NCBI GenBank assembly: GCA_032249235.1
Contig: JAVVGF010000001.1
Span: 152,399 to 216,398, forward strand
DNA from: Thermoproteota archaeon
GTDB taxonomy: Archaea > Thermoproteota > Thermoprotei > Gearchaeales > Gearchaeaceae
Direction: 5' to 3'
Length of the DNA stretch: 64,000 nucleotides
The position numbers and the translations under genes were made by a program. Of the stretch, positions 1 through 64,000 are shown piece after piece; the first letter of the stretch is position 1, and every line of letters starts with the position of its first letter. Under the pieces are notes generated by a model, which saw only the letters and a list, made by a program, of their open reading frames with translations, made no database searches and was not told the origin of the DNA.

Positions 1-438
1 AAAAAGAAGATATTTAAGCTAGAATTATCCAGGCGAGAAGCTCAGAATTTATTACCTCATGTTATTAATGAGGAAATAGAGTATGATAGCTACGTTGAAG
101 AAGATTTCTCCAAAAAATTTTATTCTATTGGAGGTGAATGGCAAATAATAAGAGAGCCTGAGCCGATATTAATAGGAAGAGATATTTTCATTCCTGATTT
201 TGTATTGATAAAAAATGATAAGAAAGTTTATCTTGAAATTATGGGATTTTGGAGCGAAGATTATATTAAAAGGAAGATTGAAAAGCTGAAAAAATTGGCT
301 GATATCAATTTAATACTTGCAATAGATTCCTCTCTTGGAAATATTGAAATAAATAATCTTAATCCAAATATATACATTATAAAATATAATAGAAAAATTT
401 CAATAGCAGATATAATTAAAGTACTAAATAAATTTTAG
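1..438 (+). CDS. 3' portion of a longer ORF entering from upstream (hypothetical protein; possible PD-(D/E)xK-type nuclease fold)
   Basis: Frame 1 is open from position 1 through the stop at 438, so the listed 205..438 ORF is an internal Met of a longer protein. The sequence ...RDIFIPDFVLIKNDKKVYLEIMGFW... has the D-x(n)-E-x-K spacing typical of restriction-endonuclease-like folds. No family can be assigned without a search. Confidence 0.4.
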   Translation, partial: KKKIFKLELSRREAQNLLPHVINEEIEYDSYVEEDFSKKFYSIGGEWQIIREPEPILIGRDIFIPDFVLIKNDKKVYLEIMGFWSEDYIKRKIEKLKKLADINLILAIDSSLGNIEINNLNPNIYIIKYNRKISIADIIKVLNKF

Positions 439-1377
439 TTATTTTGTTTTCCTTTCCTTAATTTTCTTTATTAATATAGGCAAAAATTGATATAAGTCAG
501 CTACTATACAATAATCTGCATAATTGAATATGGGTGCGCTTTTTTCTTTATCTAAAGCAACAATTATTTTAGAATCTTGTATACCTCCAATATGCTGTGG
601 GGCTCCTGAAATTCCAATCGCGAAATAAAGATTAGGTTTAATTATTTTTCCTGAAATTCCAATCCATCTATCTTCAGGTAGCCATTTGTAATCTGCTGCA
701 ACAGGTCTTGAAGAACCAATTTGTGCATTAATTAACGAGGCAAGTTCTTCTGCAAGCTTCAAATCTTCTTTTTGTTTAAATCCTCTACCTACTCCTATTA
801 CTATTTCAGCTTGTGAAATATCTACACCGCTTAAAGCTTTCTTTTCAACTTTTTCAAATTTAATGTTCGAAGCAGGCAATTCTTCTATGTATCTTATTTT
901 AGTTTCGCTTTTAAGTTCAATATCTAATTTCTTTGAAGAAACAGTAAGAGCTATCGATTCCTTCTTGTTTATGGATATTTTGCTAATAGCTTTTCCTCCA
1001 AAAACTTTTCTTGTTAAAATTAAATTTTCTTCTTCGATATCAATTTGATAAACATCTGTGAACATCGGTAAGTTTAGATGCGCTGCTATTCTTGATATTA
1101 TGTCATTATCGTTACTCGAAGAACTTCCAATAATATACTTGAAATTTTTATTAGTTACTTCATTCTTTAATATTGCTTCATACTGATCGAGAAGCGCTTT
1201 CTTCTTAATCAAAATTAGTTCATCTACTCCTTTATTAATGATTTCATCTTTGATTTCTGAATCTAAAGTTATCGCAACAAGATTTTGGCCTAATTTAGAT
1301 TTGAGCAAATAAGCAAAGCTTAAAGGATATATAACTCGCTTTGGTTCATCTGAAAATACAATAATTGAAGAGCTCAT
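439..1377 (-). CDS. etfA: electron transfer flavoprotein alpha subunit
   Basis: 312 aa. The C-terminal FAD-binding region matches EtfA signatures (SGAPQHIGGI, IGISGKIIKPNLYFAIG, RPVAADYKWLPEDRWIGISG). It overlaps the upstream beta-subunit gene by 4 bp at 1374–1377. Confidence 0.9.
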   Translation of the reverse strand: MSSSIIVFSDEPKRVIYPLSFAYLLKSKLGQNLVAITLDSEIKDEIINKGVDELILIKKKALLDQYEAILKNEVTNKNFKYIIGSSSSNDNDIISRIAAHLNLPMFTDVYQIDIEEENLILTRKVFGGKAISKISINKKESIALTVSSKKLDIELKSETKIRYIEELPASNIKFEKVEKKALSGVDISQAEIVIGVGRGFKQKEDLKLAEELASLINAQIGSSRPVAADYKWLPEDRWIGISGKIIKPNLYFAIGISGAPQHIGGIQDSKIIVALDKEKSAPIFNYADYCIVADLYQFLPILIKKIKERKTK

Positions 1378-2174
1378 ATTTTTATCACACCTTCTTCGAG
1401 CAATTTATCTATCAATTTATCTGCTACTTCTTCAAGATTCTTTCCTTCAATAAATATTCTTTTTCTTTTCACTTGCAATGCTAAATATTCTTGTTTGATA
1501 GCTTTTTTATCCAAATTGACGCCTAACGATTTAAGATCATACTTAATCAAGGGTTTATTTTTAGCTTGTAGTATTTGTCTTAAAGTTGGTATTCTTGGTT
1601 GATTTATCTCGCCTGTAACGCTTAATACACATGGCAATTTTACTCTTAATGTTTCTATTTCATATTCAGTACTTCTTTGAACGATTGCTTCTTCACCTTG
1701 AATTTCTATTTTATTGACGAATGTAACTACAGGTATTCCAAGGAGGGTAGCTAATCTAGAAGCAAATTGTGAAGAAGTCGTATCTTGAGAATACTCGCCT
1801 GCTAAATATATATCGAAACTTCCTATTTTCTTTATTAAGCTACATGCAACAATAGCTGTTTCTCTCGTAGTAGCATTTACAACGTTATCATCTATTACTA
1901 AATGAAATTCATCTGCCCCCATCGATAAGACTTCTCTTGCTATTTTTTCTGCATCTGAAATTCTTTTTTGAACCGGCCCCCAAGTTAATATAGAAAAAGC
2001 TGAAACCTTTCCTCCATATTTTTCTTTTATTCTTATAGCTTCTTCAACTGCATTTTTATCATATTCGCTTATCGCTAATGGAGTTTCTTCGATGTTGACT
2101 TTTCCTTCGCTTTCCATTTTCAATAAATTCAAGTTTAGAGCAGGCTTAACGAAGACTGCGATGTTGAATGGCAT
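1374..2174 (-). CDS. etfB: electron transfer flavoprotein beta subunit
   Basis: The track ORF extends to 2285. The conserved EtfB N-terminus MPFNIAVFVKP... begins at the internal ATG at 2174, and the 37 aa upstream are low-complexity and would overlap the thiolase start. This gives a 267 aa product with a typical EtfB core (DEFHLVIDD, NKIEIQGEEAIVQRSTEYE). Confidence 0.85.
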   Translation of the reverse strand: MPFNIAVFVKPALNLNLLKMESEGKVNIEETPLAISEYDKNAVEEAIRIKEKYGGKVSAFSILTWGPVQKRISDAEKIAREVLSMGADEFHLVIDDNVVNATTRETAIVACSLIKKIGSFDIYLAGEYSQDTTSSQFASRLATLLGIPVVTFVNKIEIQGEEAIVQRSTEYEIETLRVKLPCVLSVTGEINQPRIPTLRQILQAKNKPLIKYDLKSLGVNLDKKAIKQEYLALQVKRKRIFIEGKNLEEVADKLIDKLLEEGVIKI

Positions 2175-2180
2175 ATCTGC

Positions 2181-2208
2181 CTTATTATAAAACTGTTTTC
2201 TATAAATA
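2181..2208. promoter_or_regulatory. Candidate bidirectional promoter between divergent etfB and thiolase genes (TATA-like boxes cttattataaaa and tataaata)
   Basis: This is an A/T-rich 78 bp divergent intergenic region. The tataaata box at 2201–2208 lies about 27–34 nt upstream of the etfB ATG (2174, minus strand) and about 45 nt upstream of the thiolase ATG (2253). Confidence 0.3.
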
Positions 2209-2252
2209 TTTCGTAGAGTTAAGTTAATTACTAATAAAGAAGGAAATATCGT

Positions 2253-3434
2253 ATGAGAAAAGTAGGAATAATAGGAGTAGGTCATTCAAAATTTGGAGTT
2301 AGAAATGATGTGAACATGAATGAGCTTGTTCTAGAAAGCTTTAAGCCAGCCTTAGATGAGGCAAATATTGATCTCAAAGATATTTCTTTTCTTGTAGTAT
2401 CTAATGTTGGACTTTGGAGTAGTGAAGAATTACCCGCGATAACGATAGCTGAATATTTGGGCTTAACAGGCAAAGGAGCTATGCGTATAGAAGCTGCATG
2501 TGCATCAGGAAGCGCCGCCTTGAAAGTTGCTCATGATATGATTAGCTCAGGCGAAGCTGAGATTGTAGCAGCTATAGGTGTAGAGAAAATGAATGAAAGC
2601 TTTACTCCTAACGTTGTTGAGATAATTGGAAGGGCTGGAAATTATTTCTGGGAATTTGAAAACTTCGGAATGACTTTTCCTGGTTATTATGCGATGTATG
2701 CCACAGCTTATATGAGTGTATATGGTGCTACGGAGGAAGATTTAGGCGAGGTTGCGATAAAAAATCATTTTTATGGTGCTAAGAATCCTTTAGCCCATTT
2801 CCAAAAAGAAATAACGATGGAAGATTATCTTAAATCAAAATATGTAGCGTGGCCAATTAAACTTTTAGATTCAACACCTATATCTGATGGTGCTGTAACT
2901 GTAATATTAGCCAGCGAAGATGCAATAAGAAAAATTGGCTCTAAAGATGTTATTTGGATAAAATCAATTGGTTATTCGACTGATACTTCTAATCTGAGTA
3001 AAAGAAGTGATTTTCTTAGTCTTGAAGCCGCTAGAAGGGCTGCAGAAATAGCATATAAAAAAGCATCTATCGATCCTAGTAAAATAACTAATTTAATAGA
3101 TGTTGCAGAAGTACATGATTGTTTCACAATAGCTGAAATTTTAGCATATGAAGATCTTGGTTTCTTCAAAAGAGGAGAGGGTTTTCTTGCGTTAAGAGAG
3201 AAACAAACATATAGAGGTGGAAAAATACCTGTGAACTTAAGTGGAGGCCTAAAGGCTAAAGGTCATCCCATAGGCGCAACAGGACTATCAATGATAGCTG
3301 AGTTGACCAAACAATTAAAAAGACAAGTTGAGAAATCAAGACAGGCAGACATTAAAAATGGATGGGCTTTGGCTCATAATGTAGGAGGAACAGGTCATTA
3401 TGCATATGTAACTATTTTATCTACGGAGAAATGA
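2253..3434 (+). CDS. thiolase (acetyl-CoA C-acetyltransferase / 3-ketoacyl-CoA thiolase, SCP-x-type archaeal thiolase)
   Basis: 393 aa. Active-site Cys context IEAACASGSAAL, the C-terminal motifs VAEVHDCFTIAE and NLSGGLKAKGHPIGATG, and the N-terminus MRKVGIIGVGHSKFG are typical of archaeal SCP-x-type thiolases. Confidence 0.9.
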   Translation: MRKVGIIGVGHSKFGVRNDVNMNELVLESFKPALDEANIDLKDISFLVVSNVGLWSSEELPAITIAEYLGLTGKGAMRIEAACASGSAALKVAHDMISSGEAEIVAAIGVEKMNESFTPNVVEIIGRAGNYFWEFENFGMTFPGYYAMYATAYMSVYGATEEDLGEVAIKNHFYGAKNPLAHFQKEITMEDYLKSKYVAWPIKLLDSTPISDGAVTVILASEDAIRKIGSKDVIWIKSIGYSTDTSNLSKRSDFLSLEAARRAAEIAYKKASIDPSKITNLIDVAEVHDCFTIAEILAYEDLGFFKRGEGFLALREKQTYRGGKIPVNLSGGLKAKGHPIGATGLSMIAELTKQLKRQVEKSRQADIKNGWALAHNVGGTGHYAYVTILSTEK

Positions 3435-4006
3435 AATCCCAAAAAGAGCAGTTTGATGAATTCTTAGAAACACTAGATAAAGCTGTTAAAGAAGCAAAAA
3501 GAGCAATAAAACTACCATTAATACCTGATCAAAAAACAGGCAAAATTCTTTGGATATCAAATAGAGAGCTAAAATTAAGATATGTCTTAAGTGTTGAAAA
3601 CATAAAAGAATTTTTTGAAGGACTGCTTCAAGGAAGATTGCTTGCATCGAAGTGCAAGCAATGTAATTCAATATATTTTCCTCCGCAAAAGTATTGCAAT
3701 AAATGTAAAAGTTCAGAAATGGGATGGCAAGAATTGAGCAATGAGGGAGAACTTTTAACCTTTACAAAAATTTCTGTAAAGCCTTATAGTTTTTCACATC
3801 TTGAAGACTATATTATTGGGATTGCAAGATTAAAAGAAGGAATTAATGTTCTCGCTTGGATTGATGAAAAAGACATATCTAAACTTAAGCGAGGCATGAA
3901 AGTAAAGTTAAAAGTTATTGAAAGAAGTGAAGAAGGATATCTAACTTACGGATTTATACCTGAATATAGTAATCTTGATTCAAGCTCAAAAGTATTCGAA
4001 TCTTAG
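3431..4006 (+). CDS. DUF35 OB-fold/zinc-ribbon protein (thiolase-associated scaffold)
   Basis: 191 aa. The zinc ribbon CKQCNSIYFPPQKYCNKCKS is followed by an OB-fold region. A 4-bp ATGA-type overlap with the thiolase stop gives the classic thiolase+DUF35 gene pair. Confidence 0.8.
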   Translation: MKSQKEQFDEFLETLDKAVKEAKRAIKLPLIPDQKTGKILWISNRELKLRYVLSVENIKEFFEGLLQGRLLASKCKQCNSIYFPPQKYCNKCKSSEMGWQELSNEGELLTFTKISVKPYSFSHLEDYIIGIARLKEGINVLAWIDEKDISKLKRGMKVKLKVIERSEEGYLTYGFIPEYSNLDSSSKVFES

Positions 4007-4013
4007 CTTACTG

Positions 4014-4772
4014 CTAGTATCTTAAATACTTAATTTTAGGAAAAACCAAAACTTCTCCTTCTACGCTTATAGCTACCATTTCATCTATATCTATTTTTCT
4101 AAGAAAAGGCGATAATAATTCTTCTTTAGGCAATAAATTTATCTCTGTACCGCTCGCATAGTAACATATAGCAGGTAGGACTAGAATTTCTTTGTCTAAC
4201 TTTCCATAAAGAAAACATTTCACTTTAATCTTGCTGCCCGTTTCAGAATATAAAACAATAGCTGGGTGTTCATGAGCCATTATTAAGAAATCTGCATTCC
4301 TCATCAATTCTTCGCTTGGCATTTCTTCACCGTGAAAGAAAAGATAATTCATCATGAGAAATTCTTGTCTATAGACTTTCAATCTTAATTCTTTTGCAAA
4401 TGCATCTACGTAGTTATCATGATTTCCTTTGATTAAGATGATTTCAACATTTTCGTTTAAAATTTCATTTCTAACATAGTTAACGAATGAATATAATTCG
4501 TCGATTTCTGAATCATCTACTTCATCAAATTCGTTTTTGATATCTCCAACGACTATAATTCTTTTGATATTTCCTTCTTTACTTACTTCTCTTACAACAT
4601 TCTCTATTTGTTCAATAATATACTTTAGATTTAACTTCGGTAAAAAAACACCGTTTTTTGCAGCCACCCCTTCGTAACCTAAATGAAGATCAGCTAAAAC
4701 AATAGCGCTAAGGCTTTTTATATAAATTAGATAAGAATCCTTAAAAATAACAACATCTCCTTTAATCTCCAT
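4014..4772 (-). CDS. metallophosphoesterase (calcineurin-like phosphoesterase superfamily)
   Basis: 252 aa with the metal-binding motifs ADLHLG.., VVGDIKNEFD, IKGNHDN, FFHGEE and MAHEHP in canonical order. Confidence 0.7.
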   Translation of the reverse strand: MEIKGDVVIFKDSYLIYIKSLSAIVLADLHLGYEGVAAKNGVFLPKLNLKYIIEQIENVVREVSKEGNIKRIIVVGDIKNEFDEVDDSEIDELYSFVNYVRNEILNENVEIILIKGNHDNYVDAFAKELRLKVYRQEFLMMNYLFFHGEEMPSEELMRNADFLIMAHEHPAIVLYSETGSKIKVKCFLYGKLDKEILVLPAICYYASGTEINLLPKEELLSPFLRKIDIDEMVAISVEGEVLVFPKIKYLRY

Positions 4773-4828
4773 GATACATATTTTAGCACTTCGAAATAAT
4801 ATTAAAATATTTTCATGTATTTGTTCTA

Positions 4829-5272
4829 TTGCTGGCGATGTATGAGGAGAAGCTAACAGGCAAAACTTTGCTTGTATATATGTATTTATTAAATAAAAAT
4901 AGAGTTACTGCAAGAGAAGTAAAAGACGCCTTAGGATTATCAAGCACGAGTTTAGCTATTTATTATTTAGAAAGGTTATGTCAAATGGATCTTGCAGATA
5001 AAGAACCAGGTGGGCATTATGTTTTAAAGAAAAAAGTAGATATAGGCATATATAGTTTTTATGTTGGATTATATGGGTTTTATTTGCCAAAATTCTTACC
5101 TTATGCAATTTTCTTTACTGTTCTTTTAATATCATATATTTATTTTTATTTGGATTCAATAAATTTATTTGCCTTATTTGCATTAATCTCTACATCTATA
5201 ATATTTTGGTATGAAACTTTAAAATTATATTTTAAATTAAAATCACTATATAAGGGAAGAATTAAGCGCTAG
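4829..5272 (+). CDS. membrane-associated winged-helix regulator-like protein (N-terminal wHTH, C-terminal 2–3 TM helices)
   Basis: The track ORF starts at a TTG at 4829; the first ATG is at 4838. The N-terminal ~70 aa (KNRVTAREVKDALGLSSTSLAIYYLERLCQMDLAD) look like a MarR/ArsR-type wHTH. The C-terminal half is strongly hydrophobic (YAIFFTVLLISYIYFYL, LFALFALISTSIIFWY). Confidence 0.4.
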   Translation: MLAMYEEKLTGKTLLVYMYLLNKNRVTAREVKDALGLSSTSLAIYYLERLCQMDLADKEPGGHYVLKKKVDIGIYSFYVGLYGFYLPKFLPYAIFFTVLLISYIYFYLDSINLFALFALISTSIIFWYETLKLYFKLKSLYKGRIKR

Positions 5273-7928
5273 CCAATTTTGTTCTTGCAATTACTAATTT
5301 ATCCAAATCCTCTTTGCTTATATTTAATTTCTGTAATATTGCTTGATGCAATTCTCTTAACTTCTTTCTTCTGTCTTTCATTAATATTACATCTGCTTCT
5401 CCAAACGTTATTAAAGTATGAGAGAATGGCGAAGGTACTTTTGTAGAAATGACTTTGTATTCAATTTCTTTATTTTTTATACTTTCTAAGATTTTCTTTG
5501 CATTCGGCAAATCCATTATATCTTCTAAAATTTCTCTTATTGTTTCTTCAATTATAGGGAAGTTTGGATCTATTTTCTTGCATGCTTCTAATAGTATTTG
5601 AGAATTTATTTGTTGCTTATTTACACTTATTTTATATCCTTTATAATTTCTCAAAACTAAAAAGCTCCTTGTTGAATTATGTCTGAATTTTCTTTTCATC
5701 AATTCTGTATATTCTAAATATTCCCTCAACAAATCTTCTAAGTTAGTATTGTATATTTCTTGGAATATTTCTGAGATTATTTTTTCATTAATTTTGCCAT
5801 AAACTTCTTTTGGTAATATAATTGAGAAACCATTATCATGAACAATAGTTCCTACATCAACATCAAATTTTCTACTTAAGATTATAGCAAATATTCGTGC
5901 AAGTGCATCGTTAGTCCTACGTCCATATAAAGCGTGGAATATGAGATGGTATCTTCCATCGAGATCCATCGTTTTTTCGATAAGCAATAGTTTATCATTG
6001 GGTATTACCTTTGCAAAAAGGAATTGCTCTAAAAAATATGACTTCATAGCTTTCTTTGAATGTTCATCTACAGGTAATTGATCTATTAACTCGCTGAAGT
6101 CTTCATTCTTTTTCAATTTCTCATATACTTTCCTTCTGAATTCTCCAATCCTCATTGCTAAATCGAAATTTAAAGGAAGTTGTTCAGAGAACCAAGGAGG
6201 TATAGTAGGTGCTTCATTTTCCGTGCGCTCGACATAGCATCTCATACCTTTGCTATGGGAAAATCTATAAGTTTTACCTCCTAAGACAAATACATCGCCT
6301 TTCTTAAGTCTCATTAAGAATTCCTCTTCTATGTTTCCTATCCACTTCTTTTCAGGTAACAAAAATACATCTACTGAAACTTCATCTGGAATTGTACCTA
6401 TGTTTAAAAAGTAAATTGTTCGAACATATCTTCCTCTTCTTCCGAACATTTGATCAGCTTCATCAAACCAAATTTTACCATAAACTTTTCTATCTTGCAA
6501 TTCAACATAATGTCCAGCGAGGTATTTTAGAAGTTTTATGAATTTCTCTTCACTTAAATCCTTATATGGATAAGCTCTTCTTATTACTTTCAGTGCCTCA
6601 TCTACATGCCATTTCTTATTAATAGCCATGCCTACAACATGTTGAGCTAAAACGTCTAGGCAATTTCTAGGCATATAAAATCTATCTAGTAAACGTTTAT
6701 TCGCATAATACAACATAATAGCACATTCAACTAGATCATCTCTGTTCATTACGATAATTCTCCCAATTGAGACATCTTGGAATTTATGCCCACTTCTTCC
6801 TATTCTTTGAATAGCTCTTGTAATAGATTTGGGCGATCCTAATTGAACCACAGTTCTTATATAACCTATATCTATACCTAATTCTAAACTAGTAGAAGAA
6901 ACTACTGCTTTTAACAATCCTTTTTTTAATCTCTCTTCAACATCCAATCTAACAATTCTCGATAAAGATCCATGATGAGCTGCAATTTCTTCATCTGTAT
7001 ATTTGAATTTCTTCTTTAAGTTGAAAACTACCCTTTCTGTGCCACTTCTAGTATTTGTGAATATCAGTACAGTAGGAGAATTGGTTATGATTTCATGCAG
7101 AATTTCATACATTCTATTTTCTATGACATCATCAGGAGTATAGATTAAATCTTCAACAGGAGAAATAACCTTCAAATCATATTGTTTTTCCCATGATACA
7201 TCTACAATCCAGCATTCTCTGAAGTTTCCGTTATCATCTAAACCCATTAAAAACTTAGCAGCTTCTTCTATAGGGTGTAATGTTGCTCCCAAACCTATTC
7301 TTATAAAGTCTCTTCCTAATAATTCTCTTAGTCTTTCAAGCGATACGGCTAAATGGACTCCTCTTTTATTGTTTGCTAATTCATGTATTTCATCTACTAC
7401 TACATATTTCACATTTTTTATCTTCTCAATGAACTTTGGTGAATTCAAGATGATAGCAAAGCTTTCAGGCGTCGTAACTAAAATATGTGGGGGCTTTTTG
7501 AGTTGTTTTTGTTTTTCGGAAGGAGATACGTCTCCGCTCCTAACTGCTACACGTATCTCAGGAATTTTTATGCCTTCTTTCTCTATCATAGCCTTAATTT
7601 CGCTCAAAGGTTCGCTAAGATTTCTTTTTATATCGTTATTCAAAGCCTTAAGAGGAGATATGTAAATACAGTAAACTTCATCTTTAAGTTCATTTTTAAG
7701 GGCTAAATCGAATAGCTTTGATATTATGACTAAGAAAGCTGATAAAGTCTTTCCTGAACCTGTTGGAGCAGTTATTAACAAGCTTTTCTCTTCACTCAAT
7801 AGCTTAAAAGAGTAATATTGTGGGGGTGTCAAATCTAGGAATTTTCTTTCAAACCATTCCCTAACATAGCGATTTAAACAGCTGAGATTTTCTTCCTTTG
7901 AGAATTTCCTTAGAGGATAATGAAACAT
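5262..7928 (-). CDS. lhr: Lhr-like ATP-dependent DEAD/DEAH-box helicase (large helicase-related protein)
   Basis: 888 aa. It has Walker A TAPTGSGKTL, DEIH box VVVDEIHEL, SAT-like LGATL, helicase motif VI QRIGRSGH, and a long C-terminal Lhr-type extension. Confidence 0.85.
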   Translation of the reverse strand: MFHYPLRKFSKEENLSCLNRYVREWFERKFLDLTPPQYYSFKLLSEEKSLLITAPTGSGKTLSAFLVIISKLFDLALKNELKDEVYCIYISPLKALNNDIKRNLSEPLSEIKAMIEKEGIKIPEIRVAVRSGDVSPSEKQKQLKKPPHILVTTPESFAIILNSPKFIEKIKNVKYVVVDEIHELANNKRGVHLAVSLERLRELLGRDFIRIGLGATLHPIEEAAKFLMGLDDNGNFRECWIVDVSWEKQYDLKVISPVEDLIYTPDDVIENRMYEILHEIITNSPTVLIFTNTRSGTERVVFNLKKKFKYTDEEIAAHHGSLSRIVRLDVEERLKKGLLKAVVSSTSLELGIDIGYIRTVVQLGSPKSITRAIQRIGRSGHKFQDVSIGRIIVMNRDDLVECAIMLYYANKRLLDRFYMPRNCLDVLAQHVVGMAINKKWHVDEALKVIRRAYPYKDLSEEKFIKLLKYLAGHYVELQDRKVYGKIWFDEADQMFGRRGRYVRTIYFLNIGTIPDEVSVDVFLLPEKKWIGNIEEEFLMRLKKGDVFVLGGKTYRFSHSKGMRCYVERTENEAPTIPPWFSEQLPLNFDLAMRIGEFRRKVYEKLKKNEDFSELIDQLPVDEHSKKAMKSYFLEQFLFAKVIPNDKLLLIEKTMDLDGRYHLIFHALYGRRTNDALARIFAIILSRKFDVDVGTIVHDNGFSIILPKEVYGKINEKIISEIFQEIYNTNLEDLLREYLEYTELMKRKFRHNSTRSFLVLRNYKGYKISVNKQQINSQILLEACKKIDPNFPIIEETIREILEDIMDLPNAKKILESIKNKEIEYKVISTKVPSPFSHTLITFGEADVILMKDRRKKLRELHQAILQKLNISKEDLDKLVIARTKLASA

Positions 7929-8064
7929 TACAGATTTTTATTTTCTCATAAGAAACTTAAATAAATTGCAGAAGAAATACCGTTATTTCCTAAGTATTAC
8001 GCAAATTACAATCTTATCTTCTAGTTTGGACAGTTTTAAAATTCTATATCAGATTCATATAGCT

Positions 8065-10566
8065 TTATTTTGCTGGTATTACTTTCTTGTATATCTCACT
8101 ATAAGTCTTTTTCTCACCATCTACGGTTAAAAGGAACTCCAATGTTATATTGAATAATTTCTCATTGTTTTTTAAATAGGGTAATATTAAATCCCAATCT
8201 TCTTTACTTAGCTTAACATATTTGCCACCATGTAGTTGGTTTTCTTCAAGCTTATTATAAGGATCCCTTATGTATATTGCTCCTCCTGAAGCCAATGAGA
8301 ATAAATTCCCACCAGGATATGGATCTTCAAGATTGTAATATTCTCCTTCATCACTTATTCCTATACTATTTAATATTACAAAACCTCCTCCTTTTAATGG
8401 GTCTCCAGCCATGAATGATTCTGCTAAATAATCTAAACATGTTCCGTTAATTATAACTCTAGGCTTTCCTACAGAGTTTATCAAAGGTCTACCGGCTGCA
8501 CTACCTAAGACATAAACTTCTCCTCCTTTCGAGCTATACATAAACGTTTGTCCAACATCACCATATATTACAAGTTTACCTCTTTTCATTATTTGCGCTA
8601 CTTGATCTTGAGCAGATCCATGAACATATATTTCTGCACCATCTAATCCTGAACCTAAATAATCTCCAGAATCACCATATACATCAATTCTTAAAGAATC
8701 TGAATTAGGACCGAGGCCACAACCTAGAAATCTTTGTCCTCTCATATTATAAACGATGATTTTTCTCCAACCCATTTTGTATGCTTCGACAACAAATCTA
8801 GATAATGAATCTTCTCCTTCTGAAGGGAAATATTTGGAATCAATTACTAATGTTTGAATTGAATTTTCAGCCTCATGTAATTTATCTTTTTCATAAAAAT
8901 CTATTAATTTATATTCTTGATCTAAATATTTATCAAAAATTTCATATAAAGCTTTTAATAATACGGTCTTTATTGAACTTCTTCTTTTCATTCCGGTATT
9001 ATAAGGAAGATCATATAGACGTGTAAGCAATTCTATTGCTTCTCTTGGTTTTCTTTTCTTTATGCTTTCTATATAGGATAATAATTCTTCCCATCCAATA
9101 TCCTTTATTCTTTTTATAAATGTATCTATATCAAAATTTTTATCATCTTTAATATTAAAAATTTTTTGATTATTAGATAACTTGGGATAATAATGTTCTT
9201 GATATTCTGGAATCGTTATCTTAATTCCAAATTTATTAAAACATTCGAATTTATTTTTTTCATAGTTGTAAACATAAATGAATGCTCCTCCATCTGTATG
9301 ACTTCCTCCTCTCGCAACCCAATATTTATCAGCATATAGTGAGGGTATGCGTGCATCTTCATATAAATCTCTAAGTATAGCATTAATAGCTTGTCTTTCA
9401 GAAGCGACGATACCTAATTTCATGTTCGCATCGAGATAAGAGAAAACTTGAGGCCTGAGCATAGAAGTATCTGTTATACCGATTAACTGAAATTGCTTTA
9501 AACGAGGATCATGGCCTGCAATTATGAAAAACCAAGGTCCGTCAGGAGAGGATGTCATGTGCAAAGCTTGGATCTCTCTATATATTTTTCTCTTTTCTAA
9601 AGGTAATTTGTAGAAATCTCTTTCAAGTGTAGGAGCGAGAGCTTCTATCAAATATTCTAAAGGATATTCATATACTCTATATAATAAATCGAAAACGAGC
9701 ATAGCTACCTCTGTATCAGTTAAGAAAAGCGGTTCATAGTTTCTTTCTTTTAAGTATTCAACGATAGGATGATAATTTGAGAAATCTCCATTATGAACCA
9801 ACGCATGATTTACTCCTACGAAAGGATGAGCTCCTCCAGGATGCCAAACTTTTCCTTTTGTTGGATATCTATGATGTCCTATCCATACATGTGCTTTGAA
9901 ATCATCTAATTTATAATATTTAATAACTTCATCACCATAACCTACAAGCTTGAGTACTATCATATTTTTACCTGAAGACATCACCATTGCTCTTTTTTCG
10001 CCTAAAGAAGAATAATATTTCTTGTTAAGCATGAACGAAATTTGCCATATCATTTCTTCTTCTACTTTATCTTCAGGAAGATCTTCAAGCTCATTCTCTC
10101 TAATAAATTTCTTGAGCTTATCTTCTCTTACTTTTATAAAATATCTATAAATTTCTGGCGGCCTTACTTCTAAACCTAGTTTTTGATGATCTAGATGTTC
10201 TAGCTTATAACTATCATATACTTCAAAGAATTCAGAAATGTATCCTTTTTCAATTTCATCCTTATAACTTTCATTCAAAATCGCTAATTGGAATATATAG
10301 CAGTTATTGAGCATTTCTTTGCTTACTCCTAGTTGAATATTTGAAAGTCCTACAGCTGCAATTCCTCCTCCTTTCCTGTTTCCTCTGTTTTTCATTTGAT
10401 AAAGTGCTTGATACAGGTATCTTCCTTCAAGTTGTTCAGAGGAAGCTAATCCTATTACTCCACATCCACCTTCCGCTTCAATCTTATTTTTAACTTTAAA
10501 ATCCTTCTCAATTATTCTCAATCTGCTTTTCAATAACTTGTTATTCATATTCCTCTTTACCTTCAA
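8065..10566 (-). CDS. archaeal-type glutamate synthase subunit: N-terminal class-II glutamine amidotransferase domain fused to C-terminal GXGXG (GltB domain 3) domain
   Basis: 833 aa. Ntn-type GATase nucleophile context GGCGVIGL sits after a short propeptide. The C-terminal beta-helix domain carries glycine-rich repeats (RGQRFLGCGLG, VYGDSGDYLGSGLDGAEIYVHGSAQDQVAQIMKRGKLVIYGDVGQTFMYSSKGGEVYVLGSAAG) characteristic of glutamate synthase domain 3. It overlaps the upstream FMN-domain gene. Confidence 0.8.
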   Translation of the reverse strand: MKVKRNMNNKLLKSRLRIIEKDFKVKNKIEAEGGCGVIGLASSEQLEGRYLYQALYQMKNRGNRKGGGIAAVGLSNIQLGVSKEMLNNCYIFQLAILNESYKDEIEKGYISEFFEVYDSYKLEHLDHQKLGLEVRPPEIYRYFIKVREDKLKKFIRENELEDLPEDKVEEEMIWQISFMLNKKYYSSLGEKRAMVMSSGKNMIVLKLVGYGDEVIKYYKLDDFKAHVWIGHHRYPTKGKVWHPGGAHPFVGVNHALVHNGDFSNYHPIVEYLKERNYEPLFLTDTEVAMLVFDLLYRVYEYPLEYLIEALAPTLERDFYKLPLEKRKIYREIQALHMTSSPDGPWFFIIAGHDPRLKQFQLIGITDTSMLRPQVFSYLDANMKLGIVASERQAINAILRDLYEDARIPSLYADKYWVARGGSHTDGGAFIYVYNYEKNKFECFNKFGIKITIPEYQEHYYPKLSNNQKIFNIKDDKNFDIDTFIKRIKDIGWEELLSYIESIKKRKPREAIELLTRLYDLPYNTGMKRRSSIKTVLLKALYEIFDKYLDQEYKLIDFYEKDKLHEAENSIQTLVIDSKYFPSEGEDSLSRFVVEAYKMGWRKIIVYNMRGQRFLGCGLGPNSDSLRIDVYGDSGDYLGSGLDGAEIYVHGSAQDQVAQIMKRGKLVIYGDVGQTFMYSSKGGEVYVLGSAAGRPLINSVGKPRVIINGTCLDYLAESFMAGDPLKGGGFVILNSIGISDEGEYYNLEDPYPGGNLFSLASGGAIYIRDPYNKLEENQLHGGKYVKLSKEDWDLILPYLKNNEKLFNITLEFLLTVDGEKKTYSEIYKKVIPAK

Positions 10567-11890
10567 AACTAGGTCCTTTATCTAATAACAAATCCTTTCT
10601 TCCTTTTAATTCCCTTATGCTATCTAGATCTAGCATGTATAAGATTTTTTTCAATTCATAACACCACGCCTTATACATGTTGATAATTCTTTTCGAGCCC
10701 CATGCGGGGTCTTGCAAACTCGATAAAACTTTATTCGTTGTTGCTATACCTATTTGACAACCTCTTCCTCTTCCTCCTTTCTCGCAATTACCGCATTGTG
10801 TGCATCCTAAAGCTATTAGCTCTGCAGTTCCTATTATGCAACCATCAGCTCCTAAAGCTATTGCTTTAGCAACATCATGAGGAGTTCTTATTCCGCCACT
10901 TGCCATTAAAATAATGTTTTCTCTCACACCTTCAGCTAAAAGATAGTTATGAACCTTAGGTATAGCAAATTCAATAGGCATAGCTATATTTTTCTTTGCA
11001 AATTCAGGCGAAGCTCCTGTACCCCCATAACCCCCATCGAGATGAATAATGTGAGCACCTGCATAATAGATTCCAATTGCTACCATATCTACATCTATAG
11101 GCGTTGAAACTTTAACTGAAACCAAAGCATTTGGATTTACAGCACGAATCCAATCAACATGCTTCTTATGATCTTCTACTGAATATACACTATGAAAAGG
11201 GAAGGGTTGATAAATATTAACGAATGGTACGACTTCTCTCATTTCTGCTACCTCAGGAGTTACCTTTGGCGCTAGAAGATGTCCACCTAAGCCTGGTTTG
11301 GCTCCTTGAGCATATTTGAATTCTATAATCCGCGATACGAGTATTGTTTCTTCTCTTACTCCAAAATATCCAGTTGAGATTTGTGTAATTACGTTTTCCT
11401 TAAATTTCATCAATTCTTTAGGATATCCTCCTTCCCCTGTAGATGTGAAAGTTCCTAAAGCTTTTGCACTCATTGCTCTAGCGATCATAACGTTTAAGCT
11501 AATCGAACCGAAGGACATACCTGCTCCGTAAAAAGGAACAGGGATTGTAATTTTTTCACCATAGTTTCTTTTATTAAGATCAATTGAAAGGTCTATTTCT
11601 TCGAACTTTTTTAAGAAATCTTTTTCATCGAATGATTGTTTGTATTTGAAATCTAATGAATCAAAACCGTCTCCTCTATTTCCTATTCTATATTCAAGAT
11701 GTTCAGGTATTTTACCTGTTGAAGCTTCGTAATATGTAGCTAATATCAAATCTTTTGTCCAGCCATAATTTCCTATTGCTATTTCTTCGAAGTTTAAATA
11801 AGGTAAAATCTCGAGATTTCTGTAGATATTTTCTCTATGTTTCTCTATCGCTCTTGGATTTGAGATATTTAGAAGTTTTAATGAAGGCAT
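10541..11890 (-). CDS. archaeal-type glutamate synthase FMN-binding subunit (GltB domain 2, TIM barrel)
   Basis: 449 aa. Motifs STGEGG, QGAKPGLGGHL, MASGGIRTPHDVAKAIALGADGCIIGTA and a C-terminal Cys cluster CTQCGNCEKGGRGRGCQ match the FMN/Fe-S domain of glutamate synthase large subunit. Confidence 0.85.
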   Translation of the reverse strand: MPSLKLLNISNPRAIEKHRENIYRNLEILPYLNFEEIAIGNYGWTKDLILATYYEASTGKIPEHLEYRIGNRGDGFDSLDFKYKQSFDEKDFLKKFEEIDLSIDLNKRNYGEKITIPVPFYGAGMSFGSISLNVMIARAMSAKALGTFTSTGEGGYPKELMKFKENVITQISTGYFGVREETILVSRIIEFKYAQGAKPGLGGHLLAPKVTPEVAEMREVVPFVNIYQPFPFHSVYSVEDHKKHVDWIRAVNPNALVSVKVSTPIDVDMVAIGIYYAGAHIIHLDGGYGGTGASPEFAKKNIAMPIEFAIPKVHNYLLAEGVRENIILMASGGIRTPHDVAKAIALGADGCIIGTAELIALGCTQCGNCEKGGRGRGCQIGIATTNKVLSSLQDPAWGSKRIINMYKAWCYELKKILYMLDLDSIRELKGRKDLLLDKGPSFEGKEEYE

Positions 11891-13554
11891 TCTATATCTC
11901 CAAAAGCCTCTTTTCTGATCTCTTCATAAAAAATAGCCCTTCCTACATCTCCTCTTAGTCTTCGCACATCTCTTTTACCCATTGCACTTAGTGCTTCAAT
12001 TATCTGTTCATGCCATGCAGAAATCAAATTAATTAATCTTTGAGAGCCCCATTCAACATCTATTTTTCTAGGGACAATTTTTGCTTTTCCTCTCACTAAT
12101 TTAAATTCTGATTGAAGAGCAACATGAATAGCTACATCAATTCCAACAGCATCTAGTCCGCAAATCATTGCTTTAACAACGTGTTCAGCCATTGTAGCAC
12201 ATCTACTTCCTAATATGGATATCTCATTTCTCATTCCTTTTTTTAGCAATTCTTCATGTATTTCTCTTATAATTCGCTTTGGATTTTCTCTTGCATCCCA
12301 ATTAAACACGATATGAATTGAATCAAAACCATTTTCTATTGCTTTTAACAATTTTCTATATAAATTGTCTTTTGAATTTATCCTAGCTATAAGAATTTTA
12401 TCTTCTTTATCTTTTAGACTTTTTAATAAATCATCAGCATATTCTTCATACTCTATTTCAATTATTTTAGTCTTTTTTAAAATTTTATCATAATTTTCAT
12501 TAAAATATTCTTCTTTTTTTATTAAAGGAATTAAGTTTGAGCTTATATTAATTAATTTCTCAAAATTCTTTAAAGATACTATTGCAAAAGTTGAACATTT
12601 TTCTGCAGCTATAGCAATTGCTTTTTGATGTGAATAATTAGTGAATTCTTCTTCTTGATAATCGAAAAATACTGGAATCTCTATCCTGAATGTTTTGCTT
12701 GATTTTAATTGAGGATAAAATCTATCTTTCCTGCTTCCTATATCTACTGCTGTAGAGATATATTCTCTCCCTTCTTTACCATCTCTAGTAGGTCTAACTA
12801 TTTCTGACATATCTAACCATATTCCATCCCATGAAGGGCCTGCAAATTGTCCTTTATAGCCCATTCCTTTTACTAGTTCATCGCCTGTTTCGGCTTCATG
12901 CAATATTGTATAGAAGTCATTCAAATTAATTGAGAAAAATGCTAAACTCTTTTTCATATCCAAAAATTTCTTGTTTATTTCTATTCTAGCAACATTTGGA
13001 TATTCTTGCCAACATCTTAAACAGCCTGTGCATCTATCTTTTTTAGGTAAATATCCGCCTAAAATTCCATCAAATACGCCATATTCACAAGGTCTGTCAA
13101 ACAAGGCATCATATCTCAATTTCAATTCTGTATAAAACTTAAGAATTTCTTCCTTTAAGTTAATACGTTTCTCTAATACTTCTTCTATTCTTTTCCTTGA
13201 AAAATAAGATAAAATTGTTTTGATGATGAATTTTATAATTAGCTCATTTGCTTCTTTAATTATGAGTTTCGTTAATCCGATTTTGCTTATTTTAGGTTCA
13301 AATTTGTGAGGAACTTTATATTTGGATGGGCAATATTCTTTTCTTAATTTGTAACGTATGTGTTGGGAGTCTTCAATATGAATAAGTTTCGATTGTAAAA
13401 CTGTTTCGTAAATTTCCATAAAGATTGATCTATATAATCCATATTTAAAATTGAATATGAACATTTTTTTATTAATTGAGGTAGAATTTGAATAAATTTT
13501 TATAAAATTTGAAAATAAACAATAGTCCAATTCCGAGCATTTCAAGGCGTCCAT
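11878..13554 (-). CDS. divergent paralog of the glutamate-synthase FMN domain with N-terminal Cys-motif extension (function unknown; likely degenerate/non-catalytic or altered-specificity partner)
   Basis: 558 aa. The C-terminal half aligns by eye with the 449-aa FMN subunit but its key motifs are degenerate: KGQFAGPSWDG vs QGAKPGLGG, LGSRCATMAEHVVKAMICGLDAVGIDVA vs SGGIRTPHDVAKAIALGADGCIIGTA, and VEWGSQRLINLISAW vs PAWGSKRIINMYKAW. The N-terminal part has a CTGCLRCW cysteine motif. The gene overlaps the downstream gene, consistent with co-operonic translational coupling. The true start is probably an internal Met, since the annotated N-terminus is low complexity. Confidence 0.55.
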   Translation of the reverse strand: MDALKCSELDYCLFSNFIKIYSNSTSINKKMFIFNFKYGLYRSIFMEIYETVLQSKLIHIEDSQHIRYKLRKEYCPSKYKVPHKFEPKISKIGLTKLIIKEANELIIKFIIKTILSYFSRKRIEEVLEKRINLKEEILKFYTELKLRYDALFDRPCEYGVFDGILGGYLPKKDRCTGCLRCWQEYPNVARIEINKKFLDMKKSLAFFSINLNDFYTILHEAETGDELVKGMGYKGQFAGPSWDGIWLDMSEIVRPTRDGKEGREYISTAVDIGSRKDRFYPQLKSSKTFRIEIPVFFDYQEEEFTNYSHQKAIAIAAEKCSTFAIVSLKNFEKLINISSNLIPLIKKEEYFNENYDKILKKTKIIEIEYEEYADDLLKSLKDKEDKILIARINSKDNLYRKLLKAIENGFDSIHIVFNWDARENPKRIIREIHEELLKKGMRNEISILGSRCATMAEHVVKAMICGLDAVGIDVAIHVALQSEFKLVRGKAKIVPRKIDVEWGSQRLINLISAWHEQIIEALSAMGKRDVRRLRGDVGRAIFYEEIRKEAFGDIECLH

Positions 13555-13585
13555 CCTTAAATTTTTGTTTTACGATTAATCATTC

Positions 13586-15016
13586 ATGAAGGTGTTATCA
13601 TTTATTTTGATCTTCTTTATTCTTTCACAACCTTTATCATATAGCGCTTTAGTGGGTAGTAGTCTTCAAGAATTCGACGTTAATAAAAATGCTGAAAGTA
13701 GTACGCTGTCTAAACTTATTATTTATCAGGCAAGTTCTGTAAACGCTTGTGCATTTATTCAAAAAACCATCGATGTTAAAGATTACGGATTTTCTTCAAA
13801 TCGTCTTTTCAGATTTCTTTCTGATGCTTCGCTTAATTTGAATTCAACAATTATAAATAACCTAGGTAATATTGCTGAAAAAGCTTATTCAATTCTTGTA
13901 TCTTTTTTTAATGCTACTCCCTATGATCAATCAAAAGAAGGCTTTATAAATGTAGCAATTGCGAATTTAAACGAAGCTTATAATCGAAGTCAAGTATTCG
14001 TTGCAGGTTATACAATACCTAAAGAAGATCCTAATAATAAGAGCATAATATACCTTGATTCATACCATGTACTAACTTCAAGCTATAATGACACCTATGT
14101 GTTATTCGCGCATGAGCTCTTTCATCTCATACAAGCCTCTGTGATAAACATATCTTCACATGAAGACTGGGTCATTGAAGGTACAGCTGTATTTGCAAGC
14201 GATTTGGCTATCAAAGGTTACTCTCCACTTTATAATTCAATATATTTAGCTTATAACAAGTTCAACGTTTCTTTAAGAACTCCTGCGCAATGCTTAAGCT
14301 TAGATGCTTATATAGCAGATTATTTGATAGCCCCAACTTTTTTCGAGTTTTTAGCTGAAAAATATGGTAATAGCGCAATTAGTAAGCTATTATGGAAATT
14401 AAAAGGGAATAGCGATATAAGAGCATTAGAAATTGTTTCGAATACAACATTCGATAGATTATTCTCTGAATTCGCTGTGTGGAATTATTTAGGTCTTTAC
14501 CATGGTACGGAGTATACTTTTGAAAAAGTCAAAATTTATGCTTTTCCTCTAACTTCTTTAGTCTTAAATTCTACTTATGCGAATAGCATTGCTCCTCTAT
14601 CAATCCATTACATAAGAATTTTAGCACAAAGAGATGCGATTTTAGATATAAATTATCAAGGAAATCTTAATTTCATAATAATTAAAATTAAAGGAAATAG
14701 ATTAAGTAATAATTTCACTTATGAAGTTTCATATATTAAAAATGAAAAATATATCTTTATATCAAATGTAAAGGAATATAATGAAATAGTATTAGGAATT
14801 GTAAATACCGAATCAAATAACATAAACTATTCGATTATTTTATTGCCTTCTAACTTAACGCTTTATACAATAACGTTTACTAAAACAGAAATAAAAGAAA
14901 TCCCCAATGCGAATCTTTTGGCAATCTTAATCTTTGCAACTATTATTACATTTTTAGCTTTGTTTTTGATTTTATTTAGAAGAAGGCTTAGCAAAGTCTT
15001 CTCTCAAGAAACATGA
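13586..15016 (+). CDS. secreted, C-terminally membrane-anchored putative zinc metalloprotease (HEXXH motif)
   Basis: 476 aa. It has an N-terminal signal-like hydrophobic segment, the motif VLFAHELFHLIQ (HEXXH) with a downstream EGTAVF glutamate, many N-x-S/T sequons, and a C-terminal TM helix LLAILIFATIITFLALFLILF followed by basic residues. Confidence 0.5.
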   Translation: MKVLSFILIFFILSQPLSYSALVGSSLQEFDVNKNAESSTLSKLIIYQASSVNACAFIQKTIDVKDYGFSSNRLFRFLSDASLNLNSTIINNLGNIAEKAYSILVSFFNATPYDQSKEGFINVAIANLNEAYNRSQVFVAGYTIPKEDPNNKSIIYLDSYHVLTSSYNDTYVLFAHELFHLIQASVINISSHEDWVIEGTAVFASDLAIKGYSPLYNSIYLAYNKFNVSLRTPAQCLSLDAYIADYLIAPTFFEFLAEKYGNSAISKLLWKLKGNSDIRALEIVSNTTFDRLFSEFAVWNYLGLYHGTEYTFEKVKIYAFPLTSLVLNSTYANSIAPLSIHYIRILAQRDAILDINYQGNLNFIIIKIKGNRLSNNFTYEVSYIKNEKYIFISNVKEYNEIVLGIVNTESNNINYSIILLPSNLTLYTITFTKTEIKEIPNANLLAILIFATIITFLALFLILFRRRLSKVFSQET

Positions 15017-15803
15017 ACTTTGAAGATAGCTTCTCTACTTCATTCTCGCTAAATCCCAATTTTCTCAGACTTTCCTCGATGCTTGCATCTATATTTTTAT
15101 AATATTCATTAATTTCCTCAATATCCAATTTTCTTCCTATAAGTTCGAAAAAGCTATTTTTAATATGATCTTCAGAGAGTTTAAAAGAAGATATTAGAAG
15201 TTCAGACCCAATCACAGCATCTAAGATTTGTACAACACTTATCTTTTCCTTAGCTATAAACTCTTCAAAGACCTTATTCGCAATTATCTTATTTTTCTCG
15301 TTGTAATCAAAAAGTTCAAATAATTTTTTATAAGTATAGTTATTACTCTTTTCAATTAAATAATCTAGATTAGATCTATAAATTGTTTCCAAAAATATAT
15401 TTAAAAGAAGATATTGACGCAAAGGATTAAATGTCTTTACTACGCTTAATCCAAGTTCTAGTGCTGTAGAACCTTCTGCTTCAATACCTTTTAACAAAGC
15501 AAATTTATTAATTACGCTTAAAAATTCAAGATCCTCTGCAAGTTTGCTACCTTCTATTGCTTTTATTTTAACGTTGAGATTTGAATTTAGGATGTTTTCT
15601 CTGATTTTCGCTAAAGCTTTTCTCATTTGATATGAATAGGCAAGAAATGAATTGAAGGCAGATTCGCTTATAGGTTTAAAATTTTTTAGAGTAACAAACA
15701 ATACCGAATTGCTTAATAGTTCTTCTGATAAATTGAATATTTCTACGTCGTTTTCCCTAGCAATAAGCTCTAGTTCAAGTTTAATCCATTTCGATCTTTC
15801 CAT
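14988..15803 (-). CDS. hypothetical all-alpha protein
   Basis: 271 aa ORF with ordinary coding statistics and no recognisable motif. Confidence 0.45.
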   Translation of the reverse strand: MERSKWIKLELELIARENDVEIFNLSEELLSNSVLFVTLKNFKPISESAFNSFLAYSYQMRKALAKIRENILNSNLNVKIKAIEGSKLAEDLEFLSVINKFALLKGIEAEGSTALELGLSVVKTFNPLRQYLLLNIFLETIYRSNLDYLIEKSNNYTYKKLFELFDYNEKNKIIANKVFEEFIAKEKISVVQILDAVIGSELLISSFKLSEDHIKNSFFELIGRKLDIEEINEYYKNIDASIEESLRKLGFSENEVEKLSSKFMFLERRLC

Positions 15804-15843
15804 ATGTTAGAAAGGTTAAGCTATCAATTAAACGTTAAGAATT

Positions 15844-16251
15844 TCAAGATTGTTTTTTGAAAGACTGCAATATATGACTTTCTATTTCGACAGTATAAAG
15901 TGCTTCGTTTCCTCTAAAACAATGGAACTCAAGAATTTCATTACCTGTATTTATTATTTGATGTGGCTCATTTGCTCTTATGAACACAATATCATTAGCT
16001 TTAATTTCTTTCATAACAGGTTTTCCATCTTCGATAGTTAAAATTGCACCTTTCCCTTTTGTTATGATAAGTATATGCTCATAGTTATGAATATCATAAG
16101 GTGTCATTCCTCCTGGTTCAATTTTATAATATCTTAAATAAAACCTAAAGGAACCAAATCTATCGTCGATGACTTTCCTTCTCAATACTTTTGTTGCACC
16201 TCTTTCTTTAAACTCTTCAAATTCTATTTTATCCAATTCTCTTATTATCAT
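15844..16251 (-). CDS. cupin-domain protein
   Basis: 135 aa. It has a small beta-barrel signature with a two-His motif context (PGGMTPYDIHNYEHILIITKG ... ANEPHQIIN) typical of the cupin fold. Confidence 0.65.
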   Translation of the reverse strand: MIIRELDKIEFEEFKERGATKVLRRKVIDDRFGSFRFYLRYYKIEPGGMTPYDIHNYEHILIITKGKGAILTIEDGKPVMKEIKANDIVFIRANEPHQIINTGNEILEFHCFRGNEALYTVEIESHILQSFKKQS

Positions 16252-16270
16252 TAGGAAGAATTATATTTCA

Positions 16271-17185
16271 TCAAATATATCTTCTTGAGTCTTCTGTAAG
16301 AAATAATAAGAAAAGAGATGCTACAATTAGATCCGCAGTTGTCCCTGCATTAATTTTCAGACTTGAAAATTCTTCATCTATTTCGTTTGCAATTATTTCA
16401 ATGTCTTTTTTTGTTTTCATTTTTTCATCGACGAATTTTCTAATTCTTTCAGCTATTTCGTAGCCGAATTTTCTATATACATGCGAATCAATTCTTTTGC
16501 TTAGTAATGTTAAGAATGTGCGTAAGCATGCTCTATTTAGACTTTCCTCATTTGAATATTTTAATAATAGAGGAAAGCTTTCTTCAAACGTTATCTTATA
16601 ATACGTATAGTATTCATGAGCGATCCAATCGTATTGAGTAGCACTTCTCATTATTTCTCTCGGCTTTGCCTTCTTTTCCAAAATCTCCCTTTCCCAATCC
16701 TTCTTTGTTATATCAAATTCTTCCTGCTTTAAAAGCCACTTTGGTTTAGTTAAAAGTATTGCTTTGCATATCATTATTGAATCTTCTGGTTCGCTTGAAT
16801 CTAGCACAATTTTTAAGCAATCCCTCAATCTTTCTATACTAATTTCTTTGGATTCTTTAAAGCAAAGCGCTGATGATGTTATCAAAGGAATTAAGAGCAT
16901 TAAAGAACCGAGACTAGTATTTCCTTGAGACTGATATTTAAGCATGAGTTCAGTCGCTTCATAAATTCTTTTACCTATCCTGAATCTTTTAACATATCCA
17001 TCTCTAAAAGCTGAATAAAATGTTAAAGCATTATAAGCAGTTGTTGCTAGGAAATTCTCGAATTTTAGATTACCTATCGATTTAATCTTCGTTACGTTTA
17101 AAGGCTTTGGATGAACACTAACTTCATATAACAACGCAAGAATTGCTGAACCTACAATTTTGTTTGTTAAATCATTTTTTTTCAT
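16271..17185 (-). CDS. CitG/MdcB-family protein (triphosphoribosyl-dephospho-CoA synthase-like)
   Basis: 304 aa. The segments EVSVHPKPLNV, GNTSLGSLMLL and C-terminal NAGTTADLIVASLFLLFL align with the conserved E-V-x-x-x-PKPGLVD, NTHKGSIFSL and NLSPGGSADLLIL blocks of bacterial CitG as I remember them. Confidence 0.65.
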   Translation of the reverse strand: MKKNDLTNKIVGSAILALLYEVSVHPKPLNVTKIKSIGNLKFENFLATTAYNALTFYSAFRDGYVKRFRIGKRIYEATELMLKYQSQGNTSLGSLMLLIPLITSSALCFKESKEISIERLRDCLKIVLDSSEPEDSIMICKAILLTKPKWLLKQEEFDITKKDWEREILEKKAKPREIMRSATQYDWIAHEYYTYYKITFEESFPLLLKYSNEESLNRACLRTFLTLLSKRIDSHVYRKFGYEIAERIRKFVDEKMKTKKDIEIIANEIDEEFSSLKINAGTTADLIVASLFLLFLTEDSRRYI

Positions 17186-17246
17186 ACATTTAAATATTCA
17201 AGTCTTGTTCAATAAATTGATTGTATATAATTTTCAATTTAGAAAA

Positions 17247-17255
17247 TTTTATAAA
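17247..17255 (+). promoter_or_regulatory. TATA-box-like element (ttttataaa) about 27 nt upstream of the nrdJ ATG; candidate leaderless-transcript promoter
   Basis: A/T box spacing relative to the ATG at 17282 matches archaeal TATA-to-TSS distance, assuming transcription starts at or near the start codon. Confidence 0.35.
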
Positions 17256-17281
17256 TTTGGTTATAGATTAAAACATGCGAT

Positions 17282-19813
17282 ATGGTTAAGCCACTTAGTA
17301 TTGCTTTATCTAAAGAACTAGAAGAGTTATCAAACAAAATGAATAAGATGTTCGAAAATCCTGAAGGAAAGATTGTAGATATATTAGGAAAAGAAAGGAT
17401 TGAACGCTTTAGGAAAGTATATTTTGCTATGCTTGATTTGATGAAGAATGGTTCATTACCTATACATCCTGATTATATTTCTGGAAACGAATTAGCTCAA
17501 AAAATTTATGAGAAAAAATATTTCTTGAAGGATCTTGAAGGGAATTTAATAGAGAAGAGACCTGAACATTTGTTCTTAAGGGTCGCTTCTTTTGTAGCAA
17601 GTGCTGAAGATGATTTCGAAAAGGCTCTGAAATTCGCAAAGGTATTCTATTTATTAATGTATGAAGGATACTTCATGCCTGCAGGAAGAGTTTTGGCAGG
17701 TGCAGGAGACTTATATCGTACAAAAACATTAGCTAACTGCTTCGTTTCTATGATAGCAGATGATAGCATTGAAGCCATTTATCAAGCTGCTTATGAAGCT
17801 GCAAGGACTTATTCATATGGAGGCGGTATAGGAATAGATATATCATGTTTGAGGCCTAAAGGTTCGAGAATACATAACGCTGCAATTACTTCTACTGGTA
17901 GCGTGAGCTTTATGGAGTTATATTCGTTAACTACAGGTTTAATTGGGCAAGAGGGTAGAAGAGGAGCTTTGATGCTAACAATAGATGTCAAGCATCCAGA
18001 TGTATTTGATTTCATAATGTGCAAACAAGTACCTAATTGGGTTACTTCACAAATTGTCGAACAATTGAAAATGACTGGTATGTTTAATGAAAATCAACTA
18101 AAAGAAATAGAAAGACAAGTTAGAGAAAATACGCAAGTCAGATTCGCTAACATAAGCATAAAAGCAAGCAACGAATTCATGCGAGCAGTTGAAGAACAAA
18201 TGACTTATGGTCCTAATAAAATATTAGTATATAAGAAAAAGGCCAAAGGAGTTATAAAAAGAGTAGATAACATAAAAGATGTTCACTATTCATATGGAAT
18301 TCCTTCCAAAGACATAAACAATTATGTACTAATAAAAGTTTTTGATAAGATAGAAGAATTAAATGAATTTTTAGGTATTGAATATAATATTCAAATTAAT
18401 GAATCTGATCTAAAAGATCCTTATAAAAGAGATGTATTTGGTGATTATGTCATTGAATTAAATAATAAAGATTTTGATCTTGCAATTCGTTATGCAGGAG
18501 ATTTCCTACTTTATTTCTCTTCTGATAAAACAGGCGAGATAAGGAAATTAATTAAGGCTAGAGAAATTTGGAATTTGTTCATTGAATCGAATTACAAAAC
18601 AGCAGAACCTGGAATAATGTTCTGGGATAGGATGAAATATTATTCACCTTCAAATTATGTAGGTTTTCCAATAGTTACTACGAATCCTTGTGCCGAAGTA
18701 CCTCTAGAAGATGGAGGAGCATGTAATTTAGGCTCAATAAATCTCTCAAGATTCGTAGACGATCCTTTCACAAGCTTCGCTAAAATAAATTTGAAAAAAC
18801 TGAAAAGAGTTGTTAAATTCGCTGTTCGTTTCATGGATAATGTCATTGAATGGAATATATTATTGCATCCTTTACCTAAGCAAAGAGAAGCGAGCAAGAA
18901 TACAAGAAGAATTGGCTTAGGTGTCATGGGTGTAGCAGATATGTTTTATCAATTAGGCATTGATTATGATAGTCCTGAAGCATTAAGAATCCTTGATCGC
19001 GTAATGTTTACAATAGCAAACTCTGCATATCTTACATCTGCTCTTTTGGCAAAAGAAAAAGGTAAGCTCAACATAGACTATGAGAAATATTTAAACAACG
19101 CTTTCATTAAAGAAGCAATAAGCGAAAAAGTAAGAGAGAAGATAAAAGCTTATGGAATAAGAAACATAGCTTTATTATCTATAGCACCAACAGGTACAAT
19201 ATCTAATATCGTGAAGTCTTTCGAGTATGAAGGAAAGAATTACATTGGTGTAAGCGGCGGTATTGAACCCGTTTTTGACATGTATTATTTAAGGAGAACC
19301 GAATCTTTTAGCAGAAATGTATTGTTTAAAGTTTTCCATAGCACAATTCAAGCATATATCGATATTAAAAAATTGAATACAGCAGTGCAAGATGCAAAGG
19401 ATCTAGCGGAATTAAAGAAGTTATTGCCTTCTTTCTTCTTTAGAACAGCCCATGTAATTGATGTATATAAAAGAATAGAAGTTCAAGCTGTAGCTCAGCG
19501 TTATGTAGATCATAGCATATCTTCAACGATTAATTTACCTGAAGATATCCATCCTGAAGTATTGTCAAAAATTTACTTTTATGCATGGAAAGCTGGTTTG
19601 AAAAGCGTAACTATATACAGAGAGGGTAGCAGATTTCCTATATTAAGTAGATTGAAGGAAAAAAGCAAGTTTGATGAATATAAAGATAAATTATTTGAAA
19701 TAAAGATCGGAGATAAAACAATTATTGCAAAAGGAGATGAAATTATTGAATTACCTGATGGAACTTTATCTACACCTTATCATATATTATTAAGTAGGGG
19801 TATGATTTCATGA
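17282..19813 (+). CDS. nrdJ: adenosylcobalamin-dependent (class II) ribonucleotide reductase, catalytic core
   Basis: 843 aa. The active-site region TTNPCAEVPLEDGGACNLGSINLSRF (catalytic Cys/Glu) and the overall RNR 10-stranded-barrel motif order are present. There is no separate R2-subunit gene nearby, consistent with class II. Confidence 0.9.
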   Translation: MVKPLSIALSKELEELSNKMNKMFENPEGKIVDILGKERIERFRKVYFAMLDLMKNGSLPIHPDYISGNELAQKIYEKKYFLKDLEGNLIEKRPEHLFLRVASFVASAEDDFEKALKFAKVFYLLMYEGYFMPAGRVLAGAGDLYRTKTLANCFVSMIADDSIEAIYQAAYEAARTYSYGGGIGIDISCLRPKGSRIHNAAITSTGSVSFMELYSLTTGLIGQEGRRGALMLTIDVKHPDVFDFIMCKQVPNWVTSQIVEQLKMTGMFNENQLKEIERQVRENTQVRFANISIKASNEFMRAVEEQMTYGPNKILVYKKKAKGVIKRVDNIKDVHYSYGIPSKDINNYVLIKVFDKIEELNEFLGIEYNIQINESDLKDPYKRDVFGDYVIELNNKDFDLAIRYAGDFLLYFSSDKTGEIRKLIKAREIWNLFIESNYKTAEPGIMFWDRMKYYSPSNYVGFPIVTTNPCAEVPLEDGGACNLGSINLSRFVDDPFTSFAKINLKKLKRVVKFAVRFMDNVIEWNILLHPLPKQREASKNTRRIGLGVMGVADMFYQLGIDYDSPEALRILDRVMFTIANSAYLTSALLAKEKGKLNIDYEKYLNNAFIKEAISEKVREKIKAYGIRNIALLSIAPTGTISNIVKSFEYEGKNYIGVSGGIEPVFDMYYLRRTESFSRNVLFKVFHSTIQAYIDIKKLNTAVQDAKDLAELKKLLPSFFFRTAHVIDVYKRIEVQAVAQRYVDHSISSTINLPEDIHPEVLSKIYFYAWKAGLKSVTIYREGSRFPILSRLKEKSKFDEYKDKLFEIKIGDKTIIAKGDEIIELPDGTLSTPYHILLSRGMIS

Positions 19814-20502
19814 TAAAGCTGGAATCATTTGATTTTGAAATAAAAGAAGCTAAGAAAAAGCCAGAGCAGGAAATAGCTATACAAAAAGAAAAGGTATCTT
19901 TGACACCTTTAGAAAGACCTTATTGCATAGATGGAAAAATATATAAGTTGAAAAGTAGATTTGTTGCGCATTCGATTTTCATTACAATAGGATACATTAA
20001 AGAAGGGAACAAAGTTAGACCTTTCGAGATCTTCATCAATAGCAAAGATCTTTCAAGAGCTGCGGAATTTACGATGCTAACAAGACTACTGTCTGCAATA
20101 TTCAGAAGATTTGAAGATCCTGTATTCATTCTTGAAGAATTGAGAAGTGTTTATGATCCTAATAGGATTGGATATTGGATAACTTTGGATGAAAAAGGAG
20201 AGAAAAGAAGATATATACATTCATTATATGGAGAAATAGCTGAAGTAATTGAGCAATTCTTCAGAGAAATGGGCATAATTAAAGATTCTGAAAATACCCA
20301 AATTGTTCCGTTAAACCAAGAAATTCAAATCAAACCAAAAATTCAAGAACCGTTTGCAAGTGAAAAACAAGTAACTGATATAGGTGTTGAAGAGTTGAAT
20401 CTTTTCCAAATATGTCCAGTATGCAATTTAAGGACTTTGAAAATTGAAGGCGGTTGTTACACATGCATAAATCCTGAGTGTGGCTATACGCGTTGTGGAT
20501 GA
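19810..20502 (+). CDS. class II RNR C-terminal tail protein with CxxC...CxxC zinc-ribbon (split nrdJ, NrdJb-like)
   Basis: 230 aa. The start overlaps the nrdJ stop in an ATGA arrangement. The sequence ends with ICPVCNLRTLKIEGGCYTCINPECGYTRCG, the kind of Cys-rich C-terminal tail that in class II RNRs shuttles reducing equivalents. Confidence 0.55.
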   Translation: MIKLESFDFEIKEAKKKPEQEIAIQKEKVSLTPLERPYCIDGKIYKLKSRFVAHSIFITIGYIKEGNKVRPFEIFINSKDLSRAAEFTMLTRLLSAIFRRFEDPVFILEELRSVYDPNRIGYWITLDEKGEKRRYIHSLYGEIAEVIEQFFREMGIIKDSENTQIVPLNQEIQIKPKIQEPFASEKQVTDIGVEELNLFQICPVCNLRTLKIEGGCYTCINPECGYTRCG

Positions 20503-20535
20503 TCTAAATATTTTCAAATTTTAATATTAATATGA

Positions 20536-21675
20536 ATGCCTGTAAATTTACCGAAGGAAGCAAGGGTAAAGTATCAAAAGGTACTTGAAGCCAGGACTAA
20601 AGAAGAAAAACTTCGTGCTCTTCAAGAATATTTATCATCAATTCCAAAGCATAAAGGAACAGAAAATCTAATAGCACAAGTAAGGCATCAAATAGCTACT
20701 CTTAGAAAAGAAATAGAAAAAGAAAAGGAGTTAAAAAGAAGAATAACAACAGGACCAGCCTTTAATGTAAAAAAAGAAGGAGATCTTCAATATATTTTAG
20801 TAGGGTTTACTAAATCAGGCAAAAGTATTTTATTGAACAAACTTACAGGAGCAAAATCGGAATATGGTGAAAGACCATTCATAACTACCATGCCTATAGC
20901 TGGCACTTTAAACTATAAAGGTGTTCTAATACAGCTTGTTGATACTCCTTCTTTAATGGAAGGAAATGAAGACTGGAATAACATAGTCTTTTCTTTAGCA
21001 AGATCTGCAGATGGTCTTATTCTTGTATTAGATGGATCAAAAAATGTTAATGAGCAATATTCAAAGCTTAAGGAAATGCTTAGAGAAAACGGAATTATTA
21101 TAGGAACCAGGAAGTTCCACATAAAGGTTTACAAATCTCCTTTAAAGAAACTCAAAGTTATATTGAATGGAGAAATAATAGGTGCAACTGAAAATGATAT
21201 TTACAAGATATTAAACGATTATAAATTCAGAGATATAGTTGTTGAATTTTATGGGAAAGCTACATTAGAGGAATTCGAAACTGCTTTAATTAGCAATGTA
21301 ATTACTAAGCCTGCTATAATTTTGATAAATAATGCCAATGTAAAAGAAGGAAGTTATGATTTTGATGGATTAGAATACGTTAATATTTACTCTTCGGACT
21401 CCATTGATAAGGAAGAAGTAGGTAGAAAAATCTTCGAAAGCTCAGGTATGATAAGAGTTTATACAAAAGAACCAAATGAAGATCATCCTTCAAACAAACC
21501 TTTAGTTGTTAAGAAAGGAACCACTGCAATAGAAGTTGCTGAAATAATTCATAAAGATCTTGCTAGACTTTTCAAATATGCAAGAGTTTGGGGTAAAAGT
21601 GTAAACTATCCTGGAGAGAAAGTAGGACCGAAACATGTTCTAGAAGATGGAGACATAATAGAAATTAGAGCGTGA
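20536..21675 (+). CDS. DRG/Obg-family GTP-binding protein with C-terminal TGS domain
   Basis: 379 aa. It has a P-loop GFTKSGKS and a C-terminal TGS-like segment (KPLVVKKGTTAIEVAEIIHKDLARLFKYARVWGKS...LEDGDIIEI). The G3/G4 motifs look atypical (DTPS rather than DxxG). Confidence 0.7.
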   Translation: MPVNLPKEARVKYQKVLEARTKEEKLRALQEYLSSIPKHKGTENLIAQVRHQIATLRKEIEKEKELKRRITTGPAFNVKKEGDLQYILVGFTKSGKSILLNKLTGAKSEYGERPFITTMPIAGTLNYKGVLIQLVDTPSLMEGNEDWNNIVFSLARSADGLILVLDGSKNVNEQYSKLKEMLRENGIIIGTRKFHIKVYKSPLKKLKVILNGEIIGATENDIYKILNDYKFRDIVVEFYGKATLEEFETALISNVITKPAIILINNANVKEGSYDFDGLEYVNIYSSDSIDKEEVGRKIFESSGMIRVYTKEPNEDHPSNKPLVVKKGTTAIEVAEIIHKDLARLFKYARVWGKSVNYPGEKVGPKHVLEDGDIIEIRA

Positions 21676-22511
21676 GAAAATTCATATCTCCATCTTCAAT
21701 TTTAGTATTGCCTAGGTTAGAATTCGATGATGAAGGTAATATAAGAGGACTAGCTACAGTCTCTTATAATGTTGATTGCAAAGTCATTGCAGAATCAGAA
21801 CTTAGCGATAAGTTTGAAATAATAGGAGGTGAAGAGTTCAAGTTAATTATTGAACGTGTAATAAGAAAATTAAATTTGAAGAATGCATCAATAAGAATTT
21901 CATTCGAAAAAAGATTTTCTTCTTTAAATCAAGAACTCTCAGCTTTACTTTCTTCTTTTGCAAGTTATCTAAGCTTATTTGATTTTGATTTAAATGATAA
22001 TATTAAAAATTTAGAAGAAGAAGTGTTAAATGAAAAAATTTGTTTTTTATCTCCATTGACGCTATTATATAAAGGTTGTGTATTTTTCAAAAAGGATAAT
22101 TTTTCTAGTATGTGTTATGAATTGAATTTCGATTTGCTAAATTATTCTATAATATTGATTGAGCTTGGAAGCCTAGATTTCAACTATTTCTTGAAAGACA
22201 AAAATTATCGAAAAGTTTTAGCGATTCATTCTTCATCCTCTTTCGATCTTTTCTCTTATTCGATGGATTTACCTTCACTTTATGAGGCAAATAATAGGTT
22301 AGCTTTTCAAGCTGGAATAATTGAACCTGAAATTGAAGAAATGATGAATGAAGCGAGGAAGTTGAATTGCGATTTTGTAGGTTATAATTATTTCTCTAGA
22401 GCTTTTCATTGTCTTGTTAAAAAAGAATTAAGAAATACAGTTTATGAGAATTTAATAGGAATCCTATCTAAGAATGATAAAATAACTATCTTAGAATTTT
22501 TTAATTCCTAA
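21672..22511 (+). CDS. hypothetical protein
   Basis: 279 aa ORF. The GTG start overlaps the stop of the GTPase gene. No recognisable motifs. Confidence 0.45.
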   Translation: MRKFISPSSILVLPRLEFDDEGNIRGLATVSYNVDCKVIAESELSDKFEIIGGEEFKLIIERVIRKLNLKNASIRISFEKRFSSLNQELSALLSSFASYLSLFDFDLNDNIKNLEEEVLNEKICFLSPLTLLYKGCVFFKKDNFSSMCYELNFDLLNYSIILIELGSLDFNYFLKDKNYRKVLAIHSSSSFDLFSYSMDLPSLYEANNRLAFQAGIIEPEIEEMMNEARKLNCDFVGYNYFSRAFHCLVKKELRNTVYENLIGILSKNDKITILEFFNS

Positions 22512-22548
22512 AATAAAATTTATATATAGGAAACAAGAGAGATAATCT

Positions 22549-23016
22549 ATGCCTGAAGTAGGAGATAAATTTATAGACTTCGAACTACCTGACCAAAATC
22601 TAAACAAAGTAAGACTTTCAGATTATGTAGGGAAGAAGAACATAGTTCTAGCGTTCTATTTCCTAGATTTCACTTCTGTATGCACAAACGAGATGTGCAC
22701 CTTTGATAGGTTTTTGAGCGAATTGGAAAAGTTGGATGCAACTGTTTTGGGTATAAGCGTCGATAGTCCATTTTCTCATAAAGCATTCGCAGAAAAATAC
22801 AACATAAAATATCCATTATTAAGTGATTTCAATAGAGAAGTGATTGAAAAGTATGGTGTAGTTCATGATGAAATGTTTGGTTTCAAAAGAGTAGGCAAAA
22901 GAGCTGTATTCATTATTGACAAGCAAGGAATAATAAGATACAAATGGGTTACAGATAATCCTAGGAATGAACCTAATTACGAGGAAATAAAACAAGTCCT
23001 TGCAAAGCTCAAGTGA
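22549..23016 (+). CDS. peroxiredoxin (Bcp-type thiol peroxidase)
   Basis: 155 aa. The peroxidatic/resolving Cys pair sits in FTSVCTNEMCTF (C-x4-C, Bcp-like), on a thioredoxin-fold AhpC/TSA layout. Confidence 0.8.
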   Translation: MPEVGDKFIDFELPDQNLNKVRLSDYVGKKNIVLAFYFLDFTSVCTNEMCTFDRFLSELEKLDATVLGISVDSPFSHKAFAEKYNIKYPLLSDFNREVIEKYGVVHDEMFGFKRVGKRAVFIIDKQGIIRYKWVTDNPRNEPNYEEIKQVLAKLK

Positions 23017-23308
23017 ATTTCTGGAAGATTTTATAAATAAAAACAATTTAAAAGAGGATATAATTTTTTTAATTTCAAAATTCAAAGAATATTTAGAATT
23101 TTATAAAATAAATTATGATATAAGTTTAGATATATTTAGAGATTATTTTAATAAAAATTGGTCAATTTTAAGGCTAAATATTAAATTAAAGGATGTTCAA
23201 GATTATGTTGAGTTCTATCTATTCAATCATTTAAGAGAAGTCTCAAAAACTATACTTAGCGAAGATAAAAGGAAGAAAGTTATAATTTATATGAGCAAAG
23301 ATGGATGA
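23000..23308 (+). CDS. hypothetical small protein
   Basis: 102 aa ORF co-directional with and overlapping its neighbours. Very AT-rich and Lys/Asn-rich, so it could be spurious. Confidence 0.3.
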   Translation: MQSSSEFLEDFINKNNLKEDIIFLISKFKEYLEFYKINYDISLDIFRDYFNKNWSILRLNIKLKDVQDYVEFYLFNHLREVSKTILSEDKRKKVIIYMSKDG

Positions 23309-23711
23309 TCACAAGCCTTCTGATTTCCTGCTAATTGCAGAGGATATTTACTTATCTCTTAAAGAAGGAGGAAAAGCAGTAGCGACAACTCCTCATGAAG
23401 CGGCATGGCTTAGATTAGCCATATCTTTGAGTTTCTTTTCTGTATTCAATGCAATGCTGAATGTCTTAAAAAATTATGAAGATCTTAATAAGGAATATCA
23501 GGAAAAATTGGAGAAAAATGAAATTAATTTATTCAGGTTTGTCATTGAGAAAGCCCTTGAAAAATTCAAACTGGATGAAATTATCACGCTATATGAGCTT
23601 TGGATCAAAGCATTTTTCATATTACCGCCTAATTACGAGGTTAATTTTGATGATGTAGAAAAAGCTGTGAAGATTGCAGGCAATGCTCTTCGAGTTCTAG
23701 GTCTTATTTGA
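23301..23711 (+). CDS. hypothetical protein
   Basis: 136 aa ORF in the same orientation as the peroxiredoxin, predicted helical. No motif recognised. Confidence 0.4.
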   Translation: MDDHKPSDFLLIAEDIYLSLKEGGKAVATTPHEAAWLRLAISLSFFSVFNAMLNVLKNYEDLNKEYQEKLEKNEINLFRFVIEKALEKFKLDEIITLYELWIKAFFILPPNYEVNFDDVEKAVKIAGNALRVLGLI

Positions 23712-24033
23712 TGTTTTCTTCGATGAATTTAACTAATTTATTCTTTGGAGCAGCACCAATTAATCTATTTATTTCTTTGCCGTTTTTGAAAATTATCAAA
23801 GTAGGTATAGCCATAATACCATATTTCTCCGCTATATCTGGATTTTCATCAACGTTTAATCTACCAAATCTCACCCTTCCTTCATATTCTCTTGCTAATT
23901 CTTCATAAATAGGTTCTAAAATTTTACATGGAACGCACCATTCAGCCCAGAAATCTACTATGTATGGTTTATCGCTATTCAAAACTTCATCCCAATTCTC
24001 CTTTGTAAGCGTTATTAAATTCTTGTTAGTCAT
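23704..24033 (-). CDS. trx: thioredoxin
   Basis: 109 aa. The active site FWAEWCVPCK is a WCxPC redox motif in thioredoxin-fold context. Confidence 0.85.
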   Translation of the reverse strand: MTNKNLITLTKENWDEVLNSDKPYIVDFWAEWCVPCKILEPIYEELAREYEGRVRFGRLNVDENPDIAEKYGIMAIPTLIIFKNGKEINRLIGAAPKNKLVKFIEENIK

Positions 24034-24066
24034 AGAACTTATAGTTCTATAACTTATATTTAAATT

Positions 24067-24453
24067 ATGAAACTTAGGAGGTCTTTGCCTGCTGCGATTG
24101 GTATGATAGGAGGTTTCGCGAACATTATCTGGACAGGATTGATCGTTTTGGTCATGATAATTTATCTTGACTTCACAGGAGGAAGATCAGATTTAGGAGC
24201 GCTTTCAGCAATCATTTTCGCAATTTTATCAGCTCTTGTTTTAAGAAGTTCTGCAAATTACGACAGAAATAAAAGCAATTCGAAAAAAACGCTGATTTAC
24301 ACTCTTCTCTTCATTTTAAATTCAATAATATTTGGTTTCTTAACGGCTAGAGATATTTTTGAATTAATGTTATTTAGTTTGATATTATTCGGTCCAGGTA
24401 CTTTTCTTCTAATTCCTGCTTCTTATCTTCAATTAAAAGGATTAAAGGAGTAA
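24067..24453 (+). CDS. small integral membrane protein (3–4 TM helices)
   Basis: 128 aa with strongly hydrophobic segments (IGMIGGFANIIWTGLIVLVMIIYL, ALSAIIFAILSALVL, LIYTLLFILNSIIFGFL, LMLFSLILFGPGTFLLIP). Confidence 0.5.
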   Translation: MKLRRSLPAAIGMIGGFANIIWTGLIVLVMIIYLDFTGGRSDLGALSAIIFAILSALVLRSSANYDRNKSNSKKTLIYTLLFILNSIIFGFLTARDIFELMLFSLILFGPGTFLLIPASYLQLKGLKE

Positions 24454-24699
24454 ATCCTCGAAGATTTTCTCAGCTTCTTCTCTACTATTCACTTCTTTTA
24501 CAGTAATTCTACCGTTTTTGTATATGCTTATTAATTTTTCTTTATAGTATCCTCTTACGATCAATCTTGTGTTCAATACAATTTTCTCCAGCTTCTTTTT
24601 AGCAATTTCAATACTTTCATCAGCAAGTTTAGGATTTAGAATAGCAACGTATCCTTTTTCATCGCCACACATTTCTGTTATCGCTCTTATCCTTCTCAA
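24442..24699 (-). CDS. hypothetical small protein
   Basis: 85 aa ORF with mixed alpha/beta character. No family recognised. Confidence 0.4.
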   Translation of the reverse strand: MRRIRAITEMCGDEKGYVAILNPKLADESIEIAKKKLEKIVLNTRLIVRGYYKEKLISIYKNGRITVKEVNSREEAEKIFEDLLL

Positions 24700-24762
24700 T
24701 TCAAAAATGAATTGAATGAACTTCGTTAAATCTTTTTACAAACCTTTTGTAAAAATTTTCTA

Positions 24763-25371
24763 GTGAACAAGTCTATAATTCAGTTATGGATTGAAAGAAA
24801 GGAATATTTTATAAAAAGACTCATGAAAGAGGATTCTGAAGGTAGGACAGATAAAGATATAATGGATTTGTTGAATTTGATAAATTCTTCGCAAAACTTT
24901 TATACCTTAAGCTCTTGTAGTGGTAGAATACAGATCATAGAAGGCAGAAATTACTCGAAAAGGAAAGAGCTTAGAAGCATTGCTAAATTTCATTATGGAA
25001 TAACTAAAGAAGATTTGATGAACTCATTTCAAAATATTAAAGGCGATTATGCTTGGATTTCATTACAACCTCCTATCATCCATATTGCCGCTAAATCTTT
25101 TGATGACGCTATTAAGTTATTGAAAATTGCAAGGACTTCAGGTTTTAAACATAGCGGAATACAAGCGAAGAATCCTGATAGATATGTAATAGAGCTTAAC
25201 TCAAGCTTTAGACTTGATATTCCTTTAAGATATAAAGGCGTGAATTTAATAAAACAAGAAGAATTAGACTTGCTAGTAGAATTATTGAATGAAAATCTTA
25301 AGCTTGCAAAAGAATGCATCATTAAATTTAAGGAAAATTTCTCTAAAATTTTAAATGGAAATAAGAATTAG
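24763..25371 (+). CDS. taw3: tRNA wybutosine/wyosine-synthesizing protein 3 (TYW3/Taw3 methyltransferase)
   Basis: 202 aa with a GTG start. It contains the hallmark SSCSGR-type motif (LSSCSGRIQI) and the typical Taw3 length. Confidence 0.75.
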   Translation: MNKSIIQLWIERKEYFIKRLMKEDSEGRTDKDIMDLLNLINSSQNFYTLSSCSGRIQIIEGRNYSKRKELRSIAKFHYGITKEDLMNSFQNIKGDYAWISLQPPIIHIAAKSFDDAIKLLKIARTSGFKHSGIQAKNPDRYVIELNSSFRLDIPLRYKGVNLIKQEELDLLVELLNENLKLAKECIIKFKENFSKILNGNKN

Positions 25372-26182
25372 AGAAGCAAAATTAGAAGATAAAGAGAAAA
25401 TCATTGAATTTTTGAAAGAAACAAATCCAAATGATTACATCTTCAATGTATTAGATTTTTGGTTAAAAGATGAAAATGGAAAGGTACTTATAGCCGAGCA
25501 TGAAGGAAAAATTGTTGCAATGAATCATTTTTATCAACAAAGCAAAGAAAATGGTTGGCTTGAGGGTGCGCGTGTTCATAAAGATTATCGAGGTAAAGGA
25601 ATAGCTACGATGCTTGCATTGCGTTCATTAGAGCTACTAAAAGAAAGGGGAGTTAAAAAAGCTAGATTGGTTACTGCTGCAACTAACATTGCAGCCCAAA
25701 GACATTTGATGCGAACTCCTTTCAAGCTTCATTCGAAGTGGTTAAGTGTAAATTTCCAAAATCCCAAGTTTGTTAGCATTAAACCTTATGATAATTTCTC
25801 AGAAGTCTATGACTTTCTAAACAGATCTAAGATTTTCAATGAATTTGGAAGAATATGTCATGATTATTTTTCATGGTTAGACTTCGATGAAGAATGGTTA
25901 AGAAATAGAATATTAAATAAAGAAGTATACTTCGATGGAGAGAATCTCGTAATAATAACTCAGTCAAGTAGGAGAGGTGGTAAATATTCGGTGAGTTATC
26001 TTGAATGTAATGCCAACAATTTAATACATATGCTAAATATTGCGTTTTCTTTAGTTAGTTTGAAAGATAAAGATTCAGGCATTTTATTTGTAATACCTTC
26101 TTTAAGTGAATACAAGCAGATTTTAGATAAAGAAAAAATTGAATATTATGAGCAGCTAGTTTATGAAGCTTTGATTTTATAG
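25355..26182 (+). CDS. GNAT-family N-acetyltransferase with C-terminal extension
   Basis: 275 aa. The N-terminal ~150 aa carry acetyl-CoA-binding motif A (HKDYRGKGIATML). Confidence 0.65.
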   Translation: MEIRIREAKLEDKEKIIEFLKETNPNDYIFNVLDFWLKDENGKVLIAEHEGKIVAMNHFYQQSKENGWLEGARVHKDYRGKGIATMLALRSLELLKERGVKKARLVTAATNIAAQRHLMRTPFKLHSKWLSVNFQNPKFVSIKPYDNFSEVYDFLNRSKIFNEFGRICHDYFSWLDFDEEWLRNRILNKEVYFDGENLVIITQSSRRGGKYSVSYLECNANNLIHMLNIAFSLVSLKDKDSGILFVIPSLSEYKQILDKEKIEYYEQLVYEALIL

Positions 26183-26183
26183 T

Positions 26184-27590
26184 TCAGAATATCCCTCCTT
26201 CTGTCATTCTTTTCAGATCTAGTACTTTATCTACTTCTTCTTCGCTCAAAATTCCCTCTTCTATCAATATTTCCCTTATTGTTTTACCAGTAGCCATTGC
26301 TTTCTTTGCTATCATAGCAGCCGTATCATAACCTACTCTAGGAGCAATTGCTGTTACAACCATTAAGCTACTTTCAGCATATCTTTTGCATCTCTCAACA
26401 TTCGCCTTTATTCCTTTTATACACTTTTCAGCAAATTCTCTACATGCATTAGAAGCTAACTTGATTTCTTCTATGATAGTGAAACCTATAAGAGGCATCA
26501 TCATATGCAATTCTAAAAAGCTGTATTGAGCAGCATTCGCTATCGTTGCATCATCTCCTATAATTTTAACTGCAGCCATAGTTACTGCTTCAGGTATTAC
26601 TGGATTTACTTTAGCAGGCATAATGCTAGAGCCAGGTTGTAGAGCAGGTAATTCTATTTCAGCAAAGCCTGTATTAGGACCTGAATTTAAAAGTCTTAGA
26701 TCATTTCCTATTTTTAATATCGATGTAGCTAAAGATCTTAGTGCAGAACTCAAGGTTAAAACAGCATTCATGCTTTGAAGTGCCTCAAATTTATTTCGAG
26801 CTGGAATAAAATCTAAACCTGTGAAAGCATTGATTTCAGCAATAGCTAGCTTTGCGAATTCAGGATGAGCATTCAATCCTGTTCCTGCAGCTGTACCACC
26901 TAGCGCAAGTTCTCTTAATCTTTCAGATGCTTTTATAATTTCTTGCAAATCATGTTCTATCATACTTGCATATGCACTAAAGTTTTGACCCAAGGTTACT
27001 GGAACAGCATCTTGTAAATGAGTTCTAGCAGCTCTTATTACGTCTTTGAATTCTATTGTTTTTTCTTCAAGTGCTCGCTTTAATTTTTCAATTGAAGGAA
27101 TTAAGTTATTTCTAACCAATTCAAGACTCGCTATATGTATCGTTGTGGGTATTACATCGTTTGTAGATTGACATTTATTAACATGATCATTCGGATGTAC
27201 AGGCTTCTTATCTCCTCTTTTTCCTCCTAACAATTCATTAGCTCTACTTGCAATTACTTCGTTTGCATTCATGTTTGTTGAAGTTCCTGAACCTGTTTGA
27301 AATACATCTACGATGAACTGATCATCGAGCTTTCCTTCAATTACTTCTAAAGCTGCTTTTTCAATTGCCTCAGCTAACTTTGCATCCAGTAAACCTAATT
27401 TCTTATTTGCTCTTGCTGCTGCAAGCTTAACTATTCCGAGCGCTCTTATAAATTCTCTTTGAAATCTGTAGTTAGAGAATTTGAAGTTTTCATGTGCACG
27501 CATTGTATGTATTCCATAATATGCATCGCTAGGTATCTTCACTTCTCCAAGAAAATCCTTCTCAATCCTATAACTTTCCATATTATTCAA
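26184..27590 (-). CDS. class II fumarate hydratase / aspartate ammonia-lyase family enzyme
   Basis: 468 aa with the family signature GSSIMPAKVNP and an N-terminal lyase-1 region (QTGSGTSTNMNANEVIA). I cannot discriminate fumarase from aspartase from sequence alone. Confidence 0.85.
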   Translation of the reverse strand: MNNMESYRIEKDFLGEVKIPSDAYYGIHTMRAHENFKFSNYRFQREFIRALGIVKLAAARANKKLGLLDAKLAEAIEKAALEVIEGKLDDQFIVDVFQTGSGTSTNMNANEVIASRANELLGGKRGDKKPVHPNDHVNKCQSTNDVIPTTIHIASLELVRNNLIPSIEKLKRALEEKTIEFKDVIRAARTHLQDAVPVTLGQNFSAYASMIEHDLQEIIKASERLRELALGGTAAGTGLNAHPEFAKLAIAEINAFTGLDFIPARNKFEALQSMNAVLTLSSALRSLATSILKIGNDLRLLNSGPNTGFAEIELPALQPGSSIMPAKVNPVIPEAVTMAAVKIIGDDATIANAAQYSFLELHMMMPLIGFTIIEEIKLASNACREFAEKCIKGIKANVERCKRYAESSLMVVTAIAPRVGYDTAAMIAKKAMATGKTIREILIEEGILSEEEVDKVLDLKRMTEGGIF

Positions 27591-27649
27591 ATCCTATATT
27601 TATATAAAGAAGTTATCAGTAGTTTAAGGAAGAAATATCGCTGAAACTC

Positions 27650-30439
27650 TTATTCTTGTGCCCTTATTCTTACATAATAATATGCGAATAATGCAATGAA
27701 AAGTATTAGGATGATACCTACTATGATGTTAACATTTAGCGCTCCATTTCCTAATACGAGTATCGGTAGTGAAATAGTTATCTCGCTACTCGTTGTCTCA
27801 TCTACATTAATTGGTATTTTATATTCATAATTCCCTATTTTTATCACCAAATTATAGATTCCCTTTGGTATGTCATGGAAATAGAAGTAATTGTTTGCCA
27901 ATTCAGAACTTGAGGTTAAATTACCTATAAGCATAACATTTGCGCTATCAATCGTGTTTCCAAATAAATCAGTGATTTTAACTTTTAAATCGAATACATA
28001 TGTTCTGAAAATGAAAGTATTATTGAAGGAAGTCACTATGAAGTCTTGCATAAGCACATTAACTTTTTTATAATAGATCATCGCTGTGAAATTACCTATA
28101 TATCCATCCCAAGATGCTTTCCCTGAAGATATTGTAACGTTAGCTAGCATATTCCCTTTCTTGTCATATATGATAAGATAACCTTCGTTCAAATTATCCT
28201 TGTTCCAATTCAATATGGAGAATTGGACTGGCGAGTATATCTTGATCTCAAATCTAGTAAGATTGTATTCAAACTCTAAGCCGTTTAAAGTAAAATTAGC
28301 TATTATTTGGCCCATGTTAGGGGATATTGGCGAAATTGCTCGAACTTTATAAACTAACGAAATTGTATTATCTGGACTTAACACATCCACTACAAGTTTA
28401 TTGTTTCCTTGAGTAATATTCCAACCTTTAGCTAAAATATCTTGAATTGTTAAGTTATATATGGCGCTTTCTCCTTTATTCGTGATTTCTATTTTAACTT
28501 CTACGTCTTGATTTGGTTTGACAATCGTCGAGTTAATACTTTTATTTATGATTAGTGCGGATGTAAAAACTAAAGGATCCATTATTATTTTTTTGGTTAA
28601 AGGTAGTGTCTTTTGATATAATGGAATTACGAAAGAATTATAGGAAGTTATGTTAATTCTCAAAAATACATCGCTACTATATCCCCTTGTAACGGTATAT
28701 ACCGTTGTGACCGAATCTCCTTGAAGAGAGAAACTATCAGCTCCTGCGTATGTTAGATTTTGAGTCTTCAGGATATCAATTGGAATATAGAGGGCTGAGG
28801 ATCTGGATAAACCTAAAGCAGTCATTGTCCATTTTAAGCCAGTTATGCCTAAATTAAAATTATTCGAAAATATATTAGCTTTAATAGTTAGATAATTAAC
28901 GAATGAGAATAAACTTCCTATCGTTGCTAAAGAAGAGCTAGGAATATTAACATTGAAAGTTTTCGTCCCGTTATCGTAGCTTAGGGTTGTATTATAGAAA
29001 ACATCAGCTCCAATGGGAATTTTGCTATATTGGGAAGGCTGTATTGTAATAGGGAAAGTTAAGTTTCCTTTTACTGCTAAGTCTGGTATCTTAGCATCGA
29101 GATAATCAAATTTTAAATGAACATTTGTAGCATTGGAATTTCCTGTATTTAGGATTACAACGTATATATCAGTACCAGTTGAAAGCAAATCCGGCCATTG
29201 ACTAGAGGATGGTTTGAGATAAAAACTCAGCGCTGCAAATTTTTTCACATTAACACCTATTAAGAATGTATTACCAATTGTCGTAAAGTTGGTTGAACCA
29301 TAGTTGTATGTAGCAATAGGTGCGCTTATTTCATATGTTCCCGGATCGACAGAGCCTACTATTTTTACATCTACTGATTTCTCTTGAATTGATGTGCTAA
29401 CATTTTTAAAAATCAGCGTATCGTTTGGAGCATTAAGCCATTGAGGAAGCTTAAAATTAACTTTTACTTCTGTAACATTAAAGCTTCCTAAATTGAATAC
29501 AGAAATCAATAGTTTAGAAGTGGAATTGAAGACTGCTGGATCAAATCTTTGCGCTATTATTATGAAAGGATCAAGCTTGCTAGCTGTGATGGTTACTTTA
29601 CCCAACTTATTATTGTTTGATATAATGAACTTAGCTTGAGAAATCCAATGCGTATTATAACCAACATTCCATTTCAGATCTAAGGTTGAGTTTATCGCAT
29701 TTATACCAAATAGGTAAAAGTTAATTTCAGAATAAGAACTGAAATCGGATCTAGTTAAGTTTTCTAGATATCTTGTGTAATCAATTTTGAAGGTTTTGCT
29801 TGTTTTAATTTCGGGAGATGTTGTTAAAGAAGATGTGAACAGCAAATATAGTTTTCTTAATCCAGACTTATCAAATTGGTAAACTAAACCATTTGGTTGC
29901 ATTAGTTGAGTTAAATTATATAGGCCCCCAGCGCTGTAATGAATAGCGCTTAAAATCCTTTTAATATAATAAGTATAATTACCTCCTCCAATAAGCGATA
30001 TATAATTTGAAGTTTTATTCAATAATATTAATCTAGCTCTTAGTAAATCTTGAGATTTATTAATTAAAAGTGTTAAATTTATATTTGAGATTTTATCTGA
30101 ATAGAATTTTAATAGGATACCTTTTTCGATTAATGAATCAGAATTATATAATGGATTATATTGGCTTAAAAACCATCTTAATGTCCTTTCAGTTTGATTT
30201 ATATTAAAAATAATTATTGTGTAATTATTAATATAATTTAAAATATCATTTAATTTTAGAATATCTGTGTTATTGTAATAAGTTATGTTGAGGAGAAAAA
30301 CAGTCTCATTATATAGATGGTAAATATTTAATGATTCTTTTAAGTTTGTTTCTGTAGCCATAACAGTTTTCAGACCAGTACTTTGCATATTAAACGCAGC
30401 TAAGACTAAAAGCGTCAAGAGAGCAATACCTTTGAGCAT
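27650..30439 (-). CDS. large secreted, C-terminally TM-anchored surface glycoprotein candidate (sequon-rich; contains DUF11/CARDB-like beta-sandwich segment)
   Basis: 929 aa. It has an N-terminal signal peptide (MLKGIALLTLLVLAAFN), dozens of N-x-S/T sequons, a segment VEVKIEITNKGESAIYNLTI resembling archaeal conserved-repeat (DUF11-like) domains, and a C-terminal TM anchor IIVGIILILFIALFAYYYVRIRAQE. Confidence 0.65.
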   Translation of the reverse strand: MLKGIALLTLLVLAAFNMQSTGLKTVMATETNLKESLNIYHLYNETVFLLNITYYNNTDILKLNDILNYINNYTIIIFNINQTERTLRWFLSQYNPLYNSDSLIEKGILLKFYSDKISNINLTLLINKSQDLLRARLILLNKTSNYISLIGGGNYTYYIKRILSAIHYSAGGLYNLTQLMQPNGLVYQFDKSGLRKLYLLFTSSLTTSPEIKTSKTFKIDYTRYLENLTRSDFSSYSEINFYLFGINAINSTLDLKWNVGYNTHWISQAKFIISNNNKLGKVTITASKLDPFIIIAQRFDPAVFNSTSKLLISVFNLGSFNVTEVKVNFKLPQWLNAPNDTLIFKNVSTSIQEKSVDVKIVGSVDPGTYEISAPIATYNYGSTNFTTIGNTFLIGVNVKKFAALSFYLKPSSSQWPDLLSTGTDIYVVILNTGNSNATNVHLKFDYLDAKIPDLAVKGNLTFPITIQPSQYSKIPIGADVFYNTTLSYDNGTKTFNVNIPSSSLATIGSLFSFVNYLTIKANIFSNNFNLGITGLKWTMTALGLSRSSALYIPIDILKTQNLTYAGADSFSLQGDSVTTVYTVTRGYSSDVFLRINITSYNSFVIPLYQKTLPLTKKIIMDPLVFTSALIINKSINSTIVKPNQDVEVKIEITNKGESAIYNLTIQDILAKGWNITQGNNKLVVDVLSPDNTISLVYKVRAISPISPNMGQIIANFTLNGLEFEYNLTRFEIKIYSPVQFSILNWNKDNLNEGYLIIYDKKGNMLANVTISSGKASWDGYIGNFTAMIYYKKVNVLMQDFIVTSFNNTFIFRTYVFDLKVKITDLFGNTIDSANVMLIGNLTSSSELANNYFYFHDIPKGIYNLVIKIGNYEYKIPINVDETTSSEITISLPILVLGNGALNVNIIVGIILILFIALFAYYYVRIRAQE

Positions 30440-30501
30440 TAATGAATACTCTCAGCCTTAATATTTAAGCTTAAAGGCAATATCTTTGAAGCAAAAAAGA
30501 A

Positions 30502-33500
30502 TTATCTCTTTCTTCTAAATATAAACAATATTGATATAATTATTATCAACGTTGCAACTAATATTAATAATATTATATTCAGATAATTAATTCCTGAATT
30601 CGCCTTTAAGACTATGGGTTTTTCTAGCTGGAGCTTTAACGGATTGTCACTCACATTAATGCTTCCAGCCCATCTTTTGAATTCATAAATGAACAAGCTA
30701 GGTTTTGCATTTAGCTCTAATTTCGTACCTTTAGGCAAGTATAACGTGACGCTGCTTCCTTGATCTATTGAGCCCGTCTTTGAATCATATTTATATTCTA
30801 TAATCAGGTTTTCAGAATTATTTATAGTTACAGATAAATAGAAAACTGCAATTTGAGTTATGCTACCGTTGACGGTTATCGATATTGAAGAAGAATTTCC
30901 ATTATAAGCACCACTCCAATACATGAATTTCCATCCTTCATTAGCAACAGCTTGCAAGTTTATAGTCGAGCTTGCATTATACCAACCGCTGTTTAAATTA
31001 ACACTTCCTCCTTCTTGTGGTTCAGCTTTTATCGTAACATAGTATTGATGATAATACCTAATAGTCTTAGAAATAGAACTATTCACAATTAAACTTTGAA
31101 CATCGAAAGTAATCCATCTTTCTTTATCGCCAGAATAAACAATATTATCATATCTCAAAGTAGAGTTGAAATCAGCCCAATCTTGTAATGGTAAGGTTGA
31201 ATTTGTTAAAATGCCGAATTTTGAATAAGCGACCTTAGGGGATATGCCTTCTCCTCCAATCGTATCAAGCTTTATATTTATCAAGAATTGCCTCCAATAA
31301 GCTATATTCAGTACTTTACTGCTATCAACGATAATGCTTGTTTGATTATTAGTAGCCCATCTTTCAACATTACTTATGCTCAATTCTTTAGTTATATTTA
31401 AATAGCTATTTGCATCTATGAAGCCAATGAAGGGTAATTTCGCTTCAGTTTTGTTACCAAGATATAGGTATTGCAAGGTTATATCAAGAGATTGAGTTGA
31501 ATCATTCATTACCTTATAATTAATACTAATACGGTATTGCAAATAGTATACAAAATTCAAAGTCATTGAGGAATTGATGGTAAAGCTAGTTTTAGGTGTT
31601 ATCCATCTTTGATTTTCATCCGATCCTTTTAGTAATAAAGGTATTTTCAGAACGGTATTTGCATCAATCCATTCGCTACTTGGCATTGTTTTATTCGTTA
31701 GTGCGCCGAAGCTGTAATATGTCATGTTAGGCAAATTACTATTTTGCCCCCCTACTATGTGTAGGTTAAAGTTGATGAGAAATTGGTGATAATAGTTAAT
31801 TTTTATCGTAATACTCTCACTTACTGTTCCTTTTGTTTGATCATTACTTATCCATCTTTCCTTATTGTTTGAATTAGGCAAAGGATTAATCACCTCCCAT
31901 TGAGTATTAGCATCGAGCCAATCACCGAAAGGCATCGTCTTTGAAACCTTACTACCAAATTGATAGAAGCTTGCATTAGGACTTACGAAATTACCTCCTC
32001 CAATTACATTGAATGAAAAAGTCAAGTAGAATTGATGGAAATAGAAGAATTGGTAATTGAAAGAGCTATTTACTATTCCTTGGGTATCATCCTTGGTTAT
32101 CCATCTTTCCTTATTGTTTGAATTAGGCAAAGGATTTAAGACCTTCCATATCGTGTTAGCATCAGCCCATATAGTAGTAGGTAGTTGTGCTGAAATACTT
32201 TGTCCAAACGCGATATAATCTACCATTGGCGGAGACGGGTTCGAATTGTCTGAAATTCTATAGTCAAAGCTTATTTTATATTGCTGGTAATAAACGTATC
32301 TTATTGTAATCGGCTCATTAGCAATTCCTTTGGTTTGATTATTAGTAATCCATCTCATGTTTTGCGTTGAACCGCCTAAGATTTCGGTAACGCTCCATTG
32401 TGAACCTTTATCAACCAAGTACGTTGTTGGAGTTGTAGTTAAGGTTGCTTGATTCTGTATACCATTAAAGTAATAGCTGAATATTGGGGGTTGATATCCT
32501 GAGCCAGATTTTACTGTATAGCTTAAGGTCATCGAAACATATGGTGTTGGTTGAGAGGATATTGAGAGTTTGCCTATATATGTGCTCCAATGATTGACAC
32601 CATCCATGTATTCTCCTGCGACCCAAACTTTAGTCCTGTCAGCAGGATCTACTGAAGCTCCAAAATAATCTCCATATCTATTTCTTGTCTCATAAGATTC
32701 GCCTGCTTTGATTTGAATCGGACTTAGCCAGCTATTAGTTTGACTGGTTAAAACAGCTGTCGCATTAAGGCTGGCATAATCATTGCTTGATGAATAACCA
32801 TAAACAATTACTATATTGTTATTTGAATCTAAACTTAAAGCAGGGTAGAATAAATACTTTTGAGCTATAGCTATCGTATTATCGCTTGCAACGCTACTAG
32901 TAGTGGTAGCAATGGATATTAACCTAATGCAATCTCTTTGAGTACTATCGTTTTGAGGAATACATCTTTCATGAGTTGTAAACCATAATTTATTTTGATA
33001 CCAAGTTGCATCTAAGACTCTTGCATCATCAGTGTTGATAGTTGCTAAAGTTCCTCTTTGCGGTGCATTCAAAGGGCTTGCAATATATCTTACGCTGAGA
33101 TAATATATGGATATTTGAACGTTGTTACTGCTAGGATTTCCGTCAACAACGAAATAAACAACCGTGCTAGTATCTCCTGAACCTGTGCTGACCATATAAA
33201 GAGTAGATGTGCCTCCTAAACTCTTAGCTGGATATATAGAGAAATAATTGCTATAAGTGGTAGTATATATGCTTAATGACGAATAGCCATTAATTAGCTG
33301 ATTTTTATCTAATATCCAAAGCCTTACCCAAAGATAAGAGGGATTGGAAATGGAGCAATTATCGAAAATATTTGAAGTAATCGCAACCTTATCACTACTT
33401 AAACCTAAGATTGGATAATCTGTGCATCTCCCTTGTTCATCATTTAATGAATAAATATACCAATCTCCTGTAGGGTCGCTTGTCTTTGAAACGGCTATTT

Positions 33501-33996
33501 TAACGATTCCTGCATTGAAGTCGCTTGAAATAGCGAAGAATCTTTGACTTTCAATATCGAAGAATATTCTCGGGTCTCCTACATTATCTGATGTGGGGAA
33601 ATTAAAGAACTGATAAAGAGTTTTTTGTTGTAATAAATTACCATTCTTATCGAATATCGTAATTTTCCTATTGACCATTTCAACTACGTGATTAGGACCT
33701 ACTGCTATTTGCACATCAGGAGGATAACCGTTGGATTCGCTATCTCCCTTGAAGCTGAAATCAAGATTTAATTGGCCGGCTTGTTGCGTACTCTCAGTGT
33801 TATACTGTGCAATCTGTTTAGCGTTTTCAAATTGCTTTGAATTTACAAAAGAAAAGCTGGGAATTAAAGACAGTGCGTTGAATTTTAAGTCTTGTTTAGT
33901 TGAAGTCGTAGCAGTTGTATTCGTAATATCTGAAAATGATGCAGATATGGGAATGAGTAAAACCGCGATTATTAAAACAAGCAATAGATATTTCAT
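30502..33996 (-). CDS. very large secreted, C-terminally TM-anchored surface protein with ~83-aa tandem repeats (S-layer/cell-surface protein candidate)
   Basis: 1164 aa. It has a signal peptide (MKYLLLVLIIAVLLIPISASF), a C-terminal TM segment followed by RRKR, and at least six tandem units recurring as ...NPLPNSNNKERWI(T/S)... with conserved Y.HQF/Y and ...DANT.W... positions. It is sequon-rich throughout. Confidence 0.7.
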   Translation of the reverse strand: MKYLLLVLIIAVLLIPISASFSDITNTTATTSTKQDLKFNALSLIPSFSFVNSKQFENAKQIAQYNTESTQQAGQLNLDFSFKGDSESNGYPPDVQIAVGPNHVVEMVNRKITIFDKNGNLLQQKTLYQFFNFPTSDNVGDPRIFFDIESQRFFAISSDFNAGIVKIAVSKTSDPTGDWYIYSLNDEQGRCTDYPILGLSSDKVAITSNIFDNCSISNPSYLWVRLWILDKNQLINGYSSLSIYTTTYSNYFSIYPAKSLGGTSTLYMVSTGSGDTSTVVYFVVDGNPSSNNVQISIYYLSVRYIASPLNAPQRGTLATINTDDARVLDATWYQNKLWFTTHERCIPQNDSTQRDCIRLISIATTTSSVASDNTIAIAQKYLFYPALSLDSNNNIVIVYGYSSSNDYASLNATAVLTSQTNSWLSPIQIKAGESYETRNRYGDYFGASVDPADRTKVWVAGEYMDGVNHWSTYIGKLSISSQPTPYVSMTLSYTVKSGSGYQPPIFSYYFNGIQNQATLTTTPTTYLVDKGSQWSVTEILGGSTQNMRWITNNQTKGIANEPITIRYVYYQQYKISFDYRISDNSNPSPPMVDYIAFGQSISAQLPTTIWADANTIWKVLNPLPNSNNKERWITKDDTQGIVNSSFNYQFFYFHQFYLTFSFNVIGGGNFVSPNASFYQFGSKVSKTMPFGDWLDANTQWEVINPLPNSNNKERWISNDQTKGTVSESITIKINYYHQFLINFNLHIVGGQNSNLPNMTYYSFGALTNKTMPSSEWIDANTVLKIPLLLKGSDENQRWITPKTSFTINSSMTLNFVYYLQYRISINYKVMNDSTQSLDITLQYLYLGNKTEAKLPFIGFIDANSYLNITKELSISNVERWATNNQTSIIVDSSKVLNIAYWRQFLINIKLDTIGGEGISPKVAYSKFGILTNSTLPLQDWADFNSTLRYDNIVYSGDKERWITFDVQSLIVNSSISKTIRYYHQYYVTIKAEPQEGGSVNLNSGWYNASSTINLQAVANEGWKFMYWSGAYNGNSSSISITVNGSITQIAVFYLSVTINNSENLIIEYKYDSKTGSIDQGSSVTLYLPKGTKLELNAKPSLFIYEFKRWAGSINVSDNPLKLQLEKPIVLKANSGINYLNIILLILVATLIIIISILFIFRRKR
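31848..32136. repeat. intragenic tandem repeat: identical 40-nt segments at 31848–31887 and 32097–32136 (period 249 bp = 83 codons)
   Basis: The exact string ttatccatctttccttattgtttgaattaggcaaaggatt occurs twice, 249 bp apart, inside the 1164-aa gene. On the minus strand it encodes NPLPNSNNKERWI. Confidence 0.85.
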
Positions 33997-34099
33997 GGGT
34001 AAAATAAAAAATTTCGCATTAAAAGCTTTAATTATTATGTTTCAAGGATATGAATATTTTAGATTGTAGAACTATGATCACGATTAAGATATATTTTTG

Positions 34100-34470
34100 A
34101 ACCCATAATGTGTCATACAATTGTAATAATGGCTCTCTGTCTACAAAGAAATGAAAGCCTGCCCTTTTGGGCGCGGTTGAATAGATCTAAATATTTTGAA
34201 AAAGAAAATTTTATAAGCATGGCAATAAAGTTTCTCCCCAGCTCGAAAGAGGGCCAATGGGATTGAGGGAGAAGCATTCAGCATACTTGTATTTTGTTTT
34301 GCAATGAGGGGGCCCCTTTAAAATTTCGGGACCCTAGAAAAATAAATGGGTTTCTCTGCACCACCTTCTGTCCACCAAATGAGAAATGTAGCTACGAATC
34401 GATGGTGGGAACAATGAAGCGCTTTGGAAAGAAAACACTAGACCTTTTCAAAGCTGAAGTAGGTCAGTAA
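34100..34470. ncRNA. candidate structured non-coding RNA (GC-elevated island in an AT-rich genome; identity unassigned)
   Basis: This intergenic stretch has no ORF of 60 aa or more on any strand. Its GC content is clearly higher than its surroundings. It contains self-complementary elements (gggggcccc, gggaccc), a ctc-GAAA-gag tetraloop hairpin nested within a ttctccc...gggagaa helix, and a ccacc...ggtgg pairing. Strand and exact ends are unknown. Confidence 0.25.
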
Positions 34471-34610
34471 GACAATGATTAATACAACAACAATAACAAG
34501 TTTTTCCATGCAGTATGCTATTAGCTTAGGATATATCGCAGTTATAGAGTCTTATTAGCAATTGTAATTTTCTTGCTATTCTTTAGAAGTAGGGAAGTCC
34601 ATAATTCGAT

Positions 34611-37600
34611 TTATCTTTTTATTTTTGAAGGCCACCAATTCCATTTCTTCGCTATTAGCATTATTGAAGGAACAAAGAATTGAACTATTATGAAAGAATC
34701 GAACAATACTGATAAACCTATTGCGAAGCCTATTTCGTTTAACAAAGGAAAGTTAGGTATTAATAACAACAAGAAAGTTATACCTAGAAGCAATCCTAAA
34801 ATCATAATAGTTGTTCCTGTCTTCTCTAGGGCTATCTTTATTGCATCTTCATCATTTTTCCCTTTGACTACTTCTTCTCTAACCCTTGTTAAAAGAAATA
34901 TGTCATAATCTACGCCAACACCTAGCATTGTAACAACTAGAAACAGTGGTACAGCATTTATTATTGGTAAGTTAAATAACAAATGGTATACTATGTATAG
35001 CAGAGCTAATGACCATGCTACACTTGATAAAACTGTCAATATTAACCTAATGGGTATCAACACCGAAATTAGTTGCATGAATAACAAAAATCCTATGACT
35101 GTAATTAAACTTAGAAGTACGATTGGAGTAACTTGATCTGTGACAGCCTTAGAATCGAAGGACATTTGAGTTACGCCATCTACATAAACTTTAAATTCTT
35201 CATTCGCAGGTATTACTGCTCTGATTTCTTTTAGCACTTCGATAGCGTCTAAGCTAAAAGGTTGTTTATCTATAATGACCTCTATTAAAACACCATTATT
35301 CGAAGTGCCTATAAATCTTTCTATTGAAGGTAAAAATATTTCCTTAGTGGTTTCGTTTAAAAATACTTTATTTAAATCAATTTTATCTCCAAAAGGTCTA
35401 TCGATCGTGTATACATATTTAACTTCTTTTATCTTTGAAATATTATCAGCTATTGAAGAAACATAATTTAAATAAGTAGAATTTAAATTTTCATTAATTA
35501 GAACTTTACCTTTTCCTTCTACGTATATGTATATAGGGCTTATTGAAGAACCTATGGTTGAGTAAAACAACAATGTGCCTTTTTGAACTTCACTAGGAGG
35601 CATGAGAGGAGGAACATCGAGAACAGTTGTTATATTTGATACGAATAGTAATGAAATAAGAGTTATTGCAGTAAGTAAAAGCACTATCTCATTCTTGTGC
35701 TTCAAGTTAAACTCATACACTTTTGAAAGCTTTATTTCATAACCTTTCGTTCTTTTCGGCCAAAACACTTTATCGCCTAGCGCATATAACAAAGAAGGAA
35801 AGAATAGCAAGCTAGTTATCATTGTAGACGCTACAGCAATTGCATTAGCTATTGCAGTCTCACCAAATAAAGGTACATTCATTAAAGACAATATGACATA
35901 TGAAGAGAAAACAGCTAGCGAACTTGTTATTACTCCTCTTGAGCTCCAATAAGTCACAGCCATTAAAGCTTCATTTTTATCCTTTCCTTCACTTCTCTCA
36001 AGTTGATATCTTCTAAGAAGATAAGCTGAATAATCGCTACATAACCCAAGCGTAAGAACTAATACTATTGAAGGTGAAACGAAGCTTATGTTTCTATTAA
36101 GCCAAATTCCAAGAATTATATAATTCAAAGCAAATGCGATTATAATAGCAATTGCGAAGAGCGATAAAACTATTCCGCCTGCAACAAAAGATCTAAAATA
36201 GAGCGAAACTATTAAGAAAATTATCACCAAACCTAAAGGTATAATCGTATACAAAGCATTCTCCGCTCCTATTTTTATTTCATGAGATAATAATGAAATT
36301 CCAGTAATGTAGATTTCTACATTATTAGTTTTAACATCCTTCTTAATTTTATCGAAAATATCGAGATCTTTCGCTATTTCTTGGTCGTTAGGATAGTGAT
36401 TTGAAAAGACTATTATAAGAAAAATTCCATGAGTTTCATCAATGAAGATTGATTTTATATTATCTTTAAGAATAATTGGGAAATCCTTTACATCGCTGTT
36501 AATTATTATTTCTTTAATAGTATCATTTAAATTATTATTATTATCTATGATTTTATTTAAAAATTTTATGAATGTATAATTATTAACATAAAAATATGGA
36601 TTGTAATTTATATTGTTAAGGATATTTTTTAAAACAAAAGTAGCAGTTATATTTTTAGCTATTGATTCATTAAATGTTTTTTGCTCGATTATTTCATCTA
36701 CTAATTGAACTACTGAATTTTGGTTACTTATTTCTTTAGTTATAATATCTTCTGTTATTTTGTTTATATCTGTCTTATTGACTATTAGTTCTCGAATTTT
36801 ATCAATTAAAAATTCTTTATCTATATTTGTTTGTAATTTACTTTTGAATATCTCTAGCGAGATATTCAGCAAAACGCTCTTACCGTTCCAAGTATTTAGG
36901 TTGGTGTTACCTAAAATTATCGCGATAATTTCCTTTGTCAAATTGAAGTAATTTTCAAGAAAATAAGGTGAAATTTTATCAATTATTTCTTGGGCATTTT
37001 GGTAATAATTGCCTATATTATTATATTTTATCCATTCTTGATAGAATGTATTAAAGTAGTTCAATGCTATTCCGCTTAGGTTTAATGTTAGAATGGTCAA
37101 ATTCTTTGCTTCTTCTGATCTTTTAATTGAATCGTTAATATTTAAAAATTGATAATACTTTAAAAATACTGAAGGTGGGCCGTAAATAAAATTTAATATA
37201 TTACTTATGTCATTTTCTATTTTAGTAATATTATTGACTGCTTGATCGAGAAATTTCTTAATTAAGATTGTCTGATTATATATCTTAAAGGATTCGTTAT
37301 ACAACTGATTTATTTTATCCGTATAATTAGCAACGATTTGGTATAAAAGTATTTCTGTTAATTTATAATAACTAAGAGAAAATTTGTTCATTTCTTTGTC
37401 TATTTTTTCCCTTATACTATAATCAAATAATTTAATATCATTCGAATATGGATTGTTCGATTTGATTATTATGTAATAGTTATATGAAGCTATCACGCTA
37501 AGATATTTGGCTGTATAATTTTTATGCGAAAATTCTGCGTTGATTTTATTCACTGCATTTTGGAAGTCGCTATTTGGCAAATTCACCTCAACATCATAGT

Positions 37601-37760
37601 TTATTATCTTATTTATCATTGGAGCGAATGGTGCAAGAGATAAAGCGATTAAAATCCAGATGACAATTATTTTCTTGTATTTTTGTCTTACGAAGGATGA
37701 ATATCTTTCCATTAAAGCTATATTTTTTTCCTCAATAATATATGCTTTCAAAGGTAACAA
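34611..37760 (-). CDS. MMPL/RND-superfamily-like integral membrane transporter (two TM bundles separated by large extracytoplasmic domains)
   Basis: 1049 aa. It has an N-terminal TM helix, a ~450-aa Asn/Ile-rich extracytoplasmic domain, a cluster of ~5 TM helices (LVIIFLIVSLYF..., AIAIIIAFALNYIILGIWL..., VLTLGLCSDYSAYLLRRY...), a second soluble domain, and a second TM cluster (LLSLITVIGFLLFMQL..., VPLFLVVTMLGVGVDYDIFLLTRVRE...). The GxxxD/DYxxF-type motifs are reminiscent of RND/MMPL exporters. Confidence 0.65.
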   Translation of the reverse strand: MLPLKAYIIEEKNIALMERYSSFVRQKYKKIIVIWILIALSLAPFAPMINKIINYDVEVNLPNSDFQNAVNKINAEFSHKNYTAKYLSVIASYNYYIIIKSNNPYSNDIKLFDYSIREKIDKEMNKFSLSYYKLTEILLYQIVANYTDKINQLYNESFKIYNQTILIKKFLDQAVNNITKIENDISNILNFIYGPPSVFLKYYQFLNINDSIKRSEEAKNLTILTLNLSGIALNYFNTFYQEWIKYNNIGNYYQNAQEIIDKISPYFLENYFNLTKEIIAIILGNTNLNTWNGKSVLLNISLEIFKSKLQTNIDKEFLIDKIRELIVNKTDINKITEDIITKEISNQNSVVQLVDEIIEQKTFNESIAKNITATFVLKNILNNINYNPYFYVNNYTFIKFLNKIIDNNNNLNDTIKEIIINSDVKDFPIILKDNIKSIFIDETHGIFLIIVFSNHYPNDQEIAKDLDIFDKIKKDVKTNNVEIYITGISLLSHEIKIGAENALYTIIPLGLVIIFLIVSLYFRSFVAGGIVLSLFAIAIIIAFALNYIILGIWLNRNISFVSPSIVLVLTLGLCSDYSAYLLRRYQLERSEGKDKNEALMAVTYWSSRGVITSSLAVFSSYVILSLMNVPLFGETAIANAIAVASTMITSLLFFPSLLYALGDKVFWPKRTKGYEIKLSKVYEFNLKHKNEIVLLLTAITLISLLFVSNITTVLDVPPLMPPSEVQKGTLLFYSTIGSSISPIYIYVEGKGKVLINENLNSTYLNYVSSIADNISKIKEVKYVYTIDRPFGDKIDLNKVFLNETTKEIFLPSIERFIGTSNNGVLIEVIIDKQPFSLDAIEVLKEIRAVIPANEEFKVYVDGVTQMSFDSKAVTDQVTPIVLLSLITVIGFLLFMQLISVLIPIRLILTVLSSVAWSLALLYIVYHLLFNLPIINAVPLFLVVTMLGVGVDYDIFLLTRVREEVVKGKNDEDAIKIALEKTGTTIMILGLLLGITFLLLLIPNFPLLNEIGFAIGLSVLFDSFIIVQFFVPSIMLIAKKWNWWPSKIKR

Positions 37761-37798
37761 ATGGATATATCAGACTTAGGAGATTAAAACTCAATTGA

Positions 37799-38311
37799 AT
37801 GGTAAAAAGCTCTTTATTTAAAACCACAAGGATCAGTAAGGCAAAATACATTCTAATTATAGGCATTACTTTAGTTTTTCTATCTATTTTAATCTCCGCT
37901 TTTGCTTTGGAGGAATATTCGGTAACCAAGAAGTTATCGGGTAGTTTGAAATTAAACGAAGGAGATTCTTTTTCGATAGATGTAATTCCTTCAAGCTTTA
38001 CTAGTTATGCTTATGTATATAATGGTTCTCTTTATCTGAATTCTACAGGTCCATTGATAATAACAGGAGAAGGGGTTCAAACAATTTTCTATAACCAAAC
38101 AAAAGTTGACTTACGAGGCTTGGCATCGAATTTAGTAATTAGGGCATTGAAAAACGATACTACTGTGAGCTATAATGGTTTCTTGGAAATTAAAGTTAAA
38201 CCGTATTATTTTCTTTCGATCCCTTCGATATTCATTTTAATTGTTGGTATGGTATTTTCATTCATGGGCGTATATCAATTCATAATTGAGAAAAAAATGC
38301 AACATTATTGA
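37799..38311 (+). CDS. small membrane-anchored protein (N- and C-terminal TM helices)
   Basis: 170 aa with hydrophobic segments at both termini flanking a beta-rich sequon-containing domain. Confidence 0.45.
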   Translation: MVKSSLFKTTRISKAKYILIIGITLVFLSILISAFALEEYSVTKKLSGSLKLNEGDSFSIDVIPSSFTSYAYVYNGSLYLNSTGPLIITGEGVQTIFYNQTKVDLRGLASNLVIRALKNDTTVSYNGFLEIKVKPYYFLSIPSIFILIVGMVFSFMGVYQFIIEKKMQHY

Positions 38312-38392
38312 TGGTAAATATAAAATTTTTTTTTATCAAATTATATATAAGATTTTCTCTTTTTTTCGAGTGGTAAGACAAAAAAGGCTATT

Positions 38393-41113
38393 TTGAGCAA
38401 TACATTTTTAAATTTGAAATTAATGCATAACTTAATGGCGACTAAAAAATTGTTTGCTATACTAGCGTTGCTGGTACTAGTGGGAGGAATTTTCGCCTTC
38501 CAAACAAACGTAAAAAACGTTGAAGCACAACAAAAAGGTCCTGCTTCTGATACAATAATCTTAAAACAAATAACTAATGACCAGCAAGCAATGGCTCAAG
38601 TTGATTTAGGAGGAGATCAAGGAGGAACAGATATTCATTTCTTCAGAGCGCCTCCTGCTCAAATTACAGAATTGCTCACAGATCCAAATATAGTAGTAGT
38701 TTTCAATAAGAGAGGAGGTTATCTTTCATTGATATTGAATCCTGTTCCAATGAGTGAAACTGGAAAATTCAATCCTTTTGAATATAGAGAATTTAGAGAA
38801 GGACTTCAATACATTGTAGAAAGGCAAAAAATTGTTACAGATATTAACAAAGGATATTCAATACCATGGTTAGTTCCAATATCTTGGTTTGATTACGATT
38901 GGCTCTATGTAGCTGATAATGTAGAAAAATTAGGAATTAAAGATGACGTAAACTATGGTTATCAATTAATGGCTGATGCATTAACTAAGGCAGGGGCAGT
39001 AAAAGTAGGAGGTAAATGGACTTATAACGGTGTACCTATCTCTATAACAATATTTATAAGAAGCGATGATCCAGTGAGATTACTAATCGGAGAAGATTTA
39101 GCAACTAAATTATCTAACTTCGGTTTGACGGTAAATAAGATATATGGCGATCTTTTAAAAGCATTCGACGTAGTATATGGCTCTGATCCAAGGGCTTTAG
39201 GATGGCATATATATACAGAAGGTTGGGGACAAACAGCTTTGACCAAATATCAAGATAGTGCTACTTATCAATTTTATGCATCTCCATTAGGATTTATGCC
39301 AGGATGGGCTGAACCTACGTTCTGGAATTATGCAAATAAGACAATAGATGATTTAACAACTAGATTAGTAACAGGTAACTTTACTTCTCTAGATGAAAGA
39401 AATAATATATTAAATCAAGCTATATTGCTAGGATATAAGGAATCTGTAAGGATTTTCCTTGCTGAATTATATGATGCTTATATTTACAACAAGAGGAGAG
39501 TATCTGGTGCTGATCTAGTGAATGAGTATGCTTCAGGGTTAGCAAATAGATTTACACTCTACAATATTAAGGCTATAGTTAATACAAATATTCCTATAAC
39601 AGGAGGAGTTAAGTATTTATCAAGGGGAGCCTTCAATCCAATCGGAGGCCTTCAAGATGTATATTCAGTATTCATTTATTATGCAATTTCAGATCCTGGA
39701 ATATGGAGAGATCCTCATAGCGGTGATGTAATACCATGGAGAGAGAATTTCAATGTTATTGCTGCATCTACTACACCTTCAATTGATGTTCCAGCAGATG
39801 CAATAAAGTGGGATCCAATTAATCACAAATGGGTAACTGTAGGTTCAGGTCTAAAAGCTAAATCTGTAGTACAATACAACTTTACATTCGGAAACTGGCA
39901 TGATGGCTCTCCTAATAATATCTATGACATATTATATGGATTCTACTTCCTATGGGAATGGTCAAATCAGGCTAATGCTACTGATCAAAGATATAGCTCA
40001 ACATATGCAAGTTCTGTTGGTCCAACTTTACAATCATTGATTGCAATTAAGCCTAGCGCTGATGGTAATAGCATAACTATCTATCTTAATTATTGGCATT
40101 TCGATAAAGGAGAAATAGCTGCATTTCTCGATCCTTGGGTTACAACTCCTTGGCAATTATTGTATGCAATGGAACAAATGTACATAAAGAAGCAAGGTTC
40201 ATGGTATCAATCAGAAGCTAATGCTAGAGGTACAGTATGGTTGGACCCGATAGCTGCTTCACAAGCTGCAGTAATAAGAAGCTGGTTGGCTCAATTTAAC
40301 AGTACAAATAGCATTCCAGATGCTTTGACTTCAGGTTGGTCAGTAACAGGACTTCCACAGATAACTCTTGATGAAGCTAAGACAAGGTATACAGCTTCGA
40401 TCAAATTCATCGATACCTATGGTCATGCTCTTATATCCAACGGCTTATTCATTTTAACTCAATACATACCTAATAATCAAGCAGTGCTTCAAGCTAATAG
40501 GGCCGATCCTCTAGATCCTGCTAAGTGGAAAGCATTCACTGTAGAAAAGCTTGCAAGCATTGATAACATATCTTATACTGCACCTCCTAATGTTATACCT
40601 AAAGGTCAAGATTTCGTAGCAAATGTTCAAATATCGATCTCAAATGTAGGACCTGCTACATCTGATCAAATCAGGAATAGATATTGGGTATATGATACAA
40701 GCGGAAACTTACTCTTCAGTGGTAATTTAACTTATACAGGTACACCTGGATCATTTAAGATTCAATTCCCAACGAATAATTTAGAAACAGGTGTGCACAG
40801 CCTAAAGATATATGTAGGTTCAATCTACGCCTTAATACCTGATATTAAGCAAGTATCCTTTATTGTAGGTCCTTCAATAACTACACAAACAACAACTACA
40901 ACAACTACAACTACAACTACACCTGGAGGAGGTACTTCAATAACTCTTCCTTTCGTTAATACAACTACCACAACGACTACTACTTCACCACCTCAATCAC
41001 CTACACCAGCGCCACCGATAGACATTTTAACCATTACTATAATAGTACTTGCTATATTAGTTGTTGCAACTCTTGCAGTAATCTTCTTAAGAAGACCAGC
41101 AGCAAGAACTTAA
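38393..41113 (+). CDS. ABC transporter substrate-binding protein, oligopeptide/dipeptide (family 5) type, with Thr-rich linker and C-terminal TM anchor
   Basis: 906 aa. An N-terminal signal anchor and a large SBP_bac_5-like domain are followed by a T12...T8 linker (TTTTTTTTTTTTPGGGTSITLPFVNTTTTTTTTSPPQSPTPAPP) and a terminal TM helix ILTITIIVLAILVVATLAVIFL with an RRP tail. This is the architecture known for archaeal membrane-anchored binding proteins. Confidence 0.85.
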   Translation: MSNTFLNLKLMHNLMATKKLFAILALLVLVGGIFAFQTNVKNVEAQQKGPASDTIILKQITNDQQAMAQVDLGGDQGGTDIHFFRAPPAQITELLTDPNIVVVFNKRGGYLSLILNPVPMSETGKFNPFEYREFREGLQYIVERQKIVTDINKGYSIPWLVPISWFDYDWLYVADNVEKLGIKDDVNYGYQLMADALTKAGAVKVGGKWTYNGVPISITIFIRSDDPVRLLIGEDLATKLSNFGLTVNKIYGDLLKAFDVVYGSDPRALGWHIYTEGWGQTALTKYQDSATYQFYASPLGFMPGWAEPTFWNYANKTIDDLTTRLVTGNFTSLDERNNILNQAILLGYKESVRIFLAELYDAYIYNKRRVSGADLVNEYASGLANRFTLYNIKAIVNTNIPITGGVKYLSRGAFNPIGGLQDVYSVFIYYAISDPGIWRDPHSGDVIPWRENFNVIAASTTPSIDVPADAIKWDPINHKWVTVGSGLKAKSVVQYNFTFGNWHDGSPNNIYDILYGFYFLWEWSNQANATDQRYSSTYASSVGPTLQSLIAIKPSADGNSITIYLNYWHFDKGEIAAFLDPWVTTPWQLLYAMEQMYIKKQGSWYQSEANARGTVWLDPIAASQAAVIRSWLAQFNSTNSIPDALTSGWSVTGLPQITLDEAKTRYTASIKFIDTYGHALISNGLFILTQYIPNNQAVLQANRADPLDPAKWKAFTVEKLASIDNISYTAPPNVIPKGQDFVANVQISISNVGPATSDQIRNRYWVYDTSGNLLFSGNLTYTGTPGSFKIQFPTNNLETGVHSLKIYVGSIYALIPDIKQVSFIVGPSITTQTTTTTTTTTTTPGGGTSITLPFVNTTTTTTTTSPPQSPTPAPPIDILTITIIVLAILVVATLAVIFLRRPAART
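40879..40990 (+). repeat. low-complexity (ACA/ACT)n Thr-codon microsatellite-like tract encoding the Thr-rich linker
   Basis: The DNA acaacaactacaacaactacaactacaactaca... lies within the binding-protein gene. It is potentially length-variable. Confidence 0.7.
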
Positions 41114-41153
41114 CTTAAATAAATATTTATATTTTTTTTATTATCTTTTCTTT
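41114..41153 (+). terminator. oligo-T-rich tract downstream of the binding-protein gene (candidate archaeal intrinsic terminator / inter-cistronic spacer)
   Basis: The sequence is taacttaaataaatatttatattttttttattatcttttctttatg. T-runs of five or more function as archaeal termination signals. A downstream permease still follows, so read-through is expected. Confidence 0.25.
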
Positions 41154-42203
41154 ATGGGTTTATATTCGTATCTAGCTATAAGGACAATCAATGTATTCTT
41201 AGTTCTGGTAATAACTCTGGCATTGACTATAGGCTTGTTTTTCAATGCTTTCTATGATATAAGAGTTCAGTCAATAAGATATGAAGTAAATTCTATAATT
41301 TCAGATCTTTATAGGAGGGGTGTATGCCAAAGTAGTGATGTATGTGAAAAACTTAGACAAGATCTTATTGCTCAGAGAATGCATGCTGAAGGTCTTGATA
41401 AACCATGGTATGAACAAATATGGGTTATGATGAGAGATATCTTGTCTTTTGATTTCGGACGAGCTCTTCATTTGAAAGCTGAAAATGGTGATAATCTTGT
41501 TTCCGTTATTATAGCTGAGAGAATACCTAGAACTGTGATGCTTTTGGGCACTGCAGTTTTAATAACTACTATATTAGGCTTAATATTAGGTCTTTATTCT
41601 GCGAATCGTCCACAAAGTATATTAGACAAAACCGTTATCGTTGCAGGATTGACCAGCAATGCTTTTGCTGCATGGTGGATAGGCTTATTACTTCAATTCA
41701 TTTTTGCCTATAACTTAAAACTATTACCTGCACTAGGTATAGTAGATAATTATGCTACAACGAACCCCTTTGACAGATTCATCGACGTTTTAAGGCATTT
41801 AATTCTTCCTTTAACATCTTTAGTTGTTGTATCCTTTGGAGGATGGGCTTTAGTAGTTAGAAATCTTTTAATAAGTACACTGGCTGAGGATTACATAACT
41901 GCAGCAAGAGCTAAGGGTGTTCCTGAAAGAAGACTTTTATTTGGACATGCACTTAAAAGTGCAGCTCCTCCAATAATAACAATAATCGCTCTTAGCGTTG
42001 CAGGAGTCTTCGGAGGTGCGATCATAACTGAAACTGTCTTTCAATGGAATGGGCTGGGAGTATTGATATTTGAAGCTATATCTCAATTAGATATGCCGAT
42101 AATACTTGCATTCTTCTACATTTCAACGATCTTAATTGTGCTCGCTAACTATGTTGCAGACTTGTTATATGGCATATTTGATCCTAGAGTAAAAGCTGGC
42201 TAA
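41154..42203 (+). CDS. ABC transporter permease (DppB/OppB-like)
   Basis: 349 aa with six predicted TM helices and a BPD_transp_1 EAA-like loop (ITAARAKGVPERRLLFGHALKSAAPP). Confidence 0.85.
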   Translation: MGLYSYLAIRTINVFLVLVITLALTIGLFFNAFYDIRVQSIRYEVNSIISDLYRRGVCQSSDVCEKLRQDLIAQRMHAEGLDKPWYEQIWVMMRDILSFDFGRALHLKAENGDNLVSVIIAERIPRTVMLLGTAVLITTILGLILGLYSANRPQSILDKTVIVAGLTSNAFAAWWIGLLLQFIFAYNLKLLPALGIVDNYATTNPFDRFIDVLRHLILPLTSLVVVSFGGWALVVRNLLISTLAEDYITAARAKGVPERRLLFGHALKSAAPPIITIIALSVAGVFGGAIITETVFQWNGLGVLIFEAISQLDMPIILAFFYISTILIVLANYVADLLYGIFDPRVKAG

Positions 42204-43630
42204 TGTCTCGCTTTTTAAGTAAAAGAGCGCCTCTGATAAAAGAATTCTTCAGCAGATCTTTTGGAGTTATCGGTGTTGCTCTTTTATTATTCTTCATAAT
42301 TATGAGTATATCTGCACCTATAGTTGCTCCTAACGCTGCCTATAATTGGGCGAATTTGGATGCATGGAGGGATAATCCAAGAGCTGTTCCACCTGTATGG
42401 TATTTACAATTGATAAATGCACCCCTATTTCCCACAATTACACTCTTAGCATCTAATTATAATGCATCTGCATTATCTTCGAACTTATATCTATCAACAG
42501 CTACTATTAACTTCAAGAATGACAATACAGGATTACCTACAGGTTTTGTTTTTTATATAACTTATGAATATTCATCTAATCTTTATACACTGATGAATAT
42601 AACTAGGCCGGATGGTAAGAGTATAATTCTTAATTTAAATAATGCAATTACTTTTCCAACCCCAACCAATACAACGCTTTATCAAGCAAGAGTTACAAGC
42701 GATTCTTCAAGTTTGAGGGATGATTTCTATAATTGGTTAAAAGATAATAAGATTGATCTTTCTAGCATTCCTTCACCTTCTAATCTCGTAATTTCTCATT
42801 TAATTTTTTCTAAGTTAAATCAAGAAATAATAAATCCTAAAACTGCTGAGCCTTTAAAAGGCGAATATAGCTTCCAAGTTTATGCAATATCAGGCTCGCC
42901 CATTAAAATAAAGGAGTTCAAATTAATAATTCAAGGGAATGCATATGGCGTGATGGGTACAGATGGTTTGAAAAGAGATGAGTGGGCTGGCCTACTTTGG
43001 GGTGCACCGATTGCTTTATTGCTCGGAATATCTACATCCTTGATTTCGGTTGTTTTAGGTTTAGTTTATGGAACTGTTTCAGGATATTATGGAAGGAGAA
43101 TAGATGAAATAATGATGAGAATCGTAGATGTTTTGATATCTATACCTGTATTGCCTATCCTCATTCTATTCCTAGTTTATTTTGGGCGCACTGCATCTAT
43201 TTGGATTTTAATTTTCTTAATTTCTATTTTTGGATGGATGGGCATAGCAAGAGTTGCTAGAAGCAATACCCTACAAATAAAAGAGTTACCTTTCATTGAG
43301 TCTACTAGAGTTATGGGTGCAAGCAATATATGGATAATGTTCAGACATATTCTTCCACAAATGTTACCTTATGCATATGCAAATTTAGCTTTGGGTGTTC
43401 CAGCAGCGATATTAACTGAAGCAGGATTGAGCTTTCTAGGATTAGGAGATCCTACTTTGCCAACATGGGGCCAGCTGCTAAATCATGCTCAAGATACAGC
43501 AGCTGTCCAATTTGGTTATTGGTGGCTTTGGATTCCACCAGGCTTATTGATTGCAGGAATATCGATCGCTTTCGTATTCATAGGTCATGCATTAGATGAA
43601 GTATTAAATCCAAGAATAAGAAGATTGTAA
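42203..43630 (+). CDS. ABC transporter permease (DppC/OppC-like) with ~230-aa extracytoplasmic insertion after TM1
   Basis: 475 aa. Its start overlaps the stop of the previous permease. The EAA-like loop is ESTRVMGASNIWIMFRHILPQM. A long sequon-rich loop sits between TM1 and TM2. Confidence 0.85.
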   Translation: MSRFLSKRAPLIKEFFSRSFGVIGVALLLFFIIMSISAPIVAPNAAYNWANLDAWRDNPRAVPPVWYLQLINAPLFPTITLLASNYNASALSSNLYLSTATINFKNDNTGLPTGFVFYITYEYSSNLYTLMNITRPDGKSIILNLNNAITFPTPTNTTLYQARVTSDSSSLRDDFYNWLKDNKIDLSSIPSPSNLVISHLIFSKLNQEIINPKTAEPLKGEYSFQVYAISGSPIKIKEFKLIIQGNAYGVMGTDGLKRDEWAGLLWGAPIALLLGISTSLISVVLGLVYGTVSGYYGRRIDEIMMRIVDVLISIPVLPILILFLVYFGRTASIWILIFLISIFGWMGIARVARSNTLQIKELPFIESTRVMGASNIWIMFRHILPQMLPYAYANLALGVPAAILTEAGLSFLGLGDPTLPTWGQLLNHAQDTAAVQFGYWWLWIPPGLLIAGISIAFVFIGHALDEVLNPRIRRL

Positions 43631-43633
43631 ATT

Positions 43634-44362
43634 TTAGGATATTAATTTTATGGATATTAATTCATATTTAATTTGTGTATTATCGGAATAAGTCAATATA
43701 TAATATACTAGAAAATCTTTTTCATTTATTTTAGTAACCCAAAACTCACTTTTATTTATATTATTTATTATATTTGTTGTACTATATTTATATATTGTTA
43801 AATTGGTATAATAATACGATTTATTCTCTTTTCCATTAAAAGATATATTATTATTTAAATATTTTAATAAATCATCATTAAATCTTTCAAATGGAAAAAT
43901 TAAAATTCGATCGATATAATTCCATAAATTTTGAGCATATTTACCTGTCACTTCTTGTTCGTCTCCTTTTTTTGCTTTTAATATTTGATATGAAGCTATA
44001 TTAATCCAGAAAACATATATGTTTATCTCATTTGTAGAGTTCAAAAATATCTTTATTGTGTAAGCTAAAGTTCCATTTAAATTTTCTTTGCCAATGTATT
44101 GATATATTATGTTAAAAAATAATGAAGAAGAGATAAAATAGCGATAGTTTATTATTTCAAAATACTCTACAAACTTTATTGCGCTTTGAATATCCAAAAA
44201 GTTTAATCTAATTGTCGGGTTAGAAGAAGTAGTTAACGTTGGAGTTGTAATAGTAGAGTTAGTATTGGGGTTGGAAGGAAAATTTCTGAAGGACAAGGTA
44301 GTTACAGATATAATAACAAAAAGAATAATAAGAGTTATGATTATTTTTGTTTTTCTCTTCAC
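43634..44362 (-). CDS. N-terminally membrane-anchored secreted hypothetical protein
   Basis: 242 aa. An N-terminal TM (IIITLIILFVIISVTTL) is followed by a Thr/Pro/Asn-rich linker (NPNTNSTITTPTLTTSSNPT) and a beta-rich domain. Confidence 0.5.
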   Translation of the reverse strand: MKRKTKIIITLIILFVIISVTTLSFRNFPSNPNTNSTITTPTLTTSSNPTIRLNFLDIQSAIKFVEYFEIINYRYFISSSLFFNIIYQYIGKENLNGTLAYTIKIFLNSTNEINIYVFWINIASYQILKAKKGDEQEVTGKYAQNLWNYIDRILIFPFERFNDDLLKYLNNNISFNGKENKSYYYTNLTIYKYSTTNIINNINKSEFWVTKINEKDFLVYYILTYSDNTQIKYELISIKLIS

Positions 44363-44437
44363 ATGATTAACTCATTTTGTTTTTTAAAAATTTTTTCGTT
44401 GGTGTCTATAAAGAAATTACCGTAACATTTAATTCTA

Positions 44438-45505
44438 TTGAGGATTAAAAATTCTATAATGAAAATTGCTATAATAGGTGCAGGACCTGCAGGAGCTAAT
44501 TGCGCTTATTGGGCTTCAAAAGAGGGTCATGAGGTAGTATTGTACGAGAAAAACACAGATTTTGCATTGAAGCCTTGCGGAGAAGGAGTATTTAAAGAAG
44601 CTTTTGAATATGTTCCAATAAAACCTGAAGAATCGAAGTGGTCTTTAAGCTATATTCATAGGGCTGAAGTTTATTATAAGAACAAATTATTACTCGAAAC
44701 AGATACCTCACCTTTTGATGGATATATTATTAACAAAAGGGCTTTCCTTAGAGAACTTGTAGAATATGCGATTGATGAAGGTGCTCGATTTCAAAAAGGG
44801 AGTTACTTTGTAGAAAAGGATGACTTTGATTTGATAATCGATGCAGGAGGCTACGTTTCAACTTTTGCAAGAAGAAAAGGTATTGTATATAATAATTATA
44901 AGCTAGCACCTGCTATACGCGGTTATGGGAAGTCATCTAAAATACGTGAAGATACCTTATACTTTGAAGTATATAATTTTGGTTATTCATGGATATTTCC
45001 TTATGGCAAAGGATACTGCAACTTCGGAATAGGAGGACATACGAACAATAAATCGCTCATGCTCAATAATTTATATTCCTTTTTGAAATTATTCGATGTA
45101 GAAATAGTTTCTAAGATTGAAGGCGCTGCATTTCCATCAAATGGTCCTCTTAAGAAACTAACTTTAGGCAAAATTAGAGTTGCAGGTGACACAGCGGGTA
45201 TGGTCATGCCTATAAGCGGTGAGGGAATAAGATTCGCCTTATATGCTGGTAAGATATGTTATAAAGAAAATTATGAAGAATTATTCAAACAAAAATACGG
45301 TAAAAAATTAGAAAACGGCAAAAAAATCTTAGACTTTTGGCTAAGTTTAAATGAAGAAGAACTTAAAATTTTAATAAAAGAAATGGATCCTTTGAAACTT
45401 ATCATGGCTTTTCTTGAAGGAGAAAAACCAAGTGTAATTGAAGGATTTAAGTTTTTGAAGAAACCTAACGTTATATTAAAAGCATTACAAAAAGTTTATA
45501 TTTAA
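44438..45505 (+). CDS. geranylgeranyl reductase-family FAD-dependent oxidoreductase (paralog 1)
   Basis: 355 aa. It has the N-terminal Rossmann motif KIAIIGAGPAGANCA, the KPCGEG motif matching the KPCGDA/G of characterised archaeal GGRs, and the downstream flavin-contacting VAGDTAGMVMPISGEGIRFAL motif. Confidence 0.75.
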   Translation: MRIKNSIMKIAIIGAGPAGANCAYWASKEGHEVVLYEKNTDFALKPCGEGVFKEAFEYVPIKPEESKWSLSYIHRAEVYYKNKLLLETDTSPFDGYIINKRAFLRELVEYAIDEGARFQKGSYFVEKDDFDLIIDAGGYVSTFARRKGIVYNNYKLAPAIRGYGKSSKIREDTLYFEVYNFGYSWIFPYGKGYCNFGIGGHTNNKSLMLNNLYSFLKLFDVEIVSKIEGAAFPSNGPLKKLTLGKIRVAGDTAGMVMPISGEGIRFALYAGKICYKENYEELFKQKYGKKLENGKKILDFWLSLNEEELKILIKEMDPLKLIMAFLEGEKPSVIEGFKFLKKPNVILKALQKVYI

Positions 45506-45940
45506 TATAAAAATCAGCCTTCTTTAAACGGTTTTATTTTTGCGTCTCCTTCAAATCTCAGTGTTCCCAATTTTGCTTCGCCTAGATAAAGCGATACGGC
45601 AAGATTCAAATTAGCAGACCATCCTGTTCCTAACGCCATTTTTGCTACTTCTAATAAGAATGCAAATAGTGGGTTCAAAGTTAACTCGGCCAATGTTTGC
45701 TTTTCTTCACTCATTGACTAATAAGTCTTATATTTATTTAAAAGCTTTACTATCCTTTCTTTGGAATGTATTCAATATTACCATTTATGACTACGGTGAT
45801 CAACTTTGTCTTGCCATAGTTTAAATCAATTTTAACATCTTTCATGCTTATTTCGAAATGTCTGTTCATTATTAGCATTATCAATTGCCTTATTACTTCC
45901 GCATTGAATAGAATTTTCTCCATAAGCAAAAATCTTTGTC

Positions 45941-47218
45941 ATGTTTAAAGCTTTATCTATCTTTTTTCGTTTAATGTTTTATCATTTGTTTCCATACATG
46001 ATTCTTTGCTTAATCTTCAACTCAAGCTTTTTTTCTAACGTAATTACGGATAAGATTAATTTGTCTAAATTCATTTATTTGAACGTGAATAAATGCATCA
46101 TAATAGGAGCTGGACCAGCAGGCTTAACCTTTGCATGGCATGCAGCAAGGAAAGGTTTGAATGTAACTGTATATGAGGGAAGAAAAGTTTTCGCAACGAA
46201 ACCTTGTGGCGAAGCGTTAGCTGGTGATTCATTAAGCGTACTTCCTTTTAAAATCGGTTATATGTACAAATGGATTTTATCGCCTATGCGTTTTGTCGAG
46301 CTCTATTACAACGGTAGGTATTATAGAACAATAAAATCTCCCTTCGGAGAAAACGGCTATATAATAAACAAAAGATTATTCCTTCAAGAGTTGGCGGACA
46401 TTGTTGAAAAAGAAGGTGCTAAAATCGAAATGGGCAAGTTTTTTAAACCATCGCTAGATGACGCAGATTTGATAGTTGATGCGTCTGGCTATTTGACAGC
46501 TTCTCGTAATTATTTAAATTTAAGAGAATTATACAATAAAGAATACAGGAATATACCTGTTTTAAGAGATTATGCTGAATCAAATGGAATACTTAAGGAA
46601 GGTTATTTGCTCATCGATCTTTTAGATAGAGGATATTTCTGGATATTTCCTTATGGCAAAGATACTTATAATATTGGAATTGGAGGTCTATATAGCGGTG
46701 AAGAACTAAGAAAAATTTATGAAAAGAAAATTAATCAATTCGAACTTAAGTTAATAAAGAATACTAGACAGGGTGCAAGTGTATCTATAGGTGGAATTAT
46801 ATCTAATCAAAGAATAGGTAAATATTATATTATTGGAGAAGCTGCGGGCTTCGTCATGCCAACAACAGGTGAAGGAATACGTTTTTCAATACTATCTGCA
46901 TATGAATATTTCAATAACAATAGCTTACTAAAGAACATTAGAAAAAGAATACAGTTCAATGCTAAACTTTTGAGACTGGCGATCGAATTGGATGATAAGC
47001 TAAAAAGCAAGCTAATTAGCCAAGCTCCTGAAGATTTGATCATGGTATTTTTAGGGGAAAAAAGTGTTTCTACTAATGATATTATAAAGTTCTTATCAGT
47101 CTTTTCAAGAAATCTTAGCACAAGTCTTCAAAGATCACTTTACTCTATTGTTCAATTTTTAATATCTAACAAAGTTGATACAAAAAAATATGTATTGAAT
47201 TCTAATGTAAAACATTAA
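45941..47218 (+). CDS. geranylgeranyl reductase-family FAD-dependent oxidoreductase (paralog 2)
   Basis: 425 aa as annotated. The ~50-aa hydrophobic N-terminus precedes the Rossmann motif CIIIGAGPAGLTFA, so the true start may be a GTG/TTG near 46079–46087. It has KPCGEA and IIGEAAGFVMPTTGEGIRFSIL motifs. Confidence 0.7.
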   Translation: MFKALSIFFRLMFYHLFPYMILCLIFNSSFFSNVITDKINLSKFIYLNVNKCIIIGAGPAGLTFAWHAARKGLNVTVYEGRKVFATKPCGEALAGDSLSVLPFKIGYMYKWILSPMRFVELYYNGRYYRTIKSPFGENGYIINKRLFLQELADIVEKEGAKIEMGKFFKPSLDDADLIVDASGYLTASRNYLNLRELYNKEYRNIPVLRDYAESNGILKEGYLLIDLLDRGYFWIFPYGKDTYNIGIGGLYSGEELRKIYEKKINQFELKLIKNTRQGASVSIGGIISNQRIGKYYIIGEAAGFVMPTTGEGIRFSILSAYEYFNNNSLLKNIRKRIQFNAKLLRLAIELDDKLKSKLISQAPEDLIMVFLGEKSVSTNDIIKFLSVFSRNLSTSLQRSLYSIVQFLISNKVDTKKYVLNSNVKH

Positions 47219-47248
47219 TATTTTTATGTAGAGATTTCCTTAAGTTTT

Positions 47249-50200
47249 ATGATGAAATTTTTGTCGAAGAAAGTTATAGTAGTCGCTTTGCTAATTATCC
47301 TTATCTTAGGAATTCTGCTTTATTTTCTGCCAGACATCGGCTATATGATATTCTTTAAGAATCCTTCAATAGCTTTAGTAGGCGTTGAAGGTAAAGGAGT
47401 ACAAGGAGATTTCGTATTGATGAGCGCATTGCTTAACGTTACAAACAATGCAGGGGTATCTGTAGTTTTAAAAGAAGCGAATGGCGAAGTATATTATAAG
47501 GGAGATAAATTTGGAACTTTCAATTATAAAGGTTCTCTTTTCATACCTTCTAACGGTCAAGTCTCTATTAATGTTACAGTATTATTAGATTCTAAATCTC
47601 CTACTTTGAAACAGCTTATTCAAGATATTCTAAAGAATAATTCCTCTGATATATCTTACAAAGCAAGCTTATTAGTTACATCTTCATTCTTCTTCTTAAG
47701 CTTTAGTAAAGAAGTAGAAATAGCTGGCAAGTATATACTTTACTTGAAAGACTTTGTAAAAGTAATAGGATGGGAAATAAACGTCAAAAAGATAAATTTA
47801 ATCTCCTCAAATAATAATCCCTTATTAAATGTAACAGTTAATGCAAAGAATTTATCTAGTTTAGATATTCTTATTAAACAAGCTAATATAACTATTTTTT
47901 ATAAAAAAGAAGCTTTAGGACATTCGAAATTGAATAATCAAATAGCCATAAAAGCTAATGAAAGTAAGGAATTGAGTCTTATCTTAAATTTAACTAATAT
48001 TAACTTATTAAGAGATGCGATTAGGGATTTAATAAATAGCTATTCTATAAGTTTTGATTATATTGCAGATTTAAAGGTTTATTCTTATTATTATTATTTA
48101 GAAACAAATTATACAATTAAGGGAAAGCAAGAATATAAACTATCAGAAGTAGCAAATGATTTGAGACTTAACAAAATAATTATAAACCAAAATAGTATTT
48201 TAGCAGATATCTCCTATTTTAATAATTTAGGTGTTCAATTCTTTGTCAAGGATGTAAATGCAAATATCTACTTTAATAATTCACTGGTAGGCAAAATTAA
48301 TGCAACTATAAATAAAGAGATCATACCTGCTACGGAAAATCGATTTCTTATTTCAGCTATTCCAATTGATTTATCTAGTTTAATAGGCTTTATTTTGGAT
48401 AATAAGACGGTTAGACTATCAGTACAGGCTGACATAAGAGTATCAATTTTTAACGAGACTTATTTAGCTCATCTGAGTCTTGAAAAATCTATAAGCTTAG
48501 ATTATACCTTAAAAGCTAGTATAAACAACGTTAGATATGTTGCAGCCAATATTTTGGAAGTCGATGCAAATTTAATTGCTACTACGAATCTTATAACAGG
48601 TAACTTCACATTGAATAGTGCAAGTTTCAATGCATATTTGAATCAAACTTTTGTAGGAGATGGGATATTACAGAACCCTACAAAAATTTATCTGAATAAA
48701 CCTTCTCAAATAAAAATAAGAGTTTATCTACATAAAGATATCATTCCAATATTAATAATAAAATTGTTAACAAATTCTTCTTTTGATTTAGTTCTTAAGA
48801 ATGCCATATTTCAAGTTAATTTTGCAAATAACACATATCCCGTCAAGCCTAGCAAAGATATAATTGTTTCTGCTCAACCTTTTACTTTAGATATCAACAT
48901 TTATAATCCATCTTTCATTGCCTTATCTACTACAACAGATAATAAAATAGGAATTAAGGCAAGTGTAGCGATAAACATTCCGAATGTTTATAACTTACCT
49001 ATTATTATAAAGTCAGCAAATGTCACTCTTGTTGAAGATGAATTTGGACAAATAGGATATCTCTACATAACGAACGATCAACTTATATATCCACAGTATA
49101 ATCTTGTTGGCGATTTCATAGCAAATATAGATAAATCTAAGCTTCAGTTATTGATCCAAAAAGCTATAAATAACAACGGCCTTAATGTTACCTTTAAAGA
49201 TATCGTTATAACAGTATCTATACTTGACAAGACAACTACAATAAAGTTGAGTAAAACATTTGCATTAAAAGTACCTACACCTTTAGTTCTCGAATCTAAT
49301 CTAGGAATTAAAAAAGTATCAATAGGGCCTTCGCCTAAATCTTTCTTGATAGACACAGATTTCACTATAAATCTAAAAAGTATGTCTGTTTCCAATGTAT
49401 ATATTAGCGACGCTCGGGCTCAAATATACTTTAAGGATAAACAGATTGGCTACGCGTACATAACAATTAACAGAGTTGTTATCAACTTACCTTTCACTTA
49501 TAGTGGTAAGGCTTTAATTAACATTACAGACGAAGGTGCAAGCATGTTAGCTATTGAAATTTTAAAGCAAAATCCTATTACAGTAAGCATTAAAAATATT
49601 CAAGTTAATCTCAAAATCACAGATATACCAATTTCTATAGCTTTACCATCAAACATTGTATTTCAATCAACAATCAAGCCAGATATTAATATACATGTAA
49701 GCGATTTTACTATTCGTTCACCTGGTAACGTTATAGATGCGTTTGCCCAACTTAATTCAACTCTTATTAAATTAAACGTTGACAGAATAGATTCTCTTTC
49801 TGCAAATATTATCGATGAAAATGGGAAGATTTTAGGTTATATTTTAGGTGTTTCCGTAGTTAACAATCCAAATTATATATTTCAAGGAATGATTGAATTG
49901 CAACTAACGCAGCAAGGACTTGATTCATTAGCACCTAAGCTAATGAATAACAATACTTTAATTATTTTCGCTAAAAATATTGTTATAAATGCTTATATTA
50001 ATAATGTTAAAATTTATATAAATGATCCTAATATATATATTATAAAAATCTCAACAGATTTTCAATATAATTATACTTTTAATATTATTGATTTAAATGC
50101 TTATCCTCCTGGTACTTTGTTTAAATTGAATATAACAATCGATTATCAAATAAAGAATGGTGTTAATACACCTTTTAGTGTTATTAAAGCAACAATGAAA

Positions 50201-50893
50201 ATATATAATTTAACAGATTTCTATTTAGGGGATGCTATAGTAGATAAGCCTGTATATGTTAGCTCTTTGTCTGGAAGAATTAATTTCAATGCTTCCTTCT
50301 ATTTACGACCTGAAGGAGCTCCTTGGTTTGCATCAAACCTCGTTAATAACGGTACTGTTAGGATTAAGATTAGCGAAATCTACGCTACTGTGAAATTTTT
50401 CGATTATAACGTAACTGTACCTATAAAAGGTTTAACATATACATACAAAACCAATCCTGTAACTATAAAAATTGAAAAAATAACGATAAAGAGTGTTAAT
50501 CCCTTCGCAAACAGCGCAGTGGTAGAAGCAACTATTTTAGTGTATAATCCATTTAAGTTCCCAGTTACTATTACCTACATGTCTGGAAGCAATTATAGTA
50601 TAACTTTCCAAATTTTCGAATCTCAAAGAGAAGCTCATCCAGGTTATTATCTAGGATATGGCTGGTATTCTTCACAGACTTATGTTCCTGCTTTAAGTAA
50701 TGTTACTTTATATCCTGTAACTGTTGTATTAACAGATGTTCTACATTTATTCCTTCCTCCTCACGGAACGCTAGTCCCTTTACATACAAGTATATATGTC
50801 GATGCTCTGAATGGAAGAGCAGGAATAAAACTATATGATCTTTACTTTACTTTTAAGTTTGAAAAGAGAGAAATATACGTGACTTATCCTTAA
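47249..50893 (+). CDS. giant N-terminally anchored beta-repeat surface protein (paralog A; LEA_2/WHy-like repeated beta-sandwich modules suspected)
   Basis: 1214 aa. A single N-terminal TM (VIVVALLIILILGILLYFL) is followed by more than ten ~100-aa modules of alternating hydrophobic/polar beta-strand pattern (e.g. ISIKNIQVNLKITDIPISIALPSNIVF) with very dense N-x-S/T sequons. Confidence 0.65.
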   Translation: MMKFLSKKVIVVALLIILILGILLYFLPDIGYMIFFKNPSIALVGVEGKGVQGDFVLMSALLNVTNNAGVSVVLKEANGEVYYKGDKFGTFNYKGSLFIPSNGQVSINVTVLLDSKSPTLKQLIQDILKNNSSDISYKASLLVTSSFFFLSFSKEVEIAGKYILYLKDFVKVIGWEINVKKINLISSNNNPLLNVTVNAKNLSSLDILIKQANITIFYKKEALGHSKLNNQIAIKANESKELSLILNLTNINLLRDAIRDLINSYSISFDYIADLKVYSYYYYLETNYTIKGKQEYKLSEVANDLRLNKIIINQNSILADISYFNNLGVQFFVKDVNANIYFNNSLVGKINATINKEIIPATENRFLISAIPIDLSSLIGFILDNKTVRLSVQADIRVSIFNETYLAHLSLEKSISLDYTLKASINNVRYVAANILEVDANLIATTNLITGNFTLNSASFNAYLNQTFVGDGILQNPTKIYLNKPSQIKIRVYLHKDIIPILIIKLLTNSSFDLVLKNAIFQVNFANNTYPVKPSKDIIVSAQPFTLDINIYNPSFIALSTTTDNKIGIKASVAINIPNVYNLPIIIKSANVTLVEDEFGQIGYLYITNDQLIYPQYNLVGDFIANIDKSKLQLLIQKAINNNGLNVTFKDIVITVSILDKTTTIKLSKTFALKVPTPLVLESNLGIKKVSIGPSPKSFLIDTDFTINLKSMSVSNVYISDARAQIYFKDKQIGYAYITINRVVINLPFTYSGKALINITDEGASMLAIEILKQNPITVSIKNIQVNLKITDIPISIALPSNIVFQSTIKPDINIHVSDFTIRSPGNVIDAFAQLNSTLIKLNVDRIDSLSANIIDENGKILGYILGVSVVNNPNYIFQGMIELQLTQQGLDSLAPKLMNNNTLIIFAKNIVINAYINNVKIYINDPNIYIIKISTDFQYNYTFNIIDLNAYPPGTLFKLNITIDYQIKNGVNTPFSVIKATMKIYNLTDFYLGDAIVDKPVYVSSLSGRINFNASFYLRPEGAPWFASNLVNNGTVRIKISEIYATVKFFDYNVTVPIKGLTYTYKTNPVTIKIEKITIKSVNPFANSAVVEATILVYNPFKFPVTITYMSGSNYSITFQIFESQREAHPGYYLGYGWYSSQTYVPALSNVTLYPVTVVLTDVLHLFLPPHGTLVPLHTSIYVDALNGRAGIKLYDLYFTFKFEKREIYVTYP

Positions 50894-52794
50894 GATATTG
50901 ATTGTTTTTTGTTTTTTGAGCGTGTAATTATTAATCCTATTAAGAACATGATAATCGCTATCAATCCTAAAGCTGGAATCCATTCATAGATTAGAAATAA
51001 CTCTTTATAGCTCGTTTTTGAAGGAACTTTTACTGGTATTATGTTTGAGAAATTGCTCTCGCCATACTCGTTGAAAGCTGTTATAGCATAGTAATATTGA
51101 ACATCTTTGGAAGCTGAAGTGTCGATATAGGAATAAATGTTGCCTTCAGTTGTTGCGATTTTTTTCAATGAGTTTGGACTTTCTCCTCTATAAATATTAT
51201 ATCCTAAAACAGGAATGTAGAATGGGTTATTATCTATCCAACTCAGTGAGGGATAGCCTGAAACGCTAGCAATTAAGCTAGGAGCTTGAGGAGGTTGTGG
51301 ATTTATTCCAGTATTTATCTTTATAGTTAAAGAAGAAACCAAGTTGAAATTATTCGAAGCTGAAACTTCTAAGCTTATATTATACAGACCGTTAGGGAGG
51401 TTATTCAAATAGAAAGTGGCTATCAGGCCATTTCTATTTTCAAAACCGATCAATGCAGTATAAGCTTTTGGATATTTAGTTACAGGTGCAATTGTAATTT
51501 TGAAAAATTTCAAATATGTTGAATTGTTCGCTGCTATAACTGCTACTGTACCATACAAATCAAAAGCAGTAACGTTTGATTTAGAAGTATATTGAATTTT
51601 ATCTATTGAGGAAAAGTATGCGCTTGCATTATTGAATACAATAATATTGTTTAAATCTGAAATCGAGGAATCAACTGCGATAATTTTTGCATTATTTCTA
51701 AGTATTACTTTATCTACAATTGAACTCTTATTTAACATTAATTTCGAATTGCCTTTTGCATAAATTAATCCAATCAACCTTACATTGTATGCTTTTAATC
51801 CAACATTATCATCAATATATATATCTATATTAGAAGAGTTTGCTAAATACACATCTTTAATTTTACTAAAATAAAGTCTCCATTTTTTAATCTCCGTATT
51901 TATTAAATTAATGAATGTTTCATTTGATAATATAAAATTTTTCTTTAAAAAATATCCTGTACTTAAATTTGTAATTTTACTATTAATATCAAATATAGAT
52001 ATAATGAGATTTACAGAATCATAAATAGTATAATTTCCTTTATTTAATAGTAATATTTCAGAATTTAATTCAGGAGGATTTATATAACTGTTGAATACTT
52101 CTATTCTATTATTCTGGAAATATTGTGGTTTTAAGAGAGTAGAATTCCAATATTTAAAATAACCATGAGGGATTTGGATAGATACGGAATTTCCAAAATT
52201 AATTGCCAAACTTATTGAGAACGTTGAAGAGTTTATGAACGCATTTATGCCTTGATCATAAAGAATCAAATCAAATCCTGAAGAACTTCTAATGGATAAG
52301 TTAGAGGAAGAAAGAGGAGTGATTCTAATTTTTCCATAGAATGCAACTAAAGAAGAGTTCAAAGAACTTTCATTTAAAACCATTTCAAAATTATTCGATG
52401 AAATACTTGAATTTGTTAGTATGATTTCAGATTTGTTAAATGACTTAAATTGTATTCCATAATCTACATTTAATTTTGTATTATTTAAAATTAAAGAAGA
52501 TTTATATAGTGTAATGTTATTTTTAAAGTTTATCTCAGAATTATTTATAACTATTTTTGAATTATTATTAGCTTGTACCATTCCACTTATAGTTATATTC
52601 GAGGAATTATTTATAATTAGTTGTGCATTGTTTTTTAAATATATATCACATATATAAAGACCATTTGTATTTATAGTATATTGCTGTGAATCAAGATTTA
52701 TATTTTCGCAAGAAGGTGCCTTGACGATTTGACTTGAATTGAAAATATTCAAAGCGAGCAAGATGAGTATTAAGTAAGCCTTTTTATCCTCCAT
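50890..52794 (-). CDS. secreted right-handed beta-helix-like protein with fibronectin type III domain and C-terminal TM anchor
   Basis: 634 aa. A signal peptide is followed by many short Asn/Ile-rich parallel-beta-helix-like repeats (..NNSxI..), then an FN3-like segment (PQAPSLIASVSGYPSLSWIDNN...YNIYRGESPN...YYYAITAFNEYGESNFS), then the TM LIAIIMFLIGLIIT with a basic tail. Confidence 0.6.
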   Translation of the reverse strand: MEDKKAYLILILLALNIFNSSQIVKAPSCENINLDSQQYTINTNGLYICDIYLKNNAQLIINNSSNITISGMVQANNNSKIVINNSEINFKNNITLYKSSLILNNTKLNVDYGIQFKSFNKSEIILTNSSISSNNFEMVLNESSLNSSLVAFYGKIRITPLSSSNLSIRSSSGFDLILYDQGINAFINSSTFSISLAINFGNSVSIQIPHGYFKYWNSTLLKPQYFQNNRIEVFNSYINPPELNSEILLLNKGNYTIYDSVNLIISIFDINSKITNLSTGYFLKKNFILSNETFINLINTEIKKWRLYFSKIKDVYLANSSNIDIYIDDNVGLKAYNVRLIGLIYAKGNSKLMLNKSSIVDKVILRNNAKIIAVDSSISDLNNIIVFNNASAYFSSIDKIQYTSKSNVTAFDLYGTVAVIAANNSTYLKFFKITIAPVTKYPKAYTALIGFENRNGLIATFYLNNLPNGLYNISLEVSASNNFNLVSSLTIKINTGINPQPPQAPSLIASVSGYPSLSWIDNNPFYIPVLGYNIYRGESPNSLKKIATTEGNIYSYIDTSASKDVQYYYAITAFNEYGESNFSNIIPVKVPSKTSYKELFLIYEWIPALGLIAIIMFLIGLIITRSKNKKQSIS

Positions 52795-52901
52795 CTAATC
52801 TTTAATGAGGATTTGTTATTTAAAGATATTTATTAAGATTCGATATCCTTTCATTCGTAATTACAATAAAGAATATAATCGAATGAAACATCTTAATATT
52901 A

Positions 52902-54173
52902 GTGAATTACGAAGTAATAGTAATTGGTGGAGGCCCTGCAGGGGCATATAGTGCAGCTCTTCTATCCAAATATGGTTATAATGTTTTGCTGATAGAAGCA
53001 GGGTCTTATAAAAGATACAAAGTATGTTCTGGTGGCACTCCTCTTCGCTCAGTTGAACTTCTTTCAAAATTGGGCGATCCTTCAAAAATTGTTGAGAGAG
53101 AGATTAAAGGTGTGAATATATTTATAGAGAACAAAGAAGTTATTTCAACTTATAAAGAAAAACCGATTGGATATAGCTATTATAGAAGCGAACTAGATCA
53201 ATGGATAAGAGATAGAGCTTCAGATCTGGGTTCAGTTGTATATCATGAAACAATTGCTAAAAAGATTAAAATAGAAAGAGATTTCGTTTATGTTAAGTGT
53301 TATCAAAAAGGGTTAGCTATTGATTTTAAAGGTAAACTTTTGATAGGTGCTTTTGGAATCAAGCCTGATTTATTGTTACAATTAGGCATAAAACCCACAG
53401 AATATCTCATATCTGTTCAGAGCGAGTTTAAAGGTGATACTCAACATATGGAAGAAGAAATAAGATCCTCTTTTAATTTTCTTATCCATCCTGAATTCTC
53501 AACATTTAGCTATGGTTGGATATTCCCAAAAAGCGAAGGTCTATCGATAGGTATAACGGATCGTATGGAAGGAAATATTGTATTAGAGAGATTTAAAAAA
53601 ATGTTATCTCAGCATCCTTTGGTTAAGGAGAAAATAAAAAACATGAAAATAATGCCAGTTAACGGTAAAGATGTTTTAGCTCACTTGAATCCAAATCGTC
53701 CTCTAAAAAGGACTTTTGGAAGAAGATTTGTTTTAGTAGGAGACGCAGCTGGCTTTGCAGATCCTATAACTTGGGAAGGGATATATTTTGCATTGAAGAG
53801 CGGTGAAATAGCTGCGAATGCTTTTTCAAAATTGCTTGAAAAAGGAAATATCAATGATAATTCTACTTCGCTCTACGAAAAGATGTGGAAAAGAGATTTC
53901 GGTAAAGTTTTTGAGATTGAATGGGCTGTTAAGCAACTCTTATGGGGAAAAGATCTAACCAATAAATGGCTCACTATAGCGAAATTTTTCAAGAGTAAAG
54001 AAGAAAGATATAACTTATTGAAAGAAGAACTTGCTCTGAGCATGTCGATAGCACCAGTTATAAAAAAGATGTCTACAATAGAGAAATTAAATATCGGCTT
54101 TAAATTAAAAGGTTATAAACTCTTAAGAAAACCCATTAATTTTGTTTATGTTTTCAAAACTTTGTTTTCGTAA
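52902..54173 (+). CDS. geranylgeranyl reductase-family FAD-dependent oxidoreductase (paralog 3)
   Basis: 423 aa with a GTG start. It has NYEVIVIGGGPAGAYSA, a KVCSGG (KPCGxx-equivalent) motif, and LVGDAAGFADPITWEGIYFALKSG. Confidence 0.75.
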   Translation: MNYEVIVIGGGPAGAYSAALLSKYGYNVLLIEAGSYKRYKVCSGGTPLRSVELLSKLGDPSKIVEREIKGVNIFIENKEVISTYKEKPIGYSYYRSELDQWIRDRASDLGSVVYHETIAKKIKIERDFVYVKCYQKGLAIDFKGKLLIGAFGIKPDLLLQLGIKPTEYLISVQSEFKGDTQHMEEEIRSSFNFLIHPEFSTFSYGWIFPKSEGLSIGITDRMEGNIVLERFKKMLSQHPLVKEKIKNMKIMPVNGKDVLAHLNPNRPLKRTFGRRFVLVGDAAGFADPITWEGIYFALKSGEIAANAFSKLLEKGNINDNSTSLYEKMWKRDFGKVFEIEWAVKQLLWGKDLTNKWLTIAKFFKSKEERYNLLKEELALSMSIAPVIKKMSTIEKLNIGFKLKGYKLLRKPINFVYVFKTLFS

Positions 54174-54176
54174 AAG

Positions 54177-57100
54177 TTAAGATAGAATGGCGCATGTTTG
54201 TGGTACAGGTATCTTAGGTGTTACAAAATTTGTAAGAAAGGTTACATCATAAACTGTAGTAGTAGTAGAACCTTTGGCATAAACCATTAAGCCTGTAATG
54301 CATGCCTTAACTTGTAATGGGAATAGACTTATAATTGAATAAGATAGATTCGAATAAAGAGGATTAACGTTTGTTATAGTAACAGTTACACCTTGTATAG
54401 TTACAGATTGATTAGGCCCAAGTGTTATTGTTTGGGATATGATGGCTCTACCTAAAAAGGCTCCAGATGAATGGTATACGTCGACTTTAATGTTTGAAAG
54501 TGTCACAGTAAAGTTGTATGGATTTTTAAATGTAACATCTGCTTGAACAGTGACTGATCTAACCACTACAGAGGTACCAGATAATCCCCAATCAATATTT
54601 CGAACTACGATGTTAGATATAGAAACTGATAAATTGGGGCCAGTTATTGGAAGATCTACATCAACGAATGGAATGTCTCCTTCTATATCATAAATACTAA
54701 CATGCATTGTAATATTGCTCAATCTAACAATAACTAGTCCACTTGAAAGTAGATTTTGACCGAAATAGGCGAAACCTTCTTTATTCAGTGATACGGAAGC
54801 TTTAATATTTAAGGAAGCAAACTTTCCTGTAAATGTTCCTTGTGTTATAAGCTCACCTGAACCTATTGCTTTCCAGGAATTCATATAATTAGCCATAACG
54901 ATGAATTTTGCATTCTTGAAGTTTACGGGCGCATTTATACCTTGCTTAAGTGTTACATTAAGCAAGCCTTCTCCAATTATATTAATTCCTTGGCTTGATG
55001 GATATACTGAAAAGCCTTTGAGTGTGGCGTTTGTTTCTATTTCTATCAAAGAACTTACTCTTAAGAATACGGTTCTAAATAAGAATATATTCACTTCTTT
55101 ACCTCCTAAATTAGCTACAACATTCACATCTGAACCATATAGCAAGGTATCTGCTCCTTTAATTAACGGTCCAATATAAGTTAAAGGATTTTGTGATACA
55201 AAGTTAATTAAAAACTTTCCGTTTAATAAGGAACCATTGACATTTGAATATACACTTAACAGTGATCCGTTTGCGAAATAAGTAAAGGTGTTGCCATCAT
55301 TGAGTTTAAATTTTAACGATAATATGTTAACTGGAATTTGGTAGTTTGGCGAATATAATTGCGCCTCAACTTCTGCTTTTTTACCAGGATAGAAGTTGAA
55401 TTGCGATATCTTAATTATTAATCTAGGAAAAAGTTCGGCTTTTATAGTATATGATGCTATGTAAAGTTTTAAAGGAAGACTAAATAACTTGAGATATACC
55501 GTTATATTCTTTACAGTTAAGTTTAGAAAGTCATTTTGTAAAGCCTGTTGAGCGATCCATCTCAATCCTTCTTCCGTTATTGTAACATTCGCATTTGCTA
55601 CAAATGTTTTACTTCCGCTACCTACGAGTATAACAATAGGTATTACGTTTTCATATTGTCTAGGTTGAAGGGTTGCATTTTTGGCTATAAGCACTGAGCC
55701 ATCAGAAGAATAAACATCATATGTGACTTGATAAATGTATAGCTGAATAGGAAAATCAGATTTTAAATCTATAGTAACATTTAAAGTTATTTTGAAAATA
55801 CCCAATGAAGGTGCTGTAATAAAGCCTGCATAAACTCTTACTCCAACCAATCCAAGCGGTGTAACTTCTATATCTTGAGATACTCTTAGATTGACAGGCA
55901 AATACGTATTGCCAACTTTTAGCGTAGCGTTCATACTTTTTATATAAAATTTAACCTTTCCTTGAGTTGCAAATAGACTGAAGATCTTACTAGTAGATGG
56001 ATCATTGACATTAAGCAATATTGAGACGTTGCTATATGTCTCATCACTCAAAAGAAGACTGCTCGATTTGATCTTAAGAGTTGAATTTGTTTGAGGTTCG
56101 TATATCACAAAGGATGGATTGAGCAAGGAAAGATTCAGCTTACTGACGTTAGGTGCTTTTACGAGGAATTTCAGAGTAACATTCAAGTTATTGTTGTCTG
56201 GGGATACTTGAATGTTTGTAACTTTTATTTCGAAATTAATGCCTAGACTTTGATAATCAACGGGTATACTTATCCTTCTATCTGAATGTATCATTATATC
56301 TTTATTGAAAATTTCAATTGTTCCATTAACATTGAGAATATCTAGCGTAATTGATTGTCCGCTGAAAAATAGGCTAATCAATGATGGAAGGCTTTCTTTA
56401 TTTAGATCAAGAATGAGCGTAATGTTATTTAATTTTTCACCCATGACATCAATATTTGAAAGGTAACCAATGCCTAATCTTTCGTTACCTGAATATACTG
56501 TGAATAATAATTGCTTTATCTTGAAAAATAAATCAAAATTATCGGATAAAGAAAATGTAACATTCGAATTAATCAATAATTTCGTCTCTTCTAAAAATTT
56601 TATGTTATTAACTTTAGCCTGCATGTCAAAATCAAAATTGATATTTTTATTGATTGTTGCGTTAAATGAGGCTTGTATATCACCGAAAAGCAAAGCTACT
56701 TCTCCCTTCCAAGTTAGAACAATTGTTTTATTGTTCACTAAATCATTTATAGCTCCGCTTATTCCATCAGTTTCTATATATGCATTGACAATGAGCCTAT
56801 TATAATCATGAGGCCTTAATTCTATTGGTCCAGAATAATTTAAGGAACCTATATTTTTATTATTGTAATAAATGTTTCCTTTCATTGAAGTTAACGTTAT
56901 TCCAAGATTAGTAGGATTATTAAGAATAATTATTGCTTTTGCATCGTTGTTCTTAGGTATAATTATTTTATCAACAGATACAAAAGATTGGATACTTTCC
57001 AATTCAAACTTAGCTTTTTCCTTAGGAATATGTAAATTGATAGTTAAGAAGCTAAATACTGGAACAGCTACTTTTATGTCTCCTTCATAATAGAAAGAAC

Positions 57101-57473
57101 TGTTACCATTTGTTAGCAGCTCACTTAATAATCTATTGAACGCACTTCCTGTAATAACCTTTAGCGTTACATTTAATGGTGTAGGTTTGCCTGCAGGTAT
57201 TTCTATTTCTCCTACCTTTATCTCACCTATTATTCCTTCTTCATTAAATATTATGATATCTCCTTCTTTTACATTAGCTGATATTGAGGCTTGGTTAATT
57301 AATTTTACAGATATTTCTATACTATTAGGACCTGTCTGTTTGACAATGTATATTGAATCTATTTTTGGTGGAACATATAGGAAAATCGGCAATAAATATA
57401 CCGTTAAGGAACCAAGAAGAATTAAGATTAATGACATAATTGCGAGCTTTTTATAAAGCGTTTTCATTATCAT
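54177..57473 (-). CDS. giant N-terminally anchored beta-repeat surface protein (paralog B)
   Basis: 1098 aa with the same architecture as 47249..50893: N-terminal TM LAIMSLILILLGSLTVYLLPIFL, then repeated beta-sandwich-like modules with pervasive sequons. Confidence 0.65.
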   Translation of the reverse strand: MIMKTLYKKLAIMSLILILLGSLTVYLLPIFLYVPPKIDSIYIVKQTGPNSIEISVKLINQASISANVKEGDIIIFNEEGIIGEIKVGEIEIPAGKPTPLNVTLKVITGSAFNRLLSELLTNGNSSFYYEGDIKVAVPVFSFLTINLHIPKEKAKFELESIQSFVSVDKIIIPKNNDAKAIIILNNPTNLGITLTSMKGNIYYNNKNIGSLNYSGPIELRPHDYNRLIVNAYIETDGISGAINDLVNNKTIVLTWKGEVALLFGDIQASFNATINKNINFDFDMQAKVNNIKFLEETKLLINSNVTFSLSDNFDLFFKIKQLLFTVYSGNERLGIGYLSNIDVMGEKLNNITLILDLNKESLPSLISLFFSGQSITLDILNVNGTIEIFNKDIMIHSDRRISIPVDYQSLGINFEIKVTNIQVSPDNNNLNVTLKFLVKAPNVSKLNLSLLNPSFVIYEPQTNSTLKIKSSSLLLSDETYSNVSILLNVNDPSTSKIFSLFATQGKVKFYIKSMNATLKVGNTYLPVNLRVSQDIEVTPLGLVGVRVYAGFITAPSLGIFKITLNVTIDLKSDFPIQLYIYQVTYDVYSSDGSVLIAKNATLQPRQYENVIPIVILVGSGSKTFVANANVTITEEGLRWIAQQALQNDFLNLTVKNITVYLKLFSLPLKLYIASYTIKAELFPRLIIKISQFNFYPGKKAEVEAQLYSPNYQIPVNILSLKFKLNDGNTFTYFANGSLLSVYSNVNGSLLNGKFLINFVSQNPLTYIGPLIKGADTLLYGSDVNVVANLGGKEVNIFLFRTVFLRVSSLIEIETNATLKGFSVYPSSQGINIIGEGLLNVTLKQGINAPVNFKNAKFIVMANYMNSWKAIGSGELITQGTFTGKFASLNIKASVSLNKEGFAYFGQNLLSSGLVIVRLSNITMHVSIYDIEGDIPFVDVDLPITGPNLSVSISNIVVRNIDWGLSGTSVVVRSVTVQADVTFKNPYNFTVTLSNIKVDVYHSSGAFLGRAIISQTITLGPNQSVTIQGVTVTITNVNPLYSNLSYSIISLFPLQVKACITGLMVYAKGSTTTTVYDVTFLTNFVTPKIPVPQTCAILS

Positions 57474-57503
57474 TTAATTTAAAGACTATCTCTGTTTATA
57501 AAA

Positions 57504-60500
57504 CTAACGATACCGTACAGGTAAATTATTAACAGTATATTGAATTATAGTCTTTAAATTCCCCACCTTAATTGAAATCAATACTTGAATATCAACGTTC
57601 ATTTTTAGCGTGTCATTTTGAGAATTGTAATGTCTTAATACGTAAGAAACGGATACATCAGGTATGTTTATTTCTAAATCACTTATTATAGTTGATGAAT
57701 TAGGTCCTAGTGTTATGTTGCTTAATTGCGTATTTCCTACAGGCTTACCATCCATTGAATCATATATATTTAAGATAGCCAAATCTAATTTGACGGTAAA
57801 ATTATAAGGATTTATTATTTTAATCGTAGATTTTGCTTTTATTTCGTTACCTGAAATATACATTACCTGAAATTCTAATATTTCAACTTGTACAGGCTTA
57901 CTTTGGTAAGTAATCGTAAGATTTAATGGAAGGCTTGCTGTGTAATATTGATCCATCAAATTTACGATCACTATTATTTTATCGATGGTTACTTTTACTG
58001 TTTTGCCGTTTGCAATCAATGTAGCAATATAATCTAACCTAGGTCCGCTTAAAAGATTTAATTTTGCTGTTGCAATATAGGTATCCTTGCTTATTGGAAT
58101 AACTTCAGAAATGGTACCGTTTGCCACTTCAATTCTAAGCTCATCTTTAATAGTGAAACTAGCATTAACAAGCTTTGCATCTACAATGTTATTCGATATG
58201 GTGAGCCTAAATTTTACATATACAAAGTTATCGCTAATTGAAGGTGGAACATTTATATCTATTACGCTTACTTCAAAGCTCAAAGGCTTAATGTTTGGTA
58301 TGATTGTGATGAACACTGAACTTTCTGCAAATAAATCGTAATTTTCTCCTAATAGTGATATTGAGCCTTTAATGTTTTTACCAATAACAGTTGCGTTGTA
58401 ACCGAGAAGGATTTTAGCTAGATTAGTTTGGTTTTTATTCGTCAAAACTATCAAACCATTTCCTTTGAAAGAGGAATTAATATAAGATGCATTAGATAAT
58501 TTAATATAACCTATTATGTTAGAAAATTCATCAGTTACATTTCCTTCAAAATTATTTACGCCAAACGGGACTTCAATTCCCTTTAGTTTCATATCAAATG
58601 AAAAACTTAATGTTTTGCCGTTTATTATATTAATATTGTTAAGATAAACCTGCAATAAAGGTAATAAAATTACATTTAAAGTTACATTTCTTATTAACAA
58701 TATAATACTAAATGTCCCAATTTTTACAGTTATATTTGCATCAAGTATAATTAAGTTTGTTTTTCCTTTTTCTAAAAAATCTTTGATCATCTTTCCAGTT
58801 AAACTCTTTGATAATTTAACTACGCTAGTAGTGCTAAAGTTATATGATTGTTCATTAGATATGTATTGATTAATATCTTGTTTAAAATTTTCTAATACTT
58901 TATCACCTTCGATTGTAAAAACATTCATGTAAACATTAACAAGGAAAAATTTTTCCACTTTTAATTTTGATTTTAGAGATATATTGAGATCAAGTTTGTA
59001 TGAGCTATCAAAAGAACGTATGTTAATTAGATAAGCGTTTGCTTCAAGAATATCTAAAGGAGATATCTTTAGTAAAATATTCAAATTGGTTTGCTTTGAG
59101 ATCGTTTTGCCATATACATTTACTTTTAAATATCCTCCTTGGATTTGCAGTAAAAGCGAACCATTTTTTGCGAAATCTTGAATGAGAGGTTTAACATTAG
59201 GATCGTTTACTCCCAAAGTTACTGTAGTAAAGAAATTAGATGAATTGGATAGATCAATCGGGCCATTTATTTTTTGATCGAACACCAGCTTCCCATTGTT
59301 GAAATTTAACTTAAACACTGCCTCGTCGATAGTCATTGGTATACCAGTAACGTTTAAAGAGAGAAAACTGAAATTGAAGCCAATAATGAGAGTATCTTTA
59401 TTTTGATCATACATAATCGAATATGGTTTTACTCCTATAATGAAGCGGGCATAGCCCCAATCTAGATTTATTGAATACTTTCCTAATTTTAAATTAACTA
59501 TATCAGTTCCAAATGCTAATTTGGGCTGTTCAACAAAATTAAGAGATAGTTTAACAGTGGAATTTTTTAAAAATTCATCTACGAATAAATAAAAGTTATC
59601 TATTATGGGTAATATTACTATTTTACTATATACAATACCATTTGATGCGCTCGAATCTGTTATTCTGAAGTCCGCTATATAAGTTTCATTCAAAATCACT
59701 TTACCACTTCCACCTGCTAGGTTTATTCCATTTAATGGTAAAGATGCTATTTTGCTACTTAAATACCCTGTAATCTCTAATCTCTCTGGATATTTAAAAT
59801 ACTTTATCGAATTTATAGTAAAATTAGAAAATGTTGGTATTTCAATATTTCTTGATAATGAAATATTTAATGGAATCAATATTGTTCCAAATTTAATTTT
59901 TGCATTTATAATTGAATTCATCAAAGGATTAGAAAAAATTATGTTACCTAAATTATTTATATAACTAGTAGAATTGTAAAATAAATTTATTATAAAATTT
60001 TGATTAGCCTCAACTTCATAAGATTTATTAGAATAAAAGTGTATTATATCATTATTGTATATTTTTAAAACTCCACTTATATCTTGAATTATAAAGCTTG
60101 AGTTTAAGGGATTTTCGATAATTACATTGATTGTGTTTTTATCTATGCTCACTGATTTTATTGTATTATTTAACGAATATTGGTAAAGGAATGTCGAACC
60201 TTTTATTGTTGTTGGGATTTCAAAAAATAAAAATTTTGTATTTACATTACCTTCATAGCTGACTTCAATGTTTCCTTTAGAGAAAAGTCCATTCAAGACG
60301 CTACTGAAATATTTGATATCTTCTTTATCTACGAAGGCACTTAACTTGATTGAGTTTTCACCTGAATTTATATCTAATGGGTTATTTATGGTAATTGTAG
60401 CAAATTTATTATTCTCATACAGTATGTTAATATGTCCTTTATTAATACTGATTGCTTGGAAATTATTTATGATAACTAATGACGCATCAATTACTAAATT

Positions 60501-60698
60501 GTCCCCCAATTGCTTTATTCCTAAAACTTTTACACTTTTTATTGAAGGCTGAAATATAAACATCGGAAATATTAGAAAGACGGAAACTATAATTACTGCA
60601 ATTAAAACTAGGGCAATTAATTTTCTCTTTCCTATACGCATCAATATTTTATTAGTTTCTTTCTTAAAAAGTATTGAGAATAAATTTTGAAATATCAA
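57504..60698 (-). CDS. giant N-terminally anchored beta-repeat surface protein (paralog C)
   Basis: 1064 aa. The N-terminal TM LIALVLIAVIIVSVFLIFPMFIF is followed by repeated modules. It lies tandem to and co-directional with paralog B, 30 bp apart. Confidence 0.65.
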   Translation of the reverse strand: MIFQNLFSILFKKETNKILMRIGKRKLIALVLIAVIIVSVFLIFPMFIFQPSIKSVKVLGIKQLGDNLVIDASLVIINNFQAISINKGHINILYENNKFATITINNPLDINSGENSIKLSAFVDKEDIKYFSSVLNGLFSKGNIEVSYEGNVNTKFLFFEIPTTIKGSTFLYQYSLNNTIKSVSIDKNTINVIIENPLNSSFIIQDISGVLKIYNNDIIHFYSNKSYEVEANQNFIINLFYNSTSYINNLGNIIFSNPLMNSIINAKIKFGTILIPLNISLSRNIEIPTFSNFTINSIKYFKYPERLEITGYLSSKIASLPLNGINLAGGSGKVILNETYIADFRITDSSASNGIVYSKIVILPIIDNFYLFVDEFLKNSTVKLSLNFVEQPKLAFGTDIVNLKLGKYSINLDWGYARFIIGVKPYSIMYDQNKDTLIIGFNFSFLSLNVTGIPMTIDEAVFKLNFNNGKLVFDQKINGPIDLSNSSNFFTTVTLGVNDPNVKPLIQDFAKNGSLLLQIQGGYLKVNVYGKTISKQTNLNILLKISPLDILEANAYLINIRSFDSSYKLDLNISLKSKLKVEKFFLVNVYMNVFTIEGDKVLENFKQDINQYISNEQSYNFSTTSVVKLSKSLTGKMIKDFLEKGKTNLIILDANITVKIGTFSIILLIRNVTLNVILLPLLQVYLNNINIINGKTLSFSFDMKLKGIEVPFGVNNFEGNVTDEFSNIIGYIKLSNASYINSSFKGNGLIVLTNKNQTNLAKILLGYNATVIGKNIKGSISLLGENYDLFAESSVFITIIPNIKPLSFEVSVIDINVPPSISDNFVYVKFRLTISNNIVDAKLVNASFTIKDELRIEVANGTISEVIPISKDTYIATAKLNLLSGPRLDYIATLIANGKTVKVTIDKIIVIVNLMDQYYTASLPLNLTITYQSKPVQVEILEFQVMYISGNEIKAKSTIKIINPYNFTVKLDLAILNIYDSMDGKPVGNTQLSNITLGPNSSTIISDLEINIPDVSVSYVLRHYNSQNDTLKMNVDIQVLISIKVGNLKTIIQYTVNNLPVRYR

Positions 60699-60795
60699 AG
60701 GGTGGTTATTTTTCTCGATTTGCCTTTCTTTAATACTATGGTAATACCCATAGTTTATGTATTAATTTTTTAAAGATGTCTGCGAAAGTGTTACT

Positions 60796-63513
60796 ATGAG
60801 AAGAATACTTCTTTCAATACTGATTTGTGGATTAATACTGGGGGGCTTATTCAATATTCAATCCTCTTACGCAAATGGCCAATATCAATCTTCAAGCTCA
60901 GGCGGTCAATGGGTTAGTCGCTATAATTCGCCTTATAATAATCCCTATTCTGAAAAACTCTATAGTTCCATTGCAGATAATTCATCTATCTCACTTTCGA
61001 ATCTAGGTGATCCTAATGGAGAAATCGCTTCTAAAGCATTAATATACAACAATATCGCGTACTTCGTAACCAAATCTGTAAGTATTTACTCTTTAGATCT
61101 TTCAAGCTATAACTATAAATCTATGAATCTGTCATTATCAAATAATATACTAAGCTCTACTCCTGCTCTTGTCGGTGAAAATTGTAATACTATCGCTGCA
61201 ATAGATGGATTGTCTTTTGTTAATTTTATAAGATTTGGGCCGGGCTTGAGTATTTCATTGCTAAGAAAATATGGACCTTTGAATATTTATTCAAATCCTG
61301 TAACGCCTAGCAATTCTAATTTTTTCATAACGAGCAATTCTTCTCCTTCAGGTTATATCTATGTTTTTGGTTGTGATGGAACTATTAACAATATATATAT
61401 GTTATCACCTTATGAGCAACCTGAAAAAGGAGTTGCGGTTAAATCTAATACAATATACGTACTCACAAATTTTGGCTCTGTAAAAGCTATTGGTAATGTG
61501 AACTGGAACGCCCAACTCGGATTGAAGTTTACACAAGAACCAGTTATCTATAACGATCGGATTTTCGTAAGAGGTGTAATGTATGAAGATGGTTCCGAAA
61601 TGATAGTAGCGTTGAATTCAACTAACGGCTCAACTATATGGTCTTTAAGAATTCCAGCAACCATACTAAGTCCGATGGTAATATTTCAAGATAGAATTTA
61701 TTTCATAACCGAAGGACCTTATATCTACAGCCTTAATGCTTCAAATGGTGCTGTTCTAAAAACAAAGAAGCTTCAATCTATTTCTTTTACTGGTATTTCG
61801 CCAGATATGATAGCGATTTCAAGCGAATTGGTCTTCACAGGTATTTACAATGGCAAATTTTCGCTCGTTTATTATGATGTTATTGATGATTTGATCAATT
61901 ATGATTATTTGAATGCTAACTTAGGTAAACCAATAGGGATTAGTTTAGGTAATGGTAAAATTATTGTTACTTTTCAAAAAGGAATTGAACAATTACCCAT
62001 AAAAGCTAAAGCTTCACTAAAAATCTATGTTGAACCCGCTTCATATAACTATAGCGTAAATATTAATGGAACAAGCTATATTATACAACCAAACAATACA
62101 TTCATACTTTACCTCTTCCTCAAAAGACCTTCTTCTCTTAATTTAGAAATTAAAAATAAGATTATAATAAACGATCAGAAATATCTCGGATTTTATAGAT
62201 GGGAAAACGTTTCACAAAGCAATTTCAATAAATCAACAGTTTACATTAATCAATGGGATTCAATTGTAGTTAAAGCTTATTATAGATATTATCTTTTAAC
62301 AAACTTAAATTTGGATTATAAAATCATAAGTAGTCAGCAAATCAACGTAACGCCTAAAATAAATATAGTTGAATACAATTCGACGAAAGTCTCACTTTTC
62401 CTTCCACAAAATACGACATCTAACTTCACTATTTATGCACAACCCGTAGTTGTGATTAACAAGACTTCAAGTCTTGTGTTTCAAAAATGGAGTGATGGAG
62501 ATAAAAATTACATAAGAAAGATTTATGTGCAGGCAGGTTCGACTGTTTATTTCACAGCACTATACTCATTATCTAATAACTATACGCTAACTTTAATAGT
62601 GAATCCATCAAATTATGCTTCTAAAATTTTACAAAGTTTATCAACAAATTTGAATAATGTTACTTCTATGGTTTGGATAGTCCCTCCAAATACAAATGTG
62701 ACTTTTGAAATCAAGCAAACTATAATATCTTTAAATAGTACAGCTAGATTAGCATTTGCCTATTGGTCAGGCGATATTTCTTCTAACGACACTAAAATTA
62801 CATTTTCAGTATCTCATACCAACTTTACTATAGTATTAAATTTCCAATTACAAAAATTATTCATAGTAAAGCTAATTAATATAACATATTATAATAATCA
62901 AATAATTAATAATGGTACTTCAACAATCTTAAGTAAGTGGTATTCTAGTTCAAATTATAATTACACTTTGAAAATTAATAAAATAATTTATTTAAATAAA
63001 TATGAAAGATTATTAATTTCTAATTATACAATAAACACTATTAATTCAAAAACTAATGAGACATCTAATTATATTATTTCTACGATAACTTTGAGTAGTG
63101 GAACTACACTTATCAAAGTGGTATATGTTTTGCAAAAATACACACAGCTTCTAATTATTTTCAATGATCCAGAAGTTAAATATATATTTATAAATGGAAC
63201 TAAAGAAGATATAATAAAAAACAATAATACTTATCTAGTAAATAAAACTATGTGGACTTCGAATAGCATAAAATTCTATATTGAGGCAGTTGAAAAGGTA
63301 AAATTAAGCGATTATGAGTATATTGTTTTTAAATCTTTTAATAATACATCCTCTTCTTCGATCTCTGTGAATTTAAATCCGGGTGATAAAGTTACTTTGT
63401 ATGCTCAGTATCAAAGAGAAAATGTACTAGCTCTTTCGAGTAGCATCTTGGTAATATTGATATTGGTCATAGGTATAATGGTTATTGCCATTCTAATAAG
63501 ATGGTTGATGTAA
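60796..63513 (+). CDS. secreted PQQ-like beta-propeller repeat protein with C-terminal TM anchor
   Basis: 905 aa. A signal peptide is followed by repeated ..IYxxSxDGxxxAL(N)xxNGxxxW.. blades (e.g. MIVALNSTNGSTIWSLRIP, IYSLNASNGAVLKTKKL), a sequon-rich beta region, and the TM SSILVILILVIGIMVIAILI. Confidence 0.55.
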   Translation: MRRILLSILICGLILGGLFNIQSSYANGQYQSSSSGGQWVSRYNSPYNNPYSEKLYSSIADNSSISLSNLGDPNGEIASKALIYNNIAYFVTKSVSIYSLDLSSYNYKSMNLSLSNNILSSTPALVGENCNTIAAIDGLSFVNFIRFGPGLSISLLRKYGPLNIYSNPVTPSNSNFFITSNSSPSGYIYVFGCDGTINNIYMLSPYEQPEKGVAVKSNTIYVLTNFGSVKAIGNVNWNAQLGLKFTQEPVIYNDRIFVRGVMYEDGSEMIVALNSTNGSTIWSLRIPATILSPMVIFQDRIYFITEGPYIYSLNASNGAVLKTKKLQSISFTGISPDMIAISSELVFTGIYNGKFSLVYYDVIDDLINYDYLNANLGKPIGISLGNGKIIVTFQKGIEQLPIKAKASLKIYVEPASYNYSVNINGTSYIIQPNNTFILYLFLKRPSSLNLEIKNKIIINDQKYLGFYRWENVSQSNFNKSTVYINQWDSIVVKAYYRYYLLTNLNLDYKIISSQQINVTPKINIVEYNSTKVSLFLPQNTTSNFTIYAQPVVVINKTSSLVFQKWSDGDKNYIRKIYVQAGSTVYFTALYSLSNNYTLTLIVNPSNYASKILQSLSTNLNNVTSMVWIVPPNTNVTFEIKQTIISLNSTARLAFAYWSGDISSNDTKITFSVSHTNFTIVLNFQLQKLFIVKLINITYYNNQIINNGTSTILSKWYSSSNYNYTLKINKIIYLNKYERLLISNYTINTINSKTNETSNYIISTITLSSGTTLIKVVYVLQKYTQLLIIFNDPEVKYIFINGTKEDIIKNNNTYLVNKTMWTSNSIKFYIEAVEKVKLSDYEYIVFKSFNNTSSSSISVNLNPGDKVTLYAQYQRENVLALSSSILVILILVIGIMVIAILIRWLM

Positions 63514-63603
63514 TTTATGAGAATTTGGTATTGAAAGCTATTTAATAAAGATTATTGTTAAGTTCTCCAAAAGATTTAAATCGATAAAATCAAATGAGGT
63601 CAT

Positions 63604-64000
63604 ATGAATAAAAAATTTTTAGCCATTTTACTAGCTTTAATAATCATTAGCTTACAGCCAAATTTCGTAAGTGCTGAGAAGCAACAGGGAAAGCTAACGG
63701 CTAATTTTATGGAAAGCCGCAGTTTTGCTATAGGAACGATATCTTTGGGTATTAACTATGAAATAAATTACAATGTTGATTATAAAGCAGAAGTAGCAAA
63801 AGGTGATACTAACGATATCAATTTATCTCTCTATGGAGGTGTAGCTAATTTAACTTTTGGTTTTCAAAATCAAACATTAAACTATAATAGAACAATGAAG
63901 CTAGGCGAACAGGTTGCATTCAACGTTGGTCCTTTAAGATTGAATATTCTTCTAAAGGCTGAAGCACCAATAAATATATTAGGTAGCGCTAGTAGTCAAT
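63604..64000 (+). CDS. 5' portion of a secreted hypothetical protein (continues beyond window end)
   Basis: ATG at 63604. It has a signal peptide MNKKFLAILLALIIISLQPNFVSA. The ORF is open to the window end. Confidence 0.5.
   Translation, partial: MNKKFLAILLALIIISLQPNFVSAEKQQGKLTANFMESRSFAIGTISLGINYEINYNVDYKAEVAKGDTNDINLSLYGGVANLTFGFQNQTLNYNRTMKLGEQVAFNVGPLRLNILLKAEAPINILGSASSQ

Follow-up and report, generated by a model that had tools for sequence, protein, structure and literature searches.

A GC-rich intergenic island in an AT-rich Thermoproteota genome is most probably a decayed TnpB-less IS200/IS605-family element

A short, GC-rich segment without genes in an otherwise AT-rich archaeal genome raises the question of whether it is a structured RNA gene of the host or has some other origin. 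The segment considered here (positions 34100-34470) belongs to a stretch of 64,000 nucleotides, referred to throughout as the window, from contig JAVVGF010000001.1 of a Thermoproteota archaeon (assembly GCA_032249235.1). A first-pass annotation based on the sequence had described a non-coding island of elevated GC between a surface-protein gene and an MMPL transporter gene, and this description was confirmed. The island has a GC content of 0.40 compared to a window mean of 0.311 (sd 0.041), which places it at the 99.7th percentile among 370-bp windows, with 100-bp peaks of 0.43-0.45, and it sits in a host spacer of 614 bp (33997-34610) bounded by the two named genes (Table 1). The open reading frames (ORFs) in the island span 28-58 aa and nothing longer, and none of the six frames has native codon usage. 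All of the palindromes and complements that had been listed were recovered in their places: GGGGGCCCC at 34308, GGGACCC at 34328, CTCGAAAGAG at 34242 nested inside TTCTCCC (34232) and GGGAGAA (34267), CCACC twice (34361 and 34372), and GGTGG at 34404. The spacer is identical in each of nine metagenome contigs from the same strain, and gene calling in public assemblies of this genome placed nothing at the island.

The first-pass annotation had proposed a structured cellular RNA encoded by the host, with a signal recognition particle (SRP) RNA, an RNase P RNA, a C/D or H/ACA guide of large size, and a novel sRNA as the candidates. The high local GC in an AT-rich genome and the presence of several hairpins are consistent with such a gene. 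Rfam 15 returned no match at the gathering threshold across the whole 64-kb window, and searches at E<=10 of positions 33900-34750 and of a 156-nt slice (34335-34490) returned noise only, leaving none of the named RNA classes with a match. The segment did not fold more stably than dinucleotide-shuffled sequences. Taken whole, it had z-scores of -0.9 (+ strand) and -1.5 (- strand), and sliding windows of 120 nt on both strands gave values from -2.4 to +2.3, none of them significant. The only C/D-type Rfam match, to SNORD107 (16.9 bits, E 4.6), lies outside of the element described below.

The orthologous locus of the closest other lineage (L007) provides a further comparison. The MMPL protein is 85% identical and the gene order of MMPL, spacer, and surface protein is maintained, but the syntenic spacer (647 bp, 29% GC) lacks the island. 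Only about 100 bp beside the start of the surface-protein gene can be aligned between the two spacers (72.5% identity over 102 nt), corresponding to the promoter-proximal region of that gene, where a TTTTAAT box occurs 22-28 nt upstream of the ATG. Neither the sequence profile of the element family nor the covariance model CM R1 (both described below) matched the L007 spacer, and the profile had no match in the other relatives. Among genome representatives, the MMPL protein is 42-43% identical and synteny is absent, while in the more distant relatives as a whole (MMPL identity of 42-61%) the downstream genes differ, with thioredoxin-like and DUF429 genes following the MMPL gene in those at 53-61%. 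The first-pass annotation had itself named the lack of an Rfam match and the lack of conservation in orthologous regions among the outcomes that would count against its proposal, and both were observed, which contradicts the reading as a cellular structured RNA. Combined with homology over the whole length of the island to a mobile element present at unrelated loci in many organisms, a host RNA gene is considered extremely unlikely.

The homology to mobile DNA accounts for the identity of the island. When the spacer was compared with phage and plasmid collections using blastn, the only matches were to mobile DNA of the Sulfolobales, confined to positions 34354-34428, and came from plasmid pHVE14 (E 2e-7), virus STSV4 (E 7e-6), and virus ATV2 (E 1e-2). 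In ATV2, an 'IS605 family OrfB transposon' is annotated whose 3' end coincides exactly with the match, and the ORF of this transposon carries the Cas12f1-like TNB domain (Pfam PF07282, 65 bits). Plasmid pHVE14 has a frameshifted homologue that shares both ends, STSV4 has a gene-less version in which a ctcGAAAgag-type hairpin is also present, and the homologue on pMGB1 is named 'RNA-guided endonuclease TnpB family protein' by PGAP. A degenerate pattern of the core occurred in three stretches of viral DNA and in at least 119 of metagenome DNA, the window's own locus not being among the latter. All copy numbers reported here are lower bounds; among the matches listed there are 125 copies, on contigs of 28-60% GC, of which 57 have a TnpB directly upstream and 68 have no TnpB within 1.7 kb, some of the latter cut by contig ends. 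The upstream TnpBs are mostly 70-88% identical to the ATV2 protein, with one at 43%.

The copies without tnpB form a subfamily to which the island belongs. At least 27 distinct full-length copies without tnpB were identified on contigs of 28-52% GC, each with different flanking sequence, and an nhmmer profile constructed from 27 such copies with the window excluded matched positions 34138-34461 (E 2.1e-49). The window has no second match to this profile, making this its only copy, and no repeats were found within the window. Five of the gene-less siblings (L034, L083, L074, L094, and L128) occur on AT-rich contigs at unrelated loci and share 75-80% identity with the island over 336-374 nt (E down to 7e-76), with direct blastn comparisons to L034 and L083 giving 77-80% over 338-374 nt (E 1e-75). 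The window copy aligns from end to end in a 28-row alignment of gene-less copies (A3). The left end, TATA-like box, and start-codon region align with the full-length elements of ATV2 and pHVE14, and the right end aligns with the 57 tnpB-linked 3' ends among the matches listed. No transposase or TnpB gene and no Pfam match was found inside the 323-bp element, where ORFs do not exceed 58 aa, and neither tnpB nor tnpA was found in the 64-kb window. It is therefore highly probable that the island is a decayed copy of a TnpB-less derivative of the IS200/IS605 family, similar to a PATE or MITE, and that this copy is likely immobile and functionless.

The probable boundaries of the element follow from comparison within the family. 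In approximately 50 copies, both full-length and TnpB-less, conservation begins at TTAC/AAAAA and stops at GTCAG, with unrelated flanks on either side. In the window, similarity begins at (T)TAC/AAAG and stops at the same GTCAG, with junctions of TCTAC to the left and TAAGACAATG to the right. The AT-rich siblings have TTTAC or TTTAT before the left end. No direct repeat flanks the window element, and the preceding motif is CTAC where the family has TTAC. By analogy to IS608, TTAC is presumed to be the insertion target, equivalent to a TAM.

Table 1. Features of the element and of its host spacer in the window
Feature	Position	Strand	Basis or remark
Flg_new_2 surface-protein gene	30502-33996	-	1164 aa; start borders the spacer
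Promoter-proximal region of the surface-protein gene	33997-34100	-	Outside the element; sole piece of the spacer conserved in L007
CTAC, degenerate TTAC	34141-34144	+	Almost every family copy has TTAC before its left end
Whole TnpB-less element, 323 bp	34145-34467	+	nhmmer profile, end-to-end alignment, sibling blastn
Left-end subterminal hairpin, remnant	34157-34176	+	Family form CCTCGCC(C)-loop-(G)GGCGGGG
TCTAAATA, mutated TTTAAAT(A) TATA-like box	34186-34193	+	Precedes tnpB in full-length elements
ATG at the tnpB start-codon position, no gene following	34219-34221	+	Alignment with full-length copies
Internal hairpin TTCTCCC...CTCGAAAGAG...GGGAGAA	34232-34273	+	Conserved in the TnpB-less subfamily
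GGGGGCCCC...GGGACCC segment	34308-34334	+	Variable spacer from internal hairpin to right-end module
Right-end module, omegaRNA-/HgcC-like scaffold, ending GGTCAG	34348-34467	+	CM R1, covariation
3' flank next to the right end	34468-34487	+	Guide position if the module is an omegaRNA; position only
MMPL transporter gene	34611-37760	-	1049 aa; stop borders the spacer

Several parts of the full-length element are recognizable in the gene-less form. The TTTAAAT box, which is inferred to be a promoter, is present in most full-length elements, and every row of A3 apart from the window (27 in all) has it unchanged. The start-codon region reads AAGCATGGCA in the window and TTAATGGCTAGG in pHVE14 and ATV2, and the frame that follows the ATG in the window reaches a stop at 34264-34266. 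The internal hairpin pairs positions 130-137 with 169-176 and 140-144 with 151-155 of A3, and at pair 133:173, 22 rows carry CG and six carry UA; a strict regular expression for this hairpin found the motif in 28 copies. The segment that follows can be aligned with the AT-rich siblings only (GAGGGGTCCCC...CGGGACC), and no consensus pairing was predicted within it. Beyond the right end, the 3' flank is different in every copy, which is the region assigned a guide role in the TnpB literature (PMC11043419; bioRxiv 10.1101/2023.03.14.532601). A run of five T residues at about 34501-34505 is a possible archaeal terminator.

The structure of the right-end module was predicted from an alignment of 52 distinct long-type modules (A2), with the window excluded, for which RNAalifold predicted three helices. 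Standard pairs occupy 96% of the helix cells, 12 of the 27 pairs have compensatory changes on both sides, and 93 cells have changed on both sides where 36 are expected. The observed pairing and covariation were reached in none of 500 shuffles, and control helices slid along the alignment were only 41-60% paired. The frequent G-U pairs are consistent with the + strand, and the helices also covary in the alignment of gene-less copies, where there is no protein constraint. A covariance model built from A2 (CM R1) matched positions 34348-34472 of the + strand (77.3 bits, E 4.8e-17, model positions 1-126). The claim of a structured, non-coding segment was borne out, with the right half of the island belonging to a family with three covarying helices; it is the assignment to an RNA gene of the host that did not hold. 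In the window copy, helix 1 (34348-34365) is broken by deletions, while helix 2 (34371-34410, formed by CCACC and GGTGG) and helix 3 (34421-34431 with 34444-34454) are intact. The idea that the CCACC and GGTGG repeats mark an ORB-like origin of replication was set aside, since these repeats constitute helix 2 and there is no neighbouring orc1/cdc6 gene.

An alternative 3' hairpin, CCCTCG.CC/GGGCGGGG, is 92.5% paired with compensatory changes in five of eight pairs, and the arms are those of the left-end hairpin. This hairpin excludes helix 3, and both covary. Two mutually exclusive, covarying 3' helices imply that part of the conserved structure may serve the recognition of single-stranded DNA and not an RNA; one conformation may be used for recognition by TnpA and the other for the RNA.

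The position of the module matches that of known omegaRNAs, located at the 3' end of tnpB and overlapping the last codons and the right end, in 57 of the 125 copies among the matches listed; the window copy has the homologous module and lacks tnpB. Based on characterized relatives, we infer how such elements would move, be transcribed, and be used as guides. In a full-length relative, the left end bears a subterminal hairpin and is followed by a TATA-like promoter, tnpB (OrfB, an RNA-guided nuclease), and a structured right-end module of about 120 nt that overlaps the last tnpB codons and ends in GTCAG. The miniature form retains the two ends with the right-end module, as well as the promoter and the place of the tnpB start codon, and the gene is replaced by a short spacer that bears its own hairpin. 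Elements of this type would be expected to move as single-stranded DNA through a TnpA supplied in trans, which would recognize the hairpins at the ends and insert the element 3' of a short motif, in this case TTAC. The paradigm for the IS200/IS605 group, IS608 of Helicobacter pylori, inserts 3' of TTAC, carries similar imperfect hairpins close to each end, and finishes in a TCAN-type motif on the right, though it is bacterial and encodes both tnpA and tnpB. Only the architecture is common to IS608 and the window family, and the role of TTAC is assigned by analogy. The right-end module would act as a transcribed scaffold of the omegaRNA, reRNA, sotRNA, or HgcC type, for which the guide would be the DNA past the right end. 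On this explanation, the GC excess and palindromes of the island are the end hairpins together with the RNA helices, and the window copy was inserted in the spacer between the MMPL and surface-protein genes and subsequently decayed; judging from the L007 spacer, this insertion is specific to the lineage of the window.

Several lesions in the window copy point to this decay. The left-end stem is reduced to 4 bp (-4.3 kcal/mol) compared to 8 bp (-7.4 kcal/mol) in sibling L034, both folded as DNA, and the TnpA-type hairpin of the right end has been lost, such that the similar subterminal hairpins found at both ends in the family are not found in this copy. The TATA-like box has a T to C change at an otherwise invariant site, the TTAC before the left end has become CTAC, and the 3' tail next to the guide position is altered from GAGGAAGTCAG to GAAGTAGGTCAG. 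Among the AT-rich siblings, the window copy has the lowest score to CM R1 (77 bits), with siblings overall at 112-155 bits (112-132 for the AT-rich siblings and 125-155 for most of the GC-rich long-type copies). It is also the most diverged of the AT-rich copies, sharing 77-82% identity with its siblings, compared to 83-91% among the siblings themselves. The window copy is a derivative of the family by descent and not an intact, mobilizable member. The simplest reading is that of an old, immobile insertion drifting toward the AT-rich composition of the host, in which the surviving G+C-rich helices produce the GC island, and the copy is most likely immobile and without function. It should be noted that helices 2 and 3 remain intact, and a dead relic is a likelihood and not a demonstration.

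The retained helices bear on another interpretation, in which the copy is a working stand-alone gene for a guide RNA (an omegaRNA or HgcC-like sRNA). Its transcript would start from the retained TATA-like box, run past the right end into the adjoining DNA, and be used in trans by a TnpB encoded elsewhere, or it would have been co-opted as a regulator, for example one acting in antisense on the MMPL gene at its 3' end. The promoter box, covarying internal hairpin, and full right-end module are conserved throughout the TnpB-less subfamily in hosts of 28-52% GC, and helices 2 and 3 are intact in the window copy. [quoted passage not shown] Against this reading, helix 1 is broken, the tail beside the guide is changed, and both the TATA box and the TTAC motif are mutated; the score to CM R1 is 35-55 bits under that of the siblings, the window has no tnpB, and there is no thermodynamic signal. 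Additionally, the IS1341-type (solo tnpB) genes of S. islandicus, unlike the IS605-type, are reported to have no sense-overlapping transcript (PMC11043419), and as such, RNA output from the family of the window is not guaranteed. A working guide-RNA gene at this locus is regarded as unlikely. A bolder proposal is that the TnpB-less family as a whole represents widespread stand-alone guide-RNA genes in thermophilic Thermoproteota, with the worn copy in the window still producing an RNA that is used by a distant TnpB or co-opted by the host, possibly to act on the surface-protein or MMPL genes; this is held to be improbable.

The remaining interpretations of the island involve a protein, either as the decayed remnant of a host gene, which the first-pass annotation had named as a refuting outcome, or as a small gene carried by the element. 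One + strand frame (34108-34470) contains a single TGA in 130 codons, sibling ORFs reach 105-124 codons with those on the + strand of the AT-rich copies exceeding the 95th percentile of shuffled sequences, the length is divisible by three in 15 of 26 central gap events, and thioredoxin-like and DUF429 genes occur downstream of the MMPL gene in the more distant relatives noted above. Against this, scans of six frames identified no Pfam match and only one weak PHROG match (E 0.07), and no similarity to thioredoxin-like, DUF429, or TnpB proteins was found beyond a marginal stretch of 18 aa that represents the C-terminal tail of TnpB (E 0.044). Codon scores in the six frames range from -0.12 to +0.04 per codon compared to 0.30 +/- 0.07 for native genes in frame, and GC is flat over the three codon positions. 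Long ORFs occur on both strands of the family (means of 95 and 89 codons versus 59 in shuffles), a consequence of stop-poor palindromic sequence, a third-position excess is absent from the internal region, and the ORFs continue past the element into unrelated flanks. Without a protein family match and with non-native codon usage, a coding origin of either kind is judged very unlikely. A pseudogene of the thioredoxin-like or DUF429 genes from the relatives at 53-61% was also rejected, with no significant similarity by tblastn, as was a conserved ORF in the miniature elements, for the reasons of strand, codon position, and flank given above. The excess of indels in multiples of three, like the unusual length of + strand ORFs among AT-rich copies, is left unexplained; in a weaker variant of the bolder proposal above, these frame-preserving indels and ORFs could reflect a small protein encoded by the element.

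Elements with a comparable organization are known from other archaea. PATEs are gene-less derivatives of IS200/IS605 elements that often encode omegaRNAs requiring use in trans (Meers et al., bioRxiv 10.1101/2023.03.14.532601; PMC4615843). Like the family described here, PATEs join the ends of tnpB-bearing insertion sequences without the gene, have subterminal hairpins with no evident inverted terminal repeats or target duplication, and carry a guide-RNA scaffold at the right end, with mobilization and RNA use in trans presumed by analogy for the family of the window. Unlike PATEs, this Thermoproteota family has a sequence of its own, maintains the tnpB promoter and start codon, and has an additional conserved internal hairpin, and the window copy is degraded. 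The Sulfolobus elements SMN1 and SMN2 (~320 bp) can be likened to the family by description, being of similar size with no inverted repeats and no transposase gene; they are found on Sulfolobales chromosomes and plasmids and are presumed to be mobilized by IS200/IS605 transposases (PMC3718332, PMC3839810). When pMGB1, a reported carrier of SMN2, was compared with a family member using blastn, the match was limited to the tnpB-linked right-end module.

The closest parallel on the RNA side is HgcC (Rfam RF00062), which was discovered through a screen for high GC in Methanocaldococcus jannaschii and has the same right-end-like motif (PMC4615843). Members of the family score 24-41 bits against RF00062 (best E 2e-6), below the gathering score of 50, and the window copy has no match to HgcC, even at E<=10 on the 156-nt slice. 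HgcC, like the segment in the window, is a GC-rich island in an AT-rich thermophile, and HgcC and the family have in common a 5' helix with a UCUCUGA-type loop and a 3' hairpin, CCcCGccc-UUuA-gggCGggG, followed by AGGAGGUCAG, though the middle of the model differs. The omegaRNAs or reRNAs of TnpB and the archaeal sotRNAs (PMC11043419; PMC4615843) correspond to the family in the module extending over the last tnpB codons and the right end, the covarying helices, and the variable flank that starts directly past the conserved end. The S. islandicus system is of the TnpA-linked IS605 type, with a TAM of TTTAA and a right end of TTCAC (PMC11043419), whereas the family of the window is linked to a solo tnpB, flanked by TTAC, ends in GTCAG, and is described here from sequence alone.

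The assignment of the island has several implications. For annotation, it removes one false candidate for a new cellular RNA, and it illustrates that the rule by which a GC island in an AT-rich thermophile is equated with a structured RNA can also capture miniature relics of IS200/IS605 elements, as occurred historically with HgcC. A specialist would find the outcome unsurprising. The island is a degraded member of a class of mobile elements that is already known. The earlier reading nonetheless contained part of the truth, in that the family has structure and is akin to RNAs already described, and the window copy may retain some RNA function. For mobile elements, an AT-rich Thermoproteota branch is added to the family of TnpB-linked ends, together with a covariance model with three supported helices and an alternative 3' hairpin, and TTAC is indicated as the likely target or TAM of a solo-tnpB clade that is biochemically uncharacterized. 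A separate locus (L121) has a solitary right-end fragment, without tnpB, positioned behind a membrane-protein gene.

At its 3' end (window 34419-34460), the omegaRNA-/HgcC-like right-end module has two alternative helices that exclude each other, and both have accumulated compensatory changes across A2, the alignment of 52 right-end modules that leaves out the window copy. The U-G pair in the shorter hairpin is found in 51 of the 52 rows. As both competing helices covary, the alignment suggests that the same 3' sequence of the module may serve either two conformations or two molecules, the RNA and a single-stranded DNA.

Competing 3' helices of the right-end module, with their alignment columns
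Feature	Description	Position
Long helix 3	First of two competing 3' helices	A2 columns 75-114
Shorter hairpin, arms matching the left-end hairpin	Second of two competing 3' helices	A2 columns 75-114

Many of the gene-less copies (L034, L074, L083, L094, and L128 from AT-rich contigs, and others in A3, the alignment of 28 such copies) still have an uninterrupted reading frame, 105-124 codons long, which begins near the old tnpB start, crosses the right end, and continues into the flank. In the AT-rich copies the length of this frame exceeds the 95th percentile of shuffles, and 15 of the 26 central gap events in A3 are a multiple of three in length. Arguing against coding, the opposite-strand ORFs of these copies are also long and third-position bias is absent, though this does not account for the pattern in full. 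Two of the copies, L094 and L128, represent one insertion with shared flanks on two metagenome contigs (97.5% identity), and this orthologous pair is a possible gauge of relic evolution.

Of the whole spacer, only window 33997-34100 (minus strand), which is promoter-proximal to the surface-protein gene, is conserved with the syntenic relative whose MMPL is 85% identical (L007), at 72.5% over 102 nt. Ahead of the surface-protein ATG, at a distance of 22-28 nt, is a TTTTAAT box, a spacing which suggests that the transcript may be leaderless or have a short leader. Local gene order has changed between lineages, since different genes lie 3' of MMPL in three relatives with MMPL identities of 53-61% (L008, L010, and L011). 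Instead of the surface-protein gene, these carry a 110-112-aa CxxC thioredoxin-like gene and a DUF429 gene, on the strand opposite to MMPL and overlapping its end. Within the MMPL coding region of the window, GC falls to 15-18% at 36400-36700, where AT content is higher than anywhere else in the neighbourhood of the element and the predicted protein has its Asn/Ile/Lys-rich segment.

No Rfam family reached its gathering score over the whole window (1-64000), and thus no tRNA, rRNA, SRP RNA, or RNase P RNA gene is present there. The right-end covariance model has a second match at window 60928-61062 (minus strand; 13.6 bits, E 0.079), with mostly poor pairs, and the nhmmer profile of the gene-less copies has no match at this position; the weak match is probably due to chance. 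Elsewhere, a solo right-end module on the AT-rich contig of L121 (10200-10325, minus strand), lacking the left end and internal part and located directly 3' of a 176-aa membrane-protein gene, shows that the family also survives as truncated pieces.

Follow-up and report, generated by a model that had tools for sequence, protein, structure and literature searches.

The described proteins closest to those studied here are the archaeal tandem LEA-2 proteins, exemplified by Thermococcus litoralis WP_148290494.1 (311 aa) and Archaeoglobus fulgidus AF_0446 (PDB: 3BUT), in which an N-terminal anchor is followed by tandem LEA-2 domains and whose 'typical size and form' has been given as two domains in ~311 aa (Levine, bioRxiv 10.1101/2021.03.12.435176). 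The same study proposed that LEA-2 domains function in lipid binding or transfer, pointing to a groove in 3BUT, and recognized three concatenated LEA-2-like regions in yeast Tag1 (Levine, bioRxiv 10.1101/2021.03.12.435176). The eukaryotic representatives, viz., TMEM106B (8B7D), Vac7, Tag1, plant LEA14 (1XO8), and NHL, have a type-II topology with one to three such domains on the non-cytoplasmic side, and reside on lysosomal/vacuolar membranes or in plant cells. The other family of relevance here, the archaeal geranylgeranyl reductases (GGRs), is normally present in multiple copies: arCOG00570 unites 2,024 genes from 452 species, and Sulfolobus acidocaldarius has one GGR along with five paralogs (PMC10821996). 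The hallmarks of these flavoenzymes are a GxGxxG FAD motif, a catalytic Cys, a YxWxFP cavity motif, and a second FAD motif of the LxGD type (PMC10821996).

We analyzed a window of 64,000 nucleotides from a Thermoproteota archaeon (GCA_032249235.1, contig JAVVGF010000001.1), positions 43,634 to 64,000 of which code for three giant proteins (G1–G3) and three GGR-family flavoproteins (GGR1–GGR3). [quoted passage not shown] With the eukaryotic proteins they have in common the type-II topology and the non-cytoplasmic position of the LEA-2 region, but the identity is ~10–14% and no function is transferable.

Two further classes of large envelope proteins bear comparison. SlaA and SlaB of Sulfolobales are large, heavily N-glycosylated, β-sandwich-rich proteins encoded by two adjacent genes, with one of the products being anchored in the membrane and bridging the space beneath the surface layer. 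The giants resemble them by functional analogy only; SlaB is anchored C-terminally and the giants N-terminally. The bridge-like lipid transfer proteins (AsmA/TamB/YhdP; VPS13, RBG family) combine an N-terminal anchor with over 1,000 aa of repetitive β structure outside the membrane. Their β-groove is open and continuous, whereas the modules of the giants are predicted to be LEA-2 sandwiches of the closed type that contain one helix apiece, and none of the bridge-like proteins was among the fold matches of our module and full-length models (the latter with a pLDDT of 55.7).

Organization of the locus

All the open reading frames listed in the original prediction are present at the coordinates given there, although several genes are likely shorter than their frames. 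The segment begins with a minus-strand gene (43634..44362) for a 242-aa protein with an N-terminal anchor (hydrophobic residues 4–27), seven sequons (N-X-S/T), and no Pfam or NCBIfam match. It is followed on the plus strand by GGR1 (44459..45505; 348 aa), the frame of which opens at 44438 with M8 as its likely true start. Two small antisense frames of 66 and 59 aa lie in the spacer between GGR1 and GGR2 (45514..45929, minus strand), in the place of which genes of 66 and 57 aa are called in the locus L002. GGR2 (46085..47218, plus strand; 377 aa) likely starts at the GTG at 46085 within a 425-aa frame opening at 45941: its orthologs align only from residue 47–54 of this frame onward, and because they are 344–384 aa long the hydrophobic N-terminal extension of the frame is probably untranslated.

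GGR2 is separated by a 30-bp spacer from G1 on the same strand (47249..50893), which codes for a 1,214-aa type-II anchored protein. Next comes a minus-strand gene (50890..52794) for a 634-aa surface protein that combines a signal-like segment at its N-terminus with a C-terminal anchor, carries 26 sequons, and matches no known family; it had been read as a β-helix/FN3 protein, for which no Pfam profile provides confirmation, and its position beside G1 and GGR3 is retained only in contigs with 79–99% identity. Divergent from it is GGR3 (52902..54173, plus strand; 423 aa), which converges, with 3 bp in between, on G2 (54177..57473, minus strand), the gene for a 1,098-aa type-II anchored protein. 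G3 (57504..60641, minus strand) is the first gene of a tandem, lying 30 bp upstream of G2, and codes for a type-II anchored protein of 1,045 aa; its frame opens at 60698, with the ATG at 60641 being the likely true start. Divergent from G3 is the gene for a 905-aa surface protein (60796..63513, plus strand) with 32 sequons and hydrophobic segments at residues 1–19 and 874–905, the latter a C-terminal anchor. The earlier identification of this protein as an anchored PQQ-like β-propeller is borne out by a match to PQQ_2 (PF13360) of 33.3 bits (cut-off 27.6).

The wider surroundings, over ~36 kb, consist almost exclusively of envelope genes, including a run of many genes for large sequon-rich anchored surface proteins that extends over 27650–63513 and an MMPL/HAE3 RND transporter gene at 34611–37760. 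Just outside the window, ~2.3 kb beyond the PQQ gene, is a gene for a B12-binding radical-SAM protein, which has no match above cut-off among lipid-enzyme models.

The claim that every giant adjoins a GGR gene holds for G1 (next to GGR2) and G2 (next to GGR3); G3 is flanked by G2 and the PQQ gene, and GGR1 by the 242-aa protein gene and GGR2. One of the three local 'pairs' is co-directional and the other two are not. An AT-rich TATA-like stretch that precedes the ATG of G1 by ~25 bp suggests, if weakly in a genome of 70% A+T, that G1 may possess its own promoter.

The giants are long members of the LEA-2 family

BLASTP comparisons uncovered homology over the entire length of the giants, establishing them as paralogs as originally predicted: G1 and G2 match with an E-value of 2e-30 (23% identity over 1,086 columns), G2 and G3 with 3e-8 (colinear over 1,071 columns), and G1 and G3 likewise with 3e-8. 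Kyte-Doolittle scans also recovered the anticipated anchor, a single N-terminal hydrophobic segment in each giant (within residues 1–36 in G1), with none at the C-terminus; such a segment is also seen in nearly all orthologs, and G3 has one more hydrophobic stretch (residues 663–682) that likewise passes the simple threshold. Iterated HMM searches resolved the rest of these proteins into modules with a period of ~127 aa (range about 125–135 aa), with nine in G1, eight in G2, and six detected in G3, for which colinearity with G2 implies eight. Hence, in place of the predicted ten or more modules of ~100 aa, there are eight to nine of ~127 aa.

The suspected relationship to LEA_2/WHy proved right both by Pfam (PF03168, cut-off 25.4) and by the predicted fold. 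G1 matches the LEA_2 profile with 34.3 bits and G2 with 58.1 bits in two stretches; G3 has no direct match in Pfam, and its ortholog in the locus L009 scores 34.3 bits. One module of G2 (residues 170–294; 56592..56966, minus strand), modeled using AF2 with an alignment of 23 modules, attained a pLDDT of 90.9 and a pTM of 0.77, and the best three Foldseek matches of this model in the PDB were 3BUT (6e-6), 8B7D (9e-5), and 1XO8 (3e-4), all of them solved LEA-2 structures. The model displays four strands, a helix, and two strands, with a further N-terminal strand (residues 165–172) appearing in the full-length model. The latter has six to seven strands and one helix per module, the helix recurring every 126–139 aa between strand blocks, and no long coils between the confidently predicted modules. 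Given its mean pLDDT of 55.7, this full-length model establishes neither a rod-like geometry nor the packing of the modules against each other, and the PDB entries that it matches are generic multi-sandwich proteins at TM-scores of ~0.1. As metagenomic relatives form a continuum from one to at least ten LEA-2 modules, the giants fall at the long extreme of an architecture already known. By their profile matches and predicted fold, they belong, as long representatives, to the LEA-2 (LEA14/WHy) family. Separately, the lipid binding or transfer proposed for LEA-2 domains would suit a lipid theme better than a passive scaffold.

Membership in LEA_2/WHy also raises the prospect that the giants form a stress-protective, glycosylated coat of the LEA type that keeps the membrane or the cell surface stable under heat, acid, or desiccation, rather than a load-bearing scaffold. 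Relatives are publicly annotated as 'LEA14-like dessication related protein', published work links WHy-domain proteins to stress tolerance, such roles having been reported for bacterial WHy as well as plant LEA14/NHL proteins, and the organism is a hot-spring dweller. However, the reported functions concern proteins with one or two domains, leaving unaccounted for the need for eight to nine rigidly concatenated modules, the three conserved paralogs, and the conserved tandem, and no stress-gene context was seen in any lineage. We therefore regard such a coat as unlikely.

Each giant has 28–31 sequons (31 in G1), i.e., 2.6 per 100 aa or ~1.7–1.9 times the expectation from composition. This is high against most cytoplasmic proteins of the window (0–0.8 per 100 aa), as had been predicted, but not exceptional, since values of 1.9–4.1 per 100 aa are seen in the window's other surface proteins. 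Conservation in the G1 orthogroup climbs toward the C-terminal modules: the mean pairwise identity reaches 0.44 in the 60-aa stretch at residues 1081–1140, as against 0.19–0.28 over roughly the first 840 residues. The best-conserved stretch (50600..50815, plus strand; residues about 1118–1189) lies in the last, membrane-distal module; it contains invariant alignment columns and takes in ESQREAHPGYYLGYGW and HLFLPPHG.

The GGR-family flavoproteins

The assignment of the three flavoproteins to the GGR family is upheld by their motifs, while their scores with the TIGR02032 GG-red-SF model (cut-off 158.8) are divided. GGR3 scores above the cut-off (173.4 bits; also 149.5 bits with BchP-ChlP), whereas GGR1 (129.7 bits, E 1.7e-37) and GGR2 (121.5 bits, E 5.6e-35; Pfam GGR_cat 26.7 bits), which are short (348 and 377 aa), fall below it with near full-length alignments; the two are 35% identical to each other. 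The characteristic motifs take the forms GAGPAG, KPCGE, YSWIFP...GIG, and VAGDTAG in GGR1; GAGPAG, KPCGE, YFWIFP...GIG, and IIGEAAG in GGR2; and GGGPAG, KVCSGG, YGWIFP, and LVGDAAG in GGR3. Thus, all three share with the archaeal GGRs the GxGxxG motif, the Cys in (P/V)C(G/S)(E/G), which we equated with Cys47 by its position in the sequence, YxWxFP, and G(D/E)(A/T)AG. The closest PDB entries by sequence are the enzymes of T. acidophilum (3OZ2) and then S. acidocaldarius (3ATQ) for GGR1, and 3OZ2 (E 3e-20) for GGR3.

On the other hand, against the DGGGPL-reductase equivalogs NF041080, NF041160, and NF041385 (cut-offs 580–780) the best scores of the three fall far short, at 77.3, 71.9, and 97.9 bits (the last that of GGR3 with DGGGPL_reductase, cut-off 580), such that no canonical lipid GGR can be identified among them on that basis. 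Possession of several paralogs per genome is, in any case, the norm in archaea.

Conservation of the giants and of their gene neighborhoods

An exhaustive profile search of 1.84e9 representative proteins retrieved 56 matches with E<=1e-3, 13 of them with E<=1e-30, and the family resolves into G1-, G2-, and G3-type orthogroups. The orthologs of G1 are 38–39% (P0126/P0299), 27% (P0130), and 23% (P0131) identical to it, that of G2 (P0125, from Crenarchaeota archaeon SCGC AAA471-B05) 39–40%, and those of G3 (P0127 and P0128) 32–33%. On these sequence comparisons, the giants are three old paralogs held 1:1:1 in a narrow uncultured hot-spring lineage of Thermoproteota related to candidate division YNPFFA. 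The order G3 then G2 is also found in the YNPFFA single-cell genome SCGC AAA471-B05; in L009 it has a 35-bp spacer. In relatives, this tandem is flanked by the genes for a CBS protein on one side and a Zn-ADH on the other. There, G1 is a solitary gene, in one context with a RadA-like gene and a small ORF on one side and PRPP synthetase on the other, and in another with metallophosphoesterase on one side and DUF1464/Nep1 on the other; the latter block (MFS, AKR, metallophosphoesterase, giant, DUF1464, Nep1) recurs in two lineages whose G1-type giants are just 31% identical. In the locus L024, spacers of 31 bp and 1 bp separate the G1 ortholog from unrelated neighboring genes, which makes tight spacing uninformative as a functional link.

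This conservation bears on whether the region is a horizontally acquired, strain-variable accessory island for adhesion or biofilm formation. The row of large, sequon-rich anchored surface proteins would accord with such an island, as would the rapid divergence of surface proteins; the giants are about 26–40% identical to their orthologs and the GGR proteins about 58–73%, a faster divergence that is expected of exposed proteins. However, the G+C content of the cluster (0.28–0.33) matches the rest of the window, neither tRNA genes, Rfam matches, long repeats, nor IS-like sequences were found in the region, the gene order is identical in all retrieved contigs of the genus, and the giants have 1:1 orthologs, amid unrelated (mostly housekeeping) genes, in every related lineage sampled. 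Accordingly, we consider a strain-variable island highly improbable, and the 'accessory-looking' label of the original prediction finds no support. Its fallback, a surface island that happened to gain GGR paralogs, survives in that this is a surface region with GGR paralogs, but not as an accessory adhesion island, the giants being conserved genes of the lineage.

The GGR genes of relatives have neighborhoods of their own. GGR1 orthologs span 53–68% identity, those at 58–67% occurring in the order Sua5, aCPSF, GGR1, DUF354, MBL; GGR2 orthologs (62–73%) in the order UbiA, HisRS, small ORF, GGR2, hexapeptide acetyltransferase, with one 65% identical ortholog located among tRNA-synthetase and ribosomal-protein genes; and GGR3 orthologs (63–70%) in a housekeeping block that starts with pyr genes, continues with riboflavin kinase and an ECF gene, and ends with GGR3. 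The DGGGP-synthase-like UbiA beside GGR2 orthologs may hint at the role of GGR2, but this is only suggestive. The identity matrices resemble those of single-copy orthologs tracking the species tree.

Searching the retrieved loci with all nine cluster proteins (tblastn), we found no GGR homolog in the DNA surrounding the giant orthologs (up to 10 kb on each side) and no giant homolog near any GGR ortholog. In the MAG GCA_041640715.1, the closest outgroup, the orthologs of GGR1, GGR2, GGR3, and G1 are on contigs 1, 12, 2, and 5, respectively, and the adjacency is likewise missing from GCA_041641355.1 (for which the GGR2 context alone was covered), from SCGC AAA471-B05 along with related single-cell genomes, and from four metagenome contigs. 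The arrangement of the window persists solely in contigs that have cluster proteins 79–99% identical to its own. The pairing of a GGR with a giant as a repeated functional unit thus fails: the orthologs are dispersed in relatives and the adjacency is confined to one genus, a result that the original prediction itself had named as speaking against it. Nevertheless, this genus packs into 17 kb five loci (GGR1, GGR2, GGR3, G1, and G3-G2) that occur apart from one another in all outgroups examined. A rough estimate for three GGR genes falling within ~6 of ~1,400 genes is 3*(6/1400)^2 ~ 5e-5, before post-hoc correction; such clustering being very unlikely under uniform random gene order, the co-localization is not well explained by chance.

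One explanation would be a functional module for lipid or envelope remodeling, in which the GGRs tailor isoprenoid lipids or polyprenols and the giants hold or convey them via serial grooves, helped by the MMPL/HAE3 transporter and the B12 radical-SAM protein. The gathering of three GGR paralogs, scattered in outgroups, with three giants, the groove-based lipid-transfer proposal for the LEA-2 fold, the proximity of the transporter and radical-SAM genes, and the co-directional GGR2 and G1 with their 30-bp spacer are all in keeping with this. Against it, all six genes are present in the outgroups examined with none of the GGR–giant adjacencies, the opposed orientation of GGR3 relative to both its neighbors and the lack of contact between GGR1 and any giant fit poorly, G1 may have its own promoter, LEA-2 lipid binding is itself only predicted, and the radical-SAM protein lacks an above-threshold match to lipid-enzyme models. 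On balance, a module of this kind appears quite unlikely.

Functional implications

The interpretation that we favor as probable is a genus-specific juxtaposition of two unrelated gene sets, namely the envelope glycoproteins of the lineage, in the form of long LEA-2 proteins, and ordinary GGR paralogs. The heavy sequon load suggests that the giants are presumably exported and N-glycosylated. Each consists of an N-terminal signal-anchor helix followed by eight to nine linkerless LEA-2 β-sandwich modules of ~127 aa, with seven strands and one helix apiece, and may project from the cytoplasmic membrane as a glycosylated rod, which in full extension would measure roughly 30–40 nm at an assumed ~4 nm per domain (an estimate, not a computed value). 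From the architecture, we propose that they are structural parts of the envelope that might space the membrane from the outer surface layer or serve as a scaffold between the two, with the conserved membrane-distal tip of G1 as a candidate contact site. Most archaea carry polyprenyl-reductase paralogs, and GGR1–GGR3 would be ordinary single-copy representatives of these that saturate membrane lipids, quinones, or polyprenols as their probable substrates, the genes having apparently been relocated beside the giants in this genus. As a functional system the GGR–giant adjacency is unconvincing, and it carries no demonstrated functional meaning.

A more far-reaching conjecture, which we rate as a long shot, is that selection assembled an envelope-lipid supercluster in this genus, comprising the GGR paralogs, the 8–9-module LEA-2 rods as serial conduits or reservoirs for lipids or polyprenols from the membrane to the surface layer, the MMPL/HAE3 exporter, and the B12 radical-SAM protein. 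The giants as such are real and conserved in an uncultured lineage of hot-spring archaea; were the supercluster to be true, they would represent the archaeal equivalent of bridge-like lipid transport, built on a different fold.

Architecture and fold of the giant proteins

The three giants, G1 (47249-50893, forward strand), G2 (54177-57473, reverse strand) and G3 (57504-60641/60698, reverse strand), are mutually homologous over their whole length at 21-25% identity (BLASTP; G1/G2 at 2e-30, G1/G3 at 3e-8 and the colinear G2/G3 pair at 3e-8), and the LEA_2 family (PF03168) exceeds the Pfam gathering score in G1 and G2. An HMM seeded with one module and iterated over the giant family recovers a regular period of ~125-135 aa, with nine modules in G1, eight in G2 and six detected in G3, for which colinearity with G2 implies eight. 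The original prediction had envisaged ten or more modules of ~100 aa; their number and size are revised by this HMM to 8-9 of ~127 aa. The full-length AlphaFold2 model of G2, built on a 4-sequence alignment, is poor (mean pLDDT 55.7) and usable for secondary-structure periodicity only; it displays blocks of six or seven strands, each with one helix, recurring every 126-139 residues, and the confident modules are not separated by long coils; in Foldseek it retrieved only generic multi-sandwich proteins (complement, alpha-2-macroglobulin, CD109) at uninformative TM-scores of ~0.1. Twenty-three modules excised from the three giants were aligned, and a single modeled module attains a pLDDT of 90.9; its three best PDB matches are solved LEA-2 structures, namely Archaeoglobus AF_0446 (3BUT), the TMEM106B lumenal domain (8B7D), and Arabidopsis LEA14 (1XO8). 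A profile of the giants run against PDB sequences retrieved 1XO8 alone, at E 0.25.

Every giant has a hydrophobic anchor at the N-terminus and none at the C-terminus, 0-2 cysteines, and 28-31 sequons, i.e., 2.6 per 100 aa or ~1.7-1.9 times the compositional expectation; elsewhere in the window most cytoplasmic proteins have 0-0.8 and other surface proteins 1.9-4.1 per 100 aa. Because of the anchor and the sequon content, we infer that the giants are exported and N-glycosylated.

Distribution and antiquity of the giant family

A word-indexed homolog search with G2 retrieved only two near-identical proteins and missed a 40%-identical ortholog; hence, an exhaustive search was needed, in which a profile made from all three giants was compared with 1.84 billion representative proteins. 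Only 56 matches reached E<=1e-3, and 13 of these E<=1e-30. The strong matches sort into three orthogroups: G1-type (1,199-1,214 aa; P0126 at 38%, P0130 at 27%, P0131 at 23%), G2-type (~1,095 aa; P0002 at 89%, P0125 at 39%) and G3-type (~1,045 aa; P0127 at 32%, P0128 at 33%). Where a source is named, it is a "Thermoproteota archaeon" MAG or Crenarchaeota archaeon SCGC AAA471-B05 (candidate division YNPFFA), and these relatives are publicly annotated as "LEA type 2 family protein", "LEA14-like dessication related protein" or "hypothetical protein". The recurrence of the three orthogroups across relatives argues that the triplication is old, with all three copies kept.

The weaker matches are metagenomic N-anchored proteins with one, two, three and up to at least ten LEA-2 modules. 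Given this continuum, and the typical archaeal LEA-2 protein of two domains and ~311 aa (Levine preprint), the giants lie at the long extreme of an architecture already known, with 8-9 domains against the 1-2 of the usual form, and the fold is not new. Giant multi-LEA-2 archaeal proteins are not described in the literature searched.

Within the G1 orthogroup, conservation climbs toward the membrane-distal end and peaks in an insert of the last module containing ESQREAHPGYYLGYGW, whereas the remainder of the protein shows only ~20-25% identity among orthologs. This peak suggests that the distal end is a functional tip. The most conserved stretch (G1 ~1118-1189; window 50600-50815) includes ESQREAHPGYYLGYGW and HLFLPPHG, and Glu, Ser, His, and Asp residues in it are invariant; it could be a binding or metal site.

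The GGR-family flavoproteins and their gene layout

Profile matches confirm that all three flavoproteins belong to the geranylgeranyl reductase (GGR) family: GGR3 scores 173 bits, above the TIGR02032 cut-off of 158.8, and GGR1 and GGR2 score 130 and 122 bits, under that cut-off but at E-values between 1e-35 and 1e-37. Each of the three contains the GxGxxG motif, a Cys in a (P/V)C(G/S)(E/G) context, YxWxFP, and G(D/E)(A/T)AG; among PDB entries they are closest to the GGRs of Thermoplasma and Sulfolobus, and none approaches the DGGGPL-reductase equivalog cut-offs in profile scoring. GGR1 and GGR2 share 35% identity and have separate orthologs; a conserved YxWIFPYGK-coding stretch common to the two is the only notable DNA repeat. 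Several GGR paralogs per archaeal genome are the rule (arCOG00570 comprises 2,024 genes in 452 species; S. acidocaldarius has one GGR and five paralogs), and the roles proposed for them include saturating quinones, polyprenols, dolichol, and other polyterpenes (PMC10821996). We considered whether the GGRs of the window might be extra paralogs; their identity matrices resemble the species tree with no accelerated branch, and extra paralogy is therefore unsupported.

The predicted ORFs between 43.6 and 63.5 kb are present as described, with three (GGR1, GGR2, and G3) likely to be shorter, judging from their orthologs. The series opens with an anchored protein of 242 aa, followed by two GGR-like genes in series, GGR1 (44438/44459-45505; start at M8) and GGR2 (45941/46085-47218). 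The latter starts at GTG 46085, giving 377 aa, so that the hydrophobic N-terminal extension of its ORF is probably untranslated. Between G1 and G2 lie an anchored surface protein of 634 aa (50890-52794, reverse strand) and GGR3 (52902-54173, forward strand); beyond G3, which starts at ATG 60641 and has 1,045 aa, is an anchored protein of 905 aa that contains a PQQ_2 beta-propeller (60796-63513, forward strand). The 634- and 242-aa proteins have no credible family match in Pfam (E<=0.1). GGR1 and GGR2 are separated by a spacer of 580 bp with two small antisense ORFs of 66 and 59 aa (45514-45929, reverse strand), and genes of 66 and 57 aa are called at the matching place in a 99%-identical contig.

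This gene order contradicts the statement that each giant sits next to a GGR, which, with module size and number, is the part of an otherwise largely sound anatomy that does not hold. The only co-directional GGR/giant pair is GGR2-G1, spaced by 30 bp; GGR3 converges on G2 and diverges from the gene for the 634-aa protein, and GGR1 adjoins no giant. Tight spacing is itself uninformative in these genomes, because a G1 ortholog (L024) lies just 31 bp and 1 bp away from unrelated neighbors. G1 might conceivably have a promoter of its own in an AT-rich, TATA-like stretch ~25 bp upstream of its ATG.

Conservation of linkage in relatives

The proposal that a GGR paralog and a giant form a repeated functional pair was judged by the conservation of their adjacency in relatives. 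A tblastn search with all nine cluster proteins against the relatives' loci compared found no GGR near giant orthologs and no giant near GGR orthologs. The arrangement of the window is shared only by five contigs (L001, L002, L019, L025, L026) whose cluster proteins are 79-99% identical, and a recurrent GGR-giant system is thus not supported. The remainder of the window offers no informative synteny with the relatives' loci.

The orthologs instead occupy distinct contexts. Those of GGR3 (70% in MAG GCA_041640715.1, 63% in two YNPFFA-type single-cell genomes) are preceded by pyr genes, an ABC-2 transporter, riboflavin kinase, and an ECF component, with MptE-like, GHMP-kinase, and DUF447 genes further on. 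GGR1 orthologs at 67% and 58% occur in a Sua5 - aCPSF - GGR1 - DUF354 - MBL order; at L015:10001-12998 and L016-L018:10001-12992 they are always followed by DUF354 and a PRK04286-family metallo-beta-lactamase-fold gene, a trio kept across lineages at 58-67% identity. A GGR2 ortholog at 65% lies amid tRNA-synthetase and ribosomal-protein genes, and those at 73% and 62% in a UbiA - HisRS - small ORF - GGR2 - hexapeptide acetyltransferase run, seen at L010:7371-11598 and at L013:7176-11567, the latter with one further small, RidA-like ORF. The UbiA protein is closest to DGGGP synthases, below the cut-off, and the conserved run hints at a possible part for GGR2 in the synthesis of core lipids. The 159-162-aa gene after GGR2 in these runs was considered as a one-module LEA-2 remnant of G1 and proved to be the hexapeptide-repeat acetyltransferase-like protein.

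In GCA_041640715.1 the G1 ortholog is flanked by a RadA-like gene with a small ORF and by PRPP synthetase, and the four genes looked up (GGR1, GGR2, GGR3, and G1) are on four different contigs. More distant G1-type genes belong to a block conserved in the order MFS - AKR - metallophosphoesterase - giant - DUF1464 - Nep1. SCGC AAA471-B05 encodes a G3-type gene, then, after 35 bp, a G2-type gene, between a CBS-domain gene and a Zn-ADH. As this agrees with the window in order and spacing, the G3-G2 tandem is the sole conserved linkage of the cluster. Its spacer is 30 bp here (57474-57503) and 35 bp there (L009:9903-9937), in spite of proteins only 33-40% identical; the near-equal length is consistent with a conserved bicistronic unit.

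Origin of the cluster and its wider neighborhood

GGR1, GGR2, GGR3, G1, and G3-G2 are five loci inside 17 kb in this genus and are apart in every outgroup examined. The GGRs, <10 kb from one another in the window (44438-54173), are dispersed in conserved housekeeping contexts in all outgroups examined (L003, L005, L010, L013, L015-L018). As pairwise identities fit single-copy orthologs on the species tree, the clustering looks derived. Uniform random gene order would make this co-localization improbable: a rough estimate for the three GGRs alone comes to around 5e-5, uncorrected for post-hoc selection. An accessory, island-like character had also been proposed; composition is uniform, with ~30% G+C along the entire window, and scans revealed no tRNA genes or Rfam matches, and the DNA repeat search no IS-like or long repeats. 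The region is not a genomic island, and the giants are vertically inherited. The window is archaeal, encoding TYW3, Lhr, an archaeal-type glutamate synthase, and ribonucleotide reductase.

The ~36 kb from 27650 to 63513 encode almost exclusively membrane or surface proteins, with GGR1-3 as the only clearly cytoplasmic products; among them are a 929-aa DUF11/TRAP-beta-like protein, a 1,164-aa Flg_new_2 protein, an MMPL/HAE3 RND transporter (34611-37760), and an Opp-like binding protein accompanied by two permeases, with no ATPase genes next to them. Past the PQQ gene by ~0.1-3.8 kb, mostly beyond the window end (L025:12809-16561), five small ORFs (237, 84, 92, 128, and 161 aa), with no credible Pfam match (E<=0.1), precede a gene for a 528-aa B12-binding radical-SAM protein, which matches TIGR04013 (MJ_1487 family) best, with 95 bits, under the cut-off of 251; CstA and two ArsA/ParA-like ATPases, each with a paired DUF7990 gene, follow. 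Elsewhere, a 558-aa ORF with 11 cysteines (11878-13554, reverse strand) and a sequon-rich 476-aa ORF with a C-terminal hydrophobic segment (13586-15016, forward strand) lack Pfam matches. A lipid or envelope theme for the region as a whole is kept as a reading because LEA-2 has been proposed as a lipid-binding fold, and the membrane and surface genes nearby, together with the radical-SAM gene, speak in its favor; we nevertheless regard it as quite improbable.

Implications

The best-supported reading is that the giants are conserved, lineage-specific envelope proteins of 8-9 LEA-2 domains, predicted to be N-glycosylated, which might act as a structural spacer or scaffold in the envelope, and that GGR1-3 are probably ordinary GGR paralogs beside them. 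The main value of the analysis is negative: the apparent "reductase plus giant envelope protein" system is an arrangement peculiar to one genus and is therefore not to be carried forward as a new system. The derived co-localization of three GGR paralogs is a small puzzle that bears on the role of archaeal GGR paralogs. An uncultured hot-spring Thermoproteota lineage retains three LEA-2 paralogs that are ancient and unusually long, and these are candidates for its envelope or surface-layer machinery. What LEA-2 does at the molecular level is debated across all domains of life, from stress protection to lipid transfer, and the giants, as an extreme and conserved archaeal form that is presumably abundant, could serve as a useful test case.

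Follow-up and report, generated by a model that had tools for sequence, protein, structure and literature searches.

Three anciently separated paralogs of the geranylgeranyl reductase superfamily clustered in an archaeal genome

Why does an archaeal genome carry three members of the geranylgeranyl reductase (GGR) family within 10 kb, and which prenyl chains could their products reduce? The window analysed here is a stretch of 64,000 bp from an uncultured hot-spring archaeon. An earlier note on this DNA had described the three genes, with differing C-termini, as a local triplication that suggested new functions.

Three GGR-family genes in 10 kb

Three ORFs of the GGR superfamily, all on the + strand, were found within 10 kb; each matched TIGR02032, and the coordinates agreed with those of the note apart from the starts of the first and second genes. 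The C-termini differ as described, giving products of 348, 377 and 423 aa. By a post hoc estimate, the chance that three members fall into the same 10 kb in a genome of roughly 1.4 Mb is of the order of 1e-4 to 1e-3. The features are as follows.

44459..45505, + strand: GGR-A, short GGR-family flavoenzyme of 348 aa (ORF also readable from TTG 44438)
46040..46084, + strand: conserved A/T-rich stretch abutting the GGR-B start codon, likely the archaeal promoter/5' region of GGR-B
46085..47218, + strand: GGR-B, short GGR-family flavoenzyme of 377 aa with a GTG start (gene call of 377 aa)
52902..54173, + strand: GGR-C, GGR-family flavoenzyme of 423 aa from a clade other than that of GGR-A and GGR-B, with a longer helical C-terminal domain

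The start of GGR-A is most likely M8 (44459), and the resulting 348-aa product is identical to the called protein P0001. GGR-B starts at GTG 46085 and not at 45941, where the note had placed it. Two observations indicate this: the approximately 45 nt immediately preceding the GTG hardly vary when the window is compared with loci L008 and L009, with divergence and indels further upstream, and the 48 residues that a start at 45941 would add to the N-terminus are not conserved in 90%-identical strains (indels, diverged there). A gene for a 1214-aa LEA_2 protein begins 31 nt after GGR-B on the same strand. Comparison with the strain at 91% identity showed 90 synonymous and 31 nonsynonymous codon changes in GGR-A; between strains these numbers were 101 and 41 for GGR-B and 124 and 41 for GGR-C. 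All three are real, intact genes, and the ratio of about 3:1 in each shows that they are under purifying selection.

The homology of the three proteins to the GGR superfamily is far beyond chance. Scores on TIGR02032 ('geranylgeranyl reductase family', cutoff 158.8 bits) were 129.7 bits for GGR-A and 121.5 bits for GGR-B, both below the cutoff, and 173.4 bits for GGR-C, above it. GGR-B also matched GGR_cat (26.7 bits) and GGR-C the BchP-ChlP subfamily (149.5 bits, under the cutoff). Motifs were IGAGPAG, KPCGEG, GYSWIFP and GDTAGMVMPISGEGIR in GGR-A; IGAGPAG, KPCGEA, GYFWIFP and GEAAGFVMPTTGEGIR in GGR-B; and IGGGPAG, KVCSGG, SYGWIFP and GDAAGFADPITWEGIY in GGR-C. The N-terminal Rossmann GxGxxG that had been ascribed to all three is thus present throughout. 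The two other motifs ascribed to them, KPCGxx and D/E-AAG...GEGI, hold for GGR-A (GDTAG...GEGI) and GGR-B (GEAAG...GEGI) but not for GGR-C, which retains the cysteine without 'KPCG' and reads GDAAG...WEGI. The GGR-typical YxWxFP, absent from the earlier list, occurs in all three. Columns invariant across the families of GGR-A and GGR-B are GxGPxG, PC, GYxWxFP, GxGG and GEGIR. When aligned with a canonical GGR, the GxGxxG, the catalytic Cys loop, YxWxFP and GD...P..G.G were matched in each protein, so that FAD-binding and catalytic motifs are kept in all of them.

AlphaFold2 (AF2) structures were modelled for GGR-A and GGR-C, and these two are predicted to fold like solved archaeal GGRs. The model of GGR-A (pLDDT 92.6) had its best PDB matches in 3OZ2 and 3ATQ/4OPx, with a TM-score normalised to query length (TMq) of 0.81-0.85. 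For GGR-C (pLDDT 93.1) the best match was 3OZ2, both with Foldseek (E 3e-28) and by sequence (E 3e-20). These structures belong to the digeranylgeranylglycerophospholipid reductases of Sulfolobus acidocaldarius (Saci_0986; 3ATQ/3ATR/4OPx) and Thermoplasma acidophilum (Ta0516; 3OZ2). The models share their three-domain FAD-dependent fold (TMq 0.76-0.85), and all three proteins share their GxGxxG, catalytic Cys loop, YxWxFP cavity motif and GD...P..G.G. In contrast, identity in the structural alignment is 18-22%, and the C-terminal domain is shorter by about 50-100 residues in GGR-A and GGR-B.

A GGR fold could also serve another chemistry, either electron transfer of the FixC/ETF-quinone-oxidoreductase type or that of a flavin-dependent halogenase or monooxygenase. 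GGR-C matched FixC (7KOE_C, Foldseek E 6e-26; 179 bits to the C-family profile) nearly as well as it matched the Sulfolobus enzyme, its matches to flavin-dependent halogenases were also nearly as strong, Pfam Trp_halogenase was hit at 5e-8, and ETF alpha/beta genes are present in the window (439-2285). However, those genes lie >40 kb from the GGR genes, no ferredoxin gene, FixX-type included, was found adjoining any of the three, the top structural matches of both models are GGRs, and the three proteins, like their families as a whole, conserve both the catalytic Cys and YxWxFP. We regard such a chemistry as very improbable.

Divergence from the canonical lipid reductases

The three proteins were expected to be 30-40% identical to each other. 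This was the case for GGR-A and GGR-B (35%, E 1e-53) but not for GGR-A and GGR-C (approximately 24%) or for GGR-B and GGR-C, which gave local matches alone (30% over 100 aa). They are paralogs that separated long ago within the FAD-dependent geranylgeranyl (prenyl) reductase superfamily (arCOG00570/TIGR02032), and further members of an already known, uncharacterised group.

On NF041080 (cutoff 580) they scored 77, 72 and 98 bits, respectively, while a real Sulfolobus GGR, used as a positive control, scored 738.6 bits. On the haloarchaeal equivalog NF041385 (cutoff 700) GGR-A scored 22 and GGR-C 46 bits, and GGR-B had no reported match. The shortfall from lipid-GGR equivalog cutoffs is 5-8 fold. 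Scores on the MenJ HMM (NF045655) were 49-65 bits (cutoff 700) and on the ChlP HMM 26-92 bits (cutoff 505). A neighbour-joining (NJ) tree with 100 bootstraps was built in which the characterised GGRs were two with structures, plus FixC; AF0464, MA1484, AF0648, MenJ, HVO_1799 and ChlP were left out. The clades of GGR-A, GGR-B and GGR-C each had 100% bootstrap support, as did a short superclade formed by GGR-A, GGR-B, a 'mid' clade and paralogs of cultured Thermoproteota. The solved Sulfolobus and Thermoplasma GGRs nested in these clades in 0/100 replicates, which places the three outside the canonical lipid-GGR clade in this tree. Judged by these scores and this tree, none of the three is a canonical membrane-lipid GGR equivalog, in agreement with the earlier view of divergent enzymes rather than copies of it.

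GGR-A and GGR-B belong to a short (approximately 330-380 aa), mainly thermoproteotal paralog superclade, and GGR-C to a separate clade. Known members of the former within arCOG00570 are genes at the Saci_0991 position, which the Sulfolobus member occupies, and the 'FixC-domain dehydrogenase' of Hyperthermus, Fervidicoccus, Pyrofollis, Acidilobus and Caldisphaera. GGR-A and GGR-B share their length, the conserved Cys and GEGIR, at 25-33% identity to the cultured members. The window lineage has two members, in distinct conserved orthogroups.

One of the three could still be the divergent digeranylgeranylglycerophospholipid reductase of the lineage, GGR-C being the likeliest and GGR-B the alternative, and fewer 'extra' functions would then be needed. 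GGR-C exceeds the TIGR02032 cutoff and has the Thermoplasma lipid GGR as its best sequence and fold match, and it could serve as the bulk-lipid reductase if the genome has no Saci_0986-type GGR elsewhere; none of this lineage surfaced in our homology searches, which were not designed to find one. In the related MAG GCA_041640715.1, a DGGGP-synthase-like UbiA gene (NF009523 227.6, NF009521 188.7 bits) stands two genes upstream of the GGR-B ortholog, and in S. acidocaldarius the DGGGP synthase is Saci_1565 (PMC10138448) and one GGR paralog Saci_1567 (PMC10821996). Against this, the three reach about 42-98 bits on the lipid-GGR equivalogs with a HMMER-reported match (cutoffs 580-780), the solved enzymes stay outside their clades in the tree, cultured Thermoproteota with members of the GGR-A/GGR-B family carry a canonical GGR too, and no lipid-synthesis genes were found in the contexts of GGR-C orthologs. 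We consider a bulk-lipid role possible but doubtful.

Origin of the cluster

The suggestion of new functions started from an expectation of one GGR per genome, whereas several paralogs are the norm: arCOG00570 comprises 2024 genes in 452 archaeal species, and S. acidocaldarius has one GGR and five paralogs (PMC10821996). In GCA_041640715.1 the orthologs of GGR-A (67%), GGR-B (74%) and GGR-C (70%) are spread over three contigs (1, 12 and 2, respectively), each in a housekeeping context. The order Sua5-(AKR)-betaCASP-A-DUF354-MBL at GGR-A-type loci was found in 7/7 GTDB representatives in which such a gene (>=52% identity) had sufficient sequence around it, and the context of the GGR-C ortholog is repeated in SAG AAA471-B05. 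The window arrangement was confined to strains whose proteins are 89-91% identical, among them three further metagenomes in which the genes and the giant glycoprotein genes between them are kept in this order. Because the orthologs, each in its own orthologous group, are dispersed over different contigs in relatives, the clustering is a secondary, recent rearrangement in a species-level lineage rather than a tandem triplication or a conserved operon. There may be a selective or mechanistic reason for it, as three relocations into one 10-kb stretch are improbable by chance.

Candidate substrates

At least one paralog had been proposed to reduce dolichol (or polyprenol) for the neighbouring giant N-glycosylated surface proteins, dolichyl phosphate being the glycan carrier. 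Membrane anchors are present at the N-termini of the neighbours, which are indeed rich in N-x-S/T sequons, with about twice the shuffled expectation in four of them (31 vs 16.3, 26 vs 13.4, 28 vs 15.6 and 28 vs 17.2); the LEA_2 gene closely follows GGR-B, and the arrangement persists in the three further metagenomes. However, this adjacency is limited to strains with approximately 90% identical proteins, and orthologs at 63-74% identity are scattered among housekeeping genes, away from any LEA_2 gene. The window contains no homolog of a trans-polyprenyl synthase or UbiA, and those of its ORFs that were scanned against Pfam included none for an oligosaccharyltransferase, a glycosyltransferase or any other protein recognisable as part of a glycosylation pathway. 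GGR-A orthologs elsewhere, such as that of GCA_041640715.1, adjoin an MBL-fold gene and DUF354, which has a predicted glycosyltransferase-like fold but catalytic residues reported as non-conserved (PMC4520260). As a precedent, a Haloferax GGR is cited as acting on dolichol phosphate, whose omega-isoprene it reduces (Naparstek 2012, cited in PMC10821996); this enzyme, HVO_1799 of Haloferax volcanii, shows that the family can act on dolichol, but it is the lipid GGR of that organism using both substrates and not a dedicated clustered paralog. The genes linked to the wider GGR-A/GGR-B family are those for trans-polyprenyl synthase and MenA and not glycosylation genes, and we find a dolichol role unlikely.

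Paralogs of GGR have been proposed to saturate quinones or polyprenols (PMC10821996; PMC10138448). Among the alternatives raised earlier, comparative gene neighbourhoods suggest that quinone side-chain reduction is the best backed for GGR-A and GGR-B, because deeper members of their superclade adjoin, or are translationally coupled to, genes for a HexPS-like trans-polyprenyl-diphosphate synthase and MenA. In Hyperthermus the homolog shares 4 nt with the polyprenyl synthase gene upstream of it; in Sulfolobus S-194 the homolog is two genes away from HexPS (NF040936 467.7 bits, cutoff 400) and five away from the canonical GGR. A polyprenyl synthase gene directly adjoins nine 'mid'-clade loci (downstream on the same strand in eight, on the opposite strand in L029). 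MenA is directly downstream at three loci, L106 and L105 (TIGR00751 131.5 and 114.1 bits, cutoff 102) and L109 (by BLASTP similarity only); one locus carries both genes. The homologs with this synteny are 25-42% identical to GGR-A and GGR-B, and neither the window nor the loci of the GGR-A and GGR-B clades themselves has it.

The predicted mechanism of each enzyme is that reduced FAD would saturate C=C bonds in a polyprenyl chain bound inside a hydrophobic tunnel. For GGR-A and/or GGR-B the likeliest substrate would be the polyprenyl side chain of a respiratory quinone, or the polyprenyl diphosphate that is its precursor. The best overall explanation, which we hold with moderate confidence, is that of ancient GGR-superfamily paralogs, secondarily clustered, with a predicted quinone-side-chain role for GGR-A and GGR-B. 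Quinone-prenyl saturation is the role of mycobacterial MenJ (NF045655) and of AF0648, the MK-specific prenyl reductase of A. fulgidus, which belong to the same superfamily. AF0648 is reported to be without the catalytic and FAD motifs of GGRs (PMC10821996) and is by this description set apart from the three proteins of the window, which keep both.

The three genes and the GGR superfamily

The window is low in G + C (approximately 30%), and an identical copy of the region is present on JGI metagenome contig 3300045874|Ga0496361_000202. The nearest genomes are MAGs named 'Thermoproteota/Crenarchaeota archaeon' and the single-cell genome SCGC AAA471-B05 (YNPFFA lineage). Three geranylgeranyl-reductase-family (GGR) genes, A, B and C, are encoded in the window, with two small antisense genes between A and B:

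44438/44459-45505, + strand: A, 348 aa from M8
45514-45714, - strand: 66-aa gene
45753-45923, - strand: 57-aa gene
GTG start at 46085, + strand: B, 377 aa
52902-54173, + strand: C, 423 aa

A 425-aa, TM-anchored version of B starting at 45941 was rejected as an artefact, as the upstream ORF is unconserved, with indels and divergence in strains whose B is 90% identical. The approximately 45 nt preceding the GTG are nearly invariant between strains, as expected for a promoter region. Identity is 35% between A and B and 24% between A and C; B and C gave local matches only. Compared with a strain of approximately 90% identity, A, B and C alike differ mainly at third codon positions, and the approximately 3:1 excess of synonymous over nonsynonymous codon changes in each of them indicates that all three are functional genes.

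Among the loci fetched, the 66- and 57-aa genes were confined to the window lineage, and their products had no Pfam match. Between strains whose nucleotide sequences are approximately 12% apart in this stretch, the 24 differences in the 66-aa gene, almost all at third positions, leave its product unchanged, and the 57-aa product has 3 amino-acid changes.

All three proteins carry the N-terminal GxGxxG Rossmann motif for FAD binding (IGAGPAG in A and B, IGGGPAG in C), which is invariant in the family alignments. The catalytic cysteine (Cys47 of the Sulfolobus lipid GGR, SaGGR) is kept in KPCGEG (A), KPCGEA (B) and KVCSGG (C), against KPCGDA in the canonical Sulfolobus enzyme; every aligned member of the A/B family has it, and its conservation in the C family is at least 90%. 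The catalytic-cavity motif of GGRs, (P..)YxWxFP (PMC10821996), reads GYSWIFP in A, GYFWIFP in B and SYGWIFP in C; the canonical enzyme has GYWWYFP. The flavin motif GD..G...P..G.G was likewise placed in A, B and C by the alignment to an authentic Sulfolobus GGR. The diagnostic positions are invariant or nearly so within each protein's own family. The motif description in the earlier note is accurate for A and B and only approximate for C, with its KVCSGG.

The general family model TIGR02032 (cutoff 158.8) aligned over the full length, scoring 129.7 bits for A and 121.5 for B (E 1e-35 to 1e-37), both below the cutoff and similar to the short paralogs of cultured Thermoproteota (76-129 bits), and 173.4 for C, above the cutoff. 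For A and C, AlphaFold2 gave models with pLDDT of 92.6 and 93.1, and the best PDB matches of both were the solved archaeal GGRs 3OZ2 (Thermoplasma) and 3ATQ/4OPx (Sulfolobus), at E 1e-24 to 3e-28 and TMq 0.76-0.85. Flavin-dependent halogenases ranked below the solved GGRs for both models; FixC (7KOE_C) came third for C, above most Sulfolobus GGR entries. A three-domain GGR fold is thus predicted for the two proteins modelled, A and C; B is 35% identical to A.

Placement relative to the canonical lipid GGRs

A neighbour-joining tree was built from 62 sequences and 355 columns (Poisson distances, 100 bootstraps, FixC as root). The characterised GGRs in it were SsGGR and TaGGR, the Sulfolobus and Thermoplasma lipid GGRs; the euryarchaeal types AF0464 and MA1484, and AF0648, MenJ, HVO_1799 and ChlP were left out of the tree and represented by the scores of NCBIfam equivalog models. 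The A and B clades each had a bootstrap value of 100. They grouped at 91 with a 'mid' group of proteins from Korarchaeota-, Nitrososphaerota- and Hadarchaeota-labelled MAGs, and at 100 when the short paralogs of the cultured Thermoproteota (Sulfolobus, Hyperthermus, Pyrofollis, Fervidicoccus, Acidilobus and Caldisphaera) were included, with C outside. By this placement, A and B are members of a mainly thermoproteotal superclade of short GGR paralogs, of the Saci_0991-position type, and C is not. The core and extended C clades both had a bootstrap value of 100; the proteins closest to the clade of C come from diverse archaea and are known only as generic 'GGR family' members. In none of the 100 bootstraps were SsGGR and TaGGR, the two lipid GGRs in the tree, nested in the C clade or the A/B superclade.

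The lipid GGR models were NF041080, NF041160 and the haloarchaeal NF041385, and they include one for Thermoplasmatales. Sulfolobus sp. S-194 supplied the positive control, a GGR of 453 aa that scored 738.6 bits on NF041080.

Bit scores of A, B and C on equivalog models
Model (cutoff): A; B; C
NF041080 (580): 77.3; 71.9; 97.9
NF041160 (780): 65; 43; 68
NF041385 (700): 22; no reported match; 46
MenJ NF045655 (700): 54.6; 49.1; 65.4
ChlP TIGR02028 (505): 41.7; 25.9; 92.1
BchP-ChlP TIGR02023 (343): 75.7; 51.4; 149.5

With scores this far under the cutoffs and the lipid GGRs nested in none of the bootstraps, A, B and C are not canonical membrane-lipid GGRs (digeranylgeranylglycerophospholipid reductases), and the view of the earlier note that the genes are non-canonical and diverged is supported. 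Its reading would have failed with all three genes in the canonical clade or with missing FAD-binding residues, and the tree and the motif alignment showed neither.

The expectation of one GGR per genome did not hold, as several GGR-family genes per archaeal genome are the rule: arCOG00570 comprises 2024 genes in 452 species, and S. acidocaldarius has a GGR and five uncharacterised paralogs (PMC10821996). Close spacing of family members has precedent in Sulfolobus S-194, in which the canonical GGR and a short paralog are five genes apart, in agreement with the Saci_0986/Saci_0991 numbering of S. acidocaldarius.

Dispersed orthologs and the origin of the cluster

The three genes had been described as a local triplication. 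However, each belongs to an orthogroup of its own, and in the related MAG GCA_041640715.1 the orthologs A', B' and C' lie on three separate contigs. A' (67% identical) is located between Sua5-aldo/keto reductase-betaCASP and DUF354-MBL, B' (74%) follows tRNA endonuclease-UbiA-HisRS, and C' (70%) follows pyrimidine genes, an ABC-2 transporter, riboflavin kinase and an ECF component. The C context was also found in the single-cell genome AAA471-B05. The A context was kept in all seven GTDB representatives that have an A-type gene of at least 52% identity with enough flanking sequence, and also on Yellowstone contigs. The separate orthogroups and dispersed orthologs, together with the low identities of A to B (35%) and C (24%), rule out a recent local duplication.

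A of the window shares 64-68% identity with each relative in its clade, and the relatives share 58-75% with one another. With distances like these, A is more likely an ortholog than an additional, fast-evolving copy. Scanning genome contigs with the A-clade alignment gave a maximum of 67% identity to A among GTDB species representatives, a set from which the window's own species is missing; the metagenome contigs scanned were likewise without the window lineage (best match 65%).

The block Sua5-(aldo/keto reductase)-betaCASP-GGR-like-DUF354-MBL-fold (PRK04286-like) was seen in the fetched loci L003, L006, L007 (at 7952-12999, for example) and L018-L024, representing at least 7 species-level genomes, and the A of the window is the sole member outside it. 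The GGR-like and DUF354 genes of a Yellowstone genome overlap by 4 nt. One protein cluster, P0008, is named 'Geobacterales bacterium' by NCBI and seemingly equals, by our inference, L019 (JAJPJK010000002.1, 104,621 bp), named 'Crenarchaeota archaeon Centralia_MAG_457'; each is 65% identical to A. If the two correspond, one of the sources has probably labelled the taxon wrongly.

In the window, the order is MMPL, Opp-type ABC transporter, a 242-aa gene, A, the two small antisense genes, B, a LEA_2 gene (1214 aa), a 634-aa gene, C and a second LEA_2 gene (1098 aa). The ortholog loci of the relatives contain no LEA_2 gene and have no other gene in common with the window; elsewhere, the arrangement was found only in three further metagenomes, in strains with 89-91% identical proteins. 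The dispersed orthologs, and a cluster present only in strains of approximately 90% identity, indicate that dispersal is ancestral and that the clustering is derived and species-level.

Scans at the cluster for a mobile-element signature revealed no tRNA genes, flanking repeats or transposase/integrase ORFs. A scan for bacterial-type promoters and terminators, of little meaning in an archaeon, gave 61 sites against 57.5 expected.

Candidate substrates and the neighbouring genes

From the conservation of motifs and fold, the three enzymes are predicted to hydrogenate prenyl double bonds by means of FAD in a hydrophobic tunnel. A 2024 review takes as its standing hypothesis that GGR paralogs saturate quinones, polyprenols/dolichol and carotenoids (PMC10821996; also PMC10138448); few of the archaeal enzymes that saturate quinone side chains, dolichols and apolar polyisoprenoids have been identified (PMC10821996). 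The locus adds no new kind of enzyme, its genes being members of a known, functionally uncharacterised group. It does supply three clear-cut and divergent representatives that selection has maintained, from an uncultured thermoproteotal lineage of hot springs that is related to YNPFFA.

For the A/B superclade, substrates were considered solely from the gene neighbourhood of homologs. The Hyperthermus homolog (within L180, 5066-7062) overlaps by 4 nt the stop of an upstream polyprenyl-diphosphate synthase, whose best match is archaeal hexaprenyl-PP synthase (171 bits, below the cutoff), and a bona fide HexPS (467.7 bits, cutoff 400) is encoded two genes away from the Sulfolobus homolog (within L178, 2713-9266). 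A polyprenyl synthase directly adjoins the GGR-like gene at nine 'mid'-clade loci (L025-L031, L102 and L103); in eight of them it lies downstream in the same orientation, and in L029, which has both the synthase and MenA, it is encoded on the opposite strand. At L105, L106 and L109 a MenA-like prenyltransferase gene lies directly downstream; on TIGR00751 menA (cutoff 102) L106 scored 131.5 and L105 114.1 bits, and L109 is MenA-like by BLASTP similarity alone. Adjacency to synthase or MenA genes thus recurs in Hyperthermus, Sulfolobus and Korarchaeota-, Hadarchaeota-, Njordarchaeota- and Nitrososphaerota-labelled MAGs.

These neighbourhoods point to reduction of quinone side chains or medium-chain polyprenyl groups, and the A/B superclade is a candidate family of reductases for quinone side chains, different from MenJ. 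Such a role, if borne out, would close a gap in the biosynthesis of archaeal quinones. No trans-polyprenyl-diphosphate synthase or MenA neighbours were found in the window or next to the A-clade orthologs. In the window's own order the linkage is lost, A orthologs pairing with DUF354 and an MBL-fold protein, so the substrates of A and B stay uncertain. DUF354 has a predicted glycosyltransferase-like fold in which the catalytic residues are not conserved (PMC4520260), and a search against PDB sequences gave no meaningful match. A DGGGP-synthase-like UbiA (L015, 7371-8258, + strand; NF009523, 227.6 bits, just under the cutoff) is encoded two genes upstream of B' (10001-11101), a proximity that recalls Saci_1565 (DGGGPS) and Saci_1567 (GGR paralog) of S. 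acidocaldarius. C could be the lipid reductase of its lineage if there is no Saci_0986-type gene elsewhere in the genome; the contexts of its orthologs, including the crenactin neighbourhood of the C-family protein P0107, give no functional clue.

The GGR genes are interspersed with and followed by three genes for giant proteins with an N-terminal membrane anchor, and preceded by transporter genes:

34611-37760, - strand: MMPL-family (RND-type, lipid-transporter-like) protein, 1049 aa
38393-43630: Opp-type peptide ABC transporter, adjoining the MMPL gene
47249-50893, + strand: giant protein
54177-57473, - strand: giant protein
57504-60698, - strand: giant protein

The giant proteins (1064-1214 aa) are 20-25% identical to one another. 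With these three and secreted proteins of 634, 905, 929 and 1164 aa, the stretch from 27.6 to 64 kb is rich in surface proteins. The MMPL and Opp-type arrangement, just upstream of the GGR cluster, is kept in the strains of approximately 90% identity.

The earlier note had tied the GGR paralogs, through dolichol, to glycosylated neighbours. The giant proteins are plausibly extracellular glycoproteins, with their anchors, N-x-S/T sequons at approximately twice the shuffling expectation in all three and LEA_2 domains in two. However, their adjacency to the GGR genes is limited to near-identical strains, no prenyl-synthase or UbiA gene was found in the window, no recognisable glycosylation-pathway gene was present among the window ORFs scanned, and the comparative evidence leads to quinone genes; we consider the link unlikely. 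By our estimate, for a genome of approximately 1.4 Mb, the chance of three relocations into 10 kb is roughly 1e-4 to 1e-3, so coincidence is unlikely as well. Selection may instead have moved the three orthogroups out of conserved housekeeping loci into an envelope island, among the giant membrane-anchored LEA_2 glycoprotein genes and near the MMPL transporter, where the enzymes would jointly adjust how saturated the lipid carriers or anchors are (dolichol or another polyprenyl lipid) that serve to build or glycosylate the envelope. This would be a newly assembled functional gene cluster and no coincidence; we regard it as very improbable. The clustering itself has little worth as evidence of function, and a quinone side-chain role for the A/B superclade is the reading we prefer.

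Approximately 40 kb from the GGR genes, ETF alpha/beta genes (439-2285, - strand) adjoin genes for a thiolase and a DUF35/ChsH2-type OB-fold protein (2253-4006, + strand), a pair that we take to resemble the archaeal acetoacetyl-CoA thiolase pair feeding the mevalonate pathway.
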